Origin: Christensenellales bacterium | GTDB taxonomy: Bacteria; Bacillota; Clostridia; Christensenellales; UBA3700 | Length of the DNA stretch: 64,000 nt | Assembly: GCA_051883415.1 (NCBI GenBank) | Contig: JBJETR010000072.1 | Location: 8,506 to 72,505 of the forward strand | Direction of reading: 5' to 3' | Shown here: piece by piece, positions 1 through 64,000 of the stretch | How the letters are laid out: every line of letters begins with the position of its first letter | Position numbering within the stretch: the first letter of the stretch is position 1 | Notes under the pieces: model-generated | Seen by the model: only the letters and a program-made list of their open reading frames with translations | Databases searched by the model: none | Told to the model about the DNA's origin: nothing | Position numbers and translations under genes: made by a program

Positions 1-482
1 CCGCCTGTTAGCGGCTTGAACAATTGATGATAATGCTCTTGTCCCGTTGCCGCAAGAGTCGTCAAAGTTCTACCGTGAAAAGAATTGTTGAGGGTAACGA
101 TATTGTAGTATTCCTCTCCCTTCTTGCTTTGAGCGTACTTCCTTGCGACCTTGATTGCGCACTCGTTGGCTTCGGCTCCCGAATTGCTAAAAAACACCTT
201 TTTCATGTCGGTTTTTTGACATAACAGGCATGCCAACTCGGCACAAGGTTTGGTGTAGTACAAGTTAGACGCATGTTGAAAGCAAGCAAGCTGTTCCGCT
301 ACCGCCCTCATCCACTCGTCGTCGCAGTATCCAAAAGCCGTCACGCCTATTCCGCTACCCAAATCGATATATCTCTTGCCCGTCTCGTCCCATACTTCGC
401 TACCCTTTCCTCGACGTATCTCCACGCCAAAACGGTTGTAGGTATTGGCGATATATTCTTTATCTATCTGCTTAGTATTCAT
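1..482 (-). CDS. argD: Acetylornithine aminotransferase, N-terminal part (runs off the window edge)
   Basis: Not in ORF track. Manual translation from ATG at 482 (overlaps argB stop, ATGA) gives MNTKQIDKEYIANTYNRFGVEIRRGKGSEVWDETGKRYIDLGSGIGV, a class-III aminotransferase N-terminus; position in arg operon fits. Confidence 0.9.
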   Translation of the reverse strand, partial: MNTKQIDKEYIANTYNRFGVEIRRGKGSEVWDETGKRYIDLGSGIGVTAFGYCDDEWMRAVAEQLACFQHASNLYYTKPCAELACLLCQKTDMKKVFFSNSGAEANECAIKVARKYAQSKKGEEYYNIVTLNNSFHGRTLTTLAATGQEHYHQLFKPLTG

Positions 483-1345
483 TGGTTATCTCCCATCACC
501 ATAGTACCTGCGCCCTCATTGGTAAGCATCTCCATAAGAATGGCGTGTTCCACTCTTCCGTCCATAATAATTACTTTTCGCACGCCTTTGTTGATAGCTT
601 CTATGCAACAATCCACCTTAGGTATCATACCACCCGAGATAACGCCTTCTTCATACAATTCTTTAGCCTGCGATATCGTTATTGACGGAATAAGTGTAGA
701 CACGTCGTCTTTATCTCTCAGAATGCCTGCCACGTCGGTCATCATCACCAATCTTTCGGCACCCAAAGCGCCTGCAATATACGCTGCCGCCGTATCGCCG
801 TTTATGTTATAAGTATTACCGTCCTTGTCGCAACCCAGAGTGGAAATCACGGGTATATATCCCTTTTCGAGCAAATCGAGCACGGGCGAAATATTGACCT
901 TGGTAACCTTGCCTACGTAGCCGAGTTTTTTATCCTTTTGCTTAGCTTCAATAAGCCTACCGTCCATACCGCTTATGCCCATAGCCTTGCCGCCATTCAT
1001 CTCAATGAGGTTGACAAGCGTTTTGTTCACCTTGCCTGCAAGCACCATTTGCACGATGTCAACGGTCTCCTTGTCGGTCACTCTCAATCCGTCTACGAAC
1101 TCGGCTTTTTTGCCAAGCTTTTGCATAGTGTCGCTAATCTCAGGTCCACCGCCATGTACCAACACTACTTTGACTCCTACCAACCACAACAAGACTATGT
1201 CTTCCATAACCTGTTGCTTAAGCACGTCGGAAGTCATTGCGTTGCCACCATATTTTATTACTATAATCTTGCCGTTATACTTTTTGATATAAGGCAAAGC
1301 TTGCGTCAATACTCTTGCCCTTTGCGCATTAGAAAAATTATCCAT
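479..1345 (-). CDS. argB: Acetylglutamate kinase
   Basis: IKYGGNAM, VHGGGPEI, GLRVTD, NINGD, GGMIPKV motifs; ATG follows GAGGTG RBS. Confidence 0.97.
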   Translation of the reverse strand: MDNFSNAQRARVLTQALPYIKKYNGKIIVIKYGGNAMTSDVLKQQVMEDIVLLWLVGVKVVLVHGGGPEISDTMQKLGKKAEFVDGLRVTDKETVDIVQMVLAGKVNKTLVNLIEMNGGKAMGISGMDGRLIEAKQKDKKLGYVGKVTKVNISPVLDLLEKGYIPVISTLGCDKDGNTYNINGDTAAAYIAGALGAERLVMMTDVAGILRDKDDVSTLIPSITISQAKELYEEGVISGGMIPKVDCCIEAINKGVRKVIIMDGRVEHAILMEMLTNEGAGTMVMGDNQ

Positions 1346-1352
1346 ATTCACC

Positions 1353-2567
1353 TCAAGTACGATAATCTCCGTTGATTTTTACGTAATCATAGGTCAAGTC
1401 GCATCCCCAAGCAGTAGCTTTTGACACTCCTTGATTTAGTTCAACTTTGATCAATATCTCTTTTTCGCTCAAGACTTGCTTGGCTATTTCTTCCGAAAAT
1501 TCTATGCCTGCGCCGTCCTTACAAACCTCAACGGTTCCGACACAACTCTCAAACGCCACGTCAATCTTGTTGACGTCCACGTCCGCTCCGCTATATCCTA
1601 TAGTGCACAACACTCTGCCCCAATTGGCATCTGCGCCGAACATTGCCGCTTTGAGTAGAGAAGATGTAATGACGCTCTTTGCCACCGTTTTGGCAATTTG
1701 TTGGTTCTTCGCTCCGCCGACAACGCATTCAAGAAGTTTAGTTGCGCCCTCGCCGTCACCCGCAATCATACGACACAGCGCAATGGTTACGCTGTTGAGA
1801 GCCTTGACAAATACTTCAAAATTGCCGTCTTCTTGCTCAATCGGTTCGTTACCCGCAAGTCCGTTGGCAAGCACCGTCACCATATCGTTGGTTGACGTGT
1901 CCCCGTCCACACTAACCATGTTGAAGGTATTAGCTATATCGCTGCTCAATGCTTTTTGCAACATAGCACTGCTAATTGCCACGTCGGTAGTTATAAACAC
2001 CAACATGGTTGCCATATTAGGGTGTATCATACCGCTACCTTTAGCCATACCGCCGATGCGACAGGTTTTGCCATTCAATTCAAATTCCACAGCTACTTGC
2101 TTGTCAACCGTGTCGGTAGTCATTATTGCTTCGGCGGCGTCATCGTTTCCTGTATAAGACAAGCCTTGTTCTAATTTTGACATACCCTTTTTGATAGGTG
2201 TCAAGTCGAGCGGCTGACCGATAACGCCCGTAGATGCAACGACAACGTCGTTTTCATTGATACCCAAAGTCTCGGCTACGGCTTTACTCATCTCCTCTGC
2301 GATATACTCGCCGTCAGCATTACAAGTGTTGGCGTTACCGCTATTGCAAATTATCGCTTGTGCCACACCGTCCGCCACGTGCTTTTTCGTAACGACAATA
2401 GGCGCACCCTTGACGAGATTGGTGGTATAAACACACGCAACACTGCATTCTACGTCGCTAACGATGAGTGCCAAATCCTTTTTGCTTTTGTTTTTTCTGA
2501 TTCCGCAATGTACTCCGCTTGCCTTGAAGCCTTGCGCAGCACACACACCGCCTTGTACTACTTTCAT
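1353..2567 (-). CDS. argJ: Ornithine acetyltransferase / N-acetylglutamate synthase
   Basis: NSGNAN, IMTTDT, KGSGMIHPNMATML (autocleavage Thr), DGDTSTND, C-terminal YVKINGDYRT. Confidence 0.97.
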   Translation of the reverse strand: MKVVQGGVCAAQGFKASGVHCGIRKNKSKKDLALIVSDVECSVACVYTTNLVKGAPIVVTKKHVADGVAQAIICNSGNANTCNADGEYIAEEMSKAVAETLGINENDVVVASTGVIGQPLDLTPIKKGMSKLEQGLSYTGNDDAAEAIMTTDTVDKQVAVEFELNGKTCRIGGMAKGSGMIHPNMATMLVFITTDVAISSAMLQKALSSDIANTFNMVSVDGDTSTNDMVTVLANGLAGNEPIEQEDGNFEVFVKALNSVTIALCRMIAGDGEGATKLLECVVGGAKNQQIAKTVAKSVITSSLLKAAMFGADANWGRVLCTIGYSGADVDVNKIDVAFESCVGTVEVCKDGAGIEFSEEIAKQVLSEKEILIKVELNQGVSKATAWGCDLTYDYVKINGDYRT

Positions 2568-2569
2568 AT

Positions 2570-3496
2570 TTACCTCTTAATTATCAATCCTTTTGTGATA
2601 TCTTGTCCCAACACTATGTTAAGATTTTCTATCGCCGAACCCGATGCGCCCTTTCCAAGATTATCATATAGGGCAATCAGCGAAATTCTCTCTTCGTTGC
2701 CTGCAACCGACACAAGCATGTTATCTGCTCCCGACAGTTTGTTGGCGTAGATAAAGCCTCCGTCCGACATATCGTCACAAAAACTTACTAGTCCTTGGGC
2801 ATACACGTCTTTATACACTTTTTTTATATCGTCCATACTTGCTTTTATATCCTTGGCAAAAAGTGGAACGCTCACTTCCATACCGCTAAAAAAAGGAGCT
2901 ACGATAGGATAAAAAGCAGGCGAAAACTCGATACGTGTCACGCTTTTCATCTCTTTGAGATGCTTATGAGACTGACTCAAAGCGTATTGGGCAGGAGAAC
3001 TAATCAATATGCTATTGTCCCCGCTTTCATACTGCTCAATCATCTTCTTGCCTCCTCCCGAATAACCCGTAACAGACCAACAAGTCAAAGCAATACTCTT
3101 GTCTAATATTCCCGCATCGACGAGCGGTTTGACCAAGGCGATAAAACCGCTTGCGTGACAACCGGGATTAGCTATTCTCTTGCTATTAGCGATGGCATCG
3201 ATTCCCGTCAATTCCGCAAACCCGTACGTCCAGCCGTCGGCAGTTCTGTGTGCCGTCGACGTATCTATCACTACGGTGTCGGGGTTCTCAATCATCTCGA
3301 CCGCCTCTTGTGCCGCAGCATCGGGCAGACACAATATAGCTACGTCTGATTGATTGAGAGCATTTTTTCTCGCCGCGTAATCTTTTCTATCATTTTCACT
3401 TAGAGTGATAAGTCGGATATCGTCACGATGAGACAATCTATCAAGTATTCTTAGTCCCGTCGTACCGGCACTACCGTCAATAAAAACACTTTTCAT
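2570..3496 (-). CDS. argC: N-acetyl-gamma-glutamyl-phosphate reductase (short type)
   Basis: VFIDGSAGTTGL, ANPGCH (catalytic Cys), GYSGGGK, DNLGKGA; start moved to ATG 3496 after AAGGAG. Confidence 0.95.
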   Translation of the reverse strand: MKSVFIDGSAGTTGLRILDRLSHRDDIRLITLSENDRKDYAARKNALNQSDVAILCLPDAAAQEAVEMIENPDTVVIDTSTAHRTADGWTYGFAELTGIDAIANSKRIANPGCHASGFIALVKPLVDAGILDKSIALTCWSVTGYSGGGKKMIEQYESGDNSILISSPAQYALSQSHKHLKEMKSVTRIEFSPAFYPIVAPFFSGMEVSVPLFAKDIKASMDDIKKVYKDVYAQGLVSFCDDMSDGGFIYANKLSGADNMLVSVAGNEERISLIALYDNLGKGASGSAIENLNIVLGQDITKGLIIKR

Positions 3497-3498
3497 AG

Positions 3499-4869
3499 TT
3501 ATATTGCTCCTTTGACAAAAGCAATTTGTTTTTCTACCGAAGTCAGGCTCGTTCCTCCCTCGGAGGTACGCTTTTCTACACAATTTTTCAAGTCAATCGC
3601 CTCATACAAATCCTTGTCGAAGACGTTGCTATGAGCCTTGTACTCATCGAGGCTCAATTCTTCGAGAGTCTTACCCTTGCCTATACACTCCGCCACAATC
3701 TGTCCTGAGATTTTGTAGGCTTCTCTAAAAGGCACTCCCTTTTTGGTCATATAGTCGGCTAGGTCGGTTGCGTTGATAAATCCACCCGCAGCCGCTTTTT
3801 TCATCTTGTCGGGCTTGGTAGTCATAGTGGCTATCATGGGAGCCGTCACGTCCAGGCACTTTGCAAGAGTATCGATTGCGTCGAATACGCTCTCCTTGTC
3901 CTCTTGCATATCCTTGTTGTAAGCGAGCGGAAGTCCTTTGAGCATAGTCAGCAGTGCCATCAAATCGCCGTACACTCTGCCCGTCTTGCCCCTTACCAAT
4001 TCTGCCATATCGCTATTCTTCTTTTGCGGCATAATCGACGAGCCCGTCGTATAGGCATCGCTGAGCTCGACAAATCCAAACTCAAGGCTAGTCCACAGCA
4101 CGAGTTCTTCGCACAATCTCGACAGATGCATCATAGTGATGGCGCAGTCGCTGACGATTTCTAGACAAAAATCCCTATCCGATACGCCGTCCATGGAGTT
4201 TTGGCACACACTATCGAAGCCAAGTCGCTCAGCTTCAAATTCTCTATCGGTGTCGTAGGTCGTTCCCGCCAAAGCGCAACTGCCGATAGGCGAGACGTTG
4301 AGCCTTTTTACTCCGTCGTCGAACCTTCCCAAATCCCTAAGTAGCATCATGCAATACGCCAAGAGATGATGTGCCATAGTCACGGGTTGAGCCCTTTGCA
4401 AGTGTGTATATCCCGGCATAATGCTGTCTTTATTCTTCTCGGCTTGTGCTACGAGTGCCGATATGAGCTTTTTGATTTTGCTCGTCAACTCGCTCACGCA
4501 CTCTCTCACGTACATTCTCATATCCAACGCAACTTGGTCGTTTCTGCTACGTGCGGTATGTAATTTTTTACCTACGTCACCTACTCTTTGGGTAAGGACT
4601 TGCTCTATGAACATGTGCACGTCCTCACAAGATAGGTCAAAATCAAGCTTACCGTTGTCAATATCTTCGACAATACCCGCCAATCCGTCCGCCAAAATAT
4701 TTGCTTCGGCTTGCGTAATAATACCTTGCTTGGCAAGCATTGCCGCATGCGCTATACTGCCTGCAATATCTTGCTTGTACATTCTGCTGTCAAAAGCTAT
4801 CGAAGAATTGAAGTCATCGGCGATTTTATCCGTCATTCCGCTAGTTCTTCCCGCCCAAAGTTTTGCCAT
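3499..4869 (-). CDS. argH: Argininosuccinate lyase
   Basis: KLWAGR, HTARSRNDQ, PGYTHLQRAQP, GSSIMPQKKN signature. Confidence 0.97.
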   Translation of the reverse strand: MAKLWAGRTSGMTDKIADDFNSSIAFDSRMYKQDIAGSIAHAAMLAKQGIITQAEANILADGLAGIVEDIDNGKLDFDLSCEDVHMFIEQVLTQRVGDVGKKLHTARSRNDQVALDMRMYVRECVSELTSKIKKLISALVAQAEKNKDSIMPGYTHLQRAQPVTMAHHLLAYCMMLLRDLGRFDDGVKRLNVSPIGSCALAGTTYDTDREFEAERLGFDSVCQNSMDGVSDRDFCLEIVSDCAITMMHLSRLCEELVLWTSLEFGFVELSDAYTTGSSIMPQKKNSDMAELVRGKTGRVYGDLMALLTMLKGLPLAYNKDMQEDKESVFDAIDTLAKCLDVTAPMIATMTTKPDKMKKAAAGGFINATDLADYMTKKGVPFREAYKISGQIVAECIGKGKTLEELSLDEYKAHSNVFDKDLYEAIDLKNCVEKRTSEGGTSLTSVEKQIAFVKGAI

Positions 4870-4923
4870 ACTCTCTCCTATTATTGCCAAAAGTCTTTCG
4901 ACCTGCGAAAGACTTGGGTTGCT

Positions 4924-6147
4924 TTATTTTTTGTTTTTTGCGTCCACCATTGCCTTGACTTTGATAGGCAATCCATATAGATTTATGAAGCCGGCGCTGT
5001 CTTGTTGATTGTAGTCACTCTCGCCGAAAGTCGCAATCTCTTCACTATACAACGAGTAGTCGCTCCATACCCCCGCATTGATCATATTGCCCTTGTAAAG
5101 TTTTAGTCTAACCTTACCCGTCACAGTCTCCTGCGTCTTGTCCACGAATGCACTCAATGCCTCTCTCAGAGGTGTAAACCATTGACCGTTGTACACCAAT
5201 TCGGCAAAGGTAATGGACAATTTTTGCTTTTCGTGCATAGTCATTTTGTCAAGGCAAATGCTTTCCAATACGCTGTGCGCCTTGTACAAAATCGTACCAC
5301 CCGGTGTCTCGTACACGCCACGGCACTTCATACCTACCAGACGGTTTTCTACGATATCCAATATACCTATACCGTTTTTACCTCCAATCTCGTTGAGCTT
5401 AAGAATGATATTTTTTGCGCTCATCTTCTCGCCGTTGAGAGCCACAGGCTTACCTTTGACAAACTCTAGTTCCACGTACTCGGGTACGTCAGGTGCGGCG
5501 ATTGGTGATACGCCCATCTCCAAAAAGCCCTTCTTCTCATACATAGGCTCGTTGCCCGTATCCTCTAGGTCAAGCCCCTCGTGCGACAAGTGCCACAAGT
5601 TTTTGTCCTTGCTATAGTTGGTTTCTCTATTGATTTTGAGAGGTATATTGTGAGCCTCGGCATAGTCGATTTCTTCGTCACGTGACTTGATATTCCACTC
5701 ACGCCAAGGTGCGATGATAGGCATATCGGGCGCAAAGTGCTTGATTGTCAACTCAAAACGCACTTGGTCGTTGCCCTTGCCCGTACAGCCGTGGCAAATG
5801 GCGTCGGCGCCCTCTTTGAGTGCAATATCAACCAATCCCTTTGCTATGCAAGGACGTGCATGACTAGTGCCCAAGAGGTATTCTTCGTATACGGCACCCG
5901 CCTGCATTGTAGGAATGATATACTCATCCACGTATTCGTCGGTCAAATCAAGCACGTAGAGCTTGGATGCACCCGTCTTGATAGCCTTTTCCTCGAGTCC
6001 TTCCAGCTCGTCGGCTTGTCCCACGTTGCCCGACACGGCAATAACTTCACAGTTATTATAGTTTTCTTTTAGCCAAGGAATGATAATAGAAGTATCGAGT
6101 CCACCGCTATAAGCCAAAACAACTTTTTTAATTTTATTTTTATCCAT
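4924..6147 (-). CDS. argG: Argininosuccinate synthase
   Basis: [40 protein letters not shown]. Confidence 0.98.
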
Positions 6148-6161
6148 AAAACACTTCCTTT

Positions 6162-6345
6162 GATGAATATTTATTCAGTCAATATATTTTCATTTGTCTT
6201 AATTATAGCCGTATTAAGATGTAATGTCAACGGATTTTATTTATAAAATTACAATTTTTGTGAATATTTTTATGTATATTTGTATATTTATACTGACTTA
6301 TTGCATATTATGCATTTTTTGAATATTATTCAACAATTATTCAAT
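6162..6345 (-). promoter_or_regulatory. Sigma-A promoter of arg operon with multiple ARG boxes (ArgR operators)
   Basis: Minus-strand TTGACA(6230-6225)-N17-TATAAT(6207-6202); ARG box GATGAATATTTATTCAGT at 6162-6179; further box-like palindromes (TTGCATATTATGCAT, TTGAATATTATTCAA) at about 6300-6333. Confidence 0.8.
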
Positions 6346-6444
6346 TTTGCATTCTCTCCTCCAAGTCTATTAACAATCATGCTCTCGCAACGTTATATAA
6401 ACAAACGGACGGCTTTTGCCGTCCGCCGAATACCATATAACTCT

Positions 6445-9393
6445 TTATCTATTTTTTGCTTTTTTGACCAAGTGTATCACGATAACCAGAACGATTATTG
6501 CAACTACGATAAACGGAGCTGTCTTTGCTAATCCCTCAAAACCTATCATGTCGCTCAGTCTATTCAAAACTCCACCGTTGCCGTTATACTTGTTGTCGCT
6601 ATTTGGTTTGTCGTCCGGCTCTACAGCTTCATCGGGCTCAGTTGGCTCGTCTGGTTGTTCAGGTTCGCCTGGTTGTTCAGGCTCATCGGGCTGCACAGGT
6701 TCGCCTGGTTGTTCAGGCTCATCGGGTTGTTCAGGCTCGTCGGGTTGTGCAGGCTCATCGGGTTGTTCAGGCTCGCCTGGTTGTTCAGGCTCGTCGGGTT
6801 GCTCAGGTGTAGTTGGCACGCTTGTCTCAACTTGGAACTCTTCTTCCTCTATAGACTCCACGTACTTATTTGTCACCGCGTTTGCCACGACTTTTATTTT
6901 TATCTTTTTGCCCGCTGCGTCTTGAGGTACGACAAAGCTTGTGCCGTCCATAGGCACGTAGTCTCCACCGTCTACACTATAAAAAATTGCAGTTGTCGTC
7001 TCTACTTCGATGGCGTTGTTATTAGGGTTGGTCAGCGTAACGCTTACCGATGCAGTTTCATCCGCCTCCCATTTTTCTTGGTTTTTAGCAATTGCAATTT
7101 GTATTTCCGTTGCCACGACTGCCACGCTTATTTTATCGTAAATCGGTGCATAATTGGTATTATTCGGCAAGAATTTAACGTCAATATTTTTGGTCTCGTC
7201 GGCGTAATCATTACTACCTATTACCATGCTCCACACGCCGCTCAGTTGGCTTCCGCTATACTTGTCTACAACCACTCCTCCCGTAAGTGTAGACTCTTCC
7301 CACTTTTGTCCATACTTCAACGTGCTTGCCGTTGGCAAAGTCTGCACCTCGCAATCCCACTTGACAGTCAGTTCAATGCTCTCTTCGATTGATACGTACT
7401 TTCCTTCGATATCCGCCGTCTTTGCTTTGACGTATAGTTTAGAACCATACGTCGCAGTGTTAGGAACTGTAAAAGTGTTTCCGCTCAAAGTCACCCAACT
7501 GCCTAAGAGTCCAAGTCTATAGCTGTACGTAACTGTGCCGTCGTATTTCAGCGTTTCGTCATAGTAATTGGTAATTTTGGTAACTATTTCTATATTTTGT
7601 CCCGAATATACTGACGTCGTAGGTGCTACAAAGTCAATATTAGGCGACGATTTTTCCACGACGGCGTTGACTTTCATCTTTATCGGAGAATAGACCGACT
7701 TATCGGGTGTAAAGATAAGGTTGACCTCCTCGCCATCGGCAAAAATGGCGTCGGGATTCTCAAAGCTCCACTCTCCCGCTATGGTTTTTCCACTCAAGCT
7801 GTCTTTGACTACTCCGCCGCTTATCGTCGCATTGCTTATCTTTTGACCATACTCGATAGCAGACAGTGTAGGTGCACTGACAATTGTCGGCGTACCCACG
7901 TTGGTGTCGACGGTGTAGGCTTTGATTCTAAAATTGACGGGTGTCGTTCCGCTATTAAAATAACTCTGACAATCGTACCACGTTGATCCGCTACTCGATA
8001 TATACGATTCTCCTTTGTTGACGGTGACGTTGCTGTTGGCTAAGGTAATCAAGTTACTTCCCGAATATGCCTGCAAAGAGCCGCTTCTATCGATTCCTAC
8101 GTAAGCGGTAGTTTGAAAACATACGAAGAATTTTTCGTCAGCATTCAGTTGCACTTCTTCCGACAATTTTATGGTACTCATACCCACTTGTCCGAAGTTG
8201 CCCGATTGAGTATGCGCCAAGGTTCCCTTGCTTAGTCCCGAAGAATTGTCCGTACCCTTATATATATTCAGAGTATATGCCTTGCCTGAGCTCTCTTCTT
8301 TTGTCAAGTCGTTGCTCTCGCAAGTTTCGATACTCACCGCCGTCAAAGTTTCTTCACCTACGCTTTGGAAGACGTTGCCGTAATATCTATCGCTACCACC
8401 CACGTATGACGAGATAATACCGCCGTCGTGCTGATATCTGTTGTCGTATTCGGTGGTATCAACCACGTCGTACGCCGTTGCCCAAGTCATTGTTTTGTCT
8501 TCGTAAGAAATCCAAAAGTATCCGCCAAGCCCCCAACCTGTACCCCAACTGTTTTTGATGAGCCAAGCGCCGTTGTTAGAAGGCGTGGTCGAAAAGTTGG
8601 TCTTAGGATAATCATCGTCCCAACCCACGATGGTTACGGCGTGGTTTTCGCTATAAGTGTTGTAACAATAAAAGGCAGAATTAGCAGAATTAAAATAGTA
8701 ACTACTAGAAGAAGAATAATAAGACGTTGCCACCGCACCGTAGGTCAATATCGCATTTTTGACGTCGTCGGCTTGGGTTGGCAGGTCATAATAATATACG
8801 TTGTCTATGTAATATTCGCATTGATATCTAAGACTCGGATTAAGCGTAGTGTCGCCACCATTGTCCACAGCGTACACCAAATCGTCGTAATCGGCAATCG
8901 ATTCTCTAGCAAAGCCGATGCCCGTAGCAAGAGTGTGCGCAGCAATAAGGCTCGAGCCACCGATGTCGTAATAAGGCTCGTCCGAATATGTATATTCCAC
9001 GCTATCGTCCGTTCCGTCACGTTCTGCATTGTAAGCAAAATAGCCTAAGTGCCATTCCGACAAATCGACGTCGGAGCTAGCACCGTGATTTTTGATTGCG
9101 TCGCTCTCCGCCGCAGCACAAGCGGCAAAGGTCCAACACATGCCTAGTGGATTTTGATTTTTGACGGGGGTTACGTACTGAAGATTCTGGTAGTTGTCGT
9201 TGTAACTTGTAGGCAGAATTGACGTTAGCGTTTCTACCTGCGTTTCTACACTCGTGTTGGCTACGTGCGTATTGTCTAAGATATCTTGTACTAAAGACTG
9301 ACCGCTAAAATCTATGGTGACGCCTATAGCCAGCACGCACCATACACTGAGCAAAAGAATTATCAAACCTATTGCCGTAGCAGTCCTTTTCAT
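6445..9393 (-). CDS. Surface papain-like (C1A) cysteine protease with lectin-like and Ig/MBG-like domains, PEQ linker and C-terminal TM anchor
   Basis: QNPLGMCWTF (Gln/Cys), NHAV (His), KNSWG (Asn); N-terminal signal/TM; C-terminal hydrophobic helix followed by KKAKNR. Confidence 0.88.
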   Translation of the reverse strand: MKRTATAIGLIILLLSVWCVLAIGVTIDFSGQSLVQDILDNTHVANTSVETQVETLTSILPTSYNDNYQNLQYVTPVKNQNPLGMCWTFAACAAAESDAIKNHGASSDVDLSEWHLGYFAYNAERDGTDDSVEYTYSDEPYYDIGGSSLIAAHTLATGIGFARESIADYDDLVYAVDNGGDTTLNPSLRYQCEYYIDNVYYYDLPTQADDVKNAILTYGAVATSYYSSSSSYYFNSANSAFYCYNTYSENHAVTIVGWDDDYPKTNFSTTPSNNGAWLIKNSWGTGWGLGGYFWISYEDKTMTWATAYDVVDTTEYDNRYQHDGGIISSYVGGSDRYYGNVFQSVGEETLTAVSIETCESNDLTKEESSGKAYTLNIYKGTDNSSGLSKGTLAHTQSGNFGQVGMSTIKLSEEVQLNADEKFFVCFQTTAYVGIDRSGSLQAYSGSNLITLANSNVTVNKGESYISSSGSTWYDCQSYFNSGTTPVNFRIKAYTVDTNVGTPTIVSAPTLSAIEYGQKISNATISGGVVKDSLSGKTIAGEWSFENPDAIFADGEEVNLIFTPDKSVYSPIKMKVNAVVEKSSPNIDFVAPTTSVYSGQNIEIVTKITNYYDETLKYDGTVTYSYRLGLLGSWVTLSGNTFTVPNTATYGSKLYVKAKTADIEGKYVSIEESIELTVKWDCEVQTLPTASTLKYGQKWEESTLTGGVVVDKYSGSQLSGVWSMVIGSNDYADETKNIDVKFLPNNTNYAPIYDKISVAVVATEIQIAIAKNQEKWEADETASVSVTLTNPNNNAIEVETTTAIFYSVDGGDYVPMDGTSFVVPQDAAGKKIKIKVVANAVTNKYVESIEEEEFQVETSVPTTPEQPDEPEQPGEPEQPDEPAQPDEPEQPDEPEQPGEPVQPDEPEQPGEPEQPDEPTEPDEAVEPDDKPNSDNKYNGNGGVLNRLSDMIGFEGLAKTAPFIVVAIIVLVIVIHLVKKAKNR
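6620..6810 (-). repeat. 18-nt coding tandem repeat (PEQP[D/G]E) in about 10 copies
   Basis: Repeated ggttgttcaggctc(a/g)tc units encoding a Pro/Glu-rich spacer. Confidence 0.92.
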
Positions 9394-9585
9394 CGATACC
9401 TCTAACACAACCTACTAATAGGCACGCATAATATACGCGCACTATTATATTATATTTTACAACAATTTTTTACCTTTTGCAATGCCGATTTATCAAAAAA
9501 GTGGGGACTACCTGCTTAGTCCCCTAAATTTTACACCAACTTATTAAAAAACGGGAATTAAATATTCCCGTAATTTTACACAGAC

Positions 9586-10284
9586 TTATTTTCCATTTCT
9601 AAGACTTGCAAGTATTGCGTCGAGCGCTTCGTCAACGCATCGACAATTTATCTTTGCCTTACCCTCTTGCATATCGATTCCGTAAGAGTAGTTGGTCAGA
9701 CTCAACATACTCAAGTCGTTATTGCCGTCGCCCACTACCCACAAGTTGTCCTTGTCCACTCCGAGATAATTCATAACCTTCTTTACGCCTGCGGCTTTGT
9801 CTATATCGCAAGGGCTGAAGTCGTAGCAATCGCATTGTCTATATACGTTGACGCCCTGCAAAGCCTCGCTATAATCTTGCACTATCTCGTCCAAAATTTT
9901 CCATTCTTTTTCGCCTCTAGGAAAGGGCGTCAAAGCCACCTCGTTAGGCTGAAACCATACCCCGTCGCCCAGCTTTTCTTCTATCTCTTCTCTCAACTTG
10001 TCGAGAATATTTTTCGCCTTTTTATCAACCTTCACTCTCTCGTATCTGCTCGGAGGCAAGTCGTATCCAAAACATATCACTGCGCCGTTTTCGCCGATAT
10101 GTATCGGGTTTTTTAATCCCAACTGCCTTGTCAAACCGCATAGATAGTATATGGGTTTGCCAGAGCAAATAGCGACGTAAGCATATCTTTCTATCTCCTT
10201 TAGTTTGTCTACGTTTTCCGCCTTTACTGCCTTACCGATCTCGGCAAGCGTACCGTCCAAATCAAACACAACAAGTCTTTTCAT
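9586..10284 (-). CDS. HAD-IIB family phosphatase
   Basis: FDLDGTL motif I, CSGK motif II, DKAAG, VGDGNNDLSM motif IV. Confidence 0.88.
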   Translation of the reverse strand: MKRLVVFDLDGTLAEIGKAVKAENVDKLKEIERYAYVAICSGKPIYYLCGLTRQLGLKNPIHIGENGAVICFGYDLPPSRYERVKVDKKAKNILDKLREEIEEKLGDGVWFQPNEVALTPFPRGEKEWKILDEIVQDYSEALQGVNVYRQCDCYDFSPCDIDKAAGVKKVMNYLGVDKDNLWVVGDGNNDLSMLSLTNYSYGIDMQEGKAKINCRCVDEALDAILASLRNGK

Positions 10285-10533
10285 TTTCCACTCATCTCTT
10301 ATATTTAGCATTATTGCTTCTTTTGTATTATTTTATCCTCTTTGCCAAGCCGTTGTCAATCGTGTGATTGATTTGGATAGCATTGACTTTGGATGTGTTT
10401 TTCTAATATCATATCCGTAGCGCTGCCTAAGTGCTCTATTCGCAATAGCAGGATATATCATCTATTTGCCACCCACCCCTTTTACGGCAGTCTATCAAAA
10501 AGCGACCTGACCTTTCGTCAAGTCGCTTAGTTG

Positions 10534-11415
10534 TTATTTGATTTCTTTGACGGGATGTAGCTCGATATATCCTCGCTTGCCTATCGGCTCCAACTGAATG
10601 GTTGGATTGCTCTCGTCCCACGTATATCCCAGCACGGCGGGATTGTAATTTTTTTGTGCCGTCATTACCTCTTCTATTGCACTCTCGTAATCCTCTTCTT
10701 CAAAAGGTTGGGATACGAACATCAAATACTTAGCTTTTGGCAAATCTATCACGTCATAGCCGTCGGGTACTATGCCGTCGTAGTTTTCATCCACCTCCAC
10801 GCCTTGTACGTATTCGCCCGTATTCTCCTCGATATACCTCTTAGGCAGCCACATACATACGGGCTCACCGCATATCGACTTGATAGAGGTCAACACTCCC
10901 CACACCTCACAGCCTACCTCTTGACAATAGCCAAAGTATTCGGTTGCCGATTTGCTTCTTTTGATTATAGCCTTTCTCGTCGGTCTTTCCACTTCCGACA
11001 CAAACACGCATTTTACGTCTTGCATACTCTCTTTGCTCCTTTCGTTCTTTTTGTATTTTACTCCGTAAGGAACAAACAAACTCAGCGGAATAGGGTTTTT
11101 TGCGTAGTCTTTCGGGTTCTTCCCAAACTCGCGCGCAAAAGCTCGGGTATAGCCGTCAACACTTCCAAAGCCCTCTTCCATAGCCACGTCGATAATTTTG
11201 TAGTCGCTATCTCTCAGCCTCAACGCCGACTTTTTGAGCCTAAGTCTACGGATATAGTGCGACGGCGTATAGCCCGTGTATCGCTCGAATAACCGCACGG
11301 CTTGTCTAGGCGAAAAGTTGGCTACTTTGGCAAGTTGCTCGATAGTAATCTCATGAGACAAATTTTGCTCGATATAATCTTGCATACGTTGTACCGCTTC
11401 GACGTGTTGTTGCAT
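10534..11415 (-). CDS. AraC-family transcriptional regulator with effector-binding C-terminus
   Basis: N-terminal double HTH (YIRRLRL...GFGSVDGYTRAFAREFG); GyrI-like C-terminal region. Confidence 0.9.
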   Translation of the reverse strand: MQQHVEAVQRMQDYIEQNLSHEITIEQLAKVANFSPRQAVRLFERYTGYTPSHYIRRLRLKKSALRLRDSDYKIIDVAMEEGFGSVDGYTRAFAREFGKNPKDYAKNPIPLSLFVPYGVKYKKNERSKESMQDVKCVFVSEVERPTRKAIIKRSKSATEYFGYCQEVGCEVWGVLTSIKSICGEPVCMWLPKRYIEENTGEYVQGVEVDENYDGIVPDGYDVIDLPKAKYLMFVSQPFEEEDYESAIEEVMTAQKNYNPAVLGYTWDESNPTIQLEPIGKRGYIELHPVKEIK

Positions 11416-11481
11416 TTATCGCTCCTTACGCTAAGATAATAGCATTATCGTTGCAAGCGTTTCTCGACTTTTTTTGCCAAC

Positions 11482-12090
11482 TTATTCTAATTGACCTTCT
11501 CGCTTTTCTTTCACCTTAGGCGCAAAGCACTTGTCGAACTCGTCCACTTCGCTCTCTTCCACCATATATACGGCAGGATCGCTGTATACACCCCTAATGC
11601 TTTGAGCTTTTTGCTCGTCTAAGATTTTACACATAAAAAACGGCGTTTCCATATCGTCCGGCACTCCCTCGTAGGTTATGCCGTACTTGTCTGCGCTATC
11701 GAAGCCGAAACGGTGATACAAATCGGGATTGCCGGTGATGAGCACCATTGCGTATCCCATTTGCTTAGCCATATCGCAAGTCAACTCAATCAGCTTTCTT
11801 GCGTAGCCCTTTCCTTGATAAGACGGCAACACCGACAACGGTCCGAATATCGCCACGGTATGATTTATCTCGCCCTCTTTGACGGTAGCTTTTGCCCAAA
11901 CTATCTGAGCAACTATTTCGCCGTTTTCCTCTATCACGTAGTCAAGCTCGGGGATAAAACAAGCGTCGTCTCTCATCTTGTTGATAACCAAGTGTTCGAA
12001 GCACCCCGGTCTATACACGTTCCAAAAAGCCTCTCTTACGAGGTTTTCGGTCTTTCTATAATCTTCTTTTCTCTCTTTTCTTATTATCAT
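11482..12090 (-). CDS. GNAT N-acetyltransferase (YhbS-like)
   Basis: GPLSVLPSYQGKGYARKLI acetyl-CoA motif A; GNPDLYHRFGF. Confidence 0.88.
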   Translation of the reverse strand: MIIRKERKEDYRKTENLVREAFWNVYRPGCFEHLVINKMRDDACFIPELDYVIEENGEIVAQIVWAKATVKEGEINHTVAIFGPLSVLPSYQGKGYARKLIELTCDMAKQMGYAMVLITGNPDLYHRFGFDSADKYGITYEGVPDDMETPFFMCKILDEQKAQSIRGVYSDPAVYMVEESEVDEFDKCFAPKVKEKREGQLE

Positions 12091-12169
12091 TTTTTCTTCC
12101 TTTTTTAGATTTTTGTCGATATGTATCGACTTTTTAAATTGTTAGCGGGAATATTCCATTCCCGCTACG

Positions 12170-13360
12170 TTAGATTAGTCCCATTCTCTTGGCTAATTTT
12201 TCAAATTGAGCCATAGACCTTACCACCGTATCCTTAGATACGCAATATGCTATCCTTACGTACCCCTTGCAGCCAAAGCTACTGCCCGGCACCAGCAATA
12301 GGTTGTACTCTTTAGCTATACTGCAAAACTCCTTGTCATCTTCGATAGGCGACTTGACGAATAGATAAAAAGCTCCTTGTGGGTTGACGTATTCGAAGCC
12401 AAGTTTTTTCAATCCCTCGGTCAGCAAATTCTTATTGTCGACGTAAGGCTTGATATCGCATATATCTTCCACGCATCTCTCCACAAGTTTTTGTTGTAAA
12501 GACGGCGCATTGACGTAGCCGAGTATGCGTGTTGCTACGTTGCAAGAAGCAATCAATTCTTCAAAGTCGGCGCAAGTATCGGGAATAAGCAGATAGCCTA
12601 TTCTTTCCCCAGGCAAAGACAGTGATTTGCTATACGAATATCCCACGATAGTATTGTCGTACAGCGACGGCAAAAACTCAACCTTTGCGTCATCGTACAC
12701 AATCTCTCTATAAGGCTCGTCGCTGATGAGATAGATAGCATTGCCCCACTTCTTTTGCGCTCTATCGAGAGTCGAGGCTAGCTTTGTCAAAAATTCCTTG
12801 TCATACACCACGCCCGTAGGGTTGTTGGGAGAATTGACAATGACGGCTTTTGTCTTGCTAGTCAACAGTCGTTCCGTCACTTCAAGGTCCGGCAAAAAGC
12901 TTGGCGAATTGGCAGGCACCTCGACGATTTTTCCGCCGTAGTTGTCGATATAATTGCGATACTCTCCAAAGTAGGGACAAAATACCAATACTTCGTCGCC
13001 TTCGTTGAGCAAGCTCTTGAGCACAACGTTTAGTCCGCCTGCCGCTCCCACGGTCATCACCACGTTGTTTTCGTTGTACGCCGTACCGTACCGCTTGTTA
13101 AAGTAATTAGCAACGACATTGCGGGTAGTAGAAAAACCGCTATTATTCATATAGCCGTGCAACTCTATCTCGCTCACCTCGTCGACGATATCCTTGATAT
13201 GTTGATTGACGCTTTGCGGTGGCTTGACGCTTGGATTGCCTAGCGAAAAGTCGAACACGTTTTCTTTGCCGTATATTTCGGCAAGTCTTTTACCTTCTTC
13301 AAACATCTCTCTGATTGCCGAACTAGTTGCAATCATCTTCTTCATTTTTTGCGAAATCAT
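12170..13360 (-). CDS. PLP-dependent class I/II aminotransferase (aspartate aminotransferase-like)
   Basis: NSPNNPTG, SDEPY, SYSKSLSLPGERIG (PLP lysine). Confidence 0.92.
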   Translation of the reverse strand: MISQKMKKMIATSSAIREMFEEGKRLAEIYGKENVFDFSLGNPSVKPPQSVNQHIKDIVDEVSEIELHGYMNNSGFSTTRNVVANYFNKRYGTAYNENNVVMTVGAAGGLNVVLKSLLNEGDEVLVFCPYFGEYRNYIDNYGGKIVEVPANSPSFLPDLEVTERLLTSKTKAVIVNSPNNPTGVVYDKEFLTKLASTLDRAQKKWGNAIYLISDEPYREIVYDDAKVEFLPSLYDNTIVGYSYSKSLSLPGERIGYLLIPDTCADFEELIASCNVATRILGYVNAPSLQQKLVERCVEDICDIKPYVDNKNLLTEGLKKLGFEYVNPQGAFYLFVKSPIEDDKEFCSIAKEYNLLLVPGSSFGCKGYVRIAYCVSKDTVVRSMAQFEKLAKRMGLI

Positions 13361-13365
13361 ACTTC

Positions 13366-13860
13366 TTAAGCCTCATTCCCAATTCTATATCTCCAAGCTT
13401 CAATCTTTATCTCAAAGCCGTTGTCGGTATAGGATAGCTGTATTTTTTCCACTGCATTATCTTCCGCATTGACGTCTACAATGACTTTGACGTTTAGCCC
13501 CTCTTTACCCAGCGCCAATTGAGAATCTCTAATAACTCCTTCGAAGCGATAGCCCTTGTCGGTCTTGATGTATTCGCCGTCAAGATTGCTCGTTTTCCAA
13601 TTGAGTGCCAAGTCGTCCTGTCGAGCCGTCACGTCCAAGTCGAGGGGGTTATAAATAACGCCGTCAATCTCGCTATACACGACTTGCTTGTCTTGCATAA
13701 CTATAGTATCTATCCTTACAAAAGATCCTTGCTCTAAGTTGTCTAATGCACTTTGCGTAGTTCTCCAATCCTTAGTCACCTCGAAGGTCAGTGCCGAAGT
13801 CGCCACCAATATAGCTATGACAAGGAGAAAAAATAATAACAATCTACCGTTAAATTTCAT
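13366..13860 (-). CDS. Exported or membrane-anchored hypothetical protein
   Basis: N-terminal hydrophobic helix; overlaps the upstream gene stop; GGAAG RBS. Confidence 0.7.
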   Translation of the reverse strand: MKFNGRLLLFFLLVIAILVATSALTFEVTKDWRTTQSALDNLEQGSFVRIDTIVMQDKQVVYSEIDGVIYNPLDLDVTARQDDLALNWKTSNLDGEYIKTDKGYRFEGVIRDSQLALGKEGLNVKVIVDVNAEDNAVEKIQLSYTDNGFEIKIEAWRYRIGNEA

Positions 13861-15724
13861 CTTTCTTCCTCCTCGCTATCGTCAGTCCCAGCACGCCGAG
13901 TGCACCAATTGCTCCCACGGCATATTTGACAATAATCGCCCCCGACAAGGACATTGCTTGCTCCGTAACTTCTTGAGCCAACTCTTTGTACTCGACATAC
14001 GCATCTCTCACTTGGTTGAGATACTGCATATCGACGTTTTCCTCAAGGCTACCCTCGGCAACGTACGTCAAGCATCTCTCAATTTCTCTATATTTAGACA
14101 CGTCCTTAAATGAAAACCCTTCAATATCCACGTCCTTCATCATCTGGTCGAATAGTTCTGCGTCAAAGCCCGTTCGTACCGTCTTTGTCAATATCTTTTG
14201 TTTGTAGTTGCGACTCTCTGCGAGCTTTGCCATAACCTGATATTCTTGCATAGGTCTACCTTCCAGCTCGTTGCTTGATTGCCAAGTTGTTCCGCCAAGA
14301 CTAAAGCTAACTTCTATTCCTCCAAAGTCGGTCTCGATAACGATAATCTTTTTGTCGTAGAGACGTACTTCAAAGTCGTCTATCGCATATTCCGCCTGTT
14401 CGATATTGATATACGCCTTGCTTCTGTCCATCACGAACTCGTAGTTGTCTTTATCCGTGCCACCGAACGTGCAATCCAACGAATATCTACCTGCGTTGAT
14501 AGGCAAATCAATCTCGCCGTCAATCTCATCGTAATATCTCACGTTCACACTCACGTCATCGCCGTCCACTACGCCCGTCATCACTGCCTCGGCGGTATGG
14601 GTGTTGCCGTCGTATACGACTTGATTGTCTACCACCCAATCCACGTCGACGGTCTTTTTGACGATATTGACGGTCTTATTGGTAGGGATATAATAGTTAG
14701 GGTTGTCGCAAATCATAGATAACACATACTCGCCCACCGTAACCATTTTATCAACCACTTGTCCGCCTTTGGTGATGACCAAAGTACATTCGCCGCTATC
14801 GCGCTCGCCGTTAGCGGTATTATACAACCAACCTGTTACCTCTGGTTGTGTCTGCCAATCGGTGCGGTTGTAAGTCAGCTCGCTTGGCAAGACGTAATCA
14901 ACATTAAGAGGTGCTCGAGATATAGTAAATTCCCCTGTAAATTCTTCTTGATTAAAAATATAGTTTTTGTTTTCGGCGAAATGTAATATCACTTTATAGC
15001 TACCCGCGTTGATAGGTTTTTCGTCTGCCGGCATATCCACCCATTCCCCGTTTTGCTCTACTTGATACGACGTATTATACATATCTTTGTCACCAAAAGA
15101 GACGTCAGGCTCAGCTTTTACCTTGACTTCGTGACTCATTCCGTTATAAGTCTTATTATTGGCACTTGTATCGTAGATAGTAATCTCAAACGGCGTTATT
15201 TCGAATTGCTTGGTAGCATTGCTCTCCGCCACGTAATAAGTATCGCTCTCCACCTCGATTTTGACGGTATACTTACCTACGTTGCAAGGTGCCATACCGT
15301 TTTCCTTTGTTATTTCTTTTGTCCACGTTGAGTTGTCGTAAGTAACCCTGTAGCCCATGTCTACGCCATTCTCATCCTCAAAAGTGAGTACGTACTTAAC
15401 GTTGGCGTTAGCATACGGCTCTTCCCATTTGACAAAATAATTGTACCAATTAGGGCGGATAACACCATGATACGTAATGCTTGTATTCCCGTCCAAATGA
15501 AACTCCAAAGGTTCATCTGTACTACTCACAAGTCCTGCCCAAAAGGTCGGCACTATCTCTATAGTCGGTGTTGAAGTATTGACAACCTTTACGCTTGATT
15601 GTATGTCGGTCGTTTGCTGTCCTTCGTCCATTGCCCCATTGCCCAAACAAAGGACGGCAACCCCCACAAGCGCAACTGCCGTCAACAATATCATTATCAA
15701 TATTTTTGTCCTAACTTTTATCAT
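13850..15724 (-). CDS. Surface protein with MBG/Ig-like repeats and C-terminal TM anchor
   Basis: Repeated TYNG...P.NAG.Y.V units, signal peptide, C-terminal TM followed by RRKK. Confidence 0.8.
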   Translation of the reverse strand: MIKVRTKILIMILLTAVALVGVAVLCLGNGAMDEGQQTTDIQSSVKVVNTSTPTIEIVPTFWAGLVSSTDEPLEFHLDGNTSITYHGVIRPNWYNYFVKWEEPYANANVKYVLTFEDENGVDMGYRVTYDNSTWTKEITKENGMAPCNVGKYTVKIEVESDTYYVAESNATKQFEITPFEITIYDTSANNKTYNGMSHEVKVKAEPDVSFGDKDMYNTSYQVEQNGEWVDMPADEKPINAGSYKVILHFAENKNYIFNQEEFTGEFTISRAPLNVDYVLPSELTYNRTDWQTQPEVTGWLYNTANGERDSGECTLVITKGGQVVDKMVTVGEYVLSMICDNPNYYIPTNKTVNIVKKTVDVDWVVDNQVVYDGNTHTAEAVMTGVVDGDDVSVNVRYYDEIDGEIDLPINAGRYSLDCTFGGTDKDNYEFVMDRSKAYINIEQAEYAIDDFEVRLYDKKIIVIETDFGGIEVSFSLGGTTWQSSNELEGRPMQEYQVMAKLAESRNYKQKILTKTVRTGFDAELFDQMMKDVDIEGFSFKDVSKYREIERCLTYVAEGSLEENVDMQYLNQVRDAYVEYKELAQEVTEQAMSLSGAIIVKYAVGAIGALGVLGLTIARRKKDEI

Positions 15725-15861
15725 AAGAATATTATATATATTATTTGTCCGAGTGTCAAGGTCAACTTATCTACGTCGAGCGTCAAGTTTTTGCAAATTT
15801 TTTGTCGTCCACAATCGGATTATATACCGTCAAACCCGATGACTCTTGCGACGTTTTACCG

Positions 15862-16818
15862 TCAATACACGCAATTGACGACTTTCCCTTCCAAAAATTT
15901 CTTAACGTTGTCGCAAGCAATGCTTAGGCATCTTTGCCTTGCACTCACGCTTGCCCAAGCAATGTGAGGAGTAATTATCGCCTTAGAGTGGCTTAGCAAT
16001 CTATTATCTTTTGACGGTGGCTCACTAGCGGCAACGTCCGCCGCATATCCTGCCAATTTTCCGCTATCGAGTGCGTCCGCAATAGCTTCTTCGTCCACCA
16101 AGCCTCCTCTTGCGGTATTGATGACAATGACACCGTCCTTCATCTTATCTATAGCTTGCTTGTCTATCATCTTTGCGTTGTCTGTGCCAAGTGGACAATG
16201 TAGACTTATCACGTCGCAATTTTCCATTATCCAATCGAGCCCCCTATACTCTGCGTTGTCATCAACCATGCCTTTGCGATTGTAGCCGTAGACCTTCATA
16301 CCCAGCGCACTCGCAATCTTGGCAACGCAAGCTCCAATCGAACCGTAACCAATCAGCCCTATGCTTTTACCGTCCAGCTCCTCTATGCTTTGCACTGTGT
16401 AGCAAAAATCGGGGCACTCTGCCCATTGACCATCCTTGACCGACCTATCGTGTTTACCCACGCCCATACACAACTCCAGCAACAGTGCAATCGTCAATTG
16501 CGCTACCGAAGCAGAGGAATACTTAGGTACGTTACACACGGGTATATTGCGACTTTTGGCGTATCGCACGTCCACCACGTCGTAGCCCGTGGATAGCAAA
16601 CCAATATACTTCAAATTGACAAATTTTGAGAGCAACTCTCTATCGAGTTTTACCTTGTTGTCAAGTATAATATCGGCGTCCTTAGCTCTCTCTATTGCCT
16701 CTTCTCGACTACTGCGAGCATAGACGGTCACTTCACCCAACTTTTCCAATTCTTCCCAGCTCAAATCTCCCGGGTTGACGGCGTTGCCGTCCAAAACGAC
16801 TATCTTTGTTTTTTGCAT
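15862..16818 (-). CDS. D-2-hydroxyacid dehydrogenase (glycerate dehydrogenase-like)
   Basis: GLIGYGSIG, SLHCP, INTARGG, TPHIAW. Confidence 0.92.
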   Translation of the reverse strand: MQKTKIVVLDGNAVNPGDLSWEELEKLGEVTVYARSSREEAIERAKDADIILDNKVKLDRELLSKFVNLKYIGLLSTGYDVVDVRYAKSRNIPVCNVPKYSSASVAQLTIALLLELCMGVGKHDRSVKDGQWAECPDFCYTVQSIEELDGKSIGLIGYGSIGACVAKIASALGMKVYGYNRKGMVDDNAEYRGLDWIMENCDVISLHCPLGTDNAKMIDKQAIDKMKDGVIVINTARGGLVDEEAIADALDSGKLAGYAADVAASEPPSKDNRLLSHSKAIITPHIAWASVSARQRCLSIACDNVKKFLEGKVVNCVY

Positions 16819-16854
16819 ATCAATTCCTCATTTTTGCTCATATGTATCGACTTT

Positions 16855-18231
16855 TTAGCACTTTATGTCTTTTCGAAGACCTTTTGGATAGTGGTTTTTG
16901 GCTTGCACCCCGTCCCCCTTGCACCACCCGCAAGGATATCCGTCTACACACACGAGTCCCCAGCCTCTGAAGTCGCATTCTAGAGTCTCTCCGACGTAAT
17001 ACTTTTCGACTAACCCGTCGGACTCGGCGGTGTCTATTATTCTCTTGGCGTCCTTGGCACTCAAGTGCATTGCAAGCGAATGTGACGGCTCAAATCTATC
17101 CTTCTTTATTTCCCCAAGATGCAGTCCGCATCTAAGCACTCTCACGCCCTTAAGATTAGGCGACGGGTGTGGAAGGTAGTATAGATTATCTCCAAAAACC
17201 ACGTTAGGCGAGAGCGTTACGTTGAGATTTTCCTTTTGCCACTTGTCGAAAATCTTTATCATAGCAGCGGGCACTTTGACGGGCTTTTCACTCGCTGCGC
17301 TATCGCTCATGCCCGCCTTTTGCATTACGCAAAAGAAGTGTCCCTCACCCTTGTATCTGTGAGGAAAAACCCTTTGTGCCATAGCTATGCTGTCATATCC
17401 TTTTTCGGTATTGTCTACCTTACAATCGTCAAATCTCACGCAAGGCTCTACGATAGACATGTCGCCGTGCCTATCCAAAAATCTCTCTATCGTCCTTTCG
17501 TTTTCTTCCACTTCGAATGTGCAAGTGGAATATATCATCTTGCCGCCCTTTTTGAGCATCTTATAGGCGCTATCAAGAATGAGTGCTTGCCTTTGCGCAC
17601 ATATAGCGGGACTTTGCTCGTTCCACTCGGCAACGGCTTGTGGATTTTTCCTAAACATTCCCTCGCCCGAGCAAGGAGCGTCGACGACTATCTTGTCAAA
17701 AAATTCTTGCCACCTATCTTGCAACTCGTCGGGAGAATTGTTGGTTACAATAGCTCTTGCTATGCCCATTCTCTCAATATTTTGCGAGAGAATTTTGGCT
17801 CTGGACGGCACTATTTCGTTGGCGATGAGCAGCCCCGTGTCGCCCAACTTGCAAGCAATATGCGTAGCCTTTCCCCCGGGTGCGGAACACAGGTCGAGCA
17901 CAACGTCGCCCTCTTGCACTCCGAGTGCTTCCACCACACTCATTGCGCTCGCCTCTTGGATATAATACAATCCCGCCTCGTGATATGGGTGTTTTCCCGG
18001 TCTTAGGTAGTCGTTATAATAATATCCGCTGTCGCACCAATCTACGGGTTGCAAATTCCCGCCCAAGAGTTCTTCCGCTCTTTTAGGCGAAAGCTTGAGT
18101 GTGTTGACTCTCAAAGATTGGCGAGGCTCGTCGTCAAGGCTTTCTTCAAACGATGGGTACTGCTCGCCGAGCAGTAGCTTCATATTGGCTAAAAATCTAC
18201 TTGGCAAGTTGTCGTGGTATTTCTTTTCCAT
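16855..18231 (-). CDS. rsmF: RsmF/NOL1/NOP2-family rRNA m5C methyltransferase
   Basis: DLCSAPGGK, VDAPCSGEGMFRK, YSTCTF, C-terminal KNHYPKGLR. Confidence 0.88.
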   Translation of the reverse strand: MEKKYHDNLPSRFLANMKLLLGEQYPSFEESLDDEPRQSLRVNTLKLSPKRAEELLGGNLQPVDWCDSGYYYNDYLRPGKHPYHEAGLYYIQEASAMSVVEALGVQEGDVVLDLCSAPGGKATHIACKLGDTGLLIANEIVPSRAKILSQNIERMGIARAIVTNNSPDELQDRWQEFFDKIVVDAPCSGEGMFRKNPQAVAEWNEQSPAICAQRQALILDSAYKMLKKGGKMIYSTCTFEVEENERTIERFLDRHGDMSIVEPCVRFDDCKVDNTEKGYDSIAMAQRVFPHRYKGEGHFFCVMQKAGMSDSAASEKPVKVPAAMIKIFDKWQKENLNVTLSPNVVFGDNLYYLPHPSPNLKGVRVLRCGLHLGEIKKDRFEPSHSLAMHLSAKDAKRIIDTAESDGLVEKYYVGETLECDFRGWGLVCVDGYPCGWCKGDGVQAKNHYPKGLRKDIKC

Positions 18232-18448
18232 ACCGATATTATAGCATAATCGAGAACCAAAAAAAATAGTTGCATAGCTTTTTTGTAAATATTTATTGAT
18301 ATCTTATCCTAGCTTGTCCTATCCAACCCGCTAATGGTAGCTTGGCTTGAATAATAACGATATATGGTGTGCCTATTCACGTATTATAGCATACGGTCAA
18401 TGCAGCACAACGCCTATCACCTTGCACTGCATCGACTTCCGACTGCTA

Positions 18449-18817
18449 CTATCTAAATCTAGGCATTCTCATTCTTTGGTTGACGTTGTTAGCACTGCCG
18501 TTTCTGACGTTTTGCGACGATACGGTGTTGGTTTCGCCTACGCTCTCGCCCCTATTTTGATCGACAAAAGTGACGAATTTGACGTTGAAAATATCACAAA
18601 CTATGTACGCGTCAATGCTAGCTTGATACAGCACCAACGTCTTGGAGCCGACGGAATACAAAATTCCGCTCTTTGTCGTCAAATTGTTGGTCCCTACCAA
18701 AAATTCCACGATGACGTAGCTACCCGTATTCATAGACAGCACTTCTTGAAAAGAGCCACGATAGATTTCGTTGGTCAAATCGCTATCGGGCACTTGCACT
18801 TGGTTATTGTTTGGCAT
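18449..18817 (-). CDS. Hypothetical protein, probable distant GerQ/YwdL-like spore coat protein
   Basis: L..N.G...F......G.L..VG...LVL......Y......VKFVTF pattern resembles the GerQ core; lies directly downstream of the cwlJ-like gene; AAGGAG RBS. Confidence 0.55.
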   Translation of the reverse strand: MPNNNQVQVPDSDLTNEIYRGSFQEVLSMNTGSYVIVEFLVGTNNLTTKSGILYSVGSKTLVLYQASIDAYIVCDIFNVKFVTFVDQNRGESVGETNTVSSQNVRNGSANNVNQRMRMPRFR

Positions 18818-18830
18818 AATATATCTCCTT

Positions 18831-19259
18831 TTAAGTTAAATAATATGATTCGGTAGGAAAATAGAAGCAGTGGTCTCCTATTCTTATTCCAAAGACGCCG
18901 TTTTGGTTAGGAAAGTTTTCCCTACACGACGGCATATAGGGATTAAAATACCACAACGATTCCGACACGATAGGCAGTCTGCCTCCGTTCAATGCCCACT
19001 CGGCGATGTCGTAATGTATCTGTTCGGGACGCATATTATAGATGTTTTGAGGGTTGTAACTACCACCTATCGTTTCTCTTGCACAGTCAAACTGACGCGG
19101 TGCAAAGATCACGTCCTCGAGAGTATTTTGTCTGCCGTACTCGCCTTGAGTTTCTTGCAATCGATTGGCTATCACGGTAGCCACGGCTCTCATTCCGTCC
19201 TCGCCTTCTCCGCCTGCTTCGCATTGCAGTATTCTTGCCAAAAGTTCCACGTCGTCCAT
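18831..19259 (-). CDS. cwlJ: CwlJ-like spore cortex lytic enzyme (Hydrolase_2)
   Basis: LLARILQCEAGGEG (catalytic Glu), NR, SLWYFNP, HCFYFPT; no signal peptide or PG-binding domain, as in CwlJ. Confidence 0.8.
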   Translation of the reverse strand: MDDVELLARILQCEAGGEGEDGMRAVATVIANRLQETQGEYGRQNTLEDVIFAPRQFDCARETIGGSYNPQNIYNMRPEQIHYDIAEWALNGGRLPIVSESLWYFNPYMPSCRENFPNQNGVFGIRIGDHCFYFPTESYYLT

Positions 19260-19360
19260 ATTTCACCTCTTTTTCACTCTATGCTTACGTTTTATAGTTC
19301 GTTACAAAAAAATCGCCATACTTTATCGTATGACGATTTTTGTTGACACGTATTGATTTT

Positions 19361-20449
19361 TTACTTCTTTTCGTTTGCGAAGACTCTAAATAGAGGTAGA
19401 CACGCACCAAAGAATTTTTGATATGCCTCGCAATAATCTCTATCTTCTCGACTTCGTTTACAACCTCCCGCACGACAAATCCCGTACAACTTACACTTCT
19501 TGCACTTATCGGGGATATTGAATGATTGTCTTATAAACTCTATCGCCTTGTAGGTATGCGCAAGCTTGTCAAAGTCGCTGTCGTTGATATTGCCAAGCAA
19601 CCATTCGTCCAGACAGTAGAAGTCACACGGATATACGTTGCCGTTGCCCTCTACTACGAATTGGTGCGAGCAATGACCGCACACTCCGCATTGTTCTACG
19701 GGATTGCCCAGATACATATGCACCATATTGTCCAATAGTCTTACGCTGGTATAGTCGTTCCTCACATAGTCTTTGACGTATAGATTAAAGAGCCTTATAA
19801 GGAAGTTACCATACTGCTCCACCGTCATATACAATTCGCTCTCGCTCTTGTCGCCGAAAGGTCTGAGGCAAGGTATGAACTGCAAATATTTGTAACCCTG
19901 CCCCGTGAGGTAACGGTAGACGTCTTCTACGTGGTCGGCTGTCCAACCCGTTGTAACTATCAAAATATTGAAGTCTACGCCTTTGCTTTGCAATATCTCA
20001 ATGGCACTTTTGACCTTGGGGAATGTATAGTTGAGGTCTATATCCAATCTATACCTATTGGCGCTTTGGTCGCCGTCAAGACTCACGCCTAGCAAGAAGC
20101 CGTTGCGTGCAAAAAACTCAGCCCACTCTTCGTCTATCAAGGTTGCGTTGGTCTGCAAGCTATAGTATATCTTACTGCCACGCTTGTTTAGCTCTTTTAC
20201 TTTGTCTACGAAGTAGGCAAACCACTCTTTGCCCGCGAACAACGGTTCTCCGCCCTGGAAGGCAAAGTAAATACTTCCTCCGTCTGCAAAGTCAAGTGCT
20301 TTGGCGATAACGTTGTCGGTCGTCTCGGTACTCATCTTACCATAACTAAAGCTCTCTCTCGAACCTGCAAGCGAATGATAGAAGCAATACTTGCATCTTA
20401 GGTTGCACATACTTGAGGCGGGCTTGAGCATTATTGACAAATCTGGCAT
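19361..20449 (-). CDS. Anaerobic sulfatase-maturating enzyme (radical SAM/SPASM)
   Basis: KPASSMCNLRCKYCFY, FQGGEP, VYPCDF, C-terminal CxxCxxxxxCxxGC; adjacent to a sulfatase. Confidence 0.92.
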   Translation of the reverse strand: MPDLSIMLKPASSMCNLRCKYCFYHSLAGSRESFSYGKMSTETTDNVIAKALDFADGGSIYFAFQGGEPLFAGKEWFAYFVDKVKELNKRGSKIYYSLQTNATLIDEEWAEFFARNGFLLGVSLDGDQSANRYRLDIDLNYTFPKVKSAIEILQSKGVDFNILIVTTGWTADHVEDVYRYLTGQGYKYLQFIPCLRPFGDKSESELYMTVEQYGNFLIRLFNLYVKDYVRNDYTSVRLLDNMVHMYLGNPVEQCGVCGHCSHQFVVEGNGNVYPCDFYCLDEWLLGNINDSDFDKLAHTYKAIEFIRQSFNIPDKCKKCKLYGICRAGGCKRSREDRDYCEAYQKFFGACLPLFRVFANEKK

Positions 20450-20512
20450 AATTCCTCCGTCTACAAAAAACGCACTCGTCTTGAGGACGAATGCGTCTTG
20501 TCTCATTCGACG

Positions 20513-22681
20513 TTAATTATTGTAATATTCCTTCTTAATTGCACGTCTATTGGCTTTGAGGTCTTTCTTAACTTGTTCCATAGTATCTGCGTACTCTTTG
20601 CACAAATCAGGGAAGACGTCTGCTCTCTGGTAGCTCTCGGAAGTATCGTCCGTCAGGCACATAAACCAATTCTTTCTTACCTTATCAAAGAACTCAGGGT
20701 TGTCGTTCTTGTATTGCTTGATATACTTCCAAGTCAAGGTCTCGTTGTCTTTGATAAAAGGTATCTCTGCATAATCGGCTTCGTTGCCCGTCTGTATCTT
20801 GTGGTCGGTCGTTGCAGTGTATCCCACTACGCTTTCCAGCACGTGTTCTCTGGTCACGGTGTATTGTATAGCTTGCACCACTTCTCTCTTCATGTGGAGG
20901 ATAGGGTTGTCTTGACCGTGGATAAACACTGTACCCGTGGTATCCTCGAGCAAAGGCATCATGGACACGCCGTCTATCTCTCTATCCACGTCGCTTGGCA
21001 TATACACGGCTTTAGCGGCGTTGTCGCCCACCTTGCCGGTAATTCCGCACGCTTCAACTAGGGTAGGATACAAGTCTACGAGAGTGGCAATTTGTTCTAC
21101 CGTCTTAGCCGTACCTGCCGTGCCACTGCTAAATCTACCTTGGGTGTCGCCGTCCCAACGGATATAGAATGGTAGCTTTTGACCTGCGTTGTATGCGGAA
21201 TACTTACCGCCTCTCAGCTCGTTGGTAGAGCCTTGCAATGCAGGACCGTTGTCGGAGGTAAATACGATGATGGTATCGTCCAATGCACCCTTGCTTTCGA
21301 GCATATTGAACAGCTTGCCGAGGTATGCGTCAAATTCCGTTACGCAGTCGGCGTAGATGCCCGCACCCGTACTACCTTGGTAGTCGTAGCCCGCATATAC
21401 AGGGGCGTGTGGCCATGGCGTAGCGTAGTATGCAAAGAATTGTTCGTTGCTGTCGATTCTGTCTTCTATCCAGCTAGAAATTTCACTATGTATTAGTCCC
21501 GTAGCGCTGCTTTGGTCGAGTTTCTCCGTGCCTTGTACTATCTCGTAACTACCGTTAGTCTCTACCGAATGATAAAAAGGCGTCATATCGTTGACGTGGT
21601 GTGAACCGTAGAAGTAATCGAAGCCTTGGTTGGTTGGCAAATATTGACCGTAGTCCCCGAGGTGCCACTTGCCGAAGCAACCCGTAGCGTAGCCTGCCGC
21701 CTTAAATGTCTCTGCCATAGTAACTTCGTCGCCGAGCATACCGTCTACGTTGGCACCGAGCTCAATGGAGTTGAATACTCTGGTCGAAGCAAGAGGGGTA
21801 AAGGTGTTGACAGTCGGATACATTACGTTGTCGGCATATCCTCTATACGGATATCTACCCGTCATGAGCGCAAATCTCGCAGGCGAGCAAACGCTGTAAG
21901 AAGAATAGAAGTTGTCAAAGTCTGTTCCGTTGAGCGCAATACTGTCGATATTAGGCGTCTCGAATGCAGGAGTCATACCTGCCTTGCGTGCATTGTAGCT
22001 GGTATCGCCGTAGCCGAGGTCGTCCATAAGGATAATAAGCACGTTAGGTCCGTTTTCTTTTTTGTTGACGTTGTCGAGGTATTCCTTTTCGCCCTTGCTC
22101 ATATCGAATACTCTAGGGTTAGATCTGAGGTTGGTGGTAAACACGAAGAGCACGCTCATACCAACGAGAGCAACGGATACGCTACTTGTGATAGCAGTCT
22201 TGAGCTTGCCGCTACATCTAGCCTTATCCACTATGAGATACATAGCGAGCAAAAGCAAAAATGCCGGTCCGCAAATAATTATATTGCCGACGAGTCTGGT
22301 CCAGAAATTGCCTTCACCTTGCCACAATGGATGTTCCCCACTGACAAATCCCGTATGTCCGTTGTCAATCAAAGCTCCCCAACCTGCGTCTGCACCGTTA
22401 AAAATAAAGTATGTAGCAATGCCGAAGCTTACTGCAACGTAACCCAACAGATACCATAGGTATAGCTTTCTTTTGACGATTACGCCAATGCTTATGAGCA
22501 CAGAGCTTGCAATCATATAGATTGCACCGATGAGAACGATAATGTTAAGACCAATTATCCATTGCAATAGCATCAACACGGCGCCTATGCTAAACATAAG
22601 CAAAGGCAAAACCTTTTTTGCTTTGTCGATTTCTACCGCACGATAGGTCTTTTGCTGAATATTATCCATATTCTCTTGCAT
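20513..22681 (-). CDS. Cys-type (formylglycine) sulfatase with N-terminal multi-TM domain
   Basis: DDLGYGD, CSPARFALMTGRY, GKWHLG, SDNG; about 5 hydrophobic helices before the catalytic domain. Confidence 0.9.
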   Translation of the reverse strand: MQENMDNIQQKTYRAVEIDKAKKVLPLLMFSIGAVLMLLQWIIGLNIIVLIGAIYMIASSVLISIGVIVKRKLYLWYLLGYVAVSFGIATYFIFNGADAGWGALIDNGHTGFVSGEHPLWQGEGNFWTRLVGNIIICGPAFLLLLAMYLIVDKARCSGKLKTAITSSVSVALVGMSVLFVFTTNLRSNPRVFDMSKGEKEYLDNVNKKENGPNVLIILMDDLGYGDTSYNARKAGMTPAFETPNIDSIALNGTDFDNFYSSYSVCSPARFALMTGRYPYRGYADNVMYPTVNTFTPLASTRVFNSIELGANVDGMLGDEVTMAETFKAAGYATGCFGKWHLGDYGQYLPTNQGFDYFYGSHHVNDMTPFYHSVETNGSYEIVQGTEKLDQSSATGLIHSEISSWIEDRIDSNEQFFAYYATPWPHAPVYAGYDYQGSTGAGIYADCVTEFDAYLGKLFNMLESKGALDDTIIVFTSDNGPALQGSTNELRGGKYSAYNAGQKLPFYIRWDGDTQGRFSSGTAGTAKTVEQIATLVDLYPTLVEACGITGKVGDNAAKAVYMPSDVDREIDGVSMMPLLEDTTGTVFIHGQDNPILHMKREVVQAIQYTVTREHVLESVVGYTATTDHKIQTGNEADYAEIPFIKDNETLTWKYIKQYKNDNPEFFDKVRKNWFMCLTDDTSESYQRADVFPDLCKEYADTMEQVKKDLKANRRAIKKEYYNN

Positions 22682-22830
22682 AATTCCCTCCTGCAATATT
22701 TGTTTAATTTTGATAATTATATCATATAATATATCGAAAATCAAGATATAATTATTATAATAGTTAAATAACAAGGCTTTACATACCTCTAGGTTTATGT
22801 TATAATCATTTCGTAGGTAACAATCTTATT

Positions 22831-24270
22831 ATGGAACAAAGTAAGTCAATAACTTTTATCGACGCTAAGGCGTCCACGATAGAACAAGGTTTTTATAGCA
22901 ATACATTTATCGCATTGGTGGTCGTATTATCGGCTTTTGGTTTTATAATAGAATCGGCGTTTGGTTTCAGAAACGGTATCGCACTCTTTGCAATGGGCAC
23001 GCTCATCATTCTTATGTCGGCGGCACTTATTTTTTGCGAAGATGCCACTCCGTCTTTTGTCATCTTTAGTTTTATTTGTATGATGCCACTAGGATTTTAC
23101 GGTGCACACATGGAAGATTTTTTCCACATGTGGTGGGTTGCTCTATTCCTCATTCCATCCTTTATCGTGCATATGATACTCTATCCCGCTCCAAGAATCA
23201 AAGCCGACACTATGTTTTGGGCAATCGCTCTCTACGCCATAGCTTTACTTTTGGGTGGCGTTGGATTTATAAGCGCCCACGACTATTTCAAGATTTCATC
23301 TCTTTACTACGTCATTCTACTAGGTCCCGGCATGCTTTGCTTCTATATTTTCTACCAAACATACGTCACTCGAGACGTTGCCGCCAACGTAGATTATTTT
23401 GCTAGGGCAATGGTAGGTTTAGGGATAACTATCATACTTATATGGATATCTCAATACTTTGTAGAGCATATGGCAGGCAGACCTGTAGGCATATTTTTCC
23501 CTTACCGTCAATTCAAGAACAATCTTGGCAATTATACCTTGCTCTCCATGCCGTTTGCATTCTATCTTGCTATCAAGAGAAGAGGGTTCAAATCGGCGAT
23601 ATTGTTTTTGATAGGACTGCTGCAATACATAGCAATAATATTGTCTGCGTGTCGAGGGGGTACCGTTGCGGCAACGTTTGTATTGCCGTTTATGCTAGTA
23701 TACTCATTTGCCAAGTCAAACAAGAGCAATCGAATGATATATGCCGCTTTGATTTTTATCGTACTCCTCATAACAGGCATTTTGATTGCCATCAACTATC
23801 AAGCCGCATACGACAAGATTCTTTCTTTTATCCAATCGGGTTCTTCGGGTAGAGATATACTCTACGAAGAAGCTTGGCGCAACTTCCTATCCAACCCGAT
23901 CAACGGCGTAGGTATCGGTTATATCAACCCCAATCCATACAAACCTCAACAAGAGATGACCATGTATTGGTATCATTCCACGATATTGCAAGTCATTGCT
24001 TCTATGGGGATTATCGGACTTGTAGCTTGGCTCTTTATGACGATAGTTCGTCTTGGAGTTTTGCTCAAAAAGGATGCTTTCAATATCTTTATGCTCCTTG
24101 CGTTTTTAGGTTTCGAAGCATACTCTATGGTCAATACGGGCGACTTTTCTCCACTACCTTTCACCACTATGCTCACCTTTATGTTTGTGCTGTGTGCAAA
24201 GCACAACGCAGCCAACGACCTTCCCCCTCTATTCAAACTCAAAAATAGAAAGGGGTTACAATCGGCATAG
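22831..24270 (+). CDS. O-antigen ligase / Wzy-family membrane protein
   Basis: Many TM helices; CRGG, SSGRDILY, PINGVGIG, YHSTILQ pattern. Confidence 0.75.
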   Translation: MEQSKSITFIDAKASTIEQGFYSNTFIALVVVLSAFGFIIESAFGFRNGIALFAMGTLIILMSAALIFCEDATPSFVIFSFICMMPLGFYGAHMEDFFHMWWVALFLIPSFIVHMILYPAPRIKADTMFWAIALYAIALLLGGVGFISAHDYFKISSLYYVILLGPGMLCFYIFYQTYVTRDVAANVDYFARAMVGLGITIILIWISQYFVEHMAGRPVGIFFPYRQFKNNLGNYTLLSMPFAFYLAIKRRGFKSAILFLIGLLQYIAIILSACRGGTVAATFVLPFMLVYSFAKSNKSNRMIYAALIFIVLLITGILIAINYQAAYDKILSFIQSGSSGRDILYEEAWRNFLSNPINGVGIGYINPNPYKPQQEMTMYWYHSTILQVIASMGIIGLVAWLFMTIVRLGVLLKKDAFNIFMLLAFLGFEAYSMVNTGDFSPLPFTTMLTFMFVLCAKHNAANDLPPLFKLKNRKGLQSA

Positions 24271-24367
24271 TATAATATCTAAACTTTGAAAGGGTATAGT
24301 ATAATTAGCTCGTTTCAAATAATAAGCTTTCAATCCGCAAAAATAACGCACGAATCACTCGTGCGTT

Positions 24368-25339
24368 TCATTCTTCTATTATAGAGTCGAACTCTTGTTT
24401 GTCGACGTCTAACAGCTCCAACAGCTTTTCTACGTCCAACACCTTTAGTTTGTTGTCGTCTTGTGCGAGAATCTTTTTGACGTTCTTACTCCTATCGCAT
24501 TCGTTTTGTCCTTTCAAGAAGTAGTCGCTCTTGCCGACTTTGGTGCAGTAAAATCCACCTCTACGTCTAATCTCTTCGACCAAGTATTTGGCTTTTTCAA
24601 AATGCGTTTCTTCAAAATCTTTACTTAGGCAAAAATATTTTTCCTTCACTTGTAAATTTTTTGGGAGCTTGCGGTCGATTTTGATTTTTCTCGCCATATC
24701 CAACAGCTTTTTAGAATTGCTTATCACCGAAAAGTTGTTGACTATGCTTCCGTCCTCATTGACGGTATAAAAAGCCGTCGGCAGCTTATCGAATATCCCT
24801 TGCACATCACACTCCGACTCTTTACACAACGCTTTCATCACCGACATGGTGAGATATGCGTCGTAATCGCTTCTATGAAGGTCGGTCACCTCTATGCCGT
24901 ACTTTTCGCACAATTTGCTCAGCGAGCTCTCGTTTTTTTCTTTGTGCAACAACTTGTACAATACTTGAGTATCGTAGGCGTTGTAACCAAACGCAGGCTT
25001 GCCGTAGCGCTTACATTCCGACAAAATAAAGTGTATGTCGTTGATGACGGAATGTCCAAAGACGATTTGGTCGGGGTAGGTCAACAAATTCTTGATAGTG
25101 GGATAATAATAATCAAAATCAGGTGAAGCCGTAAACATATCCAGAGGATAGCTTAGTTCTATATCCTCTCCCTCTTTGCGACGGTTCTTTAGATGAAATT
25201 TAGTCTTTGGATTGATAAGAATGTCCTTTTGCTCCAATATCTCAAAGTTATCATTGGTAATAACGTATCCAAAACTACAAATTTTGCCGTGTCCGTTAAA
25301 ACAATTGGCGCATTCTATGTCAAAAAATAAATATCTCAC
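24368..25339 (-). CDS. DEDDh 3'-5' exonuclease (DnaQ-like) with BRCT-like C-terminus
   Basis: FFDIEC, GHSVINDI, HRSDYDA; GTG start after AAGGAAGG. Confidence 0.8.
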   Translation of the reverse strand: MRYLFFDIECANCFNGHGKICSFGYVITNDNFEILEQKDILINPKTKFHLKNRRKEGEDIELSYPLDMFTASPDFDYYYPTIKNLLTYPDQIVFGHSVINDIHFILSECKRYGKPAFGYNAYDTQVLYKLLHKEKNESSLSKLCEKYGIEVTDLHRSDYDAYLTMSVMKALCKESECDVQGIFDKLPTAFYTVNEDGSIVNNFSVISNSKKLLDMARKIKIDRKLPKNLQVKEKYFCLSKDFEETHFEKAKYLVEEIRRRGGFYCTKVGKSDYFLKGQNECDRSKNVKKILAQDDNKLKVLDVEKLLELLDVDKQEFDSIIEE

Positions 25340-25406
25340 GGCTACCTTCCTTATGTCCTGCCACAAGTATATACTCTTTTGCCACATTTTTCAAGTGTAA
25401 AACTCA

Positions 25407-26498
25407 TTATTCTACATAAATTTTCTCAATTCTTCTTCCCAAACCGCTAAGTAGTTCGTACACACTCGTATCGCCATAGCTTGCAAGTTGTGCCAAATCC
25501 ACCTTGTCGCCCCACATTTGAGCCTCGTCGCCTACGGCAACGTCACTTACGTTGCTCACGTCCACCATACAAGTATCCATGCAAATTCTACCCACCACAG
25601 GTGCGTAAGTGCCGTTGATATACACCCGACCTTTGCCCGACAAGGTTAGAGGATAGCCGTCTGCATAACCTATAGCCAACGTTGCCAGCTTACTATCCTT
25701 GCTCGCAATCCACGCCCCGTCGTACCCCACTGCACATCCTGCGTCGACGTTGTGTAGAGATATAACTCTTGCGTACAAACACATAGCGGGCTTAAGCTCT
25801 CTACCATTCCTTTCGCCGTAGCCGTACGCTCCTAACCCTATTCTTACGGCGTTGCCCCAACTATTACAATCGTTTAAGGTGTCGTCGGTAGCGGAAAGAT
25901 GCAATATCCCGGTATCTATTCCCCTCCTGATAAGCCTCTGAGTCCATTGCCTCAATCTTTGTTTTTGCATACACGTATCGAGTTTTTGTCCCCTTTCGGT
26001 GGTATTGAGATGCGAAAATATCCCATATATTTTCACTCCCTTCGTTTGCGTTGCGCTCTCTACCACCTTAGTTGCACTCTCGCCAATTTCAGCACCTAAT
26101 CTATGCATATTACTATCGACGGCAATATTTATTTTTGCTACCTCGCCCATTGCCGTCGCAATTGTGCCTATACGCTCAATCGATTCGCAGTTCTCCACCG
26201 TCAATATCAACTTATGATATAGTGCTCTCTTGATGCTATCGACGTCGAGTATAGGCTGCAACACCAATATATCCTTGCCGATATCCGACTCGGCTAGTTC
26301 AATGCCTTCGTTGCAAGTCGCCACGCATAGCGCACACGCCTCGTCTTTGACTCTCCTGCTCACTTCAATAGCCCCATGACCGTAGGCGTTGGCTTTGACT
26401 ACAAGCATAAGATTGTCGACTTTCGCCTTTTCTTTTATTGCTTTGACGTTGTTTGCGATATGCGATAGGTTGATTCTCGCCCAGCATCTATCCTTCAT
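25407..26498 (-). CDS. alr: Alanine racemase
   Basis: VVKANAYGHG (PLP Lys), VGYDG (catalytic Tyr), GYADG, GRICMD. Confidence 0.92.
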   Translation of the reverse strand: MKDRCWARINLSHIANNVKAIKEKAKVDNLMLVVKANAYGHGAIEVSRRVKDEACALCVATCNEGIELAESDIGKDILVLQPILDVDSIKRALYHKLILTVENCESIERIGTIATAMGEVAKINIAVDSNMHRLGAEIGESATKVVESATQTKGVKIYGIFSHLNTTERGQKLDTCMQKQRLRQWTQRLIRRGIDTGILHLSATDDTLNDCNSWGNAVRIGLGAYGYGERNGRELKPAMCLYARVISLHNVDAGCAVGYDGAWIASKDSKLATLAIGYADGYPLTLSGKGRVYINGTYAPVVGRICMDTCMVDVSNVSDVAVGDEAQMWGDKVDLAQLASYGDTSVYELLSGLGRRIEKIYVE

Positions 26499-27324
26499 AT
26501 CCGCTCACCTTAGCGATTTGCTTTTGGATATACTCGACTATTTCCGTTGCCCTTCCGCCTACCTTCATTCCGTCAAGGCTAACGACTCTCATACAAGGCG
26601 CACCCGAACTGCACACGATTACCTCGTCGGCTTCGTATAATTCCGCAAGCCCGAAGTCAGTCTCCTGCACACACAATCCCATTTCTCTGCCAATTACGGC
26701 AATTTTTTCTCTACTCACCCCTCTTAGACAATATTGATCGCATATCGGGAATATCAATTTTCCACCCTTAATCAACCCAATACTGCTGTGACTACACTCT
26801 TTGACGATGCCGTCCCTTACCAATACGCACTCGTGGGCATTGCAATCGTCGGCGTATTTGCTTGCCATTACGTTGCTAAGCAAATTGAGTGACTTGACGT
26901 TGCAAAGTCCGTGTCTTACGTCGGGCATACTGACCAATCTGTAAGGTATACTCATATCCTTGACTCTCTGCTGACGTATCATAATCCATAGGTTGGGGCT
27001 CATATCGTCGGTGTATTCGTGCTTTCGCAGTCCACAACCTCTCGATATTTGCACGTAAACTTGTTGGTCGGGGCTATCTACCATCTGCACCAAATTTTCT
27101 ATTATTTGTTTTAGCTGTGCTTTGTCAAAGTCTGGCTTAATATCAATTATTTTGCATCCTTCCCACAGTCTATCCAAATGCTCGTCCAACGCATATATTT
27201 TTCGCCCGAACACGTAGGCGACCTCATACAATCCGTCGGCAAAATAACAAGCCCTATCCAACATAGGTACTTGCATGCTTTCCAGATCTCCTATTTGACC
27301 GTTATAATACCCGATATTCTTCAT
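26488..27324 (-). CDS. dat: Class IV aminotransferase (D-amino-acid aminotransferase-like)
   Basis: DRACYFADGLYEV, EHLDRL, VKSLNLL, LRGVSR; coupled to alr. Confidence 0.75.
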   Translation of the reverse strand: MKNIGYYNGQIGDLESMQVPMLDRACYFADGLYEVAYVFGRKIYALDEHLDRLWEGCKIIDIKPDFDKAQLKQIIENLVQMVDSPDQQVYVQISRGCGLRKHEYTDDMSPNLWIMIRQQRVKDMSIPYRLVSMPDVRHGLCNVKSLNLLSNVMASKYADDCNAHECVLVRDGIVKECSHSSIGLIKGGKLIFPICDQYCLRGVSREKIAVIGREMGLCVQETDFGLAELYEADEVIVCSSGAPCMRVVSLDGMKVGGRATEIVEYIQKQIAKVSGYEG

Positions 27325-27338
27325 ACAATCACCACAAT

Positions 27339-27367
27339 ATTATATGGCGACGTATGAGTTGATATGA
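27339..27367 (-). promoter_or_regulatory. Putative sigma-E (mother-cell) promoter for dat-alr
   Basis: Minus strand TCATATC-N14-CATATAAT, close to the sigma-E consensus. Confidence 0.55.
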
Positions 27368-27695
27368 ACTTTGAGCCCTAGCTTTGGGCGGTCTGCCAAC
27401 GCCAACAATTGTGTAGGACTATAGTAACGTGCTATATCATTAGACAAATTTTTGCAAAAAATTCGCTCCCTTGTTCTAGGAGCGAAGATATATTATTTTA
27501 GTTGTTGAGCGGCATTAACCTTTTGACTTGGCTTGGCTGCTGCTTTCTTTTTGGATTAAATTATAGACTTAAATTAATCTCGTTGTTTTACATAGTTTGT
27601 TCCATTTTGCTACTCCGCATATTCATGGCTAAATTATTCAATATAACATAGATATACTTGCTTATATCACAACATTCCGACAAGGGAGTTTGCAA

Positions 27696-28328
27696 TTAGT
27701 CGGACGCTCTCATTATTTTCTCGACGGTTTTCTTCGAATATTCGCAACCACAATAGTTTTGTCTATAAAATCCCATCTGAGAGCTAATCTCGCAAGACCT
27801 CTTGTATCCGTCTTTTTTCTTAAAGTCGTTGGGCAAATGCTTAACTGCGTATTTTGTTTCGCAAGCCTTGCCTATTTCGTTGAGTTTCTTACTATCCTTG
27901 TGAGGTGACACGGACAAGGTAGAAGCAAAATAATCGTAACCTTCTCTACGTGCCGTCTGAGCAGTATATGACAATCTCAGCGCATAGCACGCCATACATC
28001 TTTCTCCGCCTTCGGGGCAGTTTTCTCTACCCTCGGCTATTCTTTCAAAATCGGATTTTTGATGACCTGTATCGAGAAATTTGACTTTTCCGCCCCAACT
28101 TTTTACCAATCTCAGCACCTCGCTCTTCCTCAATTCGTACTCTCTTTCATCGGTAATGTTGGGATTGTAAAACAATAGAGTAACGTCAAAGGCTTCCGCC
28201 AATCTTTCCAGGCAGACGCCCGCGCACGGCGCACAACATATATGCAACAAAAGCCGAGGCTTTACGCCTCGCTTTTTGTTGTCCTCTATGACGTCACACA
28301 TTTGCTGATAAAAGTTTTGTTGCATCAA
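27696..28328 (-). CDS. queH: Epoxyqueuosine reductase QueH
   Basis: LLHICCAPC, FYNPNI, CMACYALRL, YRQNYCGC. Confidence 0.93.
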   Translation of the reverse strand: MMQQNFYQQMCDVIEDNKKRGVKPRLLLHICCAPCAGVCLERLAEAFDVTLLFYNPNITDEREYELRKSEVLRLVKSWGGKVKFLDTGHQKSDFERIAEGRENCPEGGERCMACYALRLSYTAQTARREGYDYFASTLSVSPHKDSKKLNEIGKACETKYAVKHLPNDFKKKDGYKRSCEISSQMGFYRQNYCGCEYSKKTVEKIMRASD

Positions 28329-29476
28329 TAAGCTTCTTCCAAAAGATTGATAATAAAAGAATAACTAAGCTCGTCTGACTTGACGTCGGCTGCCGCAATT
28401 GTTTCTTCGGCAATAGAAGCAAAGTCTGACTTAGATATATTGAAGTCACCAAGACGGCTGTTATAATTGACGGCTTCGTCTATCTCGTGATATATTGATT
28501 GGATTTTTTCGAGCACGGCTTGGGCGTCGTCCTTGCATTCAGAGTCTTCAAAGCATACTCTCAATTGCGCCAACACCTCTCTGTCCACGCCCGCACTCAC
28601 TATATAGTGACGGAACAGGATTGCCATTACGTTGGCTTGATTGGCTTTATATCTGTCGCTGATTACGTCGCTTAGCACCGCCAAAAAGTTCTTTTCTAGT
28701 TGATAATAACCACAGCCTGCAATCACCACCGCCGACATAATTTCTCTTCGGTGGTCTTTGTCCGCAACCTTCAAGATGCCTTTGACCAGATGCTCTTTCA
28801 ATATCTCAATCGCTGTCAAAGCATAAGGCTTGGTATACAAGCTGTCCCCGCTTTTCACGTAGCCGTCCACTGCCATTGCCAAAGCGTAGAGTCCGTACGA
28901 AGCCACGGCTTTCGGTGGGGTAATGTCGGTCATACGAGAGTCACACACAACCACGTCGCTTTGAGCGTACACACTGTCGAATTGGTATATCGTCTTGAAG
29001 TCGGGAGAATATATCCTCACTTTGTTCGAACATTCTATACCGCTGGCATAATTGGTTGGCACGACGAAGAGCGGAATCTTCTTGACCTCGATAGAACTCA
29101 ACTCTTTTCCCTCGTAGTCGGCAACGTTCAATTCGCCCTCGCACAATAAGATTTTGCTTATTTTACCTGCACTCATCACGGCTTTTTTGCCTAACAAAAT
29201 CAAGCAATCGCTATTGCTTTTGATAAATTCTTTGACTATTCTTTCGCAGTCGTTGGTAGTGGCGATATCGCCGATAGAGTGGTCGATATAGTTTATATCG
29301 GTGTCGGTGCCGTCAAAGGCTTTTAGCAAAATGCTCTTATAGCCCAATCTTCTCGCCATATCGTCGCAGACCAACATAGGCTTATCGCAGCCCGCTAGTC
29401 TAATCTCGTAGGCTAGGTTTTCCAATGACCTTTCACCTATAACAAATTTGATATTATTGTCGGAAATTTTGACCAT
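28325..29476 (-). CDS. Fe-containing alcohol dehydrogenase-fold protein, catalytic motifs lost
   Basis: Fold pattern retained (VPT...SGIE, C-terminal helical domain) but GGGS and the Asp/His metal ligands are absent. Confidence 0.7.
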   Translation of the reverse strand: MVKISDNNIKFVIGERSLENLAYEIRLAGCDKPMLVCDDMARRLGYKSILLKAFDGTDTDINYIDHSIGDIATTNDCERIVKEFIKSNSDCLILLGKKAVMSAGKISKILLCEGELNVADYEGKELSSIEVKKIPLFVVPTNYASGIECSNKVRIYSPDFKTIYQFDSVYAQSDVVVCDSRMTDITPPKAVASYGLYALAMAVDGYVKSGDSLYTKPYALTAIEILKEHLVKGILKVADKDHRREIMSAVVIAGCGYYQLEKNFLAVLSDVISDRYKANQANVMAILFRHYIVSAGVDREVLAQLRVCFEDSECKDDAQAVLEKIQSIYHEIDEAVNYNSRLGDFNISKSDFASIAEETIAAADVKSDELSYSFIINLLEEAY

Positions 29477-29483
29477 ATTCACC

Positions 29484-30671
29484 TCACCAGCACATTTCCA
29501 AAATCTTCATCATATCGCTCTTTTCGTACCATTTTGCACTAGTAAGCAAAGCGCTGTCGTTGCATGCCAGCTCCGCAATACGTTCTAGCGACTCTTTCTC
29601 TATTCCCATATCCTTCAATCTTCGTGGCAATTGGTATTTTTCCAACACGGCTTTGATAAAGTTGCACGACTTTTCTACAAAATATCCCGGACGTTTGTCC
29701 TCGTCGATTTGATGCCAAGCCTCTTGACGCACCATATACCTCAATATTGTTGCCAGGTCTTCCGCATCCTCCTCCAATCTCTCCGCAAGACATACGGGGA
29801 AGACTACCGCGAGCACCAGATTATGATAGGCTTTCGAACAAGCGCAAATAGCATTGGTAAGGGCATGACTTAGCCCGCCCATAGAACTAGCGAGTGCCAT
29901 ACCCGACAGTGCCGAACACTCTTGTATCTCAAGGTAGTTGCTTTCGCTCAGCGTGCCGTTGACGACAAAGTCGTCCAACACTTTGCTTAAGTTTTTGATA
30001 GAGAACAAGGCGTAGTTGTTGCTGATAGGATTATATCTCTTGTTGAGGTATGCTTCCACACTGTTTATAAACAATTCCATAGCGCCGAGCACGTATCTAT
30101 CGTCAGTCAAAGAGGAGACGAAAGTCGGATCGAGTATGCAAAAATCAGGCTGCATGATTTCTGAAGAAAACTCGTGCCTCGTCATATTGCGTTCGTCAAT
30201 TATGCTTGCCGTCTCTGCTATATCGCTACCTCCGCCCACGGTAGTAACCACCACGCCGAAAGGAATGTCGTCTTGTTTGCGAGCACAACCCGTGCCGCAC
30301 AGCTGAGAGATTTTTTTGGTCTTGGTCGCCACCATAAGCTTTAGACATTTGGCGGTGTTGATGACCGAACCGCCACCGCAAGCTATGATACTGTCGCAGC
30401 TATTGTCCTTAAATAGCGTATAAGCTTCTTCTATCGTATCCATCGAGGAGCCTCTAGGCACGTTGACGTAAGTAGCGTTGATTCTTAGGCGCGAGTTGGT
30501 TGCGATATTCTTTTTGATGACGTCGATGTAGCCGAGTTTTTTGATGTTGCGATCCGACACCACCAAGATATTTCTTGCGCCAAACAAAACCATCTCTTTT
30601 GCCAACTCGTCGATACTGCCTTTGCCTGTCAAAATCTTTACTTTGTTAGAAAACTGATAAAACTTGTTCAT
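29484..30671 (-). CDS. Fe-containing alcohol dehydrogenase family protein (partly degenerate)
   Basis: GGGSVINTAK, TTVGGGSD, ILDP, GLSHAL, YH. Confidence 0.8.
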   Translation of the reverse strand: MNKFYQFSNKVKILTGKGSIDELAKEMVLFGARNILVVSDRNIKKLGYIDVIKKNIATNSRLRINATYVNVPRGSSMDTIEEAYTLFKDNSCDSIIACGGGSVINTAKCLKLMVATKTKKISQLCGTGCARKQDDIPFGVVVTTVGGGSDIAETASIIDERNMTRHEFSSEIMQPDFCILDPTFVSSLTDDRYVLGAMELFINSVEAYLNKRYNPISNNYALFSIKNLSKVLDDFVVNGTLSESNYLEIQECSALSGMALASSMGGLSHALTNAICACSKAYHNLVLAVVFPVCLAERLEEDAEDLATILRYMVRQEAWHQIDEDKRPGYFVEKSCNFIKAVLEKYQLPRRLKDMGIEKESLERIAELACNDSALLTSAKWYEKSDMMKILEMCW

Positions 30672-31183
30672 AGCAAACCTCTAAACATAACTCTCGACTT
30701 GACCACGGCAGGGGCAACCTCAAGAGGCAACGATTCGGGCAAAGATTCCTTTCTTTGTCTTATCGAAGCAAGATAACTTTGCACAATCATCATCATTTTT
30801 ATATATTTTACGGCGAGCAAGTTGTCGCCTACGGTAATGAGTCTGCCCTGCGTATAGGCTTGGAAAAAGGATATCTTGTTGCCGAGCACAATCTCTTCGC
30901 TGGCAAGGTTCTTAAACATAATCTGCAACGAATTATTAGAAGATATGTAGTCCACCACGATTTTGCATTGCAACTCACCGCCAAGCTTGGTAATCAAAGC
31001 GGCGTGGTGCCTATCCAAAACCCCTATCACGAGGTCAAAGCCGTCGGGCATTTCATCAAAAATTTTTCTCACTCTGCTGTCGTACTTGTAGCAGGCTTTT
31101 ACGCCGCTGAGGTAGACGTAAGAATTGAACAACGAATAAGATTTTCTTATTCTGAGTGGCTTTGCATTATACTTCTTGCTCAT
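30668..31183 (-). CDS. SCP2-like (sterol carrier / lipid-binding) domain protein
   Basis: ISFFQAYTQGRLITVGDNLLAVK matches the SCP2 C-terminal pattern; AAGGAG RBS. Confidence 0.6.
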   Translation of the reverse strand: MSKKYNAKPLRIRKSYSLFNSYVYLSGVKACYKYDSRVRKIFDEMPDGFDLVIGVLDRHHAALITKLGGELQCKIVVDYISSNNSLQIMFKNLASEEIVLGNKISFFQAYTQGRLITVGDNLLAVKYIKMMMIVQSYLASIRQRKESLPESLPLEVAPAVVKSRVMFRGLL

Positions 31184-31382
31184 ACTAGCTCCTTGCAATA
31201 TATTATAACACAGCCCCCATACGTTGTCCATATTATCCCCGTCATCTTAGGTGTGTTTACAATATTTTTACTTGTAATAATATGCATAAATATGTCGCCA
31301 ACGCCCACAATATCATTGCGATTTACATCAATAGACGCCAAAAAGTCGATACGTATCGACAATTTTTGTATAGGAGATAATT

Positions 31383-31532
31383 ATGAAAAAATTTCGTCCC
31401 TTCTTTGCTCGCACTATCAACGCCATACCCCACGCATCTCGTCCGATGTCGTCGCCGTTTGATCCCAACGGCAGTTACACCGGCACGTCTGAATTTGACG
31501 ATATCCCTACGCAAGATGCAGACGATTTATAA
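31383..31532 (+). CDS. 49-aa small protein ending DPNGSYTG...PTQDADDL
   Basis: Not in ORF track; AGGAGA RBS; MKKFRPFFARTINAIPHASRPMSSPFDPNGSYTGTSEFDDIPTQDADDL; C-terminal motif recalled from small clostridial hypothetical proteins. Confidence 0.75.
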   Translation: MKKFRPFFARTINAIPHASRPMSSPFDPNGSYTGTSEFDDIPTQDADDL

Positions 31533-31585
31533 TTCGAGTGTAAAACACTTGCCACAAGTCACGCAAATGTGGTATATCTATGTTA

Positions 31586-31628
31586 CAGAAGGTTTTCGGT
31601 AAACACTTCTGAATAAAAAAACCGAGGT
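31586..31628 (+). ncRNA. PreQ1-I riboswitch (translational)
   Basis: P1 CAGAAG/CTTCTG, A-rich tail AATAAAAAAA, pseudoknot TCGGT/ACCGA overlapping the SD GAGGT; directly upstream of queT; promoter TTGCCA-N18-TATATC in front. Confidence 0.85.
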
Positions 31629-31634
31629 ATTTTT

Positions 31635-32204
31635 ATGAAAGGTTTCTCAACCCGTATGCTTGCGCGTGCAGGCATAATTGCAGCAATGTACGTTGCGCTC
31701 ACTTTTTTGGTTTTCCCCGTTGCATCGGGAGCAATCCAATTTCGAGTATCCGAAGCTCTCACCATTCTACCGTTGTTTTACGTCGAGGCAATACCCGCAC
31801 TATTCGTGGGTTGTCTGCTCTCCAACATTATTACGGGATGTGTGGTAGCCGACGTCATCATCGGCAGTCTTATCACTTTGCTGGCTAGTCTACTTACCTA
31901 CCTGGTTGGCAAGTTCGTCAAGTCTACTCCGCTCAAGATATTCTTAGGCGGTCTGCCTCCCGTACTTCTCAACGCATTCTTCTTGCCTATAATATGGTAT
32001 TTTGCGTACGGCTCTTTGGATTACGTTTATATACTCCAAGTAGCATTCTTGTTGTTATCTCAAGGGGTGGTAATATACTTGCTCGGCACCGCCGTATACT
32101 TTGCAATAGCCAAGCTCTGCGCCAAAGGCGTCAAAGTCTTTGTTGCAACCAACGTTTGCGTGTCAGACACACGAGATAGCAAGGACGACTCAACCTCCGC
32201 CTAA
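31635..32204 (+). CDS. queT: QueT queuosine-precursor transporter
   Basis: IIAAMYVALT, GAIQFRVSEALTILP; preQ1 riboswitch upstream. Confidence 0.9.
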   Translation: MKGFSTRMLARAGIIAAMYVALTFLVFPVASGAIQFRVSEALTILPLFYVEAIPALFVGCLLSNIITGCVVADVIIGSLITLLASLLTYLVGKFVKSTPLKIFLGGLPPVLLNAFFLPIIWYFAYGSLDYVYILQVAFLLLSQGVVIYLLGTAVYFAIAKLCAKGVKVFVATNVCVSDTRDSKDDSTSA

Positions 32205-32281
32205 CTCTTACGCCCGATCTACCAATAGGGCGAGTTGTCACGGCACGCACAATACTTGATGCATTATTGCTCAAAACAATC

Positions 32282-32310
32282 AAAAAATCGGTTGGCTACA
32301 ACCGATTTTT
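32282..32310. terminator. Bidirectional intrinsic terminator
   Basis: AAAAAATCGGTTG-GCTA-CAACCGATTTT between convergent genes. Confidence 0.75.
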
Positions 32311-32329
32311 CTTTATTTAAACTTCTTGC

Positions 32330-33325
32330 TTACTTCAATATCTCTTCTATCTCGTTGATTTCTATATCGCTAAACTTAGTATTCTCCAACGCTTTGAGAT
32401 TTTGTAGTAGCTGTTTGGTACTACTTACGCCCACCAGCACACTAGTTATCACAGGGTTACGCAGTATCCAACTTATTGCCATTTGTGCCAAGGTTTGCCC
32501 TCTTTCAAAGGCTACTCTACTTAGATTAATAGCCTTATCTATATTGTCACTCTTGAATATTCTATCCATGGTAAATCCGTTCTTAGCACGACGGCTGTCG
32601 GCTGGGATACCGTCGAAGTACTTTTCACTCAGCATACCTTGTGCGAGCGGACTAAAAGCGATACAACCTATACCGTTATCGGCAAGCACGTCGCAAAGGC
32701 TGGTTTCGCCCTGCTCAATCCATCTGTCGAGCATATTGTACCTTGCTTGATGGATAACAAAAGGCGTGCCGTATTCTCTCAAAAGCTGTGTCATTTGCAG
32801 GGTTTGCTCGGCATTGTAGTTAGAAATACCAACGTACAAAGCTTTGCCTTGCTTGACGATGAGGTCGAGAGCGTGTGCGGTTTCTTCGAGAGGCGTATTA
32901 GGATCCGGTCTATGATGATAGAAGATATCCACATAGTCCAGCCCCATTCTTTTCAGGCTTTGGTCCAGACTTGCAACGAGGTATTTTTTACTTCCCCAAT
33001 CGCCGTACGGTCCATCCCACATGGTGTAGCCCGCCTTGGTGGATATTATCAACTCGTCACGATATCCCTTTAGCGTGCTAGAGAGCATCTTGCCGAAGTT
33101 TATCTCCGCGCTACCGGGGAGAGGTCCGTAGTTGTTAGCTAGGTCAAAGTGCGTTATGCCGTTGTCAAAGGCAGTCGTAATAATTCTTTCACACTCTTCC
33201 ATATCGCAATTGGTGCCAAAATTTTGCCACAAGCCAAGCGACATCTCGGGCAACTTCAAGCCGCTGTTGCCACAATAGTTGTACTTAGTCTTTTGATAAC
33301 GATCTTGCATAGCAACGTAATCCAT
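32330..33325 (-). CDS. Aldo/keto reductase (L-glyceraldehyde-3-phosphate reductase, YghZ-like)
   Basis: SLGLWQNFG, FDLANNYGP, ISTKAGY, DIFYHHRPD, GISNY. Confidence 0.9.
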   Translation of the reverse strand: MDYVAMQDRYQKTKYNYCGNSGLKLPEMSLGLWQNFGTNCDMEECERIITTAFDNGITHFDLANNYGPLPGSAEINFGKMLSSTLKGYRDELIISTKAGYTMWDGPYGDWGSKKYLVASLDQSLKRMGLDYVDIFYHHRPDPNTPLEETAHALDLIVKQGKALYVGISNYNAEQTLQMTQLLREYGTPFVIHQARYNMLDRWIEQGETSLCDVLADNGIGCIAFSPLAQGMLSEKYFDGIPADSRRAKNGFTMDRIFKSDNIDKAINLSRVAFERGQTLAQMAISWILRNPVITSVLVGVSSTKQLLQNLKALENTKFSDIEINEIEEILK

Positions 33326-33333
33326 ATTCCCTC

Positions 33334-34062
33334 CTAATATTTGTTTATCATACTATTGCTGTCCATAAGCTGGTAATATTTTTCTCTAAATTCATTTAGT
33401 TTGCCGTCTTTTTCAAAGCTAAAGACTTGCTGTTTGGCAACGATTAGGTGGTCAATCAATCTTACGCCCATCATTTCCAGCGCTGCGGAAGCCCACTTAG
33501 TAAACTCCATATCGGCAAGGCTCGGATTGGCGTCCCCACTCGGATGATTGTGCACGATATATACGTTGGGTGAGGCAAGGTTATGACACATCATCACCAT
33601 TTCTCTAGTCATCAACTTGCAGTCGTCTATCGTGCCTTGACCTATTAGACTCTTGTTGATTAGTTTACCTTTGTTGTCCACGGCGAGCAGATACACCACT
33701 TCGTAATTTAGGTCGGATAGCAAAGTCCGACAATATTCCTTTACTCTACCGTGAGTGGACAAATCAGGCTTGGGACCAAACTTACTGAAGTTGTACTTTT
33801 TGACTATTTGCGGCATAGACGAAAGAAATAGCGCCGCATTGTGAGTCATATTGGGTACTTCTTTCAAAGCCTTATAGTCGGATTCCAACACCCCAGCCAA
33901 AGAGCCGAACCGTGCAATAAGCTCGTGAGCAATAGGATTGGTGTCCTTACGAGGCACGAAGGGATACAACAAAAATTCTAGTATCTCGTGTTCTTGAAAA
34001 TTCTCCAACCCCTCGTTTAGCACACGCTGTCTCATTCTTTCTCTATGATTGGTGTGCATCAT
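33334..34062 (-). CDS. radC: RadC-like JAB domain protein
   Basis: HRERMR, HNHPSGDANPSLAD, DHLIV. Confidence 0.9.
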   Translation of the reverse strand: MMHTNHRERMRQRVLNEGLENFQEHEILEFLLYPFVPRKDTNPIAHELIARFGSLAGVLESDYKALKEVPNMTHNAALFLSSMPQIVKKYNFSKFGPKPDLSTHGRVKEYCRTLLSDLNYEVVYLLAVDNKGKLINKSLIGQGTIDDCKLMTREMVMMCHNLASPNVYIVHNHPSGDANPSLADMEFTKWASAALEMMGVRLIDHLIVAKQQVFSFEKDGKLNEFREKYYQLMDSNSMINKY

Positions 34063-36607
34063 TACAACTCCTCTTCATCTTAGCCTTGATAGTTCTGGCT
34101 ATTCTCTTGGTTCTTTCATTTATTTTGTCGCCCCATTTTTTATCTACGGCTTCCACTATCCAATATAGAGCAAAGTGTACGCCCGTTCCTATTAGTCCTC
34201 CGAGCAGTGCGTAAGGCAAATGTCGCCATGCCACGACCTCTAAGCCGAAGAACAAATCGCCAATGTAGTGCGAGTCGATATATATCGCCGCCACCGTCAG
34301 AATAATCATCGTTGCGATAACGCAAGCTCGCAATTTGTTTAGCGGTGACGATATTATGAGCATTGCCCCAAAACTTGCTACAATCAAAGCTATCGTCAAT
34401 AGCGAATTGCGGTAGTTTTCTATATTCTCCACACCGCCGAAGTCTATCCTCAAGTTGAGTGCGTACGTTACGAAGACCGCCACGCACAGCCCCACCGTCG
34501 CCGATATGCTCGCCTTGATGATATTGTGCATAAACCGTCCGCTAATTCGAGCGTCGTTAGGCTGAAAAGCGTATATATAGGTAGGCAAGCCTATGACGAA
34601 TAGCTCGACAATCATTATCTTTTTGGTATCGAAAGGATAACTTGGCGTGGCAGTTGCCAGCGTTATTATCGAAAATACGAAGGTCATCACCATTATAAAA
34701 ATCGTCTTCATGATGTACAGTGACGACACCTTCTCCATGTTGTTGATAACTCGTCTACCCTCTCTTACGATATTAGGCATTGCGCCGAAGTCGTTGTTGA
34801 GCAGCACTATTCTAGAAATATTGCGAGCCACCTCGTGCGCACCGAGGAAGGATATCGAACAGTCGCTCTCCTTGAGGGCTTGTATATCGTTGACGCCGTC
34901 TCCGATCATGCCGACAACTCTTCCCTTATCTTGTAGAGCCTTGACAATATCTTCCTTTTGAGATGGCGACACTCTACCGAATACCACCGTATCCTCTACC
35001 AAGTCGCTGGACATACTTTCCACTACCGAACAGTTGAGGTATTTGTCAGCCTCCTTAACTCCCGCTTTGGAGGCAACGTAACTCACCGTCTCGGGATTGT
35101 CGCCGGAGATAATCTTGATATCCACGTCGTTGCGAGCAAACCAATCCAACGTATCCTTGACGTTTTCTCTCAGTCTATCCTCTAGAGCAAATAGCGCTAT
35201 CGGAATAGCCGTGCTCTTGTCAAGCTTGTCTATATCGCCCTTAGCCTTAGAGAGCATTATCGTTCTTTTGCCCACGCAAGCGTTGTCGTGACAATATCTT
35301 TCCGTCTCCTCCGAAGGCACGGCGACGTAATCGGGCGCGCCCAAAAAGTAGCAATCCTGCCCTATCTTGATTGCGCTACACTTTCTTAGAGAAGAGAAAC
35401 TTCTCACTTCGTCACAGTCCAACACGCAAGAGAGCTGTCCCGTTGCCTCGTCACTATCTTGAGAGGCGTTGTCGAAGCTACCTCCAAAGTAATCTACCAA
35501 AGCCCTCGCCGTCGGTTTGTTATCCCTCGTCCAATAGTTGATAGACGCCATAATGCTCTCAACGTCCACTTGCGGATCGAGAATTTTGACGTCAACGACC
35601 TTCATTTGTCCGTTGGTCAAAGTGCCCGTCTTGTCCAATAGCAAGGTATCGACTTGCGCCAACATTTCAATAGCGTAAATATCTTGAGGCAAAGCCCCCG
35701 TCTTGGATAGCTTGAGCACCGAGCCTGCGAGTGCGGTCGAGGTCAGCATAAACATACCCACGGGTAGCATACCTAATATAGAGCTTGCCACGGTAATTAT
35801 GAGGTCACGCCACTGCCCCGTCATAGTCAGTCTTTCCGACAAAAAGATAAACACACCCAATACCACCAGCACACAGCTAAGGCACTTGATGATAAAGTTG
35901 AGGGTGTTGAAAATCATAGATTTAGGCTTGTTGAATTTGCTTGCGATACGCAAAATCTTCTCTATGTAACAGTCCTTGCCCACACGGTCGGCACGGCATC
36001 TCGCCTCTCCCGCCACTATATGACTGCCCGCCAAAATATTGTCGCCGATATTCTTTCTAATAGGCACACTCTCGCCCGTAAGTATCGACTCGTCGACTTC
36101 CATATATCCGTCCAGCAATACGCAATCTACCGGTGCTTGTGTACCTGCGCCCAATACTAACACGTCGTCAAGCACGATATCGGAGCTGTCGATTTCTCCT
36201 TCCTTGCCATCTCTTATCACCTTGACGCCCGCCTTGTGCACGATTGCAAGTTTCGACACGGCTTTTTTGGCTTTGACTTCTTGCCAAATTCCTATGACGA
36301 TATTGACCAAAATAATGCTGGTGGACAGAGTATAATCCCATGCGCCTATGCTGCATAGCAAAATAACCAGCGCAATACATACTATATTGCAAAAGTTGAA
36401 GAGGTTGTCTGTGACAATTCTTAGATAAGACTTGCTTTCTTTGGTATTTTTGTGATTGGTAAGATGGTCGTTTTGTCTGGACTCGATTTGAGAGGCAGTC
36501 AAACCATAGTCGGATTGAGGATACAATCTATCGGCTTTTTTCATCTTTTGACTGTCTTTTTGTTTGTCTATACTTCGACTTATTTTTTTGTAGGTCTTAT
36601 TCTTCAT
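34043..36607 (-). CDS. P-type ATPase (CtpE-like)
   Basis: TGES, DKTGTLT, SGDNP, GDGVND; TM4 reads PVG. Confidence 0.92.
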   Translation of the reverse strand: MKNKTYKKISRSIDKQKDSQKMKKADRLYPQSDYGLTASQIESRQNDHLTNHKNTKESKSYLRIVTDNLFNFCNIVCIALVILLCSIGAWDYTLSTSIILVNIVIGIWQEVKAKKAVSKLAIVHKAGVKVIRDGKEGEIDSSDIVLDDVLVLGAGTQAPVDCVLLDGYMEVDESILTGESVPIRKNIGDNILAGSHIVAGEARCRADRVGKDCYIEKILRIASKFNKPKSMIFNTLNFIIKCLSCVLVVLGVFIFLSERLTMTGQWRDLIITVASSILGMLPVGMFMLTSTALAGSVLKLSKTGALPQDIYAIEMLAQVDTLLLDKTGTLTNGQMKVVDVKILDPQVDVESIMASINYWTRDNKPTARALVDYFGGSFDNASQDSDEATGQLSCVLDCDEVRSFSSLRKCSAIKIGQDCYFLGAPDYVAVPSEETERYCHDNACVGKRTIMLSKAKGDIDKLDKSTAIPIALFALEDRLRENVKDTLDWFARNDVDIKIISGDNPETVSYVASKAGVKEADKYLNCSVVESMSSDLVEDTVVFGRVSPSQKEDIVKALQDKGRVVGMIGDGVNDIQALKESDCSISFLGAHEVARNISRIVLLNNDFGAMPNIVREGRRVINNMEKVSSLYIMKTIFIMVMTFVFSIITLATATPSYPFDTKKIMIVELFVIGLPTYIYAFQPNDARISGRFMHNIIKASISATVGLCVAVFVTYALNLRIDFGGVENIENYRNSLLTIALIVASFGAMLIISSPLNKLRACVIATMIILTVAAIYIDSHYIGDLFFGLEVVAWRHLPYALLGGLIGTGVHFALYWIVEAVDKKWGDKINERTKRIARTIKAKMKRSCNDAHQS

Positions 36608-38256
36608 TTACCGATGATTTTTCCTTTTGCTATATCAAAACAAAACAGTTTTTCTTCCCCGTCTTGAATATAATTGATAATTATGTTATTGCCGACCTTT
36701 TCGCAAGACGATATTTGTATATTACGCCTCGATATCGCTTCTTCGAATAGCGCTTTGCCCTCTTGATCGTAGGTGGATACGTCGTCTGACACGAAGCAAA
36801 CACCACCCATCATCGAGTTGACTGTAGCAAGAATTTCCTTTTGCTGTGAGCTGAATTTGAGATTGTCGTTTCTCGCAAAAAAGACGTCGGGATCGAGGGC
36901 GAATGCTCTTCCGTTGAGATGTCTGCGAAATACCGTGTTGTATATAGAATTTTGAGTGCAGATAATCTCTTGATTGGTGCATTTGGTATAAAATCTAGGC
37001 TTGTAGGTCAAGTCCACGTCACAACCCGTGCGACACATATCTACCAAGCCCCAACCCGAAGCTAGCGGCATACCGCAACCTAGTATAAGCTTATCGCCCA
37101 CGCACTCTCTGAGGAATTGCATAGTTTCGTGCATTATTCTACCACGAGTCTTGTTGTTACGTGGAATATAGCAAGAAGAATATAAGAAGTCGAGCTTGAC
37201 CATATCGTAGCCCCATTCGCCCACTACAACGTCAAAGACGTGCTTCAGATAATCTCTCACAGGCTCTTTTTCTATATCGAGCACCCATGCTCCGCCCCAG
37301 CCTATTCCGCCTGACACAAGCTTACCGTCCTCATACCTCAAGAGCCAATCGGGGTGCTCTTTAGCAACTTGGCTCTTACGGGATACCAAGGTCGGCGCAA
37401 GCCATATTCCCGCCTTGTAGCCCTTGGCGTGAATGGCGTCGGCAAGGTACTTCATACCGTTAGGAAATTTATTCTCTTTGACGCTCAGCCAATCGCCTAC
37501 GGCGGATTGATATCCGTCGTCTATCTGGAATAAGTCTATCTTGTCGCCGTACTTAGATATCGCTTGCAAATCTCTAAGCAACCCCTCTTCGGTTATTTTG
37601 CCAAAGTTGTTATACCAGCTTGTATATCCCGACATCTTGTCTACCCTTGGCTTAGGCAAAGCGAGCAACTCAAAATATCTGTCAAAGACCTCGTCATATC
37701 CGCCGTTCAATACTACTACGTTGATACCTTCGAATACCTCGCCTTGCTCGAGAGTAATGCCTTCTACGTCCTTGGAGAGCTTTATACGATTGCGATAAGG
37801 CTCGAAGCCTACTATCGTAAAGGCGTTTTTGTCGTTGAGTGAACCCACTAGGCATAGCTCGTCCAATCGTCTTACGTAGCCGTAGGTATATCCGTGGAAT
37901 AAGCCCGTAAGATTGCGATACTTATAAAAAGAATAGTCGCCCGCAAGAGAAGCGTACTTTTTGATTGGATACAATTTGCCGATACCGAGCAAGCCCTTTT
38001 GCTTGTGATATATCGTCACTTCACGGCTGGTAGTCCACGACTGATAACCGTTGCAGAAAACCTTGTCGGATTTGTCAAAATTATACTCAAAGCTCATGGC
38101 ACACTCAAGCAGTCTTACCGTCTTGAATGCGCTGATATTCATAATAATTCTTTCGCCTTGACATGCCAAATCAATGCGAAGGTCGTCGTTGCTCACGCCC
38201 GTTATATACACGTTGTCGTCTTGTTCGTAGGTAACTCTAATTTTTATATTGTCCAT
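36604..38256 (-). CDS. Alpha-galactosidase (GH36-like)
   Basis: GYTSWY, QIDDGY, GIWLAP, KLDFLY (nucleophile), RTGCD. Confidence 0.85.
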   Translation of the reverse strand: MDNIKIRVTYEQDDNVYITGVSNDDLRIDLACQGERIIMNISAFKTVRLLECAMSFEYNFDKSDKVFCNGYQSWTTSREVTIYHKQKGLLGIGKLYPIKKYASLAGDYSFYKYRNLTGLFHGYTYGYVRRLDELCLVGSLNDKNAFTIVGFEPYRNRIKLSKDVEGITLEQGEVFEGINVVVLNGGYDEVFDRYFELLALPKPRVDKMSGYTSWYNNFGKITEEGLLRDLQAISKYGDKIDLFQIDDGYQSAVGDWLSVKENKFPNGMKYLADAIHAKGYKAGIWLAPTLVSRKSQVAKEHPDWLLRYEDGKLVSGGIGWGGAWVLDIEKEPVRDYLKHVFDVVVGEWGYDMVKLDFLYSSCYIPRNNKTRGRIMHETMQFLRECVGDKLILGCGMPLASGWGLVDMCRTGCDVDLTYKPRFYTKCTNQEIICTQNSIYNTVFRRHLNGRAFALDPDVFFARNDNLKFSSQQKEILATVNSMMGGVCFVSDDVSTYDQEGKALFEEAISRRNIQISSCEKVGNNIIINYIQDGEEKLFCFDIAKGKIIGK

Positions 38257-38567
38257 ATTGTCCCGTGGCGAGTAGTGTAGCGATTGCCACTCTATCTCGC
38301 GTATGCTATTATATCTTATTTGCCCGCTAAGGTCAATAATCGAGCTTCTATACGCGCATTAATTTGCGACTATATAGCATAATCGGCTAATTCGCACTCT
38401 ATACAACGTAGCCATACTCCTCTATACGCGCGTTATTTTGCGACTATATAAGCGGATTTTTCCTACTTATGGCGATATTGGCGATATTATGCTTTCCGAT
38501 ATCCTCGCCGATATAATTATGTGGATTATCCACATTCAAAAAGCCGACTAAAATCGGCTTTTTGGTA

Positions 38568-41500
38568 TCAGGAAATGGTTATTCCCGTATCTTCTACTTG
38601 GATAAATCCGCCGTAATTGCTACCGCTGATAAGTGTATTGCCACTGTGTCTTACACCGTAGCCGTCTGCTTTGACTACTTTGTCCAAGACGTCCTTGATA
38701 GTCCACTTCTTTTCCGGTATAGTTACACCACCGACCTTGTCGATGCTGATAATCTCGGTTTCTAGTATCTTTGTTTTGAGCGTTGCGGTAGAATCGAACA
38801 AAGTGGTATCACCCTCGCTCGCCGTACGGTTGCTGTTGATGATATCTTTGAGTATCTTTTGCTCATCTGAAGTCATATTGTTGAACATCAACGTAGTAGC
38901 ATAATCGCTTGCATCCACGTCGATAAACACCGTTGCGTCAATGCTGGTAGGGAGCAAAGTCGTAGTCTTGGTCATCAGTGCACTCGTATTGATATTGAGC
39001 GTCATCAACATATACGAATGGTCGTCGGTAAAGGTCATTCCGCCAAGACCGTCTTTGACCGTGGCTGCATTGGCGTAGTTAGGATTGAACATAAGCACTT
39101 GCTTGTAGCTTACGCTCTCTTTGGTCAATCCCAAAGCCGTAGATACACCGCTGCCGGACTCTTCGTTGGCGAGCAGAGTTGCGGCTATATTGCGGTCGCT
39201 GATTTCCATAACGACTTCTCCGTGAGGGGTTGGCGTTATTACGTAGCTGGCACTGATTTGTCCACTTGTCATTTTGTCTGTCGTAGCATTGATATCCGTC
39301 TGTCCCACGGTAGGAGTGAGAGTAAACAGCGATTTCATCATATTTTGGAAGTCTAGCTCGCTCGGTTTAGCCCCGTCGCTGTAGATATTGTTGATTGCCA
39401 CGCCGTAGATGCTTGCGAAGGTAACGGTACCACCCTTGCAGTTGACGTTGATATCGGCGGTATCGTAAGTCATCGTTGCACCACCCGTCATATCACGGAG
39501 TTTGTCCTTGACCTTGGTCGAGGCGTCGGCGTTGATATCGTCAGGCGTAACAGTCTTGTTGGCTACCGCCTTGAAGAGGTTGCAGAACACGCCCAAATCT
39601 TCGTCCGTCATATCGTTGAGCGTAAAGTCGGTACATACTTCTACTCCTTCGACCTTGGAAGTATCGACTTCCACTACTATTGCCACACTACTTGGCAACA
39701 GCTTAGCATATTTGTCGGTTTCTTGCGACTCGACGCTTGCCGTAAATACTATACGCAAGGTGGTGGTTGAGGTGACGGTAAGACTAATCATTGTTACGTC
39801 TTTCATACCCTCGGCACTCACGGTAACGTCACCGCTGAGCAGTCTTCCGAGTTCTCCGCCGCTTGCCTGAGGTTTGAGGTCGTTGCCGTTGGTGACCACC
39901 CTCGTGTCGTCCGCCATACGTTGACCGCTTATCAAAGTAGAGTAATCTCTTGCAACACTAGCGATTTGACTAGATACGTCGCCATTAGCATCAATAGCCG
40001 TGTTGAGGTAATACTTATCGCTGATATCGCCTGCCAATCTACTCATATCGCTTGCAATATTGCTATCGGCAAGTTCTGCAGGTATCACGTTGACTTTTTG
40101 CAACACGCTTCTAAGCTGTACGTTGGTAGGTACGAGTGCAGGATCGCTGTCGGCATAAATTTGGTCAATAGCGATATCGAACACCGTAGTGTTGAGTTTC
40201 ATCTCGCCGACTTGGAATAATATCTCTATAGTTCCGCCCGCCTCAATCTCTGTCATAAAATTATAGATATTATCTTCTAGTGCGGTGCCTACTTGCGTAG
40301 CTGTCACTTCACTTCCGCCGAGCTTGGTAGCCAAAGCGAAAAAGTCATTCATCTCGTCATTAGTCATACCGTCGATATCAAAGCTCGTACAATCGTCGGT
40401 ACTTATTCCCGCAATTTTGTTCTTGAGAGCGACCGTATCCACGTATACGTTGACGTATACTTTGTCAGGCAACAATACTGCGTACTTAGCATTCTCACCC
40501 GTGAGGCTTACTTTTCCGCTTATCTGCATATTGAGATGAGTCGCCGTAATATCGGTAGCTACAACGGTGATGTCCGTAAGCACGCTGACGATATTGTCAA
40601 GCTTGCCGCTGGATTGAATGAGGAAGCCTAGTTCTTCTTGACTAAGCACAGGTTTTAGTAGGTTGATGTCGGCAGTGGTGTCCGTAGCCATCTTGTGGAC
40701 GTCGATACTGCTCTCAAAGTTATTTTTGATAGTAGTAACGGAGTTGAACAATGCCGAGCCGTTAGTTGCATCCAACGTACCCGTGGTCAAATAATATTTG
40801 TTCTCCAACTCGGTTACAAATCCCGTCGCATTATTCGAAGCATTGGCTTCTTGGGCTTCGAAGGTGTAGGTTGCTCTAAGCATATCGTGGAGCTCCTTGT
40901 CGTCGACGATGGCAACTCCGCCCTCGTCTTGGAGCATCTTCAAGCCCGACGCCGTCTCGAAGATAGAAGGCAATACGCATTCGGTGGAAACAAACTCTAT
41001 ATCGGTGCCGAGTTTGGAGTTGATATTGGTTAGATTGTCTCTCACGCTCTTCTCGAGTTTAGAGGTCAACTCGGCAAGGTTGAGCTGACTGACGTCTATA
41101 CCGAGGCTACCGCACAAAGTGTTGAGATTGGTCAGAAGCTCGGTCGTCTGCTCTACGTCACACTTGTTGATACGTATCTCTGTTGGTTTGGCAGGATCGG
41201 ATACTAGGCTCAATTTTGCTTTGATAAATATTTGCTCAGGCAAAATTTGAGGAGCAAACACCGCAACGAGTGAACCCTCTTCCGCCTTGCCTACAACGGC
41301 TTGCATTACGTCTACCGCAATGCTTACTTCGAGCATTTCGTTGGTTTGGTCATAAGCCATATTGAGCACGGTGATTGGGAATGCGCTCGCTTCTTCGCTA
41401 CCCGTGGCTAGTTGGCTGTTGAGTAAGCCTGCCAATGCAAGATAGGAGATACCAACCTTGTGTTTGGCTGCATTGTAACTATACGTGTCGTAGTCAAGGC

Positions 41501-42824
41501 TGGCAAAATCGAGCTTTGCAAGCATCTTATCGTCGTTCATAATTCCCGTAATACTAGTAAAGACGTTGTCGGTTGTGATAGTGTCGTCCGAGTTGTCAAA
41601 ACCGTATTTGGTAGTAAACTCGTCTATAAAGGTAGCGAGATTTTGGGTACGCAAATCATCGGTATACGAGTCCAGACCTACGTCGGTAGCGTTAGGAAGC
41701 TTGAAATCTCTAATCAAACACAAAAATTGTGCTTCTCCAAGTTCTACGTTTAGTACGTTCATCAAAGCTTCGACAGGCTTCATATCACAGCCCGAATCTA
41801 CGAAAGTGAGAGGAATGACGGTATTGAGCTTGTCGATTACGCTCTTGACGGCATTGTTGATGGTCTGCATGATAGGCGTATCTCCACCTGCAAACTTGTT
41901 GAGGACGCCCTCGACCTTAGTCATCAAATCTCTGTCAATTTGGTTGATGAGAATACTTGCCTGACCGTTCTCAGCATTTGGCTTGACGTCCATGCCGACG
42001 AATACCGTCTTAGGCAATAAGTTGGCGACAAAGCCTGGCACAGACGTATTCTTGAGTAGCTCGGTTGCAAGTGAAGCCACGTCGATTTTGACAGTGAGTG
42101 ACAAAACTACGTCTTCCAGCTTTGCGCCCGCATCGCTGTCAATCACAATTTGCGACACTTTGGCATGCTTGAGGTATGGCGCATATTGTGATATCGCTCC
42201 CATAGCAGAATCTTCGGAAGAAACACCTTGGGTAATATAATATTGCAAAACGCTGTCTATCAATGCGGCGAATTGCTTGTCGGTAACTTCCAAGATATTC
42301 TCTTCGCCACTATAAGTAGCGAGCGAAGAAAAGTCAAATTCTATCTTGCTCAGCAAATCGTCCAGAGCGGCATTGCCCGTGCCCGTAGGGGTTTCCGACA
42401 AAGCCATCGGAGTGGAAGATTCCTCTTGCTTCTTAGCCGTTGCACTGTCCAAAATGTCGATGATGTCGATATCGCTATCTGCCGACATATACGTCTTGAC
42501 CTTGAATTCGCTGTAGAAATAATCGAGGTCGTTTTGACTATAAGGGTTGGTGACGATTTTTTCTTCATCGGCTTTGTATAAGCCTTTCAAAATATTGAAG
42601 GCGTCGGTTATACTCAATCCAACTTGTGGTTCTACGTATTGTCCCCATGCCCATACTCCACCGCCGATAACGCCGGCAACAAGCACAACGAATATAACTA
42701 ACACGGTGATAAAACACGTTAGACAACCGTGCTTCTTCTTTGGTTTAGGCTCTTTGTTAGCTTTGTTTTTGCTCTCGCCTTTGACCTTGATTTCGTTGAG
42801 ATCTATTTTATCTTTCTTTGCCAT
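38568..42824 (-). CDS. 1418-aa membrane-anchored protein with five diverged ~258-aa repeats
   Basis: Basic N-terminus, one TM, then periodic (L/I)LP...(I/L/F)N.M motifs; GAGGT RBS; terminator at 38538-38563. Confidence 0.85.
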   Translation of the reverse strand: MAKKDKIDLNEIKVKGESKNKANKEPKPKKKHGCLTCFITVLVIFVVLVAGVIGGGVWAWGQYVEPQVGLSITDAFNILKGLYKADEEKIVTNPYSQNDLDYFYSEFKVKTYMSADSDIDIIDILDSATAKKQEESSTPMALSETPTGTGNAALDDLLSKIEFDFSSLATYSGEENILEVTDKQFAALIDSVLQYYITQGVSSEDSAMGAISQYAPYLKHAKVSQIVIDSDAGAKLEDVVLSLTVKIDVASLATELLKNTSVPGFVANLLPKTVFVGMDVKPNAENGQASILINQIDRDLMTKVEGVLNKFAGGDTPIMQTINNAVKSVIDKLNTVIPLTFVDSGCDMKPVEALMNVLNVELGEAQFLCLIRDFKLPNATDVGLDSYTDDLRTQNLATFIDEFTTKYGFDNSDDTITTDNVFTSITGIMNDDKMLAKLDFASLDYDTYSYNAAKHKVGISYLALAGLLNSQLATGSEEASAFPITVLNMAYDQTNEMLEVSIAVDVMQAVVGKAEEGSLVAVFAPQILPEQIFIKAKLSLVSDPAKPTEIRINKCDVEQTTELLTNLNTLCGSLGIDVSQLNLAELTSKLEKSVRDNLTNINSKLGTDIEFVSTECVLPSIFETASGLKMLQDEGGVAIVDDKELHDMLRATYTFEAQEANASNNATGFVTELENKYYLTTGTLDATNGSALFNSVTTIKNNFESSIDVHKMATDTTADINLLKPVLSQEELGFLIQSSGKLDNIVSVLTDITVVATDITATHLNMQISGKVSLTGENAKYAVLLPDKVYVNVYVDTVALKNKIAGISTDDCTSFDIDGMTNDEMNDFFALATKLGGSEVTATQVGTALEDNIYNFMTEIEAGGTIEILFQVGEMKLNTTVFDIAIDQIYADSDPALVPTNVQLRSVLQKVNVIPAELADSNIASDMSRLAGDISDKYYLNTAIDANGDVSSQIASVARDYSTLISGQRMADDTRVVTNGNDLKPQASGGELGRLLSGDVTVSAEGMKDVTMISLTVTSTTTLRIVFTASVESQETDKYAKLLPSSVAIVVEVDTSKVEGVEVCTDFTLNDMTDEDLGVFCNLFKAVANKTVTPDDINADASTKVKDKLRDMTGGATMTYDTADINVNCKGGTVTFASIYGVAINNIYSDGAKPSELDFQNMMKSLFTLTPTVGQTDINATTDKMTSGQISASYVITPTPHGEVVMEISDRNIAATLLANEESGSGVSTALGLTKESVSYKQVLMFNPNYANAATVKDGLGGMTFTDDHSYMLMTLNINTSALMTKTTTLLPTSIDATVFIDVDASDYATTLMFNNMTSDEQKILKDIINSNRTASEGDTTLFDSTATLKTKILETEIISIDKVGGVTIPEKKWTIKDVLDKVVKADGYGVRHSGNTLISGSNYGGFIQVEDTGITIS

Positions 42825-43099
42825 AAACTACCTCAAAAAGATTTATATCTATATAATAATATATTATACCACCGCTTTTGGTGATTTTCAATATTGTTGG
42901 ACATATATTTTTTTATAAATGCGCATATTAAACAATCAAACGCCCTATTTTGTTGGCTTTGCAAGGAAAAATTTTTTTGAAAAATTTTTTGAGAAGTATT
43001 ATCTTTTATAAAGAAAAAGAGGCGTTATTCGCTTGAATAACGTAAATGGCGTGAGATGAGTTTTATTTAGGCAGATTTAGTCGCAGCTCAAAGGATAAG

Positions 43100-44029
43100 A
43101 TTAGAGGCAATCCCTCCGTCTTGCCATAAGCGGCTCGCTCACGGTGGAGATGCGAGTTTGACAAGGAGAGTGAGGACGGTGTGAGGGAGCATACTAATGC
43201 GTATGTGACCGAACGTACCCACATACTCGACACAGTATTGCGAAGTATATACGCCGTGAGACAACCCCTTTGCACAAAGGGGCCTTTTATTAGGTTGAGA
43301 TTGCCACAGCGTGTAAACACGCTTCGCAATGACATACAACCTTTTGACGGTGGAGATGCGAGTTTGACAACCCTTCCACCACCTTCGGTGGTAACTCTTA
43401 CGGCATAGGTGCGAGTTAGGCGAGGAGAACGAGGATTGGGCGACAGGAGCATACTTATCTCAATTCGTAATAAGTAACTAAGTAGTAGTTCTCTCGTGGT
43501 GTAGATACAAGCAAGACAAGGAGTACGAGTATTTTGTGCAGGGAGCATACTCCTTGTATGTGACCAAACAAAAACGTAAGTTACGACACAGTATTGCGAA
43601 GTATATACGCCACGAGAGCGACAAAGCATATCGATAAAGATATGCCGTAAGACACCCTTCCCGAACACAAGGGCGGCTTTTTATAAGATTGAGATTGCCA
43701 AGTTACGTTTCGCTCCACCGCAATGACACACTGCTTGGTCGGTGTTCCAACCCATTTTGACGGCATAGCTGCGAGTAAGACAAGAAAAAGGCAACCTTGT
43801 CGATTGCCTCAATTTGTTATTAGTTGCAATGGTGCCGCTCTATCGCGGTGGAGATGCGAGTAATGAGAGAGTTTGATTTATGTTATTGAGATTTTAATTG
43901 CACAGGTGCGAGTAAGACAAGGAAAAAGGCAACTTTATCGAAGCGAGCGTACTTGGCGTACGTGAGCAAGAAAAGTTGCCTTTTGACACAGTATTACGAA
44001 GTAGATATGCAATTAAAACTCAATAACAC
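43100..44029. repeat. Cluster of nested REP/MITE-like structured repeats
   Basis: Three full ~125-bp copies (43138-43260, 43491-43618, 43892-44018), partial copies, and two GAGATTGCCA...GCAATGAC hairpins. Confidence 0.8.
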
Positions 44030-47000
44030 CGCTGAAGACTTCAACCGACGTCCCCTTCAACATCACGCCCTCGTCGGTATATCTGACTACCATATCGCCA
44101 CCGATTTGCTTGACGGTGATGTCGGTGTCCTTTGGAAGGTAGCCGTTGAGGACGGCGCTGACTACTACGGCACAGCTTCCGCTACCGCTGGCATAGGTTT
44201 CGCCGCAGCCTTTGTCCCACGTGCGAATTTTGACGGTGTGACGGTCTATGACCTTGGCAAACTCTACGTTGGTACGGTCAGGGAATATGCTGTCGTACTC
44301 GAGTTGAGAGCCGAGTTTGGATATATCGATATTGTCGAGATGTTCGACGAATAACACGCAGTGTGGATTGCCCATAGATACGACGTTGAGCATATACTCT
44401 TTGCCGTCTACGGTGTATGGCACGCCAATTGCGTTTTTGCCTGCTAGTTTGACAGGAATGAGTGCCGGTTTGAGAATAGGCGAGCCCATATTGACTGTCA
44501 TATACGTTGCTTCGCCGTCTTGCGTCTTGACGTTGATATCTCTGATACCCGTTGGCGTCTCGATAGTTATGTCGTACTTGTTGACCTTACGATTGTCGTA
44601 GAGATATTTGGCTACTCCGAACAAGCCGTTGCCACATACCATACCTTGAGAGCCGTCACAGTTGAAGATACGCATCTTGGCATCGGCAACCTCCGACTTC
44701 TCGATAAGGATAATGCCTTCCGCACCTACACCGACGTGTCTATCGGACATTCTTACCGCAACGCCCTCAGGATTGTCGATAGTTACACCGTCCAGACAGT
44801 CGAAGAATATTCTATCGTTGCCTGCACTGTGCATCTTGACAAACTTGTGACTTTGTTTGCCCTTGCGAAGTTTGTTGATATCTACAAGCTCGGTATTGTA
44901 CTCGCTGTATCTGCTCATGAGGCAGTTGGCTACCGCATTGGCGGTGTCGATAGAGGTAAGACAAGGGATAGAACGCTCTACCGCCTTTCTTCTTATCTTG
45001 ACGCTGTCGCGAGTCGGCAATTTGCCCTTGGACGAGGTGGAGATGATATAGTCGATTTTTCCACTCTCGATGAGGGTAAGGTTGTTGTGCTCGAGGTTTT
45101 GGTGAATCTTGTCTACCGTAACGACCTCTAGTCCTCTCTCTCTCAGCACACGTGCAGTGCCCTTAGTTGCGTACAAGGTGTAGCCCAAATCTTCGAACTT
45201 CTGAGCGATGTCGCCTATCTCCGCCTTGTCTTGGTCACGCACTGTGATGAATATACCACCCTTTTTCTTCATACGGTAGCCTGCCGCAACCAAACCCTTG
45301 AACAAGGCTTCTTCCAACGTGTCGGCAAGTCCCAAAACTTCGCCCGTGGACTTCATCTCAGGTCCGAGTTGAGTGTCTACGTTGACGAGCTTGGCAAAGG
45401 AGAATACAGGCACCTTGACTGCTACGTAGTTGGACTTTGGATAGAGTCCCGTGCCGTAGCCCATATCGGCAAGCTTTTCACCCAATATGCATCTGGTGGC
45501 AAGGTCTACCATCGGTACTCCCGTCACCTTGCTGATATAAGGAATGGTACGCGAGCTACGAGGGTTGACTTCGATAACGTATAGTTCTTCTTCGTAGATA
45601 AGGTATTGAATATTGACGAGTCCGACAGTGTGCAAGTTGATTGCAAGTAGCTTAGAGCACTCGACTATTCTTGCGAGCATTTCGTCGCTGAGGTTCCAAG
45701 AAGGATATACGGCAATCGAGTCGCCCGAGTGTATGCCCGTACGCTCGATATGTTGCATAACTCCCGGGATAAGTATCTCTTCGCCGTCGCATATAGCGTC
45801 GATTTCTATCTCTCTACCCATGAGATATTTGTCGATAAGTACCGGATTTTCTATCTTTTGGGAGAGGATTACGTCCATATATTCGATGACGTCGGCGTCG
45901 GAGTGGCATACGCACATGTTTTGTCCGCCAAGCACGTAAGACGGACGTAGCAAGGTAGGATATCCTATCTTGTTGGCTACCTCCAAAGCTTCCTCTTTGG
46001 TCATTATGGTGTAACCCACGGGACGCTTGATTTGTAATCTTTCGAGCAACTCGTCGAAGAGTTCTCTATCCTCCGCCATGTCGATATATTCGGCTTGAGT
46101 GCCGAGAATCTTGATATTACGTTCTCTAAAGAGTTTGGTGAGCTTGATAGCCGTCTGTCCACCGAAGGCTACGACTACGCCGTCAGGCTTCTCGGTGTGA
46201 AGAATGTTGAGCACGTCTTCGTTGGTGAGAGGCTCGAAGTATAGTCTGTCGGCAGTATCGAAGTCGGTGGATACCGTCTCGGGATTGTTGTTGACTATGA
46301 CTACTTCGTAGCCCTTGCGTTTGAGAGCCCATACACAGTGCACGGACGCATAGTCAAACTCTACGCCTTGTCCGATACGGATAGGTCCGCTACCGAATAC
46401 GATAACTTTCTTTTTGCCTTGAGAATGAGCTTGGATAAACTGCTCGGCTTCGTTGTCGCTGTCGTAGGTGGAATAGAAGTAAGGCGTCTGCGCAGGGAAT
46501 TCCGCCGAACACGTGTCTACCATCTTGTACGAAGCGTACACAGGATTGGCAATCTTTTTGCCACTAATTCTCTCGATAGAACTGTCGAGGAAACCTACCT
46601 TTTTGGCTTGTAGATAGAGCTCGTCGTCAAGGTCGTCGCTCGATAAGCGCTTCTCGATATCTAAGATATTGACGAGTTTGTTGAGGAACCACCTGTCTAT
46701 TCTCGTCTTGGTGTGAATCTCGTTGACGGTGACGCCCCTCTTGAGAAGTTCGTAGATGACGAAGAGTCTTTCGTCATCACATGCGAGCATCTTGTCTTGC
46801 AATTCCATGTCGCTCATTGCGGCAATCTTCTTGTTGTAGAGGGTATCCATGGAGATTTCCGCACCTCTTACAGCCTTCATCAAGGCTTGTTCGAAGGAAG
46901 AACCGATGGACATTACTTCGCCCGTTGCTTTCATTTGCGTGCCGAGTTGACGGCTAGCGTAGAAGAATTTGTCGAACGGCCACTTAGGGAATTTGACTAC

Positions 47001-48059
47001 GATATAGTCGACCGTAGGCTCGTTGCAGGCGTAGGTGCAACCCGTAACGGCGTTTTTGATTTCGTCAAGGCTGTAGCCGATTGCAATCTTGGTGGCTACT
47101 TTGGCTATCGGATAACCCGTTGCCTTGCTGGCAAGCGCCGAGCTACGACTGACGCGTGGATTGACTTCGATAACGGCGTATTCTAAACTGTCGGGATGCA
47201 ATGCAAATTGCACGTTGCAACCACCCTCGACTCGGAGTGCGTTGACGATTTTGAGCGCCGCACTGCGAAGCATTCCGAATTCTTTCTCCGATAGCGTTAC
47301 CGCAGGAGCAACGACTATACTGTCACCCGTGTGCACGCCGACAGGATCAACGTTCTCCATACTACATACCGTAATGCAATTGCCCTTGCTATCTCTTATT
47401 ACTTCGAACTCGATTTCTTTCCAACCGCTTATACACTTCTCGACCAATATCTGGTGAATAGGACTGAGGCGAAGTCCGTTCTCGGCGATGTCTTCGAACT
47501 CATCTTGGTTGTGAGCGATACCGCCGCCCGTTCCGCCCAAAGTAAATGCCGGACGTATGATGACTGGATAACCAATCTCTCTTGCTACCCTTATGCCGTC
47601 GTCCATGGTATTGACGACCTCGGAAGGAATGACGGGCTCGTTAATCTCTGCGAGCGTGTCCTTGAAGCTTTGTCTGTCCTCGGCTCTATCTATCGTCTCG
47701 GGATTGGCGCCCAAAAGTCGTACGCCCATCTTGTCAAGGAAGCCTTCCTTGGCGAGTTGCATGCTGAGAGTAAGTCCCGTCTGTCCGCCGAGTGTGGACA
47801 AAAGACTGTCGGGACGCTCCTTCTCGATAATTCTCTTGACGGTGGTGAGCGTCAAAGGCTCGATATATATCCTGTCTGCCACCGCATTGTCGGTCTGTAT
47901 AGTTGCCGGATTGGAATTGACAAGCACGACTTCGAGATTGTCTTCTTTGAGCGCTCTGCACGCTTGAGTGCCTGCATAGTCAAATTCCGCAGCCTGTCCG
48001 ATGACGATTGGTCCCGAACCTATTACCATTACTTTGTGCAAATCTTTGTTGAGTGGCAT
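44013..48059 (-). CDS. carB: Carbamoyl-phosphate synthase large subunit fused to a C-terminal DapF-like domain
   Basis: GSGPIVIGQAAEFDY, two ATP-grasp domains (EVNPR), MGS domain, then FVKMHSAGND...CGNG...MGNPH...TNVEF in the same frame. Confidence 0.95.
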   Translation of the reverse strand: MPLNKDLHKVMVIGSGPIVIGQAAEFDYAGTQACRALKEDNLEVVLVNSNPATIQTDNAVADRIYIEPLTLTTVKRIIEKERPDSLLSTLGGQTGLTLSMQLAKEGFLDKMGVRLLGANPETIDRAEDRQSFKDTLAEINEPVIPSEVVNTMDDGIRVAREIGYPVIIRPAFTLGGTGGGIAHNQDEFEDIAENGLRLSPIHQILVEKCISGWKEIEFEVIRDSKGNCITVCSMENVDPVGVHTGDSIVVAPAVTLSEKEFGMLRSAALKIVNALRVEGGCNVQFALHPDSLEYAVIEVNPRVSRSSALASKATGYPIAKVATKIAIGYSLDEIKNAVTGCTYACNEPTVDYIVVKFPKWPFDKFFYASRQLGTQMKATGEVMSIGSSFEQALMKAVRGAEISMDTLYNKKIAAMSDMELQDKMLACDDERLFVIYELLKRGVTVNEIHTKTRIDRWFLNKLVNILDIEKRLSSDDLDDELYLQAKKVGFLDSSIERISGKKIANPVYASYKMVDTCSAEFPAQTPYFYSTYDSDNEAEQFIQAHSQGKKKVIVFGSGPIRIGQGVEFDYASVHCVWALKRKGYEVVIVNNNPETVSTDFDTADRLYFEPLTNEDVLNILHTEKPDGVVVAFGGQTAIKLTKLFRERNIKILGTQAEYIDMAEDRELFDELLERLQIKRPVGYTIMTKEEALEVANKIGYPTLLRPSYVLGGQNMCVCHSDADVIEYMDVILSQKIENPVLIDKYLMGREIEIDAICDGEEILIPGVMQHIERTGIHSGDSIAVYPSWNLSDEMLARIVECSKLLAINLHTVGLVNIQYLIYEEELYVIEVNPRSSRTIPYISKVTGVPMVDLATRCILGEKLADMGYGTGLYPKSNYVAVKVPVFSFAKLVNVDTQLGPEMKSTGEVLGLADTLEEALFKGLVAAGYRMKKKGGIFITVRDQDKAEIGDIAQKFEDLGYTLYATKGTARVLRERGLEVVTVDKIHQNLEHNNLTLIESGKIDYIISTSSKGKLPTRDSVKIRRKAVERSIPCLTSIDTANAVANCLMSRYSEYNTELVDINKLRKGKQSHKFVKMHSAGNDRIFFDCLDGVTIDNPEGVAVRMSDRHVGVGAEGIILIEKSEVADAKMRIFNCDGSQGMVCGNGLFGVAKYLYDNRKVNKYDITIETPTGIRDINVKTQDGEATYMTVNMGSPILKPALIPVKLAGKNAIGVPYTVDGKEYMLNVVSMGNPHCVLFVEHLDNIDISKLGSQLEYDSIFPDRTNVEFAKVIDRHTVKIRTWDKGCGETYASGSGSCAVVVSAVLNGYLPKDTDITVKQIGGDMVVRYTDEGVMLKGTSVEVFSGVIEF

Positions 48060-49120
48060 TATCTATTCTCCTTTGTCATATTGATAAATTGGTCGTATAT
48101 AAAATCCGTTGCTATAGGTCCACCGTTGAAGCTTGGTAAAAACTCGGTGGAGATTGCCGTATAGCAGTCGTATTCCAAGCCCTCTACGCTACCGTCGTTG
48201 ACATTGACGAAGGCTGTTTTTACGCCCTTGGCATCGCTGAGGTCAAGGTCTGTATTATGGTTTTGGTATGTGACAAATAAGCGACCTGTATCGAGTTTTT
48301 TGGTAGGTTGGTTGCTTCCGTGATGTCCGTATTTCATATCTTTGAGCTTAGCTCCGCACGAGAGTGCCATGAGCTTGTGTCCCAATCCTATACCAAGCAT
48401 TGGTAGCTTTTTGCCGACCTTAGCAATATTATCAACCACACTATCGTAATCGCTCACTCTATCACTGCCCGATGACCAAACTACGCCGACAGGATTGGTA
48501 GCGAGTATTTGCTCCGCGGTTGTGTCCGCACCAACAATCTCTACGCTCATTCCTTTAGCAACCAGGCTGTCTGCGATATCGTAAACTTCTCCCAAATCGA
48601 CTAGACAAACCTTGTCGCCCTTGCCTACTATTTTACCCGAATTATTGGCACCTCTACCTTGGATAGACGTGCTTGGATCGTAACTAGCCAGCAGTGCTTT
48701 TTGCTCCTCGTCAAGACTTGACGAAGAAGTAATCAAGGCGTTGACGGAGCCGTTATCTCTGATGATTTTGGTAAGGTGGCGAGTGTCGATGCCTGCCATG
48801 CCTACCACGCCTCGCTCTTGCATCAACTTAGCAATGCAACCTACGCTACGGAAGTTGGATGGCTTGTCACACACCTCTCTGACAAGAACTGCCTTGACGT
48901 GACTGTCCTTGCCCTCCACGTCACTGTTGACGCCGTAATTGCCAAATGCGGGAAAAGTGTCTACGACTATCTGCCCCTCGTAACACTCGTCGGTGAGCAA
49001 AGTCATATCCCCACCCATTGCGGTGTTGAATACCAGCTGTCCCACTACTTGTTTGCGTGCTCCGAAAGCCATGCCTTCAAAGACTTGTCCACTTGCAAGA
49101 TACAAATAAATTTTGTCCAT
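48059..49120 (-). CDS. carA: Carbamoyl-phosphate synthase small subunit, glutaminase triad absent
   Basis: LVFNTAMGG, GIDTRHLT, YGHHGSNQP, YQNH; but GIGLGH replaces GICLGH and FLPS replaces (Y/F)HPE. Confidence 0.9.
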   Translation of the reverse strand: MDKIYLYLASGQVFEGMAFGARKQVVGQLVFNTAMGGDMTLLTDECYEGQIVVDTFPAFGNYGVNSDVEGKDSHVKAVLVREVCDKPSNFRSVGCIAKLMQERGVVGMAGIDTRHLTKIIRDNGSVNALITSSSSLDEEQKALLASYDPSTSIQGRGANNSGKIVGKGDKVCLVDLGEVYDIADSLVAKGMSVEIVGADTTAEQILATNPVGVVWSSGSDRVSDYDSVVDNIAKVGKKLPMLGIGLGHKLMALSCGAKLKDMKYGHHGSNQPTKKLDTGRLFVTYQNHNTDLDLSDAKGVKTAFVNVNDGSVEGLEYDCYTAISTEFLPSFNGGPIATDFIYDQFINMTKENR

Positions 49121-49151
49121 ATATACCTCTCAAAAATTTTCGATATGATAT

Positions 49152-49200
49152 AAAAAAAGAAGACTACTCAACGCATATCACAATGCCTTGTCAGTCTTCT
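49152..49200 (-). terminator. Leader terminator (attenuator) upstream of carA
   Basis: AGAAGACT...AGTCTTCT stem followed by a U tract, between the promoter and carA RBS. Confidence 0.75.
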
Positions 49201-49252
49201 AATACGTAGTGCCAATATCGTTTCGGCTTTTGCCCTTGTACGTTGGTAGCAT
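49199..49252 (-). CDS. Putative leader peptide MLPTYKGKSRNDIGTTY
   Basis: AGGAGA-TTT-ATG; 17 codons; TAG stop overlaps the 5' arm of the terminator. Confidence 0.45.
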   Translation of the reverse strand: MLPTYKGKSRNDIGTTY

Positions 49253-49466
49253 AAATCTCCTATTAGTACGATTGTCAGCAACGAGTATTGTCATTGCTCA
49301 TAGTTGCTCGACACCATTGCCGAGCCATTATTAAAATAATACGCTAAACTACCCCTTGGTGTCAATCTAAAATAGGCAAAAAAATAATATTTATTTGGCT
49401 CAATTTTAATGACACAAAGGCGTGATTTTGGTATACTAAATGCGTATTTTATCTATGGAGGTTTTT

Positions 49467-50888
49467 ATGCAAAAGGCTATCAACGACAAAATTCACGAAG
49501 AATGCGGTATTTTCGGCATATACGACAAATCCAAAGCCGGCAGTATTGCCAGCACGGTATATTACGGCTTATTCGCTCTTCAACACCGCGGTCAAGAAGC
49601 TGCCGGTATAGCTGTCAACTTCAATAGAGAGATTACTCTCGTGAGAGGTCTCGGCTTGGTGAGTGACGTATTTAAGCACAAAGACCTTGCCTCAATGCCG
49701 GGCGATATCGCCATTGGTCACGTAAGATATAGTTCCGGTCCGTTTAAGGGTGTGGAAAATGCTCAACCCATCACAGTCAACTACGCCAAAGGCAACCTTA
49801 CCGTGGCACACAACGGCAATATTACCAACTCGCAAGCTTTGCGAACGGCTCTAGAAAATCAAGGCGCAATATTCCACTCCAACAACGACAGCGAAATAAT
49901 CTGCTATCTCATAGCAAGAGAAAGACTAAAATGCAAGACGATTGAGGAGGCAGTTGCCAACGTAGTGCCTATGCTCAAAGGTGCATTCTCATTGCTAATC
50001 ATGAGTCCTACCAAGCTCATCGCATTGAGAGATCCTCTCGGCATCAGACCTCTATGTATGGGCTATATCAACGAGAGCGTCGTATTCGCTAGCGAAACTT
50101 GTGCTCTCGAAACGGTGGGCGCAAGATTTGAAAGAGATATCAAACCGGGTGAAATATTGGTGGTTAGCAAGGACGATATGTATAGCGATATGCGCTTTGC
50201 CACCGACAAGTCGGCACTGTGCATATTCGAACACGTGTACTTCGCAAGGCCCGATAGCACCATAGACAACCAAAGCGTCAACGAGGCTCGTATGAATGCG
50301 GGTAAGCTGCTGGCTATGCAATATCCCGTAGACGCAGACTTGGTAATAGGCGTGCCGGATAGCGGTCTTTGTAGTGCGATAGGCTACTCCGCTCAAAGCG
50401 GTATCCCTTACGGCACGGGACTCATCAAAAATAGATATATAGGAAGAACCTTTATTCAACCTACCCAAGCCATGAGAGAGAGAAGCGTTGCTCTCAAACT
50501 CAACGCTTTGGAGAGCAACGTCAAGGGCAAACGTATAGTGATGATCGACGACTCCATCGTAAGAGGCACTACCCTCAAAAATATCGTCAAATTGCTAAAA
50601 ACCGCCGGAGCAACCGAAGTGCACGTTCGTATCAGCTCGCCTAAATTCTTGTATCCTTGCTTCTACGGCACCGATATCCCCGATAGAAGTTGCCTAGCCG
50701 CAGTCAAGTGGACGGAAGAAGAAATTAGACAAAACCTAGATGCAGATACTCTTGGTTTCCTCAAACTAGAAAGCGTAAAAGATATCGCTCCTTGCTCGAC
50801 GACAGACTTTTGTACCGCCTGCTTTGACGGCAAATATCCGTCTTGCGTGGACAACACTATCGACTCGCAATTTATCGACAAACTGTAG
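49467..50888 (+). CDS. purF: Amidophosphoribosyltransferase
   Basis: Propeptide then EECGIFG (Cys1 intact), QHRGQE, DDSIVRGTT, Fe-S cysteines (CTACF). Confidence 0.97.
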   Translation: MQKAINDKIHEECGIFGIYDKSKAGSIASTVYYGLFALQHRGQEAAGIAVNFNREITLVRGLGLVSDVFKHKDLASMPGDIAIGHVRYSSGPFKGVENAQPITVNYAKGNLTVAHNGNITNSQALRTALENQGAIFHSNNDSEIICYLIARERLKCKTIEEAVANVVPMLKGAFSLLIMSPTKLIALRDPLGIRPLCMGYINESVVFASETCALETVGARFERDIKPGEILVVSKDDMYSDMRFATDKSALCIFEHVYFARPDSTIDNQSVNEARMNAGKLLAMQYPVDADLVIGVPDSGLCSAIGYSAQSGIPYGTGLIKNRYIGRTFIQPTQAMRERSVALKLNALESNVKGKRIVMIDDSIVRGTTLKNIVKLLKTAGATEVHVRISSPKFLYPCFYGTDIPDRSCLAAVKWTEEEIRQNLDADTLGFLKLESVKDIAPCSTTDFCTACFDGKYPSCVDNTIDSQFIDKL

Positions 50889-50896
50889 GAGAAAAT

Positions 50897-51877
50897 ATGT
50901 ACCAATCTCAACTAAATCTTATTCAAACCGAAATAGCTATCAAAACCATCAAGGACAACTTTGAAAAGTTCTTAGCAGGCAACCTAAACTTGACGAGAGT
51001 TTCCGCTCCCCTCTTCGTGCTAAACGATACGGGGCTCAACGATAACCTCAACGGCGTAGAACGCCCGGTAAGCTTTGATATCAAACAAACCGGCAAGACG
51101 GCGGAAGTCGTACATTCTCTGGCAAAATGGAAGAGATATGCTCTGCACTACTACGGCTTCGAGGTGGACAGCGGTCTATATACCGATATGAACGCTATAC
51201 GCCGTGACGAGGAATGTGACGAAATCCACTCTCTATACGTAGACCAATGGGATTGGGAAAGAGTCATCAGCGAAGAAGAACGCAACCTCGCTTTCCTCAA
51301 GGAAATCGTAGGCAAGATATACGACGCTATCTATTCTACTGCCAACCTCATCGAAAGCACGTACGGTCTTGAAAACTTTTTGCCTAAACAAATCACCTTT
51401 ATCACCTCGCAAGAGTTGGAAGACATTTATCCCGACCTCGAGCCTAAGGAGAGAGAGAACGAACTAGCTAAACAACTCGGTGCAATATTCATCATAGGTA
51501 TCGGCGACGAATTGAAATCGGGCAAGCCTCACGACAACCGCGCACCCGACTACGACGACTGGGCTCTCAACGGCGACCTCATCGTATGGTATCCCGTGCT
51601 CAACCGTTCGGTGGAATTGTCGTCGATGGGTATAAGAGTCAACAAGGACGCTATGCTATACCAGCTTAACAAATTAGGTGCATGCGACAGACTCGAGCTT
51701 GCTTTCCACAAGGCTTTGATGAATGACGAATTGCCACTGACTATTGGCGGTGGTATAGGTCAATCTCGCCTCTGCATGGTACTTTTGCACAAGGCACATA
51801 TCGGCGAAGTGCAAAACTCTATTTGGCCCGACGAGATGGTGGAAGAGTGCAAGAATAAAAACATCTTTTTGCTGTAA
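50897..51877 (+). CDS. asnA: Aspartate-ammonia ligase
   Basis: NDNLNGVERPV, HSLAKWKR, VDQWDWE, RAPDYDDW, TIGGGIGQSR. Confidence 0.97.
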   Translation: MYQSQLNLIQTEIAIKTIKDNFEKFLAGNLNLTRVSAPLFVLNDTGLNDNLNGVERPVSFDIKQTGKTAEVVHSLAKWKRYALHYYGFEVDSGLYTDMNAIRRDEECDEIHSLYVDQWDWERVISEEERNLAFLKEIVGKIYDAIYSTANLIESTYGLENFLPKQITFITSQELEDIYPDLEPKERENELAKQLGAIFIIGIGDELKSGKPHDNRAPDYDDWALNGDLIVWYPVLNRSVELSSMGIRVNKDAMLYQLNKLGACDRLELAFHKALMNDELPLTIGGGIGQSRLCMVLLHKAHIGEVQNSIWPDEMVEECKNKNIFLL

Positions 51878-51904
51878 AAAGTCGATACGTATCGATAAAA
51901 TTAT

Positions 51905-51934
51905 AAAAGTGACCTAATATATTAGGTCACTTTT
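51905..51934 (+). terminator. Intrinsic terminator after asnA
   Basis: AAAAGTGACCTAAT-AT-ATTAGGTCACTTTT. Confidence 0.8.
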
Positions 51935-52036
51935 GTTTTGGATATTACGTAGCAAAAAGTCTACGTCTTATAATAGTCGTCTTGTTGTTGAAAGCAACGA
52001 ACAATCGTTGAGTACAACCAAGCTATCTAAGCAAGG

Positions 52037-52609
52037 CTATTGCCATTGGGGTAGCAACTTGATAAAGACGTAGTCACCGTCTAACGTGCCCGTAGATACG
52101 TAATTATTGCACTCGTGCATGACGTAGAAGTTGGATTCTACATTCCAACCCGCGAAAGTCTTACCGTCTTGAGTAGGAATTGGTAGTCCATGCCCGAAAT
52201 CATCTAAGTCTTGGTAAGTATAGTATTGATACTCTATCAAAAACCAAACCTTTCTAACGACGAACTCTTCTTCATCCTCTTCTTGCGGAACCGGCAATAT
52301 CTCACCTACTGCCACTTGTACTCTCACCCCGAGCGAAAGCGCCTTGGCAACAAACTCTTCTATCTCCATTCCCGAAGAAGTTGCGTATAATTCCGCCACT
52401 TGGTGGCGAGTTTCGCTATCCTTATATCTACCTAAGTCTTCATAGATAAGCATTGAGTTGTAATAATCGCCTTTGAGTAGCTCTGAGCCTGCATCGGCAT
52501 AGCGTAGATTGGGATTGACAAACCCCACCATAAAAGCCACCGCGCCGATAAGTATTACGGCACACACTACGGTAAGTATGATTATCGGTTTTTCACGAAC
52601 GTTGTTCAT
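52037..52609 (-). CDS. Membrane-anchored hypothetical protein (TPR-like YKDS segment, InlB-B-like tail)
   Basis: N-terminal TM, LGRYKDS, LPIPTQDGKTFAGW; AAGGAGG RBS. Confidence 0.65.
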   Translation of the reverse strand: MNNVREKPIIILTVVCAVILIGAVAFMVGFVNPNLRYADAGSELLKGDYYNSMLIYEDLGRYKDSETRHQVAELYATSSGMEIEEFVAKALSLGVRVQVAVGEILPVPQEEDEEEFVVRKVWFLIEYQYYTYQDLDDFGHGLPIPTQDGKTFAGWNVESNFYVMHECNNYVSTGTLDGDYVFIKLLPQWQ

Positions 52610-52725
52610 AAGCTGTCCTCCTTGTAATCATATCCTACACGATTGACGCTCAATATGTCTGCACCGTTTTGAAAACAATGCAAAGAAATCACGCATCTTT
52701 TTGAAAAAATAAAAACGTTGCAAAA

Positions 52726-53220
52726 CTATTGGATATCTTTTTGCTTCTTGGCATATAACATCTTGAAAAAGCAATAAATCAAACCAACTACGCTTGCTAC
52801 AATTGCAAATATCGTGCAACAAGCCGTAATAACCGCATTGAAAGCTGACTGCGTGCCGAGATAGGACTCTAAACTCCAAAAAGTCTTTTGTCCCCAAAGC
52901 GCAATAAGTACGCAAGTAATAATGAGCCCGACTATCAATGATACGCCTATAGCGACCTTTTGGGCTATAGCTGAGGTAGGACGAGCGGATTTTTCGTTGA
53001 AAGTATTAGCAACTGTTGCGACTGGTTGCTCTACGACAAAGTAGCCTTTAGGTAAAGCAAAGGCTCTCTCTACGTCCTCTAAATGCTTCTTGGACGGTGT
53101 TTGTTTGTCACGCTCCCATAGAGAAATGGTGTTGCGTTCTACACCTATCCGCTCGGCAAAGCTCTCTTGCGATAGCCCTAGCGATAGACGTAAACGTTTG
53201 ATTTGTTGTCCTACTCTCAT
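52726..53220 (-). CDS. XRE-family HTH regulator with two C-terminal TM helices
   Basis: IKRLRLSLGLSQESFAERIGVERNTISLWERD plus two hydrophobic segments. Confidence 0.85.
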   Translation of the reverse strand: MRVGQQIKRLRLSLGLSQESFAERIGVERNTISLWERDKQTPSKKHLEDVERAFALPKGYFVVEQPVATVANTFNEKSARPTSAIAQKVAIGVSLIVGLIITCVLIALWGQKTFWSLESYLGTQSAFNAVITACCTIFAIVASVVGLIYCFFKMLYAKKQKDIQ

Positions 53221-53557
53221 ACTCTCTCCTTGCAAGTATTATATCATATCGCTACCGCCTTTTCAATATAAAAATTTTGGCAAACAAAGCCTCATACTCG
53301 CATAATAATTCTCAGTCTTTTGGGTGGCTGAGGGAACGGGCTGCAGTATAACGACAACGATAACTGCAAAAATTCCGCTCGTCCGTGACGGTGGAATAGT
53401 GTAAAATAAAGCATATATTTGCTATAAAAAGTCGATACATATCGATAAAATTGAAAAGGAGGAACAATCGTTTCTCCTTTTTGATACTAACAAAATACCA
53501 CCCGACATAGCGAGTGGTATTTGTTTTACTAAATATTTATTAAGAGAATGGAAAAGA

Positions 53558-54814
53558 TTATTTCTTAACCAAAACCTTCTTAAGCTTAGCAAATCTTGGA
53601 AGACCGTCCTCGAGAGGAGCTTTGCAGTCGCCTTGGATGAGTGGCAAAGCGTAGTCAACGTAGTCTTGCGAAAGCATTGTGCCGTCGTTGATAATCCACT
53701 CGGCAGGAATCTTCTTCTCGGTGTTGGCAGCCTTAGAAAGACCTACTACGCCGATTTTGCACTTATATTTGCCGTTAGCACCCGTAGCTCTCTTGAGTAC
53801 GACCATCTTGTCGGTAGTACCTCTAACTGCGTACTTAACTGCAGCCGCACCCGACTTGAAGGCTTCCTCTACGTCCACCTTGGAAGCAAGGTGAGCGCCG
53901 CATCTTTGCATAAGGCTAAATTCGATTGCTCTGGTCTTGTGACCGAATTTCTCTTTGCACAAGTTGCTGAGTGCCGCACCTACACCGCCGAGTTGTGCGT
54001 GTCCGAAGCTGTCTTTAGCAATGTTCTTGTTGAGAGTTTCTGCAATGAGCTCGCCGTTCTCGTTGGCAATACCTTCGGAGATGGCAATCATACATTTGCC
54101 GTTGTTCTCGGCGAGTTTCTTCTCAACGTCGGCAAGGAATTTGTCGGTGTTGAAAGGAACCTCAGGGAGATAGATAAGGTCAGGACCGAGTCCTTTGTAG
54201 TTAGCCAAAGAAGCAGCTGCGGTCAACCAACCTGCGTGTCTGCCCATGATTTCTACTACGGTAATCATTGGGGTATCGTATACGTTGGCGTCAAGCTTGA
54301 GTTCCATCATAGTGGTAGCTACGTACTTAGCTGCGGAAGCGTATCCAGGGCAGTGGTCGGTACCGTAAAGGTCGTTGTCGATAGTCTTAGGTACGCCCAT
54401 AACTCTCATTTCCCAATCGTTCTTCTTCATAAACTTGCTGATTTTGTTGCAAGTATCCATAGAGTCGTTGCCACCGTTGTAGAAGAAGTATCTGATATTG
54501 TACTTCTTGAATACTTCGAGCAATCTCTTGTAGTCGGTGTCGTCCTTCTTGACGTCCTTGAGCTTGTATCTTACCGAACCGAGTGCGGACGAAGGGGTGT
54601 TTTTGAGAAGCATAAGTTCGCTCATATCCTCTTGGGACATATCGTAAAATTCTTCGTCAAGCACACCTTTGATACCGTGAGCCGCACCGTATACCGCAGT
54701 AATACAGTCTTGTTTGAGCGCCTCGGTGAATACGCCTGCAGCGCTTGCGTTGATAACGGATGATGGTCCGCCCGATTGACCGAACATCAATGCTCCTACC
54801 AATTTCTTTTCCAT
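53558..54814 (-). CDS. pfp: Pyrophosphate-dependent phosphofructokinase
   Basis: QSGGP, GGNDSMD (Asp) and PKTIDND (Lys), the PPi-specificity signature. Confidence 0.85.
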   Translation of the reverse strand: MEKKLVGALMFGQSGGPSSVINASAAGVFTEALKQDCITAVYGAAHGIKGVLDEEFYDMSQEDMSELMLLKNTPSSALGSVRYKLKDVKKDDTDYKRLLEVFKKYNIRYFFYNGGNDSMDTCNKISKFMKKNDWEMRVMGVPKTIDNDLYGTDHCPGYASAAKYVATTMMELKLDANVYDTPMITVVEIMGRHAGWLTAAASLANYKGLGPDLIYLPEVPFNTDKFLADVEKKLAENNGKCMIAISEGIANENGELIAETLNKNIAKDSFGHAQLGGVGAALSNLCKEKFGHKTRAIEFSLMQRCGAHLASKVDVEEAFKSGAAAVKYAVRGTTDKMVVLKRATGANGKYKCKIGVVGLSKAANTEKKIPAEWIINDGTMLSQDYVDYALPLIQGDCKAPLEDGLPRFAKLKKVLVKK

Positions 54815-54831
54815 AAGTAAACCTCCAAAAA

Positions 54832-55797
54832 TTAACTTCCTAATATTGTTGCTGTCTTGTACAGCTCATTGTTGAATACTCTCGGCATAGCCAAAGCTTC
54901 GGCTATGTCGTCGTCGATAATCTGGTTGTTGCGAATGCCAACCACTCTACCGCCCTTGTCGGCTTTGAGCAAATCCACCGCTCTCACCGCAAACTTGGCG
55001 CCTAACATACGGTCTTGCATAGTAGGTGCGCCACCTCTTTGGATATATCCCAGAGTCGTCGTCTTGATACTGCCCTCGACTCCCTTGGCTTTGAGTTGAG
55101 TTTTGAGGTCCTCTGCTTTGCAAACGCCCTCTGCAAGCACTATGATATCCGACGTCTTGCCAAGTCTTTGGTTACGTCTGATGCCTTTGACTACGTTGTC
55201 GATATTGAACTCTACCTCCGGTACGAGTATGAGTTCCGCACCACCTCCGATACCTGCGTATAGAGCAATGTCGCCACACTTCCTACCCATAACTTCGATG
55301 ATACATACGCGGTTGTGGGAGGTCATAGTGTCACGCAAGTTGTTGATTGCGCCAAGCACGGTGTTGCAAGTGGTGTCAAAGCCCAAAGTAAAGTCGGTGT
55401 ATGCAAGGTCGTTGTCGATAGTGCCCGGAATGCCTATAGTCTTGACGCCGAACATTTCGTACAAATCCTTAGCGCCTCTAAAACTGCCGTCGCCACCGAT
55501 GACAACCAAGCCTTCGATGCCGTAGTCGTCGAGAGCATCTACGGCTCTCGCCATAACCTCTCTCTCCTTGAACTCGGGACATCTTGCCGTCTTGAGCATA
55601 GTTCCGCCACGCTGAATGATATCGGATACGCTACGCTTGTTCATAAGATTGATACTACCTTGCAACAAGCCTACGTAGCCTTGATTGATTCCGTACACTT
55701 CCAGACCTTGGTCGATTGCGTATCTGGTGACTGCTCTAATGCAAGCGTTCATTCCCGGTGCATCGCCACCGCTGGTCAATACTCCAATCTTTCTCAT
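54832..55797 (-). CDS. pfkA: ATP-dependent 6-phosphofructokinase
   Basis: TSGGDAPGMN, GGDGS, PGTIDND. Confidence 0.95.
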   Translation of the reverse strand: MRKIGVLTSGGDAPGMNACIRAVTRYAIDQGLEVYGINQGYVGLLQGSINLMNKRSVSDIIQRGGTMLKTARCPEFKEREVMARAVDALDDYGIEGLVVIGGDGSFRGAKDLYEMFGVKTIGIPGTIDNDLAYTDFTLGFDTTCNTVLGAINNLRDTMTSHNRVCIIEVMGRKCGDIALYAGIGGGAELILVPEVEFNIDNVVKGIRRNQRLGKTSDIIVLAEGVCKAEDLKTQLKAKGVEGSIKTTTLGYIQRGGAPTMQDRMLGAKFAVRAVDLLKADKGGRVVGIRNNQIIDDDIAEALAMPRVFNNELYKTATILGS

Positions 55798-56027
55798 TGT
55801 TCGTCTCCACAAATAAGTTGACCGTATTTGGTCAATACGATTGCCTTTCCTCTAATTTTCATAGCGGAAATGTTCTCGGTAAATTGCACCAAAAGCACTT
55901 CGTTTTTGTTGATACTCTCGGTATGATGAGGCTTGGTACCGTCACCTCTGGTCAAGCCTATAATCTGAACGTTGTTGTCCAATGCTTTGATAGCAACGTA
56001 CTCTCCGCTGACGTATTGATTGTCCAT
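55794..56027 (-). CDS. mtrB: TRAP-like trp RNA-binding attenuation protein (divergent)
   Basis: IKA...IGLTRG..TK.HH.E....EV...QFTE..SA.KIRG. Confidence 0.88.
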   Translation of the reverse strand: MDNQYVSGEYVAIKALDNNVQIIGLTRGDGTKPHHTESINKNEVLLVQFTENISAMKIRGKAIVLTKYGQLICGDEQ

Positions 56028-56100
56028 ACTTCACCTCTTTTTTGATAATTTTAGCATATTTTTTGAAGAAATACTACTTTTTTGTATATTATTTATATAC

Positions 56101-59100
56101 TTATCCTTTAATTATTATATTTTTGGCACCGACTATTGCCTTGATTCGGTTGATTACGTTGTCTCGACAGGATATTTTTTCTTCTAATTTGTACAACGTC
56201 TTTTCGAATTGTACGAATACGGGCACTTTGCCGGGAGCGTTGCGACATACTGCTTTGACTTCTGCAAGTTGAGTCATATCGGATATTTTGACGTATAGTC
56301 TTTGCGTCGTTTCTTCTTGTTCGGCATCGTTGCTTGCACCACCGCCAGACGACGTAAATCCGTCGTTCTCCCAATCGCTGACGTCGATGACCGCAATGGA
56401 TACTCTATCGCCGTCGGTATTGATTCTTCCCCTAATCTTGACAATCTTATCGTCATGCAAAACATTTGAATACTTGGCAAGCACGGCAGGGAAAAATACC
56501 AGCTCTATCGTAGCGTGCAAATCCTCCAACTCTCCGTACGCCATAAGCTTACCCTTTTTGGTGACGCTCTTTTTGAAGTTTTTGAGCATTCCGCCCAAAA
56601 TCACCTCTCTATCGGAATACTTGGCAATAAGCTCGTCTCTTTCGTTGATAACGCCCTCCTCGTCCTCTTCTTCCTCGTTAGATGCCGTAAGAAGCGGTGC
56701 AATATGCGACAAGTTGAATTCAAACTGTTCGAATGCCTGTCTATATTGCTCGAGAGGGTGTCCCGTCATGTATATATTGAGTACTTCCTTCTCGTAGGTG
56801 TATTTTTGACGAGAATCCATCTCTTTGAGCTCGGGGATTTCGTCTTGAAGCGCACTGTCGTCCTCAAGAAAATCAAATAAGCTCATCTGCCCGTCACAAT
56901 GTCTCTTCTTCTCTGCGTTGGAATTGGTAAGTAGATTTTCGTAACAAGCTAACAAAGAAGCTCTGGTGTGTCCAAAGCAGTCGAACGCACCACCCTTGAT
57001 GAGTGCTTCGAACATACGCTTGTTGATGGTGCCTGCAGGAAGTCTGTTGAGCATATCGCCTATAGACTTAAATTCGCCTCTCTCTTGACGCTCCTTGACT
57101 AGCACTTCCATAGCGGCTTGTCCAACGTTCTTGATACCGCAAAGTCCAAATCTAATGGCGTCGTCCTTAGCACGGAAGATATAGTCGCTCTTGTTGATAT
57201 CGGGTTGCAGTACCTTCTTGCCCTTCTCTCTCAAGAAGGTGAGGTATTTGGCAATTTCGTCGGCTTTGGTAATGCGATTGTTGATAACCGCCGCAACCAA
57301 CTCTACCAAATAATAGCGTTTGATATATCCCGTCTCGTACGCCAAAACGGCATAAGCCGCAGCGTGCGACTTGTTGAAAGCGTACTTGGCAAAGCTCTCC
57401 ATATCGTCGAATATCTTGCCGGCAATCTCGGCAGGAACGCCTCTCTTGACAGCACCGTCAACGGCAAGTTCGTGCTTTTGGATAATCTCGCCCAATTCGT
57501 TACGTTTCTCTTGCTTCTCGGGGCAACCGTTGATGAAGATATCCTTCTCCTTTTTCATGACGTCGACTTTTTTCTTACCCATCGCACGGCGTAGAATATC
57601 GGCTCTACCCAGCGTATAGCCCGCCAACTGTTGCACGACTTGCATAACTTGCTCTTGATACACCAGGCACCCGTAAGTCATGTTGAGGATAGGCTCGAGC
57701 AAAGGATGGTCGTAGGTTATCGTCTCGGGGTTGTGCTTAGCACGCACGTATGTCGGTATGCTATCTATAGGTCCCGGTCTATATAGCGAGATGCCCGCAA
57801 TGATATCTTCCAGACATTCGGGTTGCAAATCCATCATAAACTTCTTCATACCCGCCGACTCCAATTGGAATACTGCGTCGGTTTCGCCCGAGCTGATGAG
57901 TTTGTATACCTCGGGATCTTCGTAACCCAACTTCTCGAAGTCTATCTCAATGCCGTAATTTTCTTTGATATACTGCTTGGCTTTGCTAAGGTCTGTGAGG
58001 GTGGTAAGCCCCAAAAAGTCCATCTTGAGCATGCCGAGTTCTTCTACCTCGTCCTTTTGGAATTGGGTAGTTATATCGTTGCCGTTACGTTGCAATGGCA
58101 CGTAGTCGGATATGATTTCTTTGCATATTACCACGCCCGCAGCGTGCTTGGAACAGTTGCGTGGCATGCCCTCTATCTTGTAAGCCATGTCGATGACTCG
58201 GCGCATCTCGTCGTCGTTTTCGTACATTTCGATGACCTCGGGACACTTGCTCGCTTCTAACTCGGCTCTCTTCTTTTCTCTCTCCTCGGGATCTTTGATA
58301 TCGTCTACACTCACCCTACCGAGCACCATATCGAGGGTAAGTCCCGGAGTGTTAGGAATGGCTTTGGTGGTCTTGTTGACCTTATCGAGGCTGACGTCCA
58401 TAACTCTCGCCACGTCCTTGATTGCACCCTTGGCTTTCATTGTGCCAAGCGCCAAAATTTGACAAACCTTCTCTTTGCCGTATCTGCGAATGACGTACTC
58501 GATAACCTCTCCGCGTCTATCCATACAAAAGTCTACGTCAAAGTCGGGCGCAGATACTCTCTCAGGATTGAGAAAACGCTCGAAGAGAAGATTGTATCTG
58601 AGCGGATCTACGTTGGTGATATGTATAGCGTAAGCGATAATACTACCCACGCCGCTACCACGACCTGCACCGACAGGTATGCCTTGCTGACGAGCGTAGT
58701 TAATAAAGTCCCACACTATGAGATAGTATTCGTCAAAGCCCATACGGTGAATTATGCCAAGCTCGTACTCGGCTCTCTCCACAATGTCGGAACGCAACGG
58801 CTCTCCGTATCTCTTCTTGAGTCCGTCATAGGCAAGTTTTCTTAGATACTGCTCGGGCGTAGAACCGTCGTCCGGCTTGTACGGTGGCATCAGGTCTTGC
58901 TTTTTGATTTCGATATTGCACTTTTCCATTACCTCTACGGTATTGGTAACCGCTTCGGGACACCAACTGAAAAGCTCCATCATCTCGTCGTAGTCTTTGA
59001 GATAGAATTGGTCACTGTCAAACCTCATTCTATCCACGTCATCGAGCTTCTTGCCCGTCTGAATACATAGCAAAGTATCGTGCATTTCGGCATCCGACTG

Positions 59101-59760
59101 CTCGATATAGTGTACGTCGTTGGTAGCTACCACCTTGACGCCAATCTCATGCGCAAGCTTGACAAGCAACGGATTGATTTTTTTCTCTTCCGCTATGCCG
59201 TGGTCTTGAATCTCAATATAAAAGTCACCCTCGTCGAACATTGACTTGAGCATAAGTGCATACTCTTTGGCACTCTCATAGTCGCCTTGGACGAGATAGG
59301 ACGAGATTGTACCCGAAAGACAACCCGACAAACATATTACGCCCTTGGTGTGCTGTTTGAGTAGCTCGATATCTATCCTAGGCTTGTAGTAAAAGCCATC
59401 CACGTACGCCAAGCTATCCATTTTGACAAGGTTGCGATAGCCCTCCGTGGTCTTGGCAAGCAATACTAAGTGATATCTCTTTTTGTCCTCTTTGTGCATG
59501 TCGTCACACACGTAAAACTCGCAACCGACAATAGGCTTGACGCCCTTTTGTCTTGCAGTCTTGTAAAAGGTAAACGCACCGAACATATTGCCGTGGTCGG
59601 TAAGAGCACAACCCGGCATTTGTTTATCAAGACAAGCCGTCAACAAAGGTGATTTTTTGCCTTTGGTTATTCTTGCCGCCCCGTCTAGCAAACTGTATTC
59701 ACTGTGCAAATGCAAGTGAACAAAGGGTTTGGTTTTTCTTACTTCTTGCTCATCTGCCAT
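56101..59760 (-). CDS. dnaE: DNA polymerase III alpha subunit
   Basis: FVHLHLHSEYSLLDG, GRGSG, PDFDVDF, HAAGVV, KMDFLGL, FNKSH. Confidence 0.98.
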   Translation of the reverse strand: MADEQEVRKTKPFVHLHLHSEYSLLDGAARITKGKKSPLLTACLDKQMPGCALTDHGNMFGAFTFYKTARQKGVKPIVGCEFYVCDDMHKEDKKRYHLVLLAKTTEGYRNLVKMDSLAYVDGFYYKPRIDIELLKQHTKGVICLSGCLSGTISSYLVQGDYESAKEYALMLKSMFDEGDFYIEIQDHGIAEEKKINPLLVKLAHEIGVKVVATNDVHYIEQSDAEMHDTLLCIQTGKKLDDVDRMRFDSDQFYLKDYDEMMELFSWCPEAVTNTVEVMEKCNIEIKKQDLMPPYKPDDGSTPEQYLRKLAYDGLKKRYGEPLRSDIVERAEYELGIIHRMGFDEYYLIVWDFINYARQQGIPVGAGRGSGVGSIIAYAIHITNVDPLRYNLLFERFLNPERVSAPDFDVDFCMDRRGEVIEYVIRRYGKEKVCQILALGTMKAKGAIKDVARVMDVSLDKVNKTTKAIPNTPGLTLDMVLGRVSVDDIKDPEEREKKRAELEASKCPEVIEMYENDDEMRRVIDMAYKIEGMPRNCSKHAAGVVICKEIISDYVPLQRNGNDITTQFQKDEVEELGMLKMDFLGLTTLTDLSKAKQYIKENYGIEIDFEKLGYEDPEVYKLISSGETDAVFQLESAGMKKFMMDLQPECLEDIIAGISLYRPGPIDSIPTYVRAKHNPETITYDHPLLEPILNMTYGCLVYQEQVMQVVQQLAGYTLGRADILRRAMGKKKVDVMKKEKDIFINGCPEKQEKRNELGEIIQKHELAVDGAVKRGVPAEIAGKIFDDMESFAKYAFNKSHAAAYAVLAYETGYIKRYYLVELVAAVINNRITKADEIAKYLTFLREKGKKVLQPDINKSDYIFRAKDDAIRFGLCGIKNVGQAAMEVLVKERQERGEFKSIGDMLNRLPAGTINKRMFEALIKGGAFDCFGHTRASLLACYENLLTNSNAEKKRHCDGQMSLFDFLEDDSALQDEIPELKEMDSRQKYTYEKEVLNIYMTGHPLEQYRQAFEQFEFNLSHIAPLLTASNEEEEDEEGVINERDELIAKYSDREVILGGMLKNFKKSVTKKGKLMAYGELEDLHATIELVFFPAVLAKYSNVLHDDKIVKIRGRINTDGDRVSIAVIDVSDWENDGFTSSGGGASNDAEQEETTQRLYVKISDMTQLAEVKAVCRNAPGKVPVFVQFEKTLYKLEEKISCRDNVINRIKAIVGAKNIIIKG

Positions 59761-60691
59761 TGTACTCTTCCTCCATCGTTAGTATTTTTTTGAGAGCTCT
59801 CGCTACGCTCGACTTACTCATGCCTATTCTCTTGGCGAGGTCGCCCATGCTCTCGGTGCAATCTTCCATTCTTGCCAGGGCAACCTTATGTAGTGTCGGA
59901 TCGATTGACAGCAAGTTGACCTTTGCCGTCAACGATTCTACCGCATGCATATATTTAGAATTGGATGCCGTGATTTTGTCGGCGTTGGCGGCAAAAACGT
60001 TGGCTTGTCTGTTGATATTGTTATTGACCTCTCTCTTGACGAGAATATCGTTGAGAATTATTGCGCTCTGCGATGCGTGTATGAATGCGAAAAAGTCGCA
60101 AATCGTTTCGCTATTTTTGGTATATACGCCGTAGGACGAACCTCTGTCCGCTACGCTGAATGCAAGTCCGCATTGCGACGCTACGTCGGCTATTACGCGA
60201 GCAAAATCTTCTTGCAAAATGTTGAATTCGAGATGGTATCCACCTCTCACGTCTACGTCGTCGGGTATGTACACGCTGCCTACCGTGAGAAAAACTCCTT
60301 GCATAAAGGATACCACACTGTTGCGATTGGTGAGCAAGTCCTCTATTGCCTCGGCATCTTCCAGCACCAGCTCCCCTTCGTCAAAATGAGATAAATGCAT
60401 CTGAGCAAGCATGTCGTTGCTGTCTTTGGAGCTTACTTGCAAAGTATAGGTTTCGCCGATAGCCGTGTTGTATTGAAGAGTGACCTCGCAACCGAAAATC
60501 TTGTCAAGAAGTTCCATAACTCTGAGCGCAATCTCGTCACTTCTAAATTCGTACTCTATGGCAATGGCGTTTTTGTACACGGCAACGGAACCCGCGCATT
60601 TGGTGAGTGCACACGCAAAGGCTAGCCCCGACTTGCCCTTGACGTCTATATCGCCCATAATCTCTCGTCTTACTTGTTCGGTATAATTCAT
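59750..60691 (-). CDS. whiA: WhiA-family DNA-binding protein
   Basis: FMQGVFL..GS, YHLEF, NNINRQANVFAANADK, C-terminal HTH; conserved position. Confidence 0.8.
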   Translation of the reverse strand: MNYTEQVRREIMGDIDVKGKSGLAFACALTKCAGSVAVYKNAIAIEYEFRSDEIALRVMELLDKIFGCEVTLQYNTAIGETYTLQVSSKDSNDMLAQMHLSHFDEGELVLEDAEAIEDLLTNRNSVVSFMQGVFLTVGSVYIPDDVDVRGGYHLEFNILQEDFARVIADVASQCGLAFSVADRGSSYGVYTKNSETICDFFAFIHASQSAIILNDILVKREVNNNINRQANVFAANADKITASNSKYMHAVESLTAKVNLLSIDPTLHKVALARMEDCTESMGDLAKRIGMSKSSVARALKKILTMEEEYNGR

Positions 60692-61458
60692 CTGCTCTGC
60701 CTCGACCTAAATTGCGGGATTTTGTGATTGCAGTTGGCAATCCTATCCTCGGATATATCGAACTTGTCTATAATGTCCATAGCGTATTGCCACTGACCGA
60801 CGTTGTCTACCTTGTGGGCATCGCTATTGACGATAAGCGTGGCTCCCGTTGACAAAATATCTTCAATAACCTTGTCGCTTGGCGTCTTATGTCTCGACGA
60901 CAACTCGATATACGTTCCGTAATCGGCGCATGCTTTGGCTACCTCTTTGTAGTCTACGTCAAGTCTAAAACCCAGATGAGTGAGTACGTCGATAGGGTGC
61001 TTCTTGACGGCGTTGACGTAGGCTCTCGTATTAGCGGCAATTTGGCTCTTAGAAGCCGGTGCGATATAGTGCGTAATACCGTTGAGAATCAGCGAACCGT
61101 AGTATTTGATTTTTGCAGGTTTTGCCGTAAGATGAAAGCCTGCCAATACTACGTCGAGTCTAGCGATATCTTCGCTTGTCAAATCAATTTCACCCTCCTC
61201 GCCGATGACGTTGCCCTCTATACCAAACAAAATTTTGCAGTCGTCGATTGAGGACTGCACGTTGGTTATATCTGCTCTAATTAAGTCAAATTTGCTTCTA
61301 TCTACGCCAACCAAAGGGTGATTGACGCCATGATCGGTGATAGCAATGCAATCCAAACCCAATTTTTGCGCTTGCAAAGCATTGTCAAGCACACTGCCTT
61401 TGCCGTGCGAATATCGGGTATGCGTATGAAAATCACTCGTAATCTCAATCCTTTGCAT
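60688..61458 (-). CDS. PHP-domain phosphatase
   Basis: DFHTHTRYSHG, ITDHG, NSDAH. Confidence 0.88.
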   Translation of the reverse strand: MQRIEITSDFHTHTRYSHGKGSVLDNALQAQKLGLDCIAITDHGVNHPLVGVDRSKFDLIRADITNVQSSIDDCKILFGIEGNVIGEEGEIDLTSEDIARLDVVLAGFHLTAKPAKIKYYGSLILNGITHYIAPASKSQIAANTRAYVNAVKKHPIDVLTHLGFRLDVDYKEVAKACADYGTYIELSSRHKTPSDKVIEDILSTGATLIVNSDAHKVDNVGQWQYAMDIIDKFDISEDRIANCNHKIPQFRSRQSR

Positions 61459-61488
61459 TGTCTTATCCTTACGTATTTATTATGTGCA

Positions 61489-62361
61489 TTATTTTAATAT
61501 GCGTACTTCATATTCTAAATCAATTCCACTGCATTTGTCAACCTGCTCTTTGACTTTCTTTGCAAGGGTGACAAAATCTGCCGACGTTGCTCCGCCTTTG
61601 TTGACAATAAAGTTGGCGTGTTTGTCGGAGACGACTGCTCCGCCTACGGCGTAACCCTTCATTCCCGCCCTCTCAATCAGCTGTCCTGCCGACGCCCCAT
61701 CGGGATTTTTGAAGACGCTACCTAACGTTATACCTTTGGGTTGGGTACGCTCTCGCTTGTCGGCATAATACTTGCCCCTCACCGTCACGTCGATAGGGGT
61801 GGAACGAGTCGTTTGCAGTTGTGCCCCTAACACCACTCCGCCCAAATCTACTCGGCGATATTGCCAATCTATATCCTTGCCTAATATCGTCTTGACTTGC
61901 CCCTCTTGCCATACGTCAACGCTATACACTATCTCGCCTATGCTCATCCCGAATGCACCCGCATTCATTGCTATGGCGCCGCCTATCGTTGCAGGTATGC
62001 CTTGCAAGCATTCCAATCCGCTAAGTCCTAGTTGCTTGCACTCTCCCGCAATCGCTCCCACGCTTGCTCCGCACGAAGCGTAGATAAACGTCCCGTCCAC
62101 TACGAATTTGGATGCCTTCTTGGTACAAACAACAATCTTACGATATTTGGTATCGGGAAAAAGAACGTTGCTGGCGTTGCCCACCACTACCCAATCTTTG
62201 CCACAAAGATAGAGATAGTCCAAGGCGCCCACAAGCCCTCTAATCGAGGTGGGATAGATGACGTTTTCTATTCTGCCTCCCGACTTGAACGCCGACATAT
62301 TTTTTTGATTCTGAGCAATAATGCACTCTTGACGCTTGAGTCTATCAATATTGAAGTCCAT
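61489..62361 (-). CDS. murB: UDP-N-acetylenolpyruvoylglucosamine reductase
   Basis: GNASNVL, GIPATIGGAIAMNAGA, GSVFKNP, KHANFIVN, LEYEV. Confidence 0.95.
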   Translation of the reverse strand: MDFNIDRLKRQECIIAQNQKNMSAFKSGGRIENVIYPTSIRGLVGALDYLYLCGKDWVVVGNASNVLFPDTKYRKIVVCTKKASKFVVDGTFIYASCGASVGAIAGECKQLGLSGLECLQGIPATIGGAIAMNAGAFGMSIGEIVYSVDVWQEGQVKTILGKDIDWQYRRVDLGGVVLGAQLQTTRSTPIDVTVRGKYYADKRERTQPKGITLGSVFKNPDGASAGQLIERAGMKGYAVGGAVVSDKHANFIVNKGGATSADFVTLAKKVKEQVDKCSGIDLEYEVRILK

Positions 62362-62475
62362 ATATCACGATATGCTCCAAAAGCGTCTATAATGCAATTT
62401 TGATAAAAACGATGCACCGTGATTGGTGCATCGTTGGATATTGTAAATTTGATTTTTGGCAACCTGTATTGAGTT

Positions 62476-63798
62476 TTAGCGATTTTTGAACTCGTTGTAG
62501 ATTGCGTTGATTGCGTTTTCGTAATCGCCCGTCGCAACAGCTACGATGATGTTGAGCTCGCTACTTCCTTGGTCAATCATCTTGATGTTGATATTGGACC
62601 TAGCAAGTGCGGTACAAAGTCTTGCCGCCATGCCGGGATTGTATGACATACCGTGTCCAACGGTTGCTATGAGGCTGACGCCCGTCTTAATCTCTATATG
62701 GTCAGGGCTGACGGTCTTTTGAATTCTATCAATGATAACGTCCTCTTTGCCTGCAATTTCGCTATCCGCTACGACTATGGACAAGGTGTCGATTCCGCTT
62801 GGCATATGCTCGAAAGAAACGTTGTAGTACTCGAATACCGACAACACTCTTCTTGCAAAGCCTAGCTCCGAATTCATCATAGACTTCTCTATGAATACTA
62901 TACTATAACCCTTCTTGCCCGCAATACCCGTGATGCTTGACTCCTTGATTCTCTCTTGAGGCACTTGGGACACAATCATAGTTCCCTTAGCTTCCGGCAT
63001 AAAGGTGTTGCGAATGTTGATAGGAATATTGCTTATTCTAACAGGGAAAATGGACTCGGGATGCAATACGTTGGCACCCATGTACGAGAGTTCTCTAAGC
63101 TCTCTGTAAGAAAGCATCTCGATCGGAGCAGGGTTTTCTACTATTCTTGGATCGGAAGTCAAAAATCCGCTGACGTCAGTCCAGTTTTCGTAAATGCTTG
63201 CACTTACGGCGCGAGCGATTACCGCTCCGCTCACGTCGCTACCGCCACGGCTGAAAGTATGCACGTTGCCGTTTTCGTCAGCGCCGAAGAAGCCCGGGAT
63301 TACTGCTCTCTCGATAGTTTTGAGGGTTTCTCCAACCTTGGCGTTGGTAGCCTCGGCGTCAAACTCGCCTCTGTCGGAAAATACGAATATATCCTTGGCA
63401 TCGACGAATTGGTATCCCAGCTTCTTGGCAAAAATTACTGCGCTGAGATACTCTCCGCGAGAAGCGCAAAACTCCGAACTGCGATATTTGAGCATCTCTT
63501 CTTCCGCCTTGTCAAGATACGGCTCAACGTCAAAATCAAGCCCCAAATCTTGAACGATTTCTCTAAATCTTACTCTGATTTTGTCAAAAGTGGCTTTGCA
63601 TTCTCCGTTGATTTCGATATCGTGATAGCATGCGTATAGCAAGTCGGTCACTTTGTGGTCTTGAGAATTTCTTTTTCCAGGTGCAGAAACGACTACGTAT
63701 CTACGGCTCTCATCCGACAATACAATCTTTGCCGATTGGGTAATAGCCTTGGCGTCTGCCATGGACGTTCCGCCGAATTTTACTACTTTTACTTTCAT
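62476..63798 (-). CDS. lysC: Aspartate kinase
   Basis: KFGGTS, VVSAPG, TFSRGGSD, WTDV, two ACT domains; promoter TTGCCA-N17-TAAAAT upstream. Confidence 0.9.
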   Translation of the reverse strand: MKVKVVKFGGTSMADAKAITQSAKIVLSDESRRYVVVSAPGKRNSQDHKVTDLLYACYHDIEINGECKATFDKIRVRFREIVQDLGLDFDVEPYLDKAEEEMLKYRSSEFCASRGEYLSAVIFAKKLGYQFVDAKDIFVFSDRGEFDAEATNAKVGETLKTIERAVIPGFFGADENGNVHTFSRGGSDVSGAVIARAVSASIYENWTDVSGFLTSDPRIVENPAPIEMLSYRELRELSYMGANVLHPESIFPVRISNIPINIRNTFMPEAKGTMIVSQVPQERIKESSITGIAGKKGYSIVFIEKSMMNSELGFARRVLSVFEYYNVSFEHMPSGIDTLSIVVADSEIAGKEDVIIDRIQKTVSPDHIEIKTGVSLIATVGHGMSYNPGMAARLCTALARSNINIKMIDQGSSELNIIVAVATGDYENAINAIYNEFKNR

Positions 63799-64000
63799 TT
63801 TTTTCTCCCGATATAAGGTTGCTATTGCAATCTCGCAATGTTTACTCACCTATTTTACATTGTGACGACCTAATTGGCAAGCAAATTAAATAATTATTTT
63901 TATAACTATCTTTTGCTTAGCTACGTCACAAAATCAAAGAACGGATATTGCTATCCGTCCTTATACATTATAATATGTCGATGAGCAAATTGCGTTGCCT

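Follow-up and report, generated by a model that had tools for sequence, protein, structure and literature searches.

The window analysed here, a 64,000-nucleotide (64-kb) stretch of the genome of a Christensenellales bacterium (G000), holds twelve copies of a short motif, which lie inside, between and across the ends of genes including argC, alr, carA and asnA (Table 1). A sequence-only reading of the window had described six intergenic copies of a strand-oriented palindrome. We found all six in place; five match at ≤3 mismatches, compared with 0.00 in 100 shuffles, and the sixth has 4 mismatches. However, scoring with a motif matrix (18.6–36.8 across the copies) brought the total to 12, six having been overlooked, five within ORFs and one intergenic (62454). 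Finer details of the description also stood: three copies overlap a TAA stop codon (at 16832, 19338 and 51876), the three said to lead into a ribosome binding site sit 13–20 bp upstream of a start codon, and hairpin-like sequence, read by eye, follows the three said to precede a terminator. The intergenic label did not survive, as five copies lie within ORFs of the window.

Table 1. Motif copies in the 64-kb window, with matrix scores; the last column gives whether the sequence-only reading had listed the copy.
Position	Strand	Score	Context	Listed
2922..2946	+	26.5	In argC, antisense to the gene	no
10089..10113	-	30.3	In HAD-family hydrolase gene	no
12111..12135	-	36.3	Intergenic, start codon 20 bp on	yes
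16832..16856	-	29.3	Over stop of rsmF-like gene; two distant congener sequences have a copy there too	yes
19338..19362	-	32.1	Over stop of radical-SAM gene, then hairpin; 4 mismatches	yes
25963..25987	-	29.8	In alanine racemase gene (alr)	no
28057..28081	-	18.6	Weak copy in 210-aa ORF	no
31340..31364	+	36.8	Divergent intergenic region, short ORF 18 bp on	yes
48276..48300	-	29.3	In carA; distant congener G003 has a copy at this codon position	no
51876..51900	+	35.1	Over asnA stop, convergent region, then hairpin; kept in G003	yes
53426..53450	+	34.0	Intergenic, antisense to both neighbours	yes
62454..62478	-	26.9	Over aspartate kinase stop; copy also at this place in four related loci (WhiA 77–94% identical)	no

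Sequence and genic context of the motif

Genome-wide, the motif occurs 165 times, compared with 2–3 times in simulations, a density of about one copy per 8 kb. Its consensus, AAWAA-S-TCR-ATAC-RKRT-C-nnn-AAWWTT, spans roughly 27 bp, with extra A/T tracts flanking it on both sides, one helical turn out; sequence conservation around the copies ends by ~40 bp. The left part, AAWAA-S-TCR-ATAC, is almost invariant and the right part is loose, so that the 16-bp palindromic core described from the window proved to be pseudo-palindromic only. In the literature covered, the main text of mostly open-access papers, we found no description of the motif, whether as a Christensenellales repeat or uptake sequence or as a terminus-depleted motif. 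The genome also contains clustered palindromic repeats of another family, located beside GIY-YIG genes; a repeat distinct from the motif lies on both sides of two small GIY-YIG genes.

A 6-bp stem is possible in just 25 of the 165 copies and covariation between the arms is marginal at most (2 of 11 pairs at p<0.05), leading us to reject an RNA or single-stranded DNA hairpin. Genic copies number 69 of 165 (42%) and occupy all six frames, and 21 of them are antisense to the host gene. Together with the near-absence of covariation, this leaves both an RNA processing or stability signal and a minimal REP hairpin, as the sequence-only reading had proposed, unsupported. An Rfam search of the 64-kb window returned 0 matches, the motif included, and none of the 165 copies (0/165) matches the published SRM pattern.

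The motif strand was said to follow transcription, which is a tendency rather than a rule (81 of 117 informative cases; 69%, p=4e-5). Copies are enriched in convergent intergenic regions (33/91 versus 119/768, p=1e-6), 20 of 66 begin inside a stop codon, and in 9 of 46 a co-oriented start codon follows within 30 bp. This proximity to starts and the transcriptional bias would favour a regulatory reading, with the copies as operators of a global transcriptional regulator or as signals for RNA processing. We consider such a role the least likely of all, given that divergent promoter regions are not enriched (10/91 versus 127/768, p=0.2), that so many copies lie mid-gene, that half of the sites shift between distant congeners (below) and that terminus exclusion and spacing would be left unexplained.

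Conservation, turnover and spacing

Purifying selection acts on the motif both within and between genes: 97 of 100 aligned orthologous sites are kept, and divergence at the sites is 0.029 versus 0.106 in ORFs and 0.050 versus 0.166 between genes. Over longer times its position is free to shift, since among 27 sites anchored in distant congener sequences 13 were kept and 14 had moved, with a shortest gap of 1,007 bp.

Copy number is high in seven congeners (g1) and low in g2 and in the sister genus g4, where genomes carry 7–15 copies; most other genera of the family lack the motif. A variant occurs in two of the 52 genomes of g93, in another family (G254 and G438), the other 50 being empty, and dialects exist between lineages. 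A metagenome scan returned 12 loci, eight with genes similar to those of G000 and four isolated single matches, and three scans of phage contigs gave 0, 0 and 4 single matches, of which the two with ORFs read look unrelated. A de novo 10-mer search of 520 kb of the g4 genome G059 yielded no alternative motif.

Copies repel one another, giving an even spread. Gaps below 2 kb make up 6 of 122 in G000, compared with 32.4, 34.6 and 30.3 under three null models (p=0.0005), and 6 of 109 in the congener G004, compared with 25.1 expected; in G254, gaps below 580 bp, a threshold chosen post hoc, number 0 of 60 versus 11.5 expected. G254 also has motif pairs 20–33 bp apart, near-hairpin pairs and patchy clusters. 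These clusters and pairs, the enrichment between convergent genes and the copies beginning in stop codons would suit a selfish REP- or MITE-like element, mobilised by a transposase or nuclease and tolerated at the 3′ ends of genes. Such an origin is nonetheless very unlikely: it has to contend with the 69 copies inside ORFs in all frames, the restriction of conserved sequence to ~40 bp, the repulsion between copies, strong purifying selection and at most marginal covariation of the arms, and the clustered palindromic repeats of this genome are a different family.

Exclusion from the replication terminus

The motif is not concentrated at oriC or Ter in the genus, and the terminus zone is empty. 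On a scaffold of G004, a 180-kb motif-free gap (141,425–321,695; 0 observed versus 21.9 expected) extends from −98 to +82 kb around the cumulative-skew maximum, the next largest gap being 30 kb; the contig join behind it is supported by contig C9 of the congener G001. The G000 contigs that match this gap (162.7 kb) likewise carry 0 copies, compared with 21.5 expected, or 16.7 allowing for gene layout. As controls, equally diverged DNA outside the terminus zone carries 13.6 copies per 100 kb, and a second repeat family, counted as clusters, is not kept out of the zone (8 inside, 82 outside). Terminus contigs C3 and C5 of the congener G006 have no motif among 100 of 103 matches listed. The congeners are related, so these results are not independent tests. 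The position of the terminus rests on GC skew, because two dif consensus sequences gave no clear dif-like site.

Similar trends were seen in the sister genus, where each test is weak singly: 0 of the 7 sites of G059 fall on its 666-kb terminus contig (p=0.06), and the largest gap of G009 (456 kb) covers the point opposite dnaA (p=0.08). In G254, with 782 kb of ~1.5 Mb covered, the terminus-gene region is motif-free as predicted (1 of 22 orthologs has site-rich surroundings), but a 73-kb stretch in mid-arm and 243 kb to one side of oriC are motif-free too; its sites crowd into blocks, 33 of 60 being in blocks with orthologs flanking the G004 terminus gap. The search for a terminus-specific counter-motif gave just a 3-fold excess of TGACGTCA, which has no flanking consensus; G059 shows no such excess.

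A signal for DNA transfer, spread by biased uptake as for DUS or used as a packaging start by the terminase of a resident gene-transfer-agent-like cluster, was another candidate. DUS are described as lying in genes and after stops, forming inverted terminator pairs, being conserved, having a spacing linked to fragment size and missing from recently acquired genes (PMC2397512), and the motif has many of these traits in common with them. The comEC gene was found, as was a dprA-like signature, the motif has dialects, a terminase–portal–capsid cluster has syntenic counterparts in G004 and G254, and giant surface-protein genes are without motif sites. However, the uptake sequence envisaged by the sequence-only reading is kept as a minority view, because the sharp gap over core genes (including ftsZ, infB and nusA) is not explained. 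The density also differs, DUS occurring about once per 1.1–1.5 kb, and simple patterns, a weak test, did not find ComEA and pilin signatures. We regard DNA transfer as quite improbable.

By contrast, exclusion from the terminus, regular spacing, purifying selection on genic copies and flexible position support the suggestion, made from the window, of a chromosome-organisation site. We propose that the motif is likely to be the binding site of a putative nucleoid-occlusion protein that would block septum formation over unsegregated DNA, and put the probability of this reading at roughly 0.55. The putative sequence-specific protein would read double-stranded DNA through contacts to the core and the A-tracts, and each bound site might nucleate a complex covering ~1–2 kb. 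These complexes would inhibit FtsZ-ring assembly, directly or by tethering DNA to the membrane. Because the terminus zone is free of sites, division could begin there as replication and segregation come to an end. We propose that a second site nearby would bring no benefit and would therefore not be kept.

Terminus exclusion, even spacing and phased A-tracts would also fit a reader that is a chromosome-architecture protein (a loop anchor, SMC partner, membrane or pole tether, or an aid to segregation or sporulation) defining the non-terminus domain without inhibiting FtsZ, and the block-like distribution and close site pairs of G254 suggest cooperative arrays. We consider this rather unlikely, as neither oriC nor Ter holds a concentration of sites in the genus and the two known families with an everywhere-but-Ter layout, as described in PMC4726725, are both nucleoid-occlusion sites. 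The occlusion reading has its own difficulties: the motif is more numerous than the sites of Noc or SlmA and asymmetric where theirs are palindromic (PMC4726725), and G254 has empty stretches beyond the terminus and sites in blocks.

Candidate readers and comparison with known systems

Signature matches for FtsZ, MinD and SMC are present. Examining TetR, RHH-like and thirteen other proteins as well as ParB did not yield the reader of the motif. A PF02195 match is present in 71 of 74 family genomes, six of which have a second weak match (E 2e-9 to 3e-4) at another place, and none of the 74 yielded a second full ParB/Noc gene. G000 itself (90% complete) has one such match, and its rsmG and soj have no gene between them. 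ParB is unlikely to read the motif because it has its own parS-like sites, three of which lie at 28.7–29.2 kb of contig C12, near parAB and dnaA, with a sequence unlike the motif. Of the two TetR genes of G000, the one at C36:17111 is 56% identical to a TetR of G254, with a motif site adjoining each gene; it does not track the motif, being shared by 51 of the 52 g93 genomes, though only two carry the motif, and missing from motif-bearing G009, G058 and G059. The other has no match in the 1.14 Mb of G004 searched. An RHH-like 85-aa protein (C64:72977) has 429 homologs in a patchy distribution unlike that of the motif; G001, G002, G254 and G438 lack the protein. For the thirteen further proteins Pfam gave ordinary families or nothing, and an Atlas look-up of one of them produced a lead of 0.75 at most.

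Sequence-specific nucleoid occlusion has been described from two unrelated proteins, Noc and SlmA, with one site layout (PMC4726725), and noc was inferred to be ancestral to Firmicutes (PMC8136486). More tentatively, with odds somewhat short of even, the motif could mark a third, independently evolved system, in which a non-ParB, non-TetR reader from a Clostridia lineage without noc rebuilt a terminus-excluded, evenly spaced map of sites within and between genes and then passed to another family, in which two sister genomes may carry the map at different stages of filling. The motif is not a family-wide replacement for Noc, because most genera of the family lack both Noc and the motif. It offers a ready bait and a sharp presence–absence pattern for finding the reader; the spacing floor puts a measurable figure on how far the complex would reach, and genomes with low, medium and high copy numbers show how such a site map is built.

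REP/BIME elements and Ssn-associated repeats resemble the motif in being short, near-palindromic and enriched after stop codons; unlike REP, BIME and SRM, which are nearly all extragenic and often clustered, it has 42% of its copies in coding frames, its copies repel and hairpin covariation is lacking. USS carry A/T-tract flanks. Neisserial DUS and pasteurellacean USS are, like the motif, over-represented, located in and between genes and after stops, conserved, regularly spaced and found in inverted pairs and lineage dialects, whereas the motif is about six times sparser and has a sharp terminus gap. Unlike the polar KOPS, Chi and Ter sites, its orientation is not set by replication direction (71 of 121 copies on the G-rich strand, p=0.07).

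The matS/MatP system of E. coli is a dispersed motif marking the terminus domain. The motif studied here is its mirror image, kept out of Ter, to which matS is confined, as cited in PMC4726725. It differs in sequence from the parS-like sites near oriC and is spread chromosome-wide. The likeness to parS and Noc sites drawn from the window did not extend to identity with either. The consensus of Noc sites (NBS) is a 14-bp palindrome, and it has 0 matches at 1 mismatch; that of SlmA sites (SBS), also unrelated in sequence, has one place at 1 mismatch. The motif further departs from NBS in its asymmetry, A-tract flanks, greater copy number and the lack of a second full ParB-family gene, and from SlmA in that the TetR genes found here do not track it.

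The layout, by contrast, is shared. Noc sites in Bacillus subtilis and SlmA sites in Escherichia coli, about 70 and 24–52 palindromes on larger chromosomes, are scattered over the chromosome and under-represented at Ter, with none of the Noc sites in the terminus region, according to PMC4726725; the SlmA number is near the 7–15 copies of g4. Noc could build a 1–2 kb oligomer at each site (PMC4331003), which fits the ~2-kb spacing floor of the motif. A motif with the layout of Noc and SlmA sites, in a family where noc was not found, suggests a third solution.

Count, placement and conservation of the motif

All six window copies reported by the sequence-only reading were recovered at their positions (chance expectation 0.00 over 100 shuffles), and the whole window holds 12 copies, 5 of them within ORFs. 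Across the source genome G000 (1.53 Mb, 72 contigs, 90% complete), a weight matrix iterated to convergence yielded 165 non-overlapping sites at a score of at least 16. Enrichment was strong, with 194 raw matrix matches compared with 2 and 3 in two same-size order-4 Markov genomes. The consensus is AAWAA-S-TCR-ATAC-RKRT-C-nnn-AAWWTT, with an almost invariant left half, a loose right half and weaker A/T tracts one helical turn further out (−8 to −4 and +31 to +34). The palindrome described earlier survives as weak near-symmetry, not as a hairpin: a symmetrised matrix added just 16 matches, all weak, a 6-bp stem is possible in only 25/165 copies, and pairing between the arms rose above that of shuffled columns in 2/11 pairs, marginally.

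With gene calls made for this analysis (1,337 genes, 87% coding), 69 copies lie inside ORFs, 91 between two genes and 5 at contig ends, contradicting a purely intergenic location. Genic copies occupy all six frames (21, 14, 13, 10, 6 and 5). Intergenic copies prefer convergent regions (P = 1e-6) and show no preference for divergent promoter regions (P = 0.2). The proposed agreement with transcription holds as a tendency (81/117 copies; P = 4e-5) and not in every copy, plausibly because the A-tract suits TAA stops and lysine codons. Replication does not set orientation (71/121; P = 0.07).

Comparison with the congener G004 (~89% nucleotide identity) showed that 97 of 100 aligned sites were retained, with lower divergence in the motif than in its flanks both inside ORFs (0.029 versus 0.106; n = 47) and between genes (0.050 versus 0.166; n = 53). 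Among 27 sites anchored in sequences of more distant congeners (59–88% median protein identity), 13 were unmoved and 14 new or moved; 8 further sites lacked a close anchor. Thus, motif sequence and density are conserved, and position is free.

Terminus exclusion and spacing

The motif is a real, selected chromosome signal that is excluded from the terminus. GC skew in G004 turns from plus to minus at ~239 kb of contig C4, the end of which joins the start of C8, according to contig C9 of the congener G001. About this switch, the last site lies at −98 kb and the next at +82 kb, leaving a 180-kb gap with 0 sites (21.9 expected; best score 11.9), compared with 30 kb for the next largest gap of the scaffold. 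The matching G000 contigs (162.7 kb) also have 0 sites, with 21.5 expected, or 16.7 once the zone's scarce convergent regions are allowed for. DNA of equal divergence elsewhere carries 13.6 sites per 100 kb. Word counts show a second repeat family to be sparse in the zone (2 versus 156), but counts of its clusters do not (8 in 163 kb versus 82 in 1,369 kb). Outside the zone, the longest motif-free stretches of G000 measure 19–42 kb, two of them spanning giant surface-protein genes.

Terminus contigs of the congener G006 were absent from the motif matches listed. Genomes of the sister genus g4 carry 7–15 sites each; the terminus contig of one, G059, has none (P = 0.06), and in another, G009, where skew did not place the terminus, the largest gap covers the point opposite dnaA (P = 0.08). 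These genomes are kin and therefore not independent trials. Separately, ftsZ lies inside the motif-free zone, and TGACGTCA is ~3-fold enriched there in G000 and G004, with no enrichment in the G059 terminus and no flanking consensus.

Sites also keep apart. Only 6/122 within-contig gaps in G000 are below 2 kb, compared with 32.4 expected under uniform placement, 34.6 with genic and intergenic classes kept and 30.3 with one site per same-class intergenic region (P = 0.0005 each, 2,000 runs). G004 has 6/109 (25.1 expected), and the shortest of 21 gaps in the distant congener sequences is 1,007 bp. Such spacing, together with conservation and dialects, is as in the neisserial uptake sequence (excerpts of PMC2397512); however, an uptake or packaging signal would leave the terminus gap without explanation, and we regard this reading as improbable. 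A domain-defining architectural protein reading the motif, for which the sequence evidence would look the same as for occlusion, is somewhat less unlikely, albeit doubtful.

Range among genomes and accompanying features

The exact 16-mer pattern has 112 matches in G000 and is abundant in all six congeners (53–108); it has 1–10 in 15/15 g4 genomes, 4 in genus g2 and 0–2 in the remaining family members. Among 350 genomes of the order, the sole standout outside the genus was G254, from another family (33 matches). Its variant, AAWWW-nnn-n-ATACAGGT-nnn-nAWTTT, is often paired 20–33 bp apart and occurs 82 times in G254, 13 times in its close relative G438 and at most once in each remaining genome of their genus (n = 50). 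A pattern spanning both variants gave at most 9 matches, the control level, across 400 genomes of the class.

Over 782 kb of G254, the terminus-gene region is motif-free and spacing is again regular, but 243 kb adjoining oriC is also motif-free. Sites are packed into blocks whose orthologues flank the G004 gap (33/60 gap-flanking genes versus 1/22 gap genes and 10/67 origin-proximal genes). This distribution is compatible with a terminus-related role; a simple everywhere-but-Ter map does not fit.

Further features were recorded (table). A compact terminase–portal–major capsid cluster, syntenic across two families (terminase 60% and portal 53% identity), is a candidate gene-transfer-agent-like locus. 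The second, commoner repeat family of G000 (GTCATTGCG...GGCAATCTC and GTCATTCCG...GGGAATCTC types, ~90 clusters) borders two near-identical small GIY-YIG genes. Repeats bordering Ssn nuclease genes in this way are described in excerpts of PMC11893778; the published SRM pattern, as interpreted here, gave 0 matches.

Coordinates of features in the window and related genomes
Feature	Location	Strand	Remarks
ftsZ	G000 C28:32,207-33,472
Giant ORF, 7,862 aa	G000 C36:88,967-112,552		motif-free, as are other giant surface-protein genes
TetR gene beside feoAB	G000 C36:14,419-17,704; G254 C2:141,260-145,420
RHH-like protein, 85 aa	G000 C64:72,977-73,234 (L205:678-935)		fold guessed by eye
GIY-YIG loci	G000 C12:62,340-63,230 (L051); G000 C36:115,600-116,400 (L052)
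Terminase-portal-capsid cluster	G004 C8:89,000-99,300 (L141); G254 C2:156,700-166,100; G000 contigs C10, C34, C47
carB-diaminopimelate epimerase fusion	window 44013-48059	-	single 1,348-aa ORF; CarB residues 1-1050, DapF 1072-1346
Sulfatase-like ORF, 753 aa	window 20513-22774	-	directly upstream of next entry
Anaerobic sulfatase maturase-like radical SAM gene	window 19361-20506	-
Long ORF, 1,418 aa	window 38568-42824	-	no NCBIfam match at 1e-15
Long ORF, 987 aa	window 6445-9408	-	no NCBIfam match at 1e-15
RNA polymerase alpha-CTD-like/WG-repeat protein, 307 aa	G000 C64:14,242-15,165 (L206:243-1166)		homologues in G254 and g4

Candidate readers and known occlusion systems

We consider the motif a site for a putative nucleoid-occlusion protein, with a probability of roughly 0.55; this role is one that we infer, as the reader protein was not found. 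A TetR protein common to G000 and G254 failed a presence test as reader; its gene beside feoAB is retained in 51/52 genomes of the G254 genus and 20/74 family genomes. The RHH-like protein neighbouring one site failed likewise; it has no Pfam match, 429 patchily distributed homologues and a near-palindrome immediately before its start.

No description of the motif appeared in the literature searched, which includes few subscription papers. Excerpts of PMC8136486 infer noc in the Firmicutes ancestor. G000 has no gene at all between rsmG and soj and a single ParB-family gene, which has parS-like sites of its own; a second full ParB was not found across 74 family genomes. As described in excerpts of PMC4331003, Noc ties DNA to the membrane and could build 1–2-kb complexes per site; redundancy inside a comparable spreading zone around each motif site would be expected to produce the spacing floor. 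Noc and SlmA sites, according to excerpts of PMC4726725, are palindromes (~70 and 24–52, respectively) that are scarce at Ter and serve as a division timer. The motif resembles both in chromosomal distribution, but its consensus differs from both and, given the lone ParB with its own sites and no second full ParB, it belongs to neither family.

Follow-up and report, generated by a model that had tools for sequence, protein, structure and literature searches.

The window (the whole 64,000-nt stretch of DNA analysed, from a Christensenellales genome) encodes a CarB protein that runs in frame into a DapF-fold domain with an altered active site, beside a CarA subunit that has lost its glutaminase triad. 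We found that, across genomes carrying this fusion, genome content tracks whether the active site of the DapF domain is intact or broken. The architecture and its parts are already known from databases; the genome-content rule is the addition made here. For the window itself, we develop the reading that the domain is a non-catalytic DapF module docked on an ammonia-using CPS, and we regard the chances of this reading as evenly balanced.

The fusion is a single uninterrupted reading frame

The fusion gene contains no internal stop codon (Table 1). Profile comparisons assign aa 1–1050 of its product to CarB (NCBIfam NF003671, 1470 bits) and aa 1072–1346 to DapF (NCBIfam TIGR00652, 230.5 bits compared to a cut-off of 114.65), and Pfam places both an MGS domain (949–1035) and a DAP_epimerase domain on the same protein. 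With one 1348-aa ORF and both profiles over their cut-offs, the in-frame CarB–DapF fusion claimed in an earlier note on this DNA is confirmed, and all of the DapF motifs quoted there (FVKMHSAGND, FNCDGS..CGNG, SMGNPHCV and FPDRTNVEF) are found in the domain.

The 1349-codon open frame is identical in all six congeneric genomes, which also share the Ser at the second catalytic position. In addition, an independent run contributed a contig (X2, record 20, 44699–44967) that spans the CarB/DapF junction with six differences and no gaps, and both differences listed at the junction fall on third codon positions; sequencing runs with shares below 0.2 were set aside in this comparison. A stop codon between carB and dapF, looked for in the congeners and in the independent contig, is absent. 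The congeneric open frames and the junction-spanning contig therefore rule out an assembly or frameshift artefact. The nearest named records are MAGs of Christensenellales or unclassified Clostridia (91–95%). RNA-library contigs overlap parts of the fusion gene, which by itself is no proof of transcription.

The fusion gene lies downstream of carA* and purF, with asnA as a divergent neighbour. The aspartate–ammonia ligase AsnA uses free ammonia, and its gene is present at 11 related loci. Just 3′ of the fusion ORF (window 43900–44003), many partial contigs were recruited in three runs, which suggests a small repeated element. Farther on, a 1418-aa protein (window 38568–42824, minus strand) carries a hydrophobic stretch at its N-terminus and seems to contain internal repeats; it has no Pfam match, its ESM Atlas matches are all below 0.9, and it is found 3′ of the fusion at seven family loci.

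Table 1. Features of the fusion locus, in window coordinates
Feature	Position	Strand	Basis or remark
carB::dapF* fusion ORF, 1348 aa	44013..48059	-	same open frame in 6/6 congeneric genomes
CPS synthetase core, two ATP-grasp halves and oligomerisation domain	45216..48059	-	Pfam, residue comparison
MGS-like allosteric domain, aa 949–1035	44955..45215	-	Pfam, residue comparison
Linker, ~20 aa, stop-free, predicted ordered (pLDDT about 80–83)	44847..44909	-	
DapF-fold domain, altered active site	44022..44846	-	profile, residue comparison, Foldseek
AGC codon, Ser1291 at E. coli C217 position	44187..44189	-	
carA*, glutaminase-dead small subunit, under selection	48059..49120	-	residue comparison, dN/dS 0.12
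purF	49440..50888	-	upstream, co-oriented; 52% identical to purF of contig C27
asnA, aspartate–ammonia ligase, divergent neighbour	50843..51877	+	PF03590, 357 bits

The DapF domain and CarA have both lost catalytic residues

The fused domain matches DapF in profile, at the score given above, and in fold, with Foldseek matches (target TM 0.81–0.91) and a phmmer E of 7.7e-62 to PDB 2OTN. Its catalytic pair, however, is Cys/Ser rather than the C73 and C217 of E. coli: Cys1142 keeps the first cysteine, and the AGC codon (44189–44187) supplies a serine for the second. The distal-site residues differ as well, with D1282–K1283 at the E208–R209 positions and Phe1147 at R78 (we assume the distal-site roles of E208–R209 and R78), and Arg1083 replaces F/Y13. 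The kept first cysteine, the serine and the ER-to-DK exchange had all been read correctly in the earlier note. R78, E208 and R209 are invariant in 24/24 intact fused and 26/26 separate DapFs, and both cysteines are present in all 26 separate DapFs examined. Consistent with the changed catalytic cysteine and pocket residues, the fused copy is probably not an ordinary active epimerase.

The CarB part contains two ATP-grasp halves and the MGS domain, and 25 of the 28 E. coli catalytic positions that we chose for comparison are identical, while the remaining three match the genome's canonical CarB. The residues that we take to form the MGS nucleotide site (K954, T974, G976, T977, K993 and H995) are kept. 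In contrast to the glutamine-hydrolysing enzyme (EC 6.3.5.5), the partner CarA* lacks the Cys-His-Glu triad: Gly245 stands at the nucleophile C269 and Leu328/Ser330 at H353/E355, in agreement with the earlier claim of a dead CarA. Its score also falls under the TIGR01368 cut-off (292.8 compared to 307.35). Because the CarB synthetase sites are intact and CarA is glutaminase-dead, the window CPS likely makes carbamoyl phosphate from free ammonia (EC 6.3.4.16), as judged from its residues and the presence of pyrB.

Some positions that presumably belong to the subunit interface near the ammonia tunnel differ between loci with dead and active CarA. CarB D258, Y261 and Q262 and CarA K202 and D362 show little or no variation in 33 loci with active CarA and are altered in most or about half of 25 loci with dead CarA, including that of the window. 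At C232, A251 and A314, which we take to be the classic ammonia-gate residues, no difference was found between the dead-CarA and active-CarA sets.

The source genome carries a second operon on another contig (C27; L001:108-9117, G000) with the order pyrG-purF-carA-carB-dapF-dapL. This operon has an intact CarA triad, a separate, intact dapF and a CarB that is 49% identical to the window CarB; the earlier suggestion to look for a stand-alone dapF thus led to one intact copy, on C27. The window CarB could possibly borrow the active C27 CarA, an arrangement that is impossible in 17 genomes where the only carA is a dead one. The source genome also has ddh (on contig C69), pyrB and an arginine operon. 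Since ddh and the intact C27 operon are present, this genome can make meso-DAP without the fused domain. A second carA together with a separate dapF occurs in three of the seven genus genomes (G000, G004 and G005), a patchy distribution that would reflect recent gain or loss of the second operon. A complete dapL is missing in four of the seven.

The fusion is widespread, and most of the best homologues keep both cysteines

Using the DapF domain as query, we found 1862 proteins (741–2359 aa) among 2825 candidates. The best 120 of these all carry the CPS and DAP_epimerase Pfam domains, so the domain-architecture search proposed in the earlier note recovers the fusion, and its guess that the fusion is already in the sequence databases was right; the named proteins among the 120 carry only the name CPS large subunit. 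Their catalytic pairs are C/C (82), S/C (28), G/C (4), C/S (3), S/S (2) and A/C (1). Because 82 of the best 120 homologues keep both cysteines, a half-dead catalytic site is not typical of the family. A search of open-access PMC and bioRxiv records for the fusion or a clostridial ammonia CPS returned, at the level of titles and abstract openings, no paper on the fusion.

Of 41 relatives, 24 have an unbroken fusion, as do at least 46 of 300 genomes across the class Clostridia (with 168 weaker matches besides) and 12 genomes outside Clostridia among 301 phylum-wide. It is found in two contexts: nitrogen-assimilation loci with purF, glutamate synthase, glnA and asnA, to which the window belongs, and arginine operons. 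At ten loci of the nitrogen-assimilation kind (nine fused, one split), dapL lies just 3′ of an intact DapF domain. CarBs lacking the domain occur in seven genomes of one family (f90), with 51–54% identity over the MGS part. In one genome (G237, L065:4798-8829), CarB stops at a TAA codon and an intact dapF begins at the next base, followed by dapL; this split form could be either the ancestral state or a reversal. Another genome (G227, L060:3612-8552) has a second dapF, separate and intact, immediately after an intact fused DapF domain.

Genome content tracks the state of the DapF site

We scored separate dapF, carA, ddh and dapL in 59 fused genomes, comprising all 24 found among the relatives and 35 of 44 further class-wide ones. 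Nine were left out (G102, G128, G171, G185, G235, G279, G302, G306 and G307), six of them congeneric with kept genomes and two cut by contig ends. Absences of genes are read from MAGs that are 78–100% complete, with one at 51%.

In the 17 genomes that have dapL but lack a separate dapF, the DapF site is always intact, with both cysteines. In the remaining genomes, excluding two with dapL fragments only, 7 sites are intact and 33 are broken. The site is intact in all four genomes that lack both ddh and a separate dapF, and all 35 broken domains are accompanied by a backup, either Ddh, a separate dapF or both. On the CarB tree, the DapF site changed state at least nine times and CarA at least ten times. 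Because genome content tracks intact versus broken sites in this way, the fused domain is likely the working epimerase of the DapL route in many relatives, and catalysis was likely lost repeatedly once the domain became dispensable, when the DapL route was lost or duplicated. After correction for kinship, the associations are non-significant, with 4.1/6 (median p 0.125), 3.0/7 (p 0.25) and 4.9/7 (p 0.06) concordant independent pairs and none in the opposite direction.

A widespread CPS of uncultured Clostridia is annotated only as CarB. In many genomes this label masks what is likely their one DAP epimerase, and in others it mis-scores dead DapF copies. In the fusions, nature also offers a graded series that leads from active enzyme to pseudo-enzyme through the state changes counted above.

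Dead CarA follows a similar pattern. A glutaminase-dead CarA is found at 25 of 58 fusion loci (L022–L080 and the window), where it is under purifying selection. Among genomes with a broken DapF, 23 of 34 have it, compared to 2 of 24 with an intact one, and it is accompanied by ddh in 24 of 25 cases; dapL is lost in 15 of 23 genomes with dead CarA compared to 2 of 33. Strict coupling of dead CarA with broken DapF is ruled out by 13 exceptions among the 58, including 11 genomes where an active CarA stands alongside a broken domain. In 17 genomes no carA other than a dead one is present, and pyrB exceeds its cut-off in 59 of 60 genomes; therefore, the CPS of these 17 genomes likely takes free ammonia. 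According to an excerpt of PMC8121099, a bacterial ammonia-dependent CPS was unconfirmed and an open gap in 2021, and the 17 genomes are testable candidates for one. The same excerpt gives fitness data for Bacteroides thetaiotaomicron, which depends on CarAB and DapLF when ammonium is low and on CarB2 and Ddh when it is high. By analogy, the source genome, which carries both gene sets, would mirror this Bacteroides split.

The altered domain is retained under purifying selection

Under a codon model fitted across the seven genus genomes, the CarB core has a dN/dS of 0.018, the DapF domain one of 0.033 and CarA* one of 0.12. In the three genomes where a matched comparison could be made, the altered domain has a lower dN/dS than the active separate dapF (0.030 compared to 0.076), and pairwise estimates agree. 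Decay of the altered domain is ruled out by these low values, although they can also come from selection to keep an abundant protein folded and need not point to a specific role. The MGS region (window 44955–45270; dN/dS taken over aa 931–1066) is nearly frozen in the same seven genomes, with a dN/dS of 0.002 that is lower than that of the core.

An AlphaFold (AF2) model of aa 549–1348 has a pLDDT of 86, a pTM of 0.80 and an ordered linker. When CarB 549–1060 and the DapF domain were modelled as separate chains, the ipSAE was 0.56 compared to 0.00 for the best control, with at least 71% contact agreement between runs and a partner pLDDT of at least 88. The models weakly suggest that the DapF domain docks on the C-terminal half of CarB; the support is weak, with 18 of 157 solved pairs and 2 of 215 mismatched ones having passed at scores no higher than 0.60.

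The docked, non-catalytic module that we favour would have arisen as follows. A nitrogen operon of the order carA-carB-dapF-dapL would have given rise to the fusion of carB with dapF, in which the DapF domain would have converted DapL-made LL-DAP to meso-DAP. Lineages with Ddh or a separate DapF would have lost the catalytic cysteines several times, often along with the CarA glutaminase. At present, the domain may stabilise, oligomerise or tune CarB through protein contact. Catalytically dead E. coli DapF offers a precedent for a contact role: DapF(C73A/C217A) still binds and activates RppH, according to an excerpt of PMC4227774. The related CarBs that do without the domain, and the split form in G237, count against this reading.

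Other possible roles for the domain

Several other explanations would account for the retained domain. The DapF domain could be an amino-acid sensor, with a remodelled pocket for DAP, lysine, ornithine or arginine through which CPS is tuned allosterically, which we consider rather unlikely. It adjoins the MGS allosteric domain, with weakly predicted docking on CarB, and all eight scored pocket residues are kept in 19 of 35 broken domains. Ten changes at otherwise near-invariant DapF positions, fixed in all seven genus genomes, could mean a new specificity. However, in the window's sub-clade the pocket erodes differently per lineage (E208>D/S, R209>K, N157>E/D, N64>Q/G and N190>D), and the MGS nucleotide site is kept within the almost frozen region. 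The evidence is more favourable in a 15-genome clade of the arginine-operon type (L066–L080 and L041), where C73 is replaced by Ala throughout, the MGS nucleotide site is largely eroded and the DAP pocket is mostly kept. This clade is the best candidate for an amino-acid-sensing DapF domain, and the sensor is weaker here because the window lineage has altered its substrate-pocket residues. A broader version, fairly doubtful in our estimation, is that this is a bacterial ammonia-only CPS built from two pseudo-enzymes, a dead glutaminase with a loosened CarA–CarB interface that admits external ammonia and an ex-epimerase that acts as a second allosteric domain and senses amino acids. If true, pyrimidine and arginine synthesis would be tied to cell-wall or lysine status, and such an enzyme would have evolved repeatedly in gut Clostridia.

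The domain could instead be an altered catalyst, a Cys/Ser epimerase or racemase that slowly converts DAP or some other amino acid, and this we hold to be quite unlikely. The altered domain may still bind a ligand or catalyse slowly because Cys1142, N1133, N1231, H1233 and N1264 are retained and the ER-to-DK exchange keeps both charges, as it does in five of the seven genus genomes; Cys1142 is fixed in all seven, and the domain is over the TIGR00652 cut-off. The earlier statement that DapF needs both cysteines proved too strong, as an excerpt of PMC13728532 reports Ser/Ser DapF enzymes and credits them to Lamer 2025. The missing cysteine pair therefore makes activity less likely; a literature search found no data on C73S or C217S mutants of DapF. 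DapF-annotated proteins can also be other racemases, such as HisR (excerpt of PMC11602996), but the same excerpt describes a greatly reduced turnover in single Cys>Ser HisR mutants. Sister lineages carry Ala, Gly or Asn at the catalytic positions, the otherwise invariant R78, E208 and R209 are changed, and the four genus genomes without a complete dapL lack this source of LL-DAP, all of which argue against a catalyst.

We find it distinctly unlikely that the domain is a functionless vestige, conserved only since a misfolded appendage would harm the essential CarB. The loss of catalysis does track dispensability, and surface positions specific to the fused form are few, with six flagged (E1098, A1127, L1153, C1234, T1275 and I1314). 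Nevertheless, one nonsense change would drop 280 aa, and yet all 120 of the nearest MGS-region homologues continue into a DapF domain, no truncation was seen among the 35 broken domains examined, and the domain's dN/dS is below that of the active dapF.

It is very improbable that, as the earlier note had proposed, the domain is a one-cysteine lyase that takes over the supply of ammonia to CarB from the dead CarA: the DapF fold does include Cys/Thr dehydratases, and broken DapF does co-occur with dead CarA, but instead of one conserved cysteine with a fixed partner the domains show C/S, S/C, S/S, N/G, G/C, A/C, A/A and G/S pairs, the first four within a single 11-genome CarA-dead clade that includes the window, 11 broken domains are paired with an active CarA, two dead CarAs accompany an intact domain, and in E. 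coli CPS it is CarA, not a DapF domain, that stands at the ammonia-tunnel entrance. The co-occurrence is better explained by a shared shift to free-ammonia routes.

Comparison with known systems

The fused domain shares its whole fold and most of its motifs with DapF (EC 5.1.1.7; TIGR00652, PF01678; PDB 2OTN, 9MRO and the C217S mutant 2Q9J), and it differs by its fusion to CarB and by the exchanges C217>S, E208–R209>D–K, R78>F and F/Y13>R. Similarly, the window CPS shares the synthetase catalytic residues and the MGS domain with E. coli CarAB (EC 6.3.5.5; PDB 1BXR and 1JDB). Unlike the E. coli enzyme, its CarA is without Cys269, His353 and Glu355, its CarB carries the 280-aa C-terminal DapF domain, and the interface positions D258, Y261 and Q262 are changed.

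Human CPS1 (PDB 5DOT and 5DOU), a single chain activated by N-acetylglutamate, is an ammonia-using CPS that likewise keeps a glutaminase-like domain; it is without a DapF domain and is not an orthologue of the window CPS. The loss of its glutaminase activity is cited in an excerpt of PMC8121099. As described in that excerpt, B. thetaiotaomicron combines in one genome, as here, a glutamine/glutamate-fed carAB and dapLF with free-ammonium alternatives. The excerpt presents its CarB2 as an orphan without a CarA partner and describes no DapF fusion, whereas the window has kept a dead CarA as well as a dead DapF domain.

The E. coli DapF–RppH pair (excerpt of PMC4227774; PDB 6D13 and 5YGU) is an earlier case in which the DapF fold serves as an activator independently of its catalysis. 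There, the partner is a Nudix hydrolase in trans, while the likely partner of the window domain is CarB in cis.

Follow-up and report, generated by a model that had tools for sequence, protein, structure and literature searches.

The small subunit of carbamoyl phosphate synthetase (CPS) encoded in a Christensenellales genome has lost all three residues of its glutaminase triad, and comparison of its sequence with those of its relatives indicates that it is a real, selected, and recurrent variant of CarA. We consider it probable that this triad-less CarA acts as a non-catalytic structural partner in a CPS that runs on ammonia and corresponds to the CarB2 enzyme of Bacteroides. The window in which the gene was found is a stretch of 64,000 nucleotides, and all coordinates given below refer to it.

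The gene lies on the minus strand at 48059..49120, upstream of carB, and is an unbroken ORF of 353 amino acids with zero stops or frameshifts. By homology, its product belongs to the CarA or CPS small-subunit family, matching PF00988 (CPSase_sm_chain) with 136 bits, PF00117 (class-I GATase) with 85 bits, and NCBIfam PRK12838 with 307.6 bits, above the cut-off of 221; its score against TIGR01368 was 292.8, below the cut-off of 307.35. A protein 73% identical to it is assigned to Christensenellales by its source, on which we base the order. When aligned to Escherichia coli CarA chains, Gly245, Leu328, and Ser330 take the places of Cys269, His353, and Glu355. Residues 243-249 read GIGLGHK, with the Gly245 codon GGA at 48386..48388 (minus strand). 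Where His-Pro-Glu is expected, TTA-CCA-AGC (Leu-Pro-Ser) is found at 48131..48139 (minus strand), and residues 326-330 accordingly read EFLPS (Leu328 TTA, Ser330 AGC); residues 216-222 are SSGSDRV as compared with SNGPGDP. The description in the initial annotation of an intact ORF with the whole triad replaced was thus borne out. Cys-269 and His-353 are essential for glutamine hydrolysis according to a review (PMC6245113), and without its Cys-His-Glu triad the protein does not qualify as a glutamine-hydrolyzing CarA (CPS II type, TIGR01368).

The same triad loss (Gly-Leu-Ser/Gly) was present in 6/6 other genomes of the genus, at 57-93% identity and with identical neighbors, and therefore is not a sequencing error; it also occurred in 14/14 of the members listed for the 90% cluster closest to it, which has 60 in all. 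The changes extend to SNGPG, Gln273, and Phe314, which we take to be the glutamine pocket and oxyanion loop of CarA: N217, P219, G220, Q249, and Y290 were replaced in 7/7 genus copies, with G218 retained, and the replacements differ inside the genus (Q249 to A, E, or K; Y290 to M or T; N217 to A or S). Among 60 intact CarA proteins, 85 positions were at least 95% conserved; all genus copies kept 48 of these and 37 were lost, the pocket among them.

The start codon of the downstream gene overlaps the carA stop (TAATG). This gene, at 44013..48059 on the minus strand, encodes a CarB-DapF fusion of 1348 amino acids whose two ATP-grasp halves both retain their synthetase motifs, matching E. coli. 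The fused DapF domain lies at the CarB C terminus (44013..44855, minus strand). Active DapF uses two catalytic cysteines; here, the first is present (CGNG) and the second is a serine (ASGSGS compared with ACGTGA). Although conserved (dN/dS 0.013-0.059), the domain is therefore likely not an epimerase, as judged from its residues. One or both of these cysteines were missing at 17 of 22 broken-CarA loci as against 3 of 29 intact ones, and both were retained in the five broken-CarA genomes whose second locus had dapL and no dapF. Divergent from carA, on the plus strand, are purF (49440..50888), which retains its N-terminal Cys, and asnA (50843..51877), encoding aspartate-ammonia ligase and linked to the triad-less carA in 7/7 genus genomes. 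An argG-argH-argC-argJ-argB operon, a consumer of carbamoyl phosphate, occupies 479..6147 (minus strand), with argF just beyond the window. Consensus matching alone placed a sigma-70-like promoter (TTGACA-18-TATTAT, 11/12) upstream of carA at 49336..49365 and a terminator-like hairpin 3′ of carB-dapF at 43788..43810, both on the minus strand. In one pig metatranscriptome, a contig of a relative, ~92% alike, spans 44015-49260, and a separate contig spans purF-asnA; because a control stretch was likewise largely covered, with depths of 7-100, this coverage is no proof of transcription, and other RNA runs contributed small shares only.

To assess selection, we calculated pairwise dN/dS within the genus, where some distant pairs were near saturation. 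Values for the triad-less carA were 0.037-0.144 in the N-domain and 0.093-0.213 in the GAT domain, and those for the CarB of the fusion were 0.013-0.032; Fisher tests for purifying selection on the closest pairs gave p ≤ 6e-8 in 6/6. For the second, intact copies described below, the GAT domain gave 0.07 and the second CarB 0.040-0.049. We also modeled the complex of the triad-less CarA with CarB residues 1-560, alongside three controls. The ipSAE was 0.90 compared with 0.00 for the best control, but since a similar complex has already been solved the score may reflect memory, and the model is to be read as likeness rather than binding. Runs agreed in at least 98% of contacts, and partner pLDDT was 91 or higher; the ipSAE mark was reached by 51/78 solved pairs and 2/108 mismatched pairs. 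The predicted CarB interface was invariant across the seven genus copies at 35 of 48 positions, compared with 121 of 304 elsewhere (p 2e-5). With dN/dS far under 1 and a preferentially conserved predicted interface, these comparisons support the earlier proposal that this CarA is a retained subunit, neither an error nor a decaying pseudogene.

The genome (G000) also holds a second carA that is intact (GICLGHQ, YHPE) and has its own carB, on contig C27; the initial annotation had suggested searching for such a copy. Contigs C27 and C67 overlap by 55 bases, and together they carry a cluster encoding glutamate synthase, glnA, GSIII, amtB, asnB, purC, purA, purB, guaA, pyrG, purF, carA, carB, dapF, and dapL, several of these names being our reading of the translations. 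G000 further encodes ddh and asnA, and it has a second guaA whose GATase domain is ~90 residues short, the Cys being among those absent. The claim that the triad-less CPS would use NH3 directly thus stands as the best inference from sequence, and it fits genomic correlates such as GuaA and Ddh; however, it overlooked the second carAB, which is fully intact and because of which the cell is not confined to ammonia.

Some relatives have only the triad-less copy. In G001, G003, and G006 (96-97% complete), there was no further carA or carB; pyrB was present in all three and argF in G001 and G006, and none of the three had a carbamate kinase. The congener G001 (96% complete) has a 24.3-kb deletion of the intact cluster within one contig and retains the triad-less carA with carB, pyrB, and argF, with no arcC. 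An assembly gap as the reason for the missing cluster was ruled out for G001 only, where the flanks are joined in one contig; in G006, only one of the two flanks, the downstream one, could be located, and it lies within a contig. We considered carbamate kinase as another source of carbamoyl phosphate and rejected it, as none of the 18 genomes tested had a match over the cut-off. Searches for purA and purB gave no match in G001, G002, G003, and G006, nor did those for pyrG in G001, G003, and G006. These four genomes may therefore belong to partial auxotrophs that salvage nucleotides, and hence a sole CPS is no proof that flux through CarA-CarB is needed. A look in G000 for a hidden PP-loop enzyme making CTP or AMP returned seven SGGxDS proteins, none of them unexpected on reading.

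To place the triad loss in the wider family, we scored G000 and 56 family genomes that were at least 90% complete (57 in total). The CarA clade of the locus was represented in 42/57, with G064, G077, G081, and G082 placed by the CarA tree since their carB is cut at a contig end. The triad was broken in 17/42 (as GLS, GMT, GSE, SHE, or CRE, of which SHE and CRE lose one residue only) and intact in 25/42. A short, glutaminase-deleted GuaA accompanied the broken triad in 17/17 genomes and the intact triad in 0/24; the 17 short copies were aligned, most intact ones were judged by frame length, and G068 was left out because of a contig end. The ammonium-using Ddh was present in 17/17 broken-triad as against 4/25 intact-triad genomes, and a second carA in 14/17 as against 0/25. 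As a counterpoint to an ammonia-fed enzyme, the intact CarA of those 14 genomes could complement in trans. On the CarB tree, which covered 38 of the 42 genomes, three changes of triad state are needed, and a single origin of triad loss was rejected (AU p 5e-8, 20 rows). Across independent pairs, GuaA and second carA each followed the triad state in 3/3 (sign test p 0.25 each) and Ddh did so in only 1-2 of 3, so that with only three origins the pattern is repeated without being statistically significant.

Ten of the 57 genomes carry a carB without carA inside a pyr operon, in a separate CarB clade. All ten have ddh and nine have a short GuaA frame; the tenth, G010, has a full-length GuaA without the Cys. 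Running counter to the pattern, the triad-less CarA of G014, G029, and G034 belongs to another clade, and these genomes have neither Ddh nor short GuaA. As for other glutaminase features, the PurL triad was kept in 5/5 genomes, the PurF Cys was kept at 19/20 loci, and glutamine synthetase was present, which together rule out a wholly glutamine-free metabolism.

More broadly, the triad was altered in 20/120 among the matches listed (1743 protein matches overall). In the best 80 of at least 600 loci, it was intact at 73 and altered at 7. The suggestion that triad loss goes with the CarB-DapF fusion did not hold: at 34 of these best 80 loci a fused carB stands beside a CarA with the whole triad, so the fusion is no predictor of the loss, and Clostridioides difficile has the loss with no fusion seen. 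In C. difficile CD160, one of the 7 altered loci, a carA without the Cys and His (GIGLGHQ and YIPE) follows pyrF, and a second, intact carA is on another contig. The CD160-type change was found in 14/14 full-length sequences among the members listed of a 231-member 90% cluster, including the strain 630 entry's, and the sources label cluster members "glutamine-hydrolyzing." Two genomes of the C. difficile family have carA pairs 4.6 kb apart, and the tandem order in C. difficile is deduced from the two contigs and these two genomes. Triad loss is not general in that family, as 30/30 loci retrieved from a 41-genome sample, all from genomes other than the two with tandem carA pairs, were intact. 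A literature search mostly outside older subscription sources turned up no account of a bacterial CarA that naturally lacks the triad.

A close functional parallel comes from Bacteroides thetaiotaomicron, for which PMC8121099 proposes CarB2/Ddh for high ammonium as opposed to CarAB/DapLF. That claim is based on fitness data, with biochemical confirmation expected later; the same paper cites purified bacterial CarB as working with ammonium. E. coli CPS, for its part, is described in a review as needing very high, likely unphysiological ammonia (PMC6245113). As in the B. thetaiotaomicron account, a single gut anaerobe here has two CPS, with a glutamine-type carAB beside dapF/dapL and ammonium-uptake genes, and with the other CPS, proposed to use ammonium, paired with Ddh. 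Unlike CarB2, which is an orphan large subunit in that account, the large subunit here has carA adjoining it, with a full-length dead CarA retained and coupled to CarB, and it bears a DapF domain that the described CarB2 does not. The two proteins share with E. coli CarAB (PDB 1bxr/1c30; TIGR01368/TIGR01369) the domain layout, operon order, synthetase motifs, and predicted interface, and differ from it in lacking Cys269, His353, and Glu355, in the TIGR01368 score below the cut-off, and in the C-terminal DapF fusion.

The initial annotation called the enzyme CPS-I-like. Vertebrate mitochondrial CPS I likewise keeps an inactive glutaminase-like moiety with its nucleophile Cys replaced, and takes ammonia as its donor; in human CPS1 (PDB 5dot/5dou), Ser294 stands for the Cys and a side entry for ammonia has been proposed (PMC4655335). 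CPS I, however, is one polypeptide that requires N-acetylglutamate (NAG), whereas CarA and CarB are two ORFs with a stop/start overlap, and of the NAG site Thr1391 and Thr1394 are kept here while Trp1410, Asn1437, and Asn1449 are replaced by Lys, Ser, and Ser. Beyond the Cys replacement reported for CPS I, this CarA lost the His and Glu too, and its nearest relatives are triad-intact clostridial CarA proteins. The likeness may thus extend to a dead glutaminase moiety and the use of ammonia, but it is an analogy only, and the enzyme is no member of CPS I. The archaeal routes summarized in PMC6022934 (the 41-kDa CPS of Methanobrevibacter smithii and the carbamate-kinase-like CPS of Pyrococcus) share the free ammonia donor, but their architectures are different and, unlike CarA-CarB, have no CarA.

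If the triad-less CarA is indeed a structural partner, it would bind and stabilize CarB, and NH3 would reach the CarA-CarB(-DapF) enzyme from solvent, yielding carbamoyl phosphate from free ammonia. This CPS, AsnA, Ddh, and the GuaA with the glutaminase deletion would then be the set that the cell uses when ammonium is plentiful, and the intact cluster may be its glutamine-driven set for times when ammonium is scarce, as proposed for B. thetaiotaomicron.

It is conceivable, though unlikely, that the triad-less CarA instead serves only to keep CarB folded, and that real flux depends on the intact CarA of the nitrogen cluster, which would take its place on CarB-DapF and supply the enzyme from glutamine. 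An intact second carA exists in 14 of the 17 broken-copy genomes, and G008 and G032 have an intact carA without its own carB and one carB in total, as an exchange would have it. Against this, G001, G003, and G006 are without another carA, in G001 through a genuine in-contig deletion; 10 genomes carry carB and no carA; and the intact carA of G000 has its own carB. We regard it as quite improbable that this CarA has turned into a regulatory or sensor subunit that binds glutamine or some other signal of nitrogen status, with the DapF domain, short of a Cys, acting as a second ligand sensor and ammonia use being incidental. Such a role would fit the continued conservation of the GAT and DapF domains despite their lost catalytic residues, and the frequent Cys loss from the fused DapF beside broken CarA (17/22 vs 3/29 loci), but the glutamine-pocket positions are lost and variable in the genus while interface positions are kept.

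Alternatively, the gain of a second carAB could have left this paralogue redundant and slowly decaying, with the locus kept for other reasons, which would account for the long branches leading to the triad-less clades and for a GAT-domain dN/dS (0.09-0.21) that exceeds the 0.07 of the intact second copy. This reading is nevertheless highly improbable, being largely refuted by dN/dS: there are no stops or frameshifts in 7/7 genus copies down to 57% identity, the CarB next to the broken CarA is more conserved (0.013-0.032) than the second CarB (0.040-0.049), and it is the second cluster that G001 deleted and not this locus. A CPS running partly in reverse, gaining ATP from carbamoyl phosphate and having no need of a nitrogen donor site, seems to us extremely unlikely. 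The lack of a carbamate kinase over the cut-off in 18 of 18 genomes could leave that role to another enzyme, but both ATP-grasp halves are intact, argF sits with the biosynthetic arg operon, and the overall CPS reaction is called irreversible in PMC6022934. We therefore favor the non-catalytic structural partner on an ammonia-fed CPS.

More speculatively, gut Clostridia might possess a two-mode nitrogen switch, a proposal that we put forward tentatively and would not expect to hold in full. An ammonia-direct core (dead-CarA CPS, short GuaA, Ddh, and AsnA) would have arisen at least three times in the family and once more in C. difficile. The glutamine- and aspartate-driven versions would come from a cluster that can be deleted, with a live CarA replacing the dead one on the same CarB in some species; lineages lacking purA, purB, and pyrG may hide ammonia-direct AMP and CTP enzymes.

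A CarA that is naturally dead yet kept can serve as a direct test case, and it parallels in bacteria the transition from CPS III to CPS I. Given the "glutamine-hydrolyzing" label, the annotation and metabolic models of C. difficile may be wrong on this point. For the family, our results suggest that triad loss, together with a short GuaA and Ddh, is a genomic marker of gut bacteria adapted to ammonium-rich conditions.

In the genome of the window (G000), the second, triad-bearing carAB pair belongs to a nitrogen-assimilation cluster (C67:9790-27231 and C27:1-9117) with a G+C content of 47.9%, against 44.0% for the genome; this cluster is deleted in G001, of the same genus. Ten family genomes carry pyrB-pyrC-pyrF-carB-pyrK-pyrD (L167-L176), and a PF00988 search found no carA in them. 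The relative G016 gave zero PF00117 matches. In G032 and G008, the sole carB adjoins a triad-less carA, and an intact carA lies in purF-carA-pyrG-dapL, a locus without carB (L066, L067); this orphan is a candidate for subunit swapping. Clostridioides difficile likewise has two carA types, one lacking Cys and His and the other intact (L344:4989-6032; L345; L350).

The DapF domain fused to CarB (window 44013-44855, minus strand) is conserved even though its second Cys is replaced by Ser, and it is possibly a regulatory domain. Between carB-dapF and a 1418-aa ORF (38568-42824, minus strand) whose N-terminal segment resembles a membrane anchor, numerous short contigs from other organisms (RNA runs) align to window positions 43063-43990, which may represent a structured RNA or a repeat. 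The 1418-aa ORF had no Pfam match at 1e-8, nor did ORFs of 624 aa (13850-15724, minus strand) and 235 aa (30755-31462, plus strand).

G000 also encodes a GuaA of only 425 aa (C69:4883-6157), close to ddh, whose GATase domain has been shortened by about 90 residues through deletion and lacks both the Cys and the HPE motif. Near-identical short forms were found in four further genera of the family.

Neither glmS (nothing above the cut-off) nor amidase/gatA was matched in G000, G001, G003, G006, and G016; a NagB-like ORF (G000:C72:139112-139837) might make glucosamine-6-phosphate with ammonia. CTP synthase had no match in 16 of the 57 family genomes, purA in four of the seven genus genomes, and purB in all five genomes tested (G001, G002, G003, G006, and G016), although purF and purL are retained. 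The lack of matches to CTP synthase, purA, and purB may reflect auxotrophy or replacement enzymes of a new type.

Follow-up and report, generated by a model that had tools for sequence, protein, structure and literature searches.

What controls the carA gene found in this 64,000-nucleotide stretch of Christensenellales DNA (the window), and to which signal would its leader respond? The gene (48059..49120, minus strand) encodes the small subunit of carbamoyl-phosphate synthase (CPS). On the same strand lies carB, fused in frame to dapF (CarB-DapF, 44013..48059, 1348 aa), unlike the paralogous operon, where carB and dapF are separate genes. Divergently placed is purF (49467..50888, plus strand), whose start was set from its Shine-Dalgarno sequence, and the same divergent arrangement is also seen upstream in genus leaders. 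The stretch was found mostly in pig-gut and gut metagenome runs, at shares of up to 0.34.

The CarA encoded here is unusual, as it lacks the catalytic Cys (GIGLGH) and His (TEFLP). Our genus sample comprises seven genomes from three deep lineages (G000 to G006, G000 being the genome of the window), three of which (G000, G005, G002) were included in the active-site alignment, and both residues are missing in all three. They are kept by four aligned relatives from other genera, and also by a second CarA paralogue found in three of the seven genomes; in G004 and G005 this intact paralogue lies within the nitrogen cluster, in a long operon behind an ANTAR-motif leader. Since glutamine is the physiological nitrogen donor of bacterial CPS, according to the available text of PMC6245113, the leader-controlled enzyme probably depends on free ammonia, as far as its sequence can tell. 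Such dependence makes a nitrogen input at the carA leader plausible.

A leader ORF that stops at a terminator

The sequence-only reading of this locus had reported, on the minus strand, a promoter, hairpins, and a 17-codon ORF with a Shine-Dalgarno sequence and a TAG in a terminator arm, all of which are present. First, the sigma-70-type promoter (49336..49365, minus strand) consists of TTGACA (49365-49360), an 18 nt spacer and TATTAT (49341-49336), together 11 of 12 consensus matches, with a predicted start near 49329. It is the best of seven promoter-like sites in 48500-50200, where shuffles average 3.3 sites, and an equivalent promoter precedes the leader in 7/7 genus genomes. Second, a Shine-Dalgarno-like AGGAG (49257..49261, minus strand) stands 4 nt before the ATG at 49252 of a putatively translated ORF (49199..49252, minus strand), which encodes MLPTYKGKSRNDIGTTY in 17 codons and ends with a TAG at 49201-49199. 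Third, an intrinsic terminator (49152..49200, minus strand) is formed by a basal stem of AGAAGACT (49200-49193) and AGTCTTCT (49165-49158), a nested inner hairpin (49190-49169) that ends about 10 nt ahead of the U tract, and a 7-U tail down to 49152. The terminator folds at -18.7 kcal/mol over 49200-49158 (z -4.5; whole leader, z -3.3) and sits about 30-38 nt ahead of carA. The TAG overlaps the first two bases of its 5' arm. The short spacing between Shine-Dalgarno and ATG, already flagged as a caveat, is unusual but possible: spacings of 4 nt or less occur in 15 of 433 called genes with GGAG, a count in which start calling favours typical spacings.

This arrangement is kept throughout the genus. 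In 7/7 genomes a Shine-Dalgarno-led ORF of 16-17 codons has a stop ending 2 nt inside the terminator arm, with ATG-to-stem distances of 52, 50 and 49 nt across the lineages. The seven counted basal pairs are invariant in all seven genomes, and the inner hairpin is retained with different sequence in G005 and in G002/G003, standing 9-11 nt before the U tract in all three lineages. When each leader was shuffled 5000 times with dinucleotides preserved, 0.4-2.4% of the shuffles contained an ORF of at least 10 codons that is Shine-Dalgarno-led and stops at the stem, a rate to be read with criteria chosen after seeing the data and with seven genomes that are kin. Covariation of the counted leader structure was no better than in shuffles, with an invariant basal stem and an alignment that misregisters the inner hairpin of G002/G003. 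In our judgement, the carA leader is a real and conserved attenuator.

The encoded peptide tells a different story from the position of its stop. The G004 peptide is identical to that of G000 (four synonymous and no non-synonymous changes), and those of G006 and G001 differ from it at two and three residues, respectively. The segment MxPTYKxKSR is kept in 4/7 genomes, and G006 has one further change (S9G). In G005, which keeps eight of the first ten residues and has two synonymous changes in the conserved segment, a 2-nt deletion after codon 11 leads to an unrelated C-terminus and to a new TAA at the same stem position. G002 and G003 encode a different, unrelated 16-mer. Met1 is the sole residue common to all seven peptides; the C-terminal residues vary (GTTY, GKAY, RHML, STNI). 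In the comparison of leaders among relatives, which had been proposed as a check, the peptide is not kept genus-wide, its N-terminal part is partially conserved in 5/7 genomes, and the RNA structure gains no support from covariation.

These data bear directly on the metabolite-sensing arrest peptide that had been proposed for this ORF, whereby the nascent chain senses Arg, Orn, Gln or ammonium in the exit tunnel, and arrest at the stop holds the terminator open. The geometry fits arrest at the stop, and among the four closest species the ORF is constrained much like CarA (non-synonymous divergence of 0-0.095 vs 0.034-0.069), as also reflected by the G000-G004 pair and by the shared N-terminal segment. 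However, the C-terminus is variable, one lineage is frameshifted and two genomes have an unrelated peptide, whereas SpeFL, in the account of 10.1101/604074, relies on sensor and effector residues that are strictly conserved, and works via Rho. Moreover, synonymous divergence is lower in the leader ORF than in carA in five of six pairs, which indicates constraint at the nucleotide level, and the leader is kept in G002, G003 and G004, where no argG was found. What the genus conserves thus appears to be the position of the ORF stop and not the peptide, which argues against an arrest peptide; we regard this proposal as improbable.

Additional features of the ORF were recorded. A rare CGA codon occupies position 10 in G000, and at least one CGA occurs in each of the 7/7 genus leader ORFs; CGA makes up 931 of the 13,981 Arg codons of G000, and no Arg-TCG is among the 25 tRNAs found in this genome, an incomplete set. 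Strain variants within the ORF (two synonymous and two non-synonymous shown) match those of G006. Two RNA-library contigs from one study, belonging to a G006-like strain, span the ORF, the terminator and carA, with the promoter stretch outside them and no start, strand or level readable. Further copies of the leader were not found elsewhere in G000 (best other match, E 0.19), nor did a metagenome protein scan find further homologues. A pattern scan returned 17 loci, one of them at carA and resembling G002.

An ANTAR-type module at the 5' end

The 5' part of the leader had been described as overlapping alternative hairpins. Both do fold, namely, P1 (GCTCGGCA/TGTCGAGC, 49306..49325, minus strand) at -12.5 kcal/mol (z -4.0) and the competing AGCAAC/GTTGCT hairpin (49312-49273) at -11.1 kcal/mol (z -2.6), but they are better explained by an ANTAR-type motif that had gone unrecognised. 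P1 has a 7-bp stem, a C-G closing pair and the hexaloop AAUGGU, with A1 and G4, and its core 12-mer (49321-49310, minus strand) starts 14 nt after the -10 hexamer. A1 and G4 in a six-base loop closed by a conserved pair are the signature given for ANTAR targets in the available text of PMC3369931. Downstream of P1, a second hairpin, H2 (AGCAATGA/TCGTTGCT, 49277..49298, minus strand), contains a P2-like loop (49298-49287) on a short stem that is unpaired in G000.

Using a matrix built from 13 nitrogen-cluster sites of related genomes, picked by hand, P1 scores 17.5 bits and ranks sixth among the 454,322 intergenic 12-mers of G000. Three of the 30 best G000 matches have a promoter pattern directly upstream, and these are two nitrogen leaders and carA; in the glutamine synthetase III leader, as in that of carA, the motif lies 14 nt after the -10 box. 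The carA 12-mer also overlaps terminators before nitrogen-cluster genes, in G000 and in relatives. The matrix yields false positives, as indicated by two copies of a ~28-nt repeat (G000:C41, near 34993 and 33919, minus strand) that outscore carA among small zinc-ribbon membrane-protein genes, without promoter or terminator context. As a separate observation, the divergent region G000:C67:15985-16345 (L138) has three ANTAR-type sites that overlap terminators: a tandem pair precedes glutamine synthetase III, and the third site precedes the glutamate synthase cluster.

The motif and the protein co-occur within the genus. An ANTAR protein (PF03861) was found in G000, G001, G004 and G005, and not in G002 (80% complete), G003 or G006 (some bases withheld). 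In the four genomes with the gene, P1 scores 17.5, 18.2, 16.0 and 13.1 bits; in those where it was not found, 8.4 (G006) and below zero (G002/G003). The nitrogen cluster of G000 that encodes its single ANTAR protein also comprises genes for two glutamine synthetases and an ammonium transporter, along with a glutamate synthase region. Across the genus, 94% of P1 cells are paired, with four pairs varying on one side and none on both. The 5' hairpin likely binds the ANTAR regulator and adds a nitrogen-status input in the genomes that encode it.

The second half of the module is less regular. A P2-type loop is found 10-11 nt away in G000, G001, G004 and G005, with scores of 1.7 bits in G000, 8.1 in G004 and 7.7 in G005, and its 3-bp stem pairs in G005 alone; nitrogen-gene sites of the family mostly have one clear hairpin in place of the customary two. 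P2 overlaps neither a terminator nor a ribosome-binding site in G000 and G001. At this place G004 has a weak hairpin with a U tail (-7.9), as does G006 on visual inspection, and P2 of G005 contains the Shine-Dalgarno sequence of the leader. H2 is a probable remnant of an ANTAR-controlled terminator, judging from a U tail that is lost in G000 and weak in G004 and G006, and the module may be active or may be a decaying ANTAR terminator. Masking the ANTAR motifs changed the opening cost of the ribosome-binding site from 4.0 to 5.0 kcal/mol in G000 and from 5.9 to 1.5 kcal/mol in G005, whose Shine-Dalgarno sequence the bound protein would cover. In three further genomes the changes were from 2.9 to 2.8, from 6.2 to 5.0 and from 3.3 to 4.4 kcal/mol, and across the five values there is no consistent sign.

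ANTAR-type motifs were also seen in the leaders of the second carA of G008 (L115:15618) and G032 (L134), and in carA leaders L169 and L182. In G008 and G032 the motif overlaps a terminator, and so ANTAR control of CPS is predicted also without a leader ORF.

Proposed ribosome gating and its candidate signals

A ribosome at or near the stop had been expected to cover the 5' arm of the terminator, and this expectation was borne out in our folding model. In a scan with a 28-nt ribosome footprint set on one codon after another, the basal stem had a probability of at least 0.96 with the ribosome on earlier codons and was lost once the A site reached the last three to four codons, and the corresponding geometry is found in 7/7 genomes. 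No competing antiterminator fold was found in the seven leaders, where opening the 3' arm of the terminator costs 6.2-11.2 kcal/mol, a cost that speaks against an antiterminator. Since the stem is lost only with a ribosome at the last codons, reaching the stop would mean ON and earlier stalling would mean OFF, the opposite of trp/his attenuators. A classical trp/his-type attenuator was itself rejected, given that the leader has no control-codon run, no antiterminator and a stop inside the stem.

Gating of this kind needs transcription-translation coupling. Of the 233 terminators predicted at gene ends in G000, only 46 start no more than 12 nt from a stop, with a mode of 15-25 nt (raw values, uncalibrated on a reference genome), and these distances may point to coupling in the host; Rho was found in 7/7 genus genomes. 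According to the text available of PMC4824070, E. coli terminators near a stop are repressed by coupled ribosomes, and those of amino-acid attenuators lie more than 20 bp away from the leader gene. Coupling at pyrBI relies on pauses, in the parts of PMC4824070 and PMC5021804 that describe it, and B. subtilis is portrayed in the accessible portion of PMC7858274 as largely uncoupled, with terminators a few bases past stops, shorter distances than are typical of G000.

With regard to the signal, known RNA classes provided no candidate. Rfam gave no matches at gathering score in the whole window, and three chance-level matches only (E 7-10) in 49000-49550; the scan suggested at the outset thus returned no known riboswitch. 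Riboswitch, T-box or PyrR RNA leaders were rejected in view of the missing Rfam support. Resemblances to purine, lysine and ZTP riboswitches, seen by eye, were also rejected, since they vanish on comparison with G005, G002 and G003, in which this stretch is either missing or recoded. The arg operon, where present in the genus, carries ARG boxes, and the best ARG box score upstream of the carA promoter was -0.1 bits vs about 20 for the four argG training boxes. These results agree with the sequence-only reading, which saw no PyrR site, T-box or ARG box.

A PyrR gene was not found in 7/7 genus genomes, in a search whose control was detected in 6 of 14 genomes; among the relatives searched, PyrR was found in 20 of 41. 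The pyrB genes of G000, G002 and G005 have no comparable ORF-terminator leader, which makes CPS a plausible control point. When 32 loci were scanned by script, the ORF-terminator design was detected at carA in seven of eight genomes of genus g3 and in G043 (1/1), and at pyrB in three of eight loci; it was not detected in the carA leaders of genus g4 (0/5), G007, G011 and G029 (0/1 each), although PyrR was also not found in those of the g4, G007 and G011 genomes that were tested; the design is thus not a general one. With PyrR not found in the genus and leaders of similar layout seen again at carA and pyrB in relatives, coupling of the pyrBI type is the best reading of the carA leader.

Specifically, we give an even chance to translation-coupled attenuation as at pyrBI/pyrE, with the ribosome itself serving as antiterminator and a shortage of UTP as the likely signal. 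By default, RNA polymerase would outrun a ribosome delayed by a weakly spaced Shine-Dalgarno sequence and a rare CGA codon, and would terminate ahead of carA. At low UTP, the polymerase would linger on the first residues of the U tract, where UTP is the next substrate, with the inner hairpin keeping it there. The ribosome would meanwhile arrive at the stop and cover the basal arm, and transcription would enter carA-carB/dapF. In ANTAR-encoding genomes, the 5' hairpin would bind the regulator and add the nitrogen-status input. In G005, a regulator sitting on the second hairpin, which contains the Shine-Dalgarno sequence, would most simply block leader translation and turn the operon off. The CGA codon may delay the ribosome or render its progress dependent on the supply of tRNA. 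A hairpin about 9-11 nt upstream can hold a polymerase pause; we infer a pause of this kind at the nested hairpin from a layout that may be found in any long terminator with interruptions.

The composition of the ORF complicates the assignment to UTP. The leader ORF is U-poor, with a T fraction of 0.12-0.25 and a longest U run of 1-2 nt in five of the genomes and of 5 nt in the other two, to be compared with T fractions of 0.23-0.46 in other pyr leaders and of 0.26 over the opening 51 nt of genes in G000. The leader becomes U-rich solely from the terminator 3' arm onward. In the available text of PMC3641672, pyrBI is defined by a uridine-rich stretch overlapping the ORF, a feature absent from the genus carA leaders.

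Ribosome occlusion could alternatively be driven by translation capacity or nitrogen sufficiency instead of UTP. Fast leader translation would then switch the probably ammonia-using CPS on, and amino-acid shortage, through CGA stalling, together with the ANTAR regulator, would switch it off, with the glutamine-using paralogue of the ANTAR-controlled nitrogen cluster taking over. We consider this unlikely on balance, despite a U-poor ORF, CGA in 7/7 ORFs, and the pairing of a regulated CarA that lacks Cys and His with an intact second CarA behind an ANTAR-motif leader in G004 and G005. The G005 hairpin that holds the Shine-Dalgarno sequence also speaks in its favour, as ANTAR sites over ribosome-binding sites repress translation in actinobacteria, in what PMC8164766 makes available. 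However, G002, G003 and G006 keep the ORF and terminator with no ANTAR protein and no second CarA detected; stalling at Arg codons would lower an enzyme needed for arginine; and masking the ANTAR motifs shifts the opening cost of the ribosome-binding site in no consistent direction. Taking both signals together, a leader that is ribosome-gated and peptide-independent is quite likely, with UTP contributing about an even chance to that estimate and translation or nitrogen status a distinctly smaller share.

A more elaborate version has two inputs: ANTAR binding under nitrogen limitation would stop leader translation and close the terminator of the ammonia-using CPS, and the ANTAR protein would also antiterminate the glutamine-CPS operon. 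We rate this version as rather unlikely. If true, it would amount to a reciprocal switch between ammonia and glutamine CPS, with an antiterminator protein turned terminator-promoting, and to an ANTAR switch layered over a ribosome gate that senses nucleotides without the customary U-rich track, in a phylum in which coupling is regarded as weak.

It is also conceivable that the ORF is incidental or untranslated, and that the terminator is leaky or opened by some other RNA-binding protein or RNA switch, the 5' hairpin merely stabilising the RNA. The rarity of 4-nt Shine-Dalgarno spacing (15/433) would agree with this, as would the approximately 8 of 69 leader-like G000 terminators that have some short, Shine-Dalgarno-led ORF stopping near the stem (by loose criteria and our own count, in a scan that missed the carA ORF because of its short spacing and may miss others). 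Yet the G005 frameshift gains a new stop at the stem, the shuffle rates are low (0.4-2.4%), there is neither an Rfam match nor an alternative fold, and the P1 loop has degenerated in G006, a genome with no ANTAR protein detected. An incidental ORF is thus very improbable in our view.

If the ribosome-gated reading is right, gut Christensenellales-type bacteria that lost PyrR gate their carbamoyl-phosphate supply by a terminator that depends on coupling. The model species of their phylum is uncoupled, and the seven leader variants occurring in nature allow coupling to be tested directly. The ANTAR-type hairpin would, if right, tie the choice between glutaminase-dead and intact CPS to nitrogen status.

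Comparison with known systems and related leaders

The rph-pyrE attenuator of E. coli is a system of the pyrBI (pyrL) kind. With both, the carA leader shares a short ORF overlapping an intrinsic terminator before a pyrimidine-pathway gene, no antiterminator, and a ribosome that would block the hairpin. It differs from pyrBI in that its ORF of 16-17 codons is U-poor and stops at the stem base instead of running through; that its pause hairpin, if any, is nested inside the terminator, with an ANTAR-type hairpin upstream; and that its target is carAB, in a Christensenellales-type Bacillota genus where PyrR was not found. We do not file it as a member of the pyrBI class, since, although it would work alike, it lacks one defining feature, the U-rich stretch.

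Fungal arginine attenuator peptide (AAP) serves as the arrest-peptide comparison. As in SpeFL, TnaC and AAP, the position of the ribosome at the leader-ORF stop would decide downstream expression, but the carA leader has no genus-wide peptide motif and no HIRRXXH-like sensor, and uses an intrinsic terminator, not Rho.

ANTAR targets such as those of EutV, NasR and AmiR, as described in portions of PMC3369931 and PMC8164766, have the same A1/G4 hexaloop and C-G closing pair, and are defined by a second such hairpin 5-12 nt away; the carA leader has a loop of this type 10-11 nt off in four genomes. The carA motif also equals the G000 sites before glutamine synthetase III and the glutamate synthase cluster, and co-occurs with an ANTAR protein. 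However, the second stem at carA pairs in G005 alone, no working terminator overlaps the motif in G000, and the operative terminator is ORF-gated and ~110 nt downstream. The carA leader therefore appears to match the definition of an ANTAR target in part.

Two further systems invite comparison. The Salmonella mgtCBR leader (mgtM, mgtP), in the text available of PMC3641672, likewise combines two inputs and has a short ORF with unconserved amino acids that acts through coupling; the carA modules are instead a predicted protein-binding hairpin and one ORF, with no conserved long A run or control-codon cluster. The PyrR attenuator of Bacillota also places a leader terminator at a pyrimidine-pathway gene, but here neither a PyrR gene nor a PyrR RNA match was found in the genus. 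Excerpts of PMC6245113 and PMC6524683 describe E. coli carAB as controlled at initiation and B. subtilis pyr genes as controlled by PyrR. Firmicutes leader peptides are reported as rare and possibly convergent in the part of PMC2965389 available, and the available part of PMC13323073 makes no mention of Clostridia. In open-licence PMC and bioRxiv text we found no description of the carA leader, and none of a tandem of ANTAR motif and ORF-terminator.

Among 77 distant carA loci, 32 have an intergenic upstream region, 12 of which have a terminator and five, under permissive criteria, an ORF that in one case is probably the tail of a gene. Two of the same 32 regions have an ANTAR score above 13, and none combines an ORF-terminator with an ANTAR motif.

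Related leaders found along the way deserve separate mention. First, the carA leaders L009, L012, L118, L119 and L120 of genus g3 have ORFs of 35-42 codons that end at or in the terminator and share approximately R-x-(D/E)-(I/V)-(Y/F)-S-E-L-C-G-x-F; the shared segment coincides with a hairpin, and a U run follows ~11 nt later, the classic pyrL layout. Second, the pyrB leaders of G012 and G013 (L074 and L080) have a PyrR-type attenuator and then a second ORF-terminator unit, with ORFs of 33 and 27 codons, respectively, whose stop is at the stem, that is, tandem pyrimidine attenuators. Third, in the pyrB leader of G043 (L083), a promoter-near 16-codon ORF, with no clear Shine-Dalgarno sequence, has its stop inside a strong terminator, and leaderless translation is possible. 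Last, upstream of a gene of G000 that is TrpB-like by eye (G000:C7:8405-9787, minus strand), a 9-codon ORF with one Trp codon ends 10 nt before a weak terminator, a possible tryptophan attenuator.
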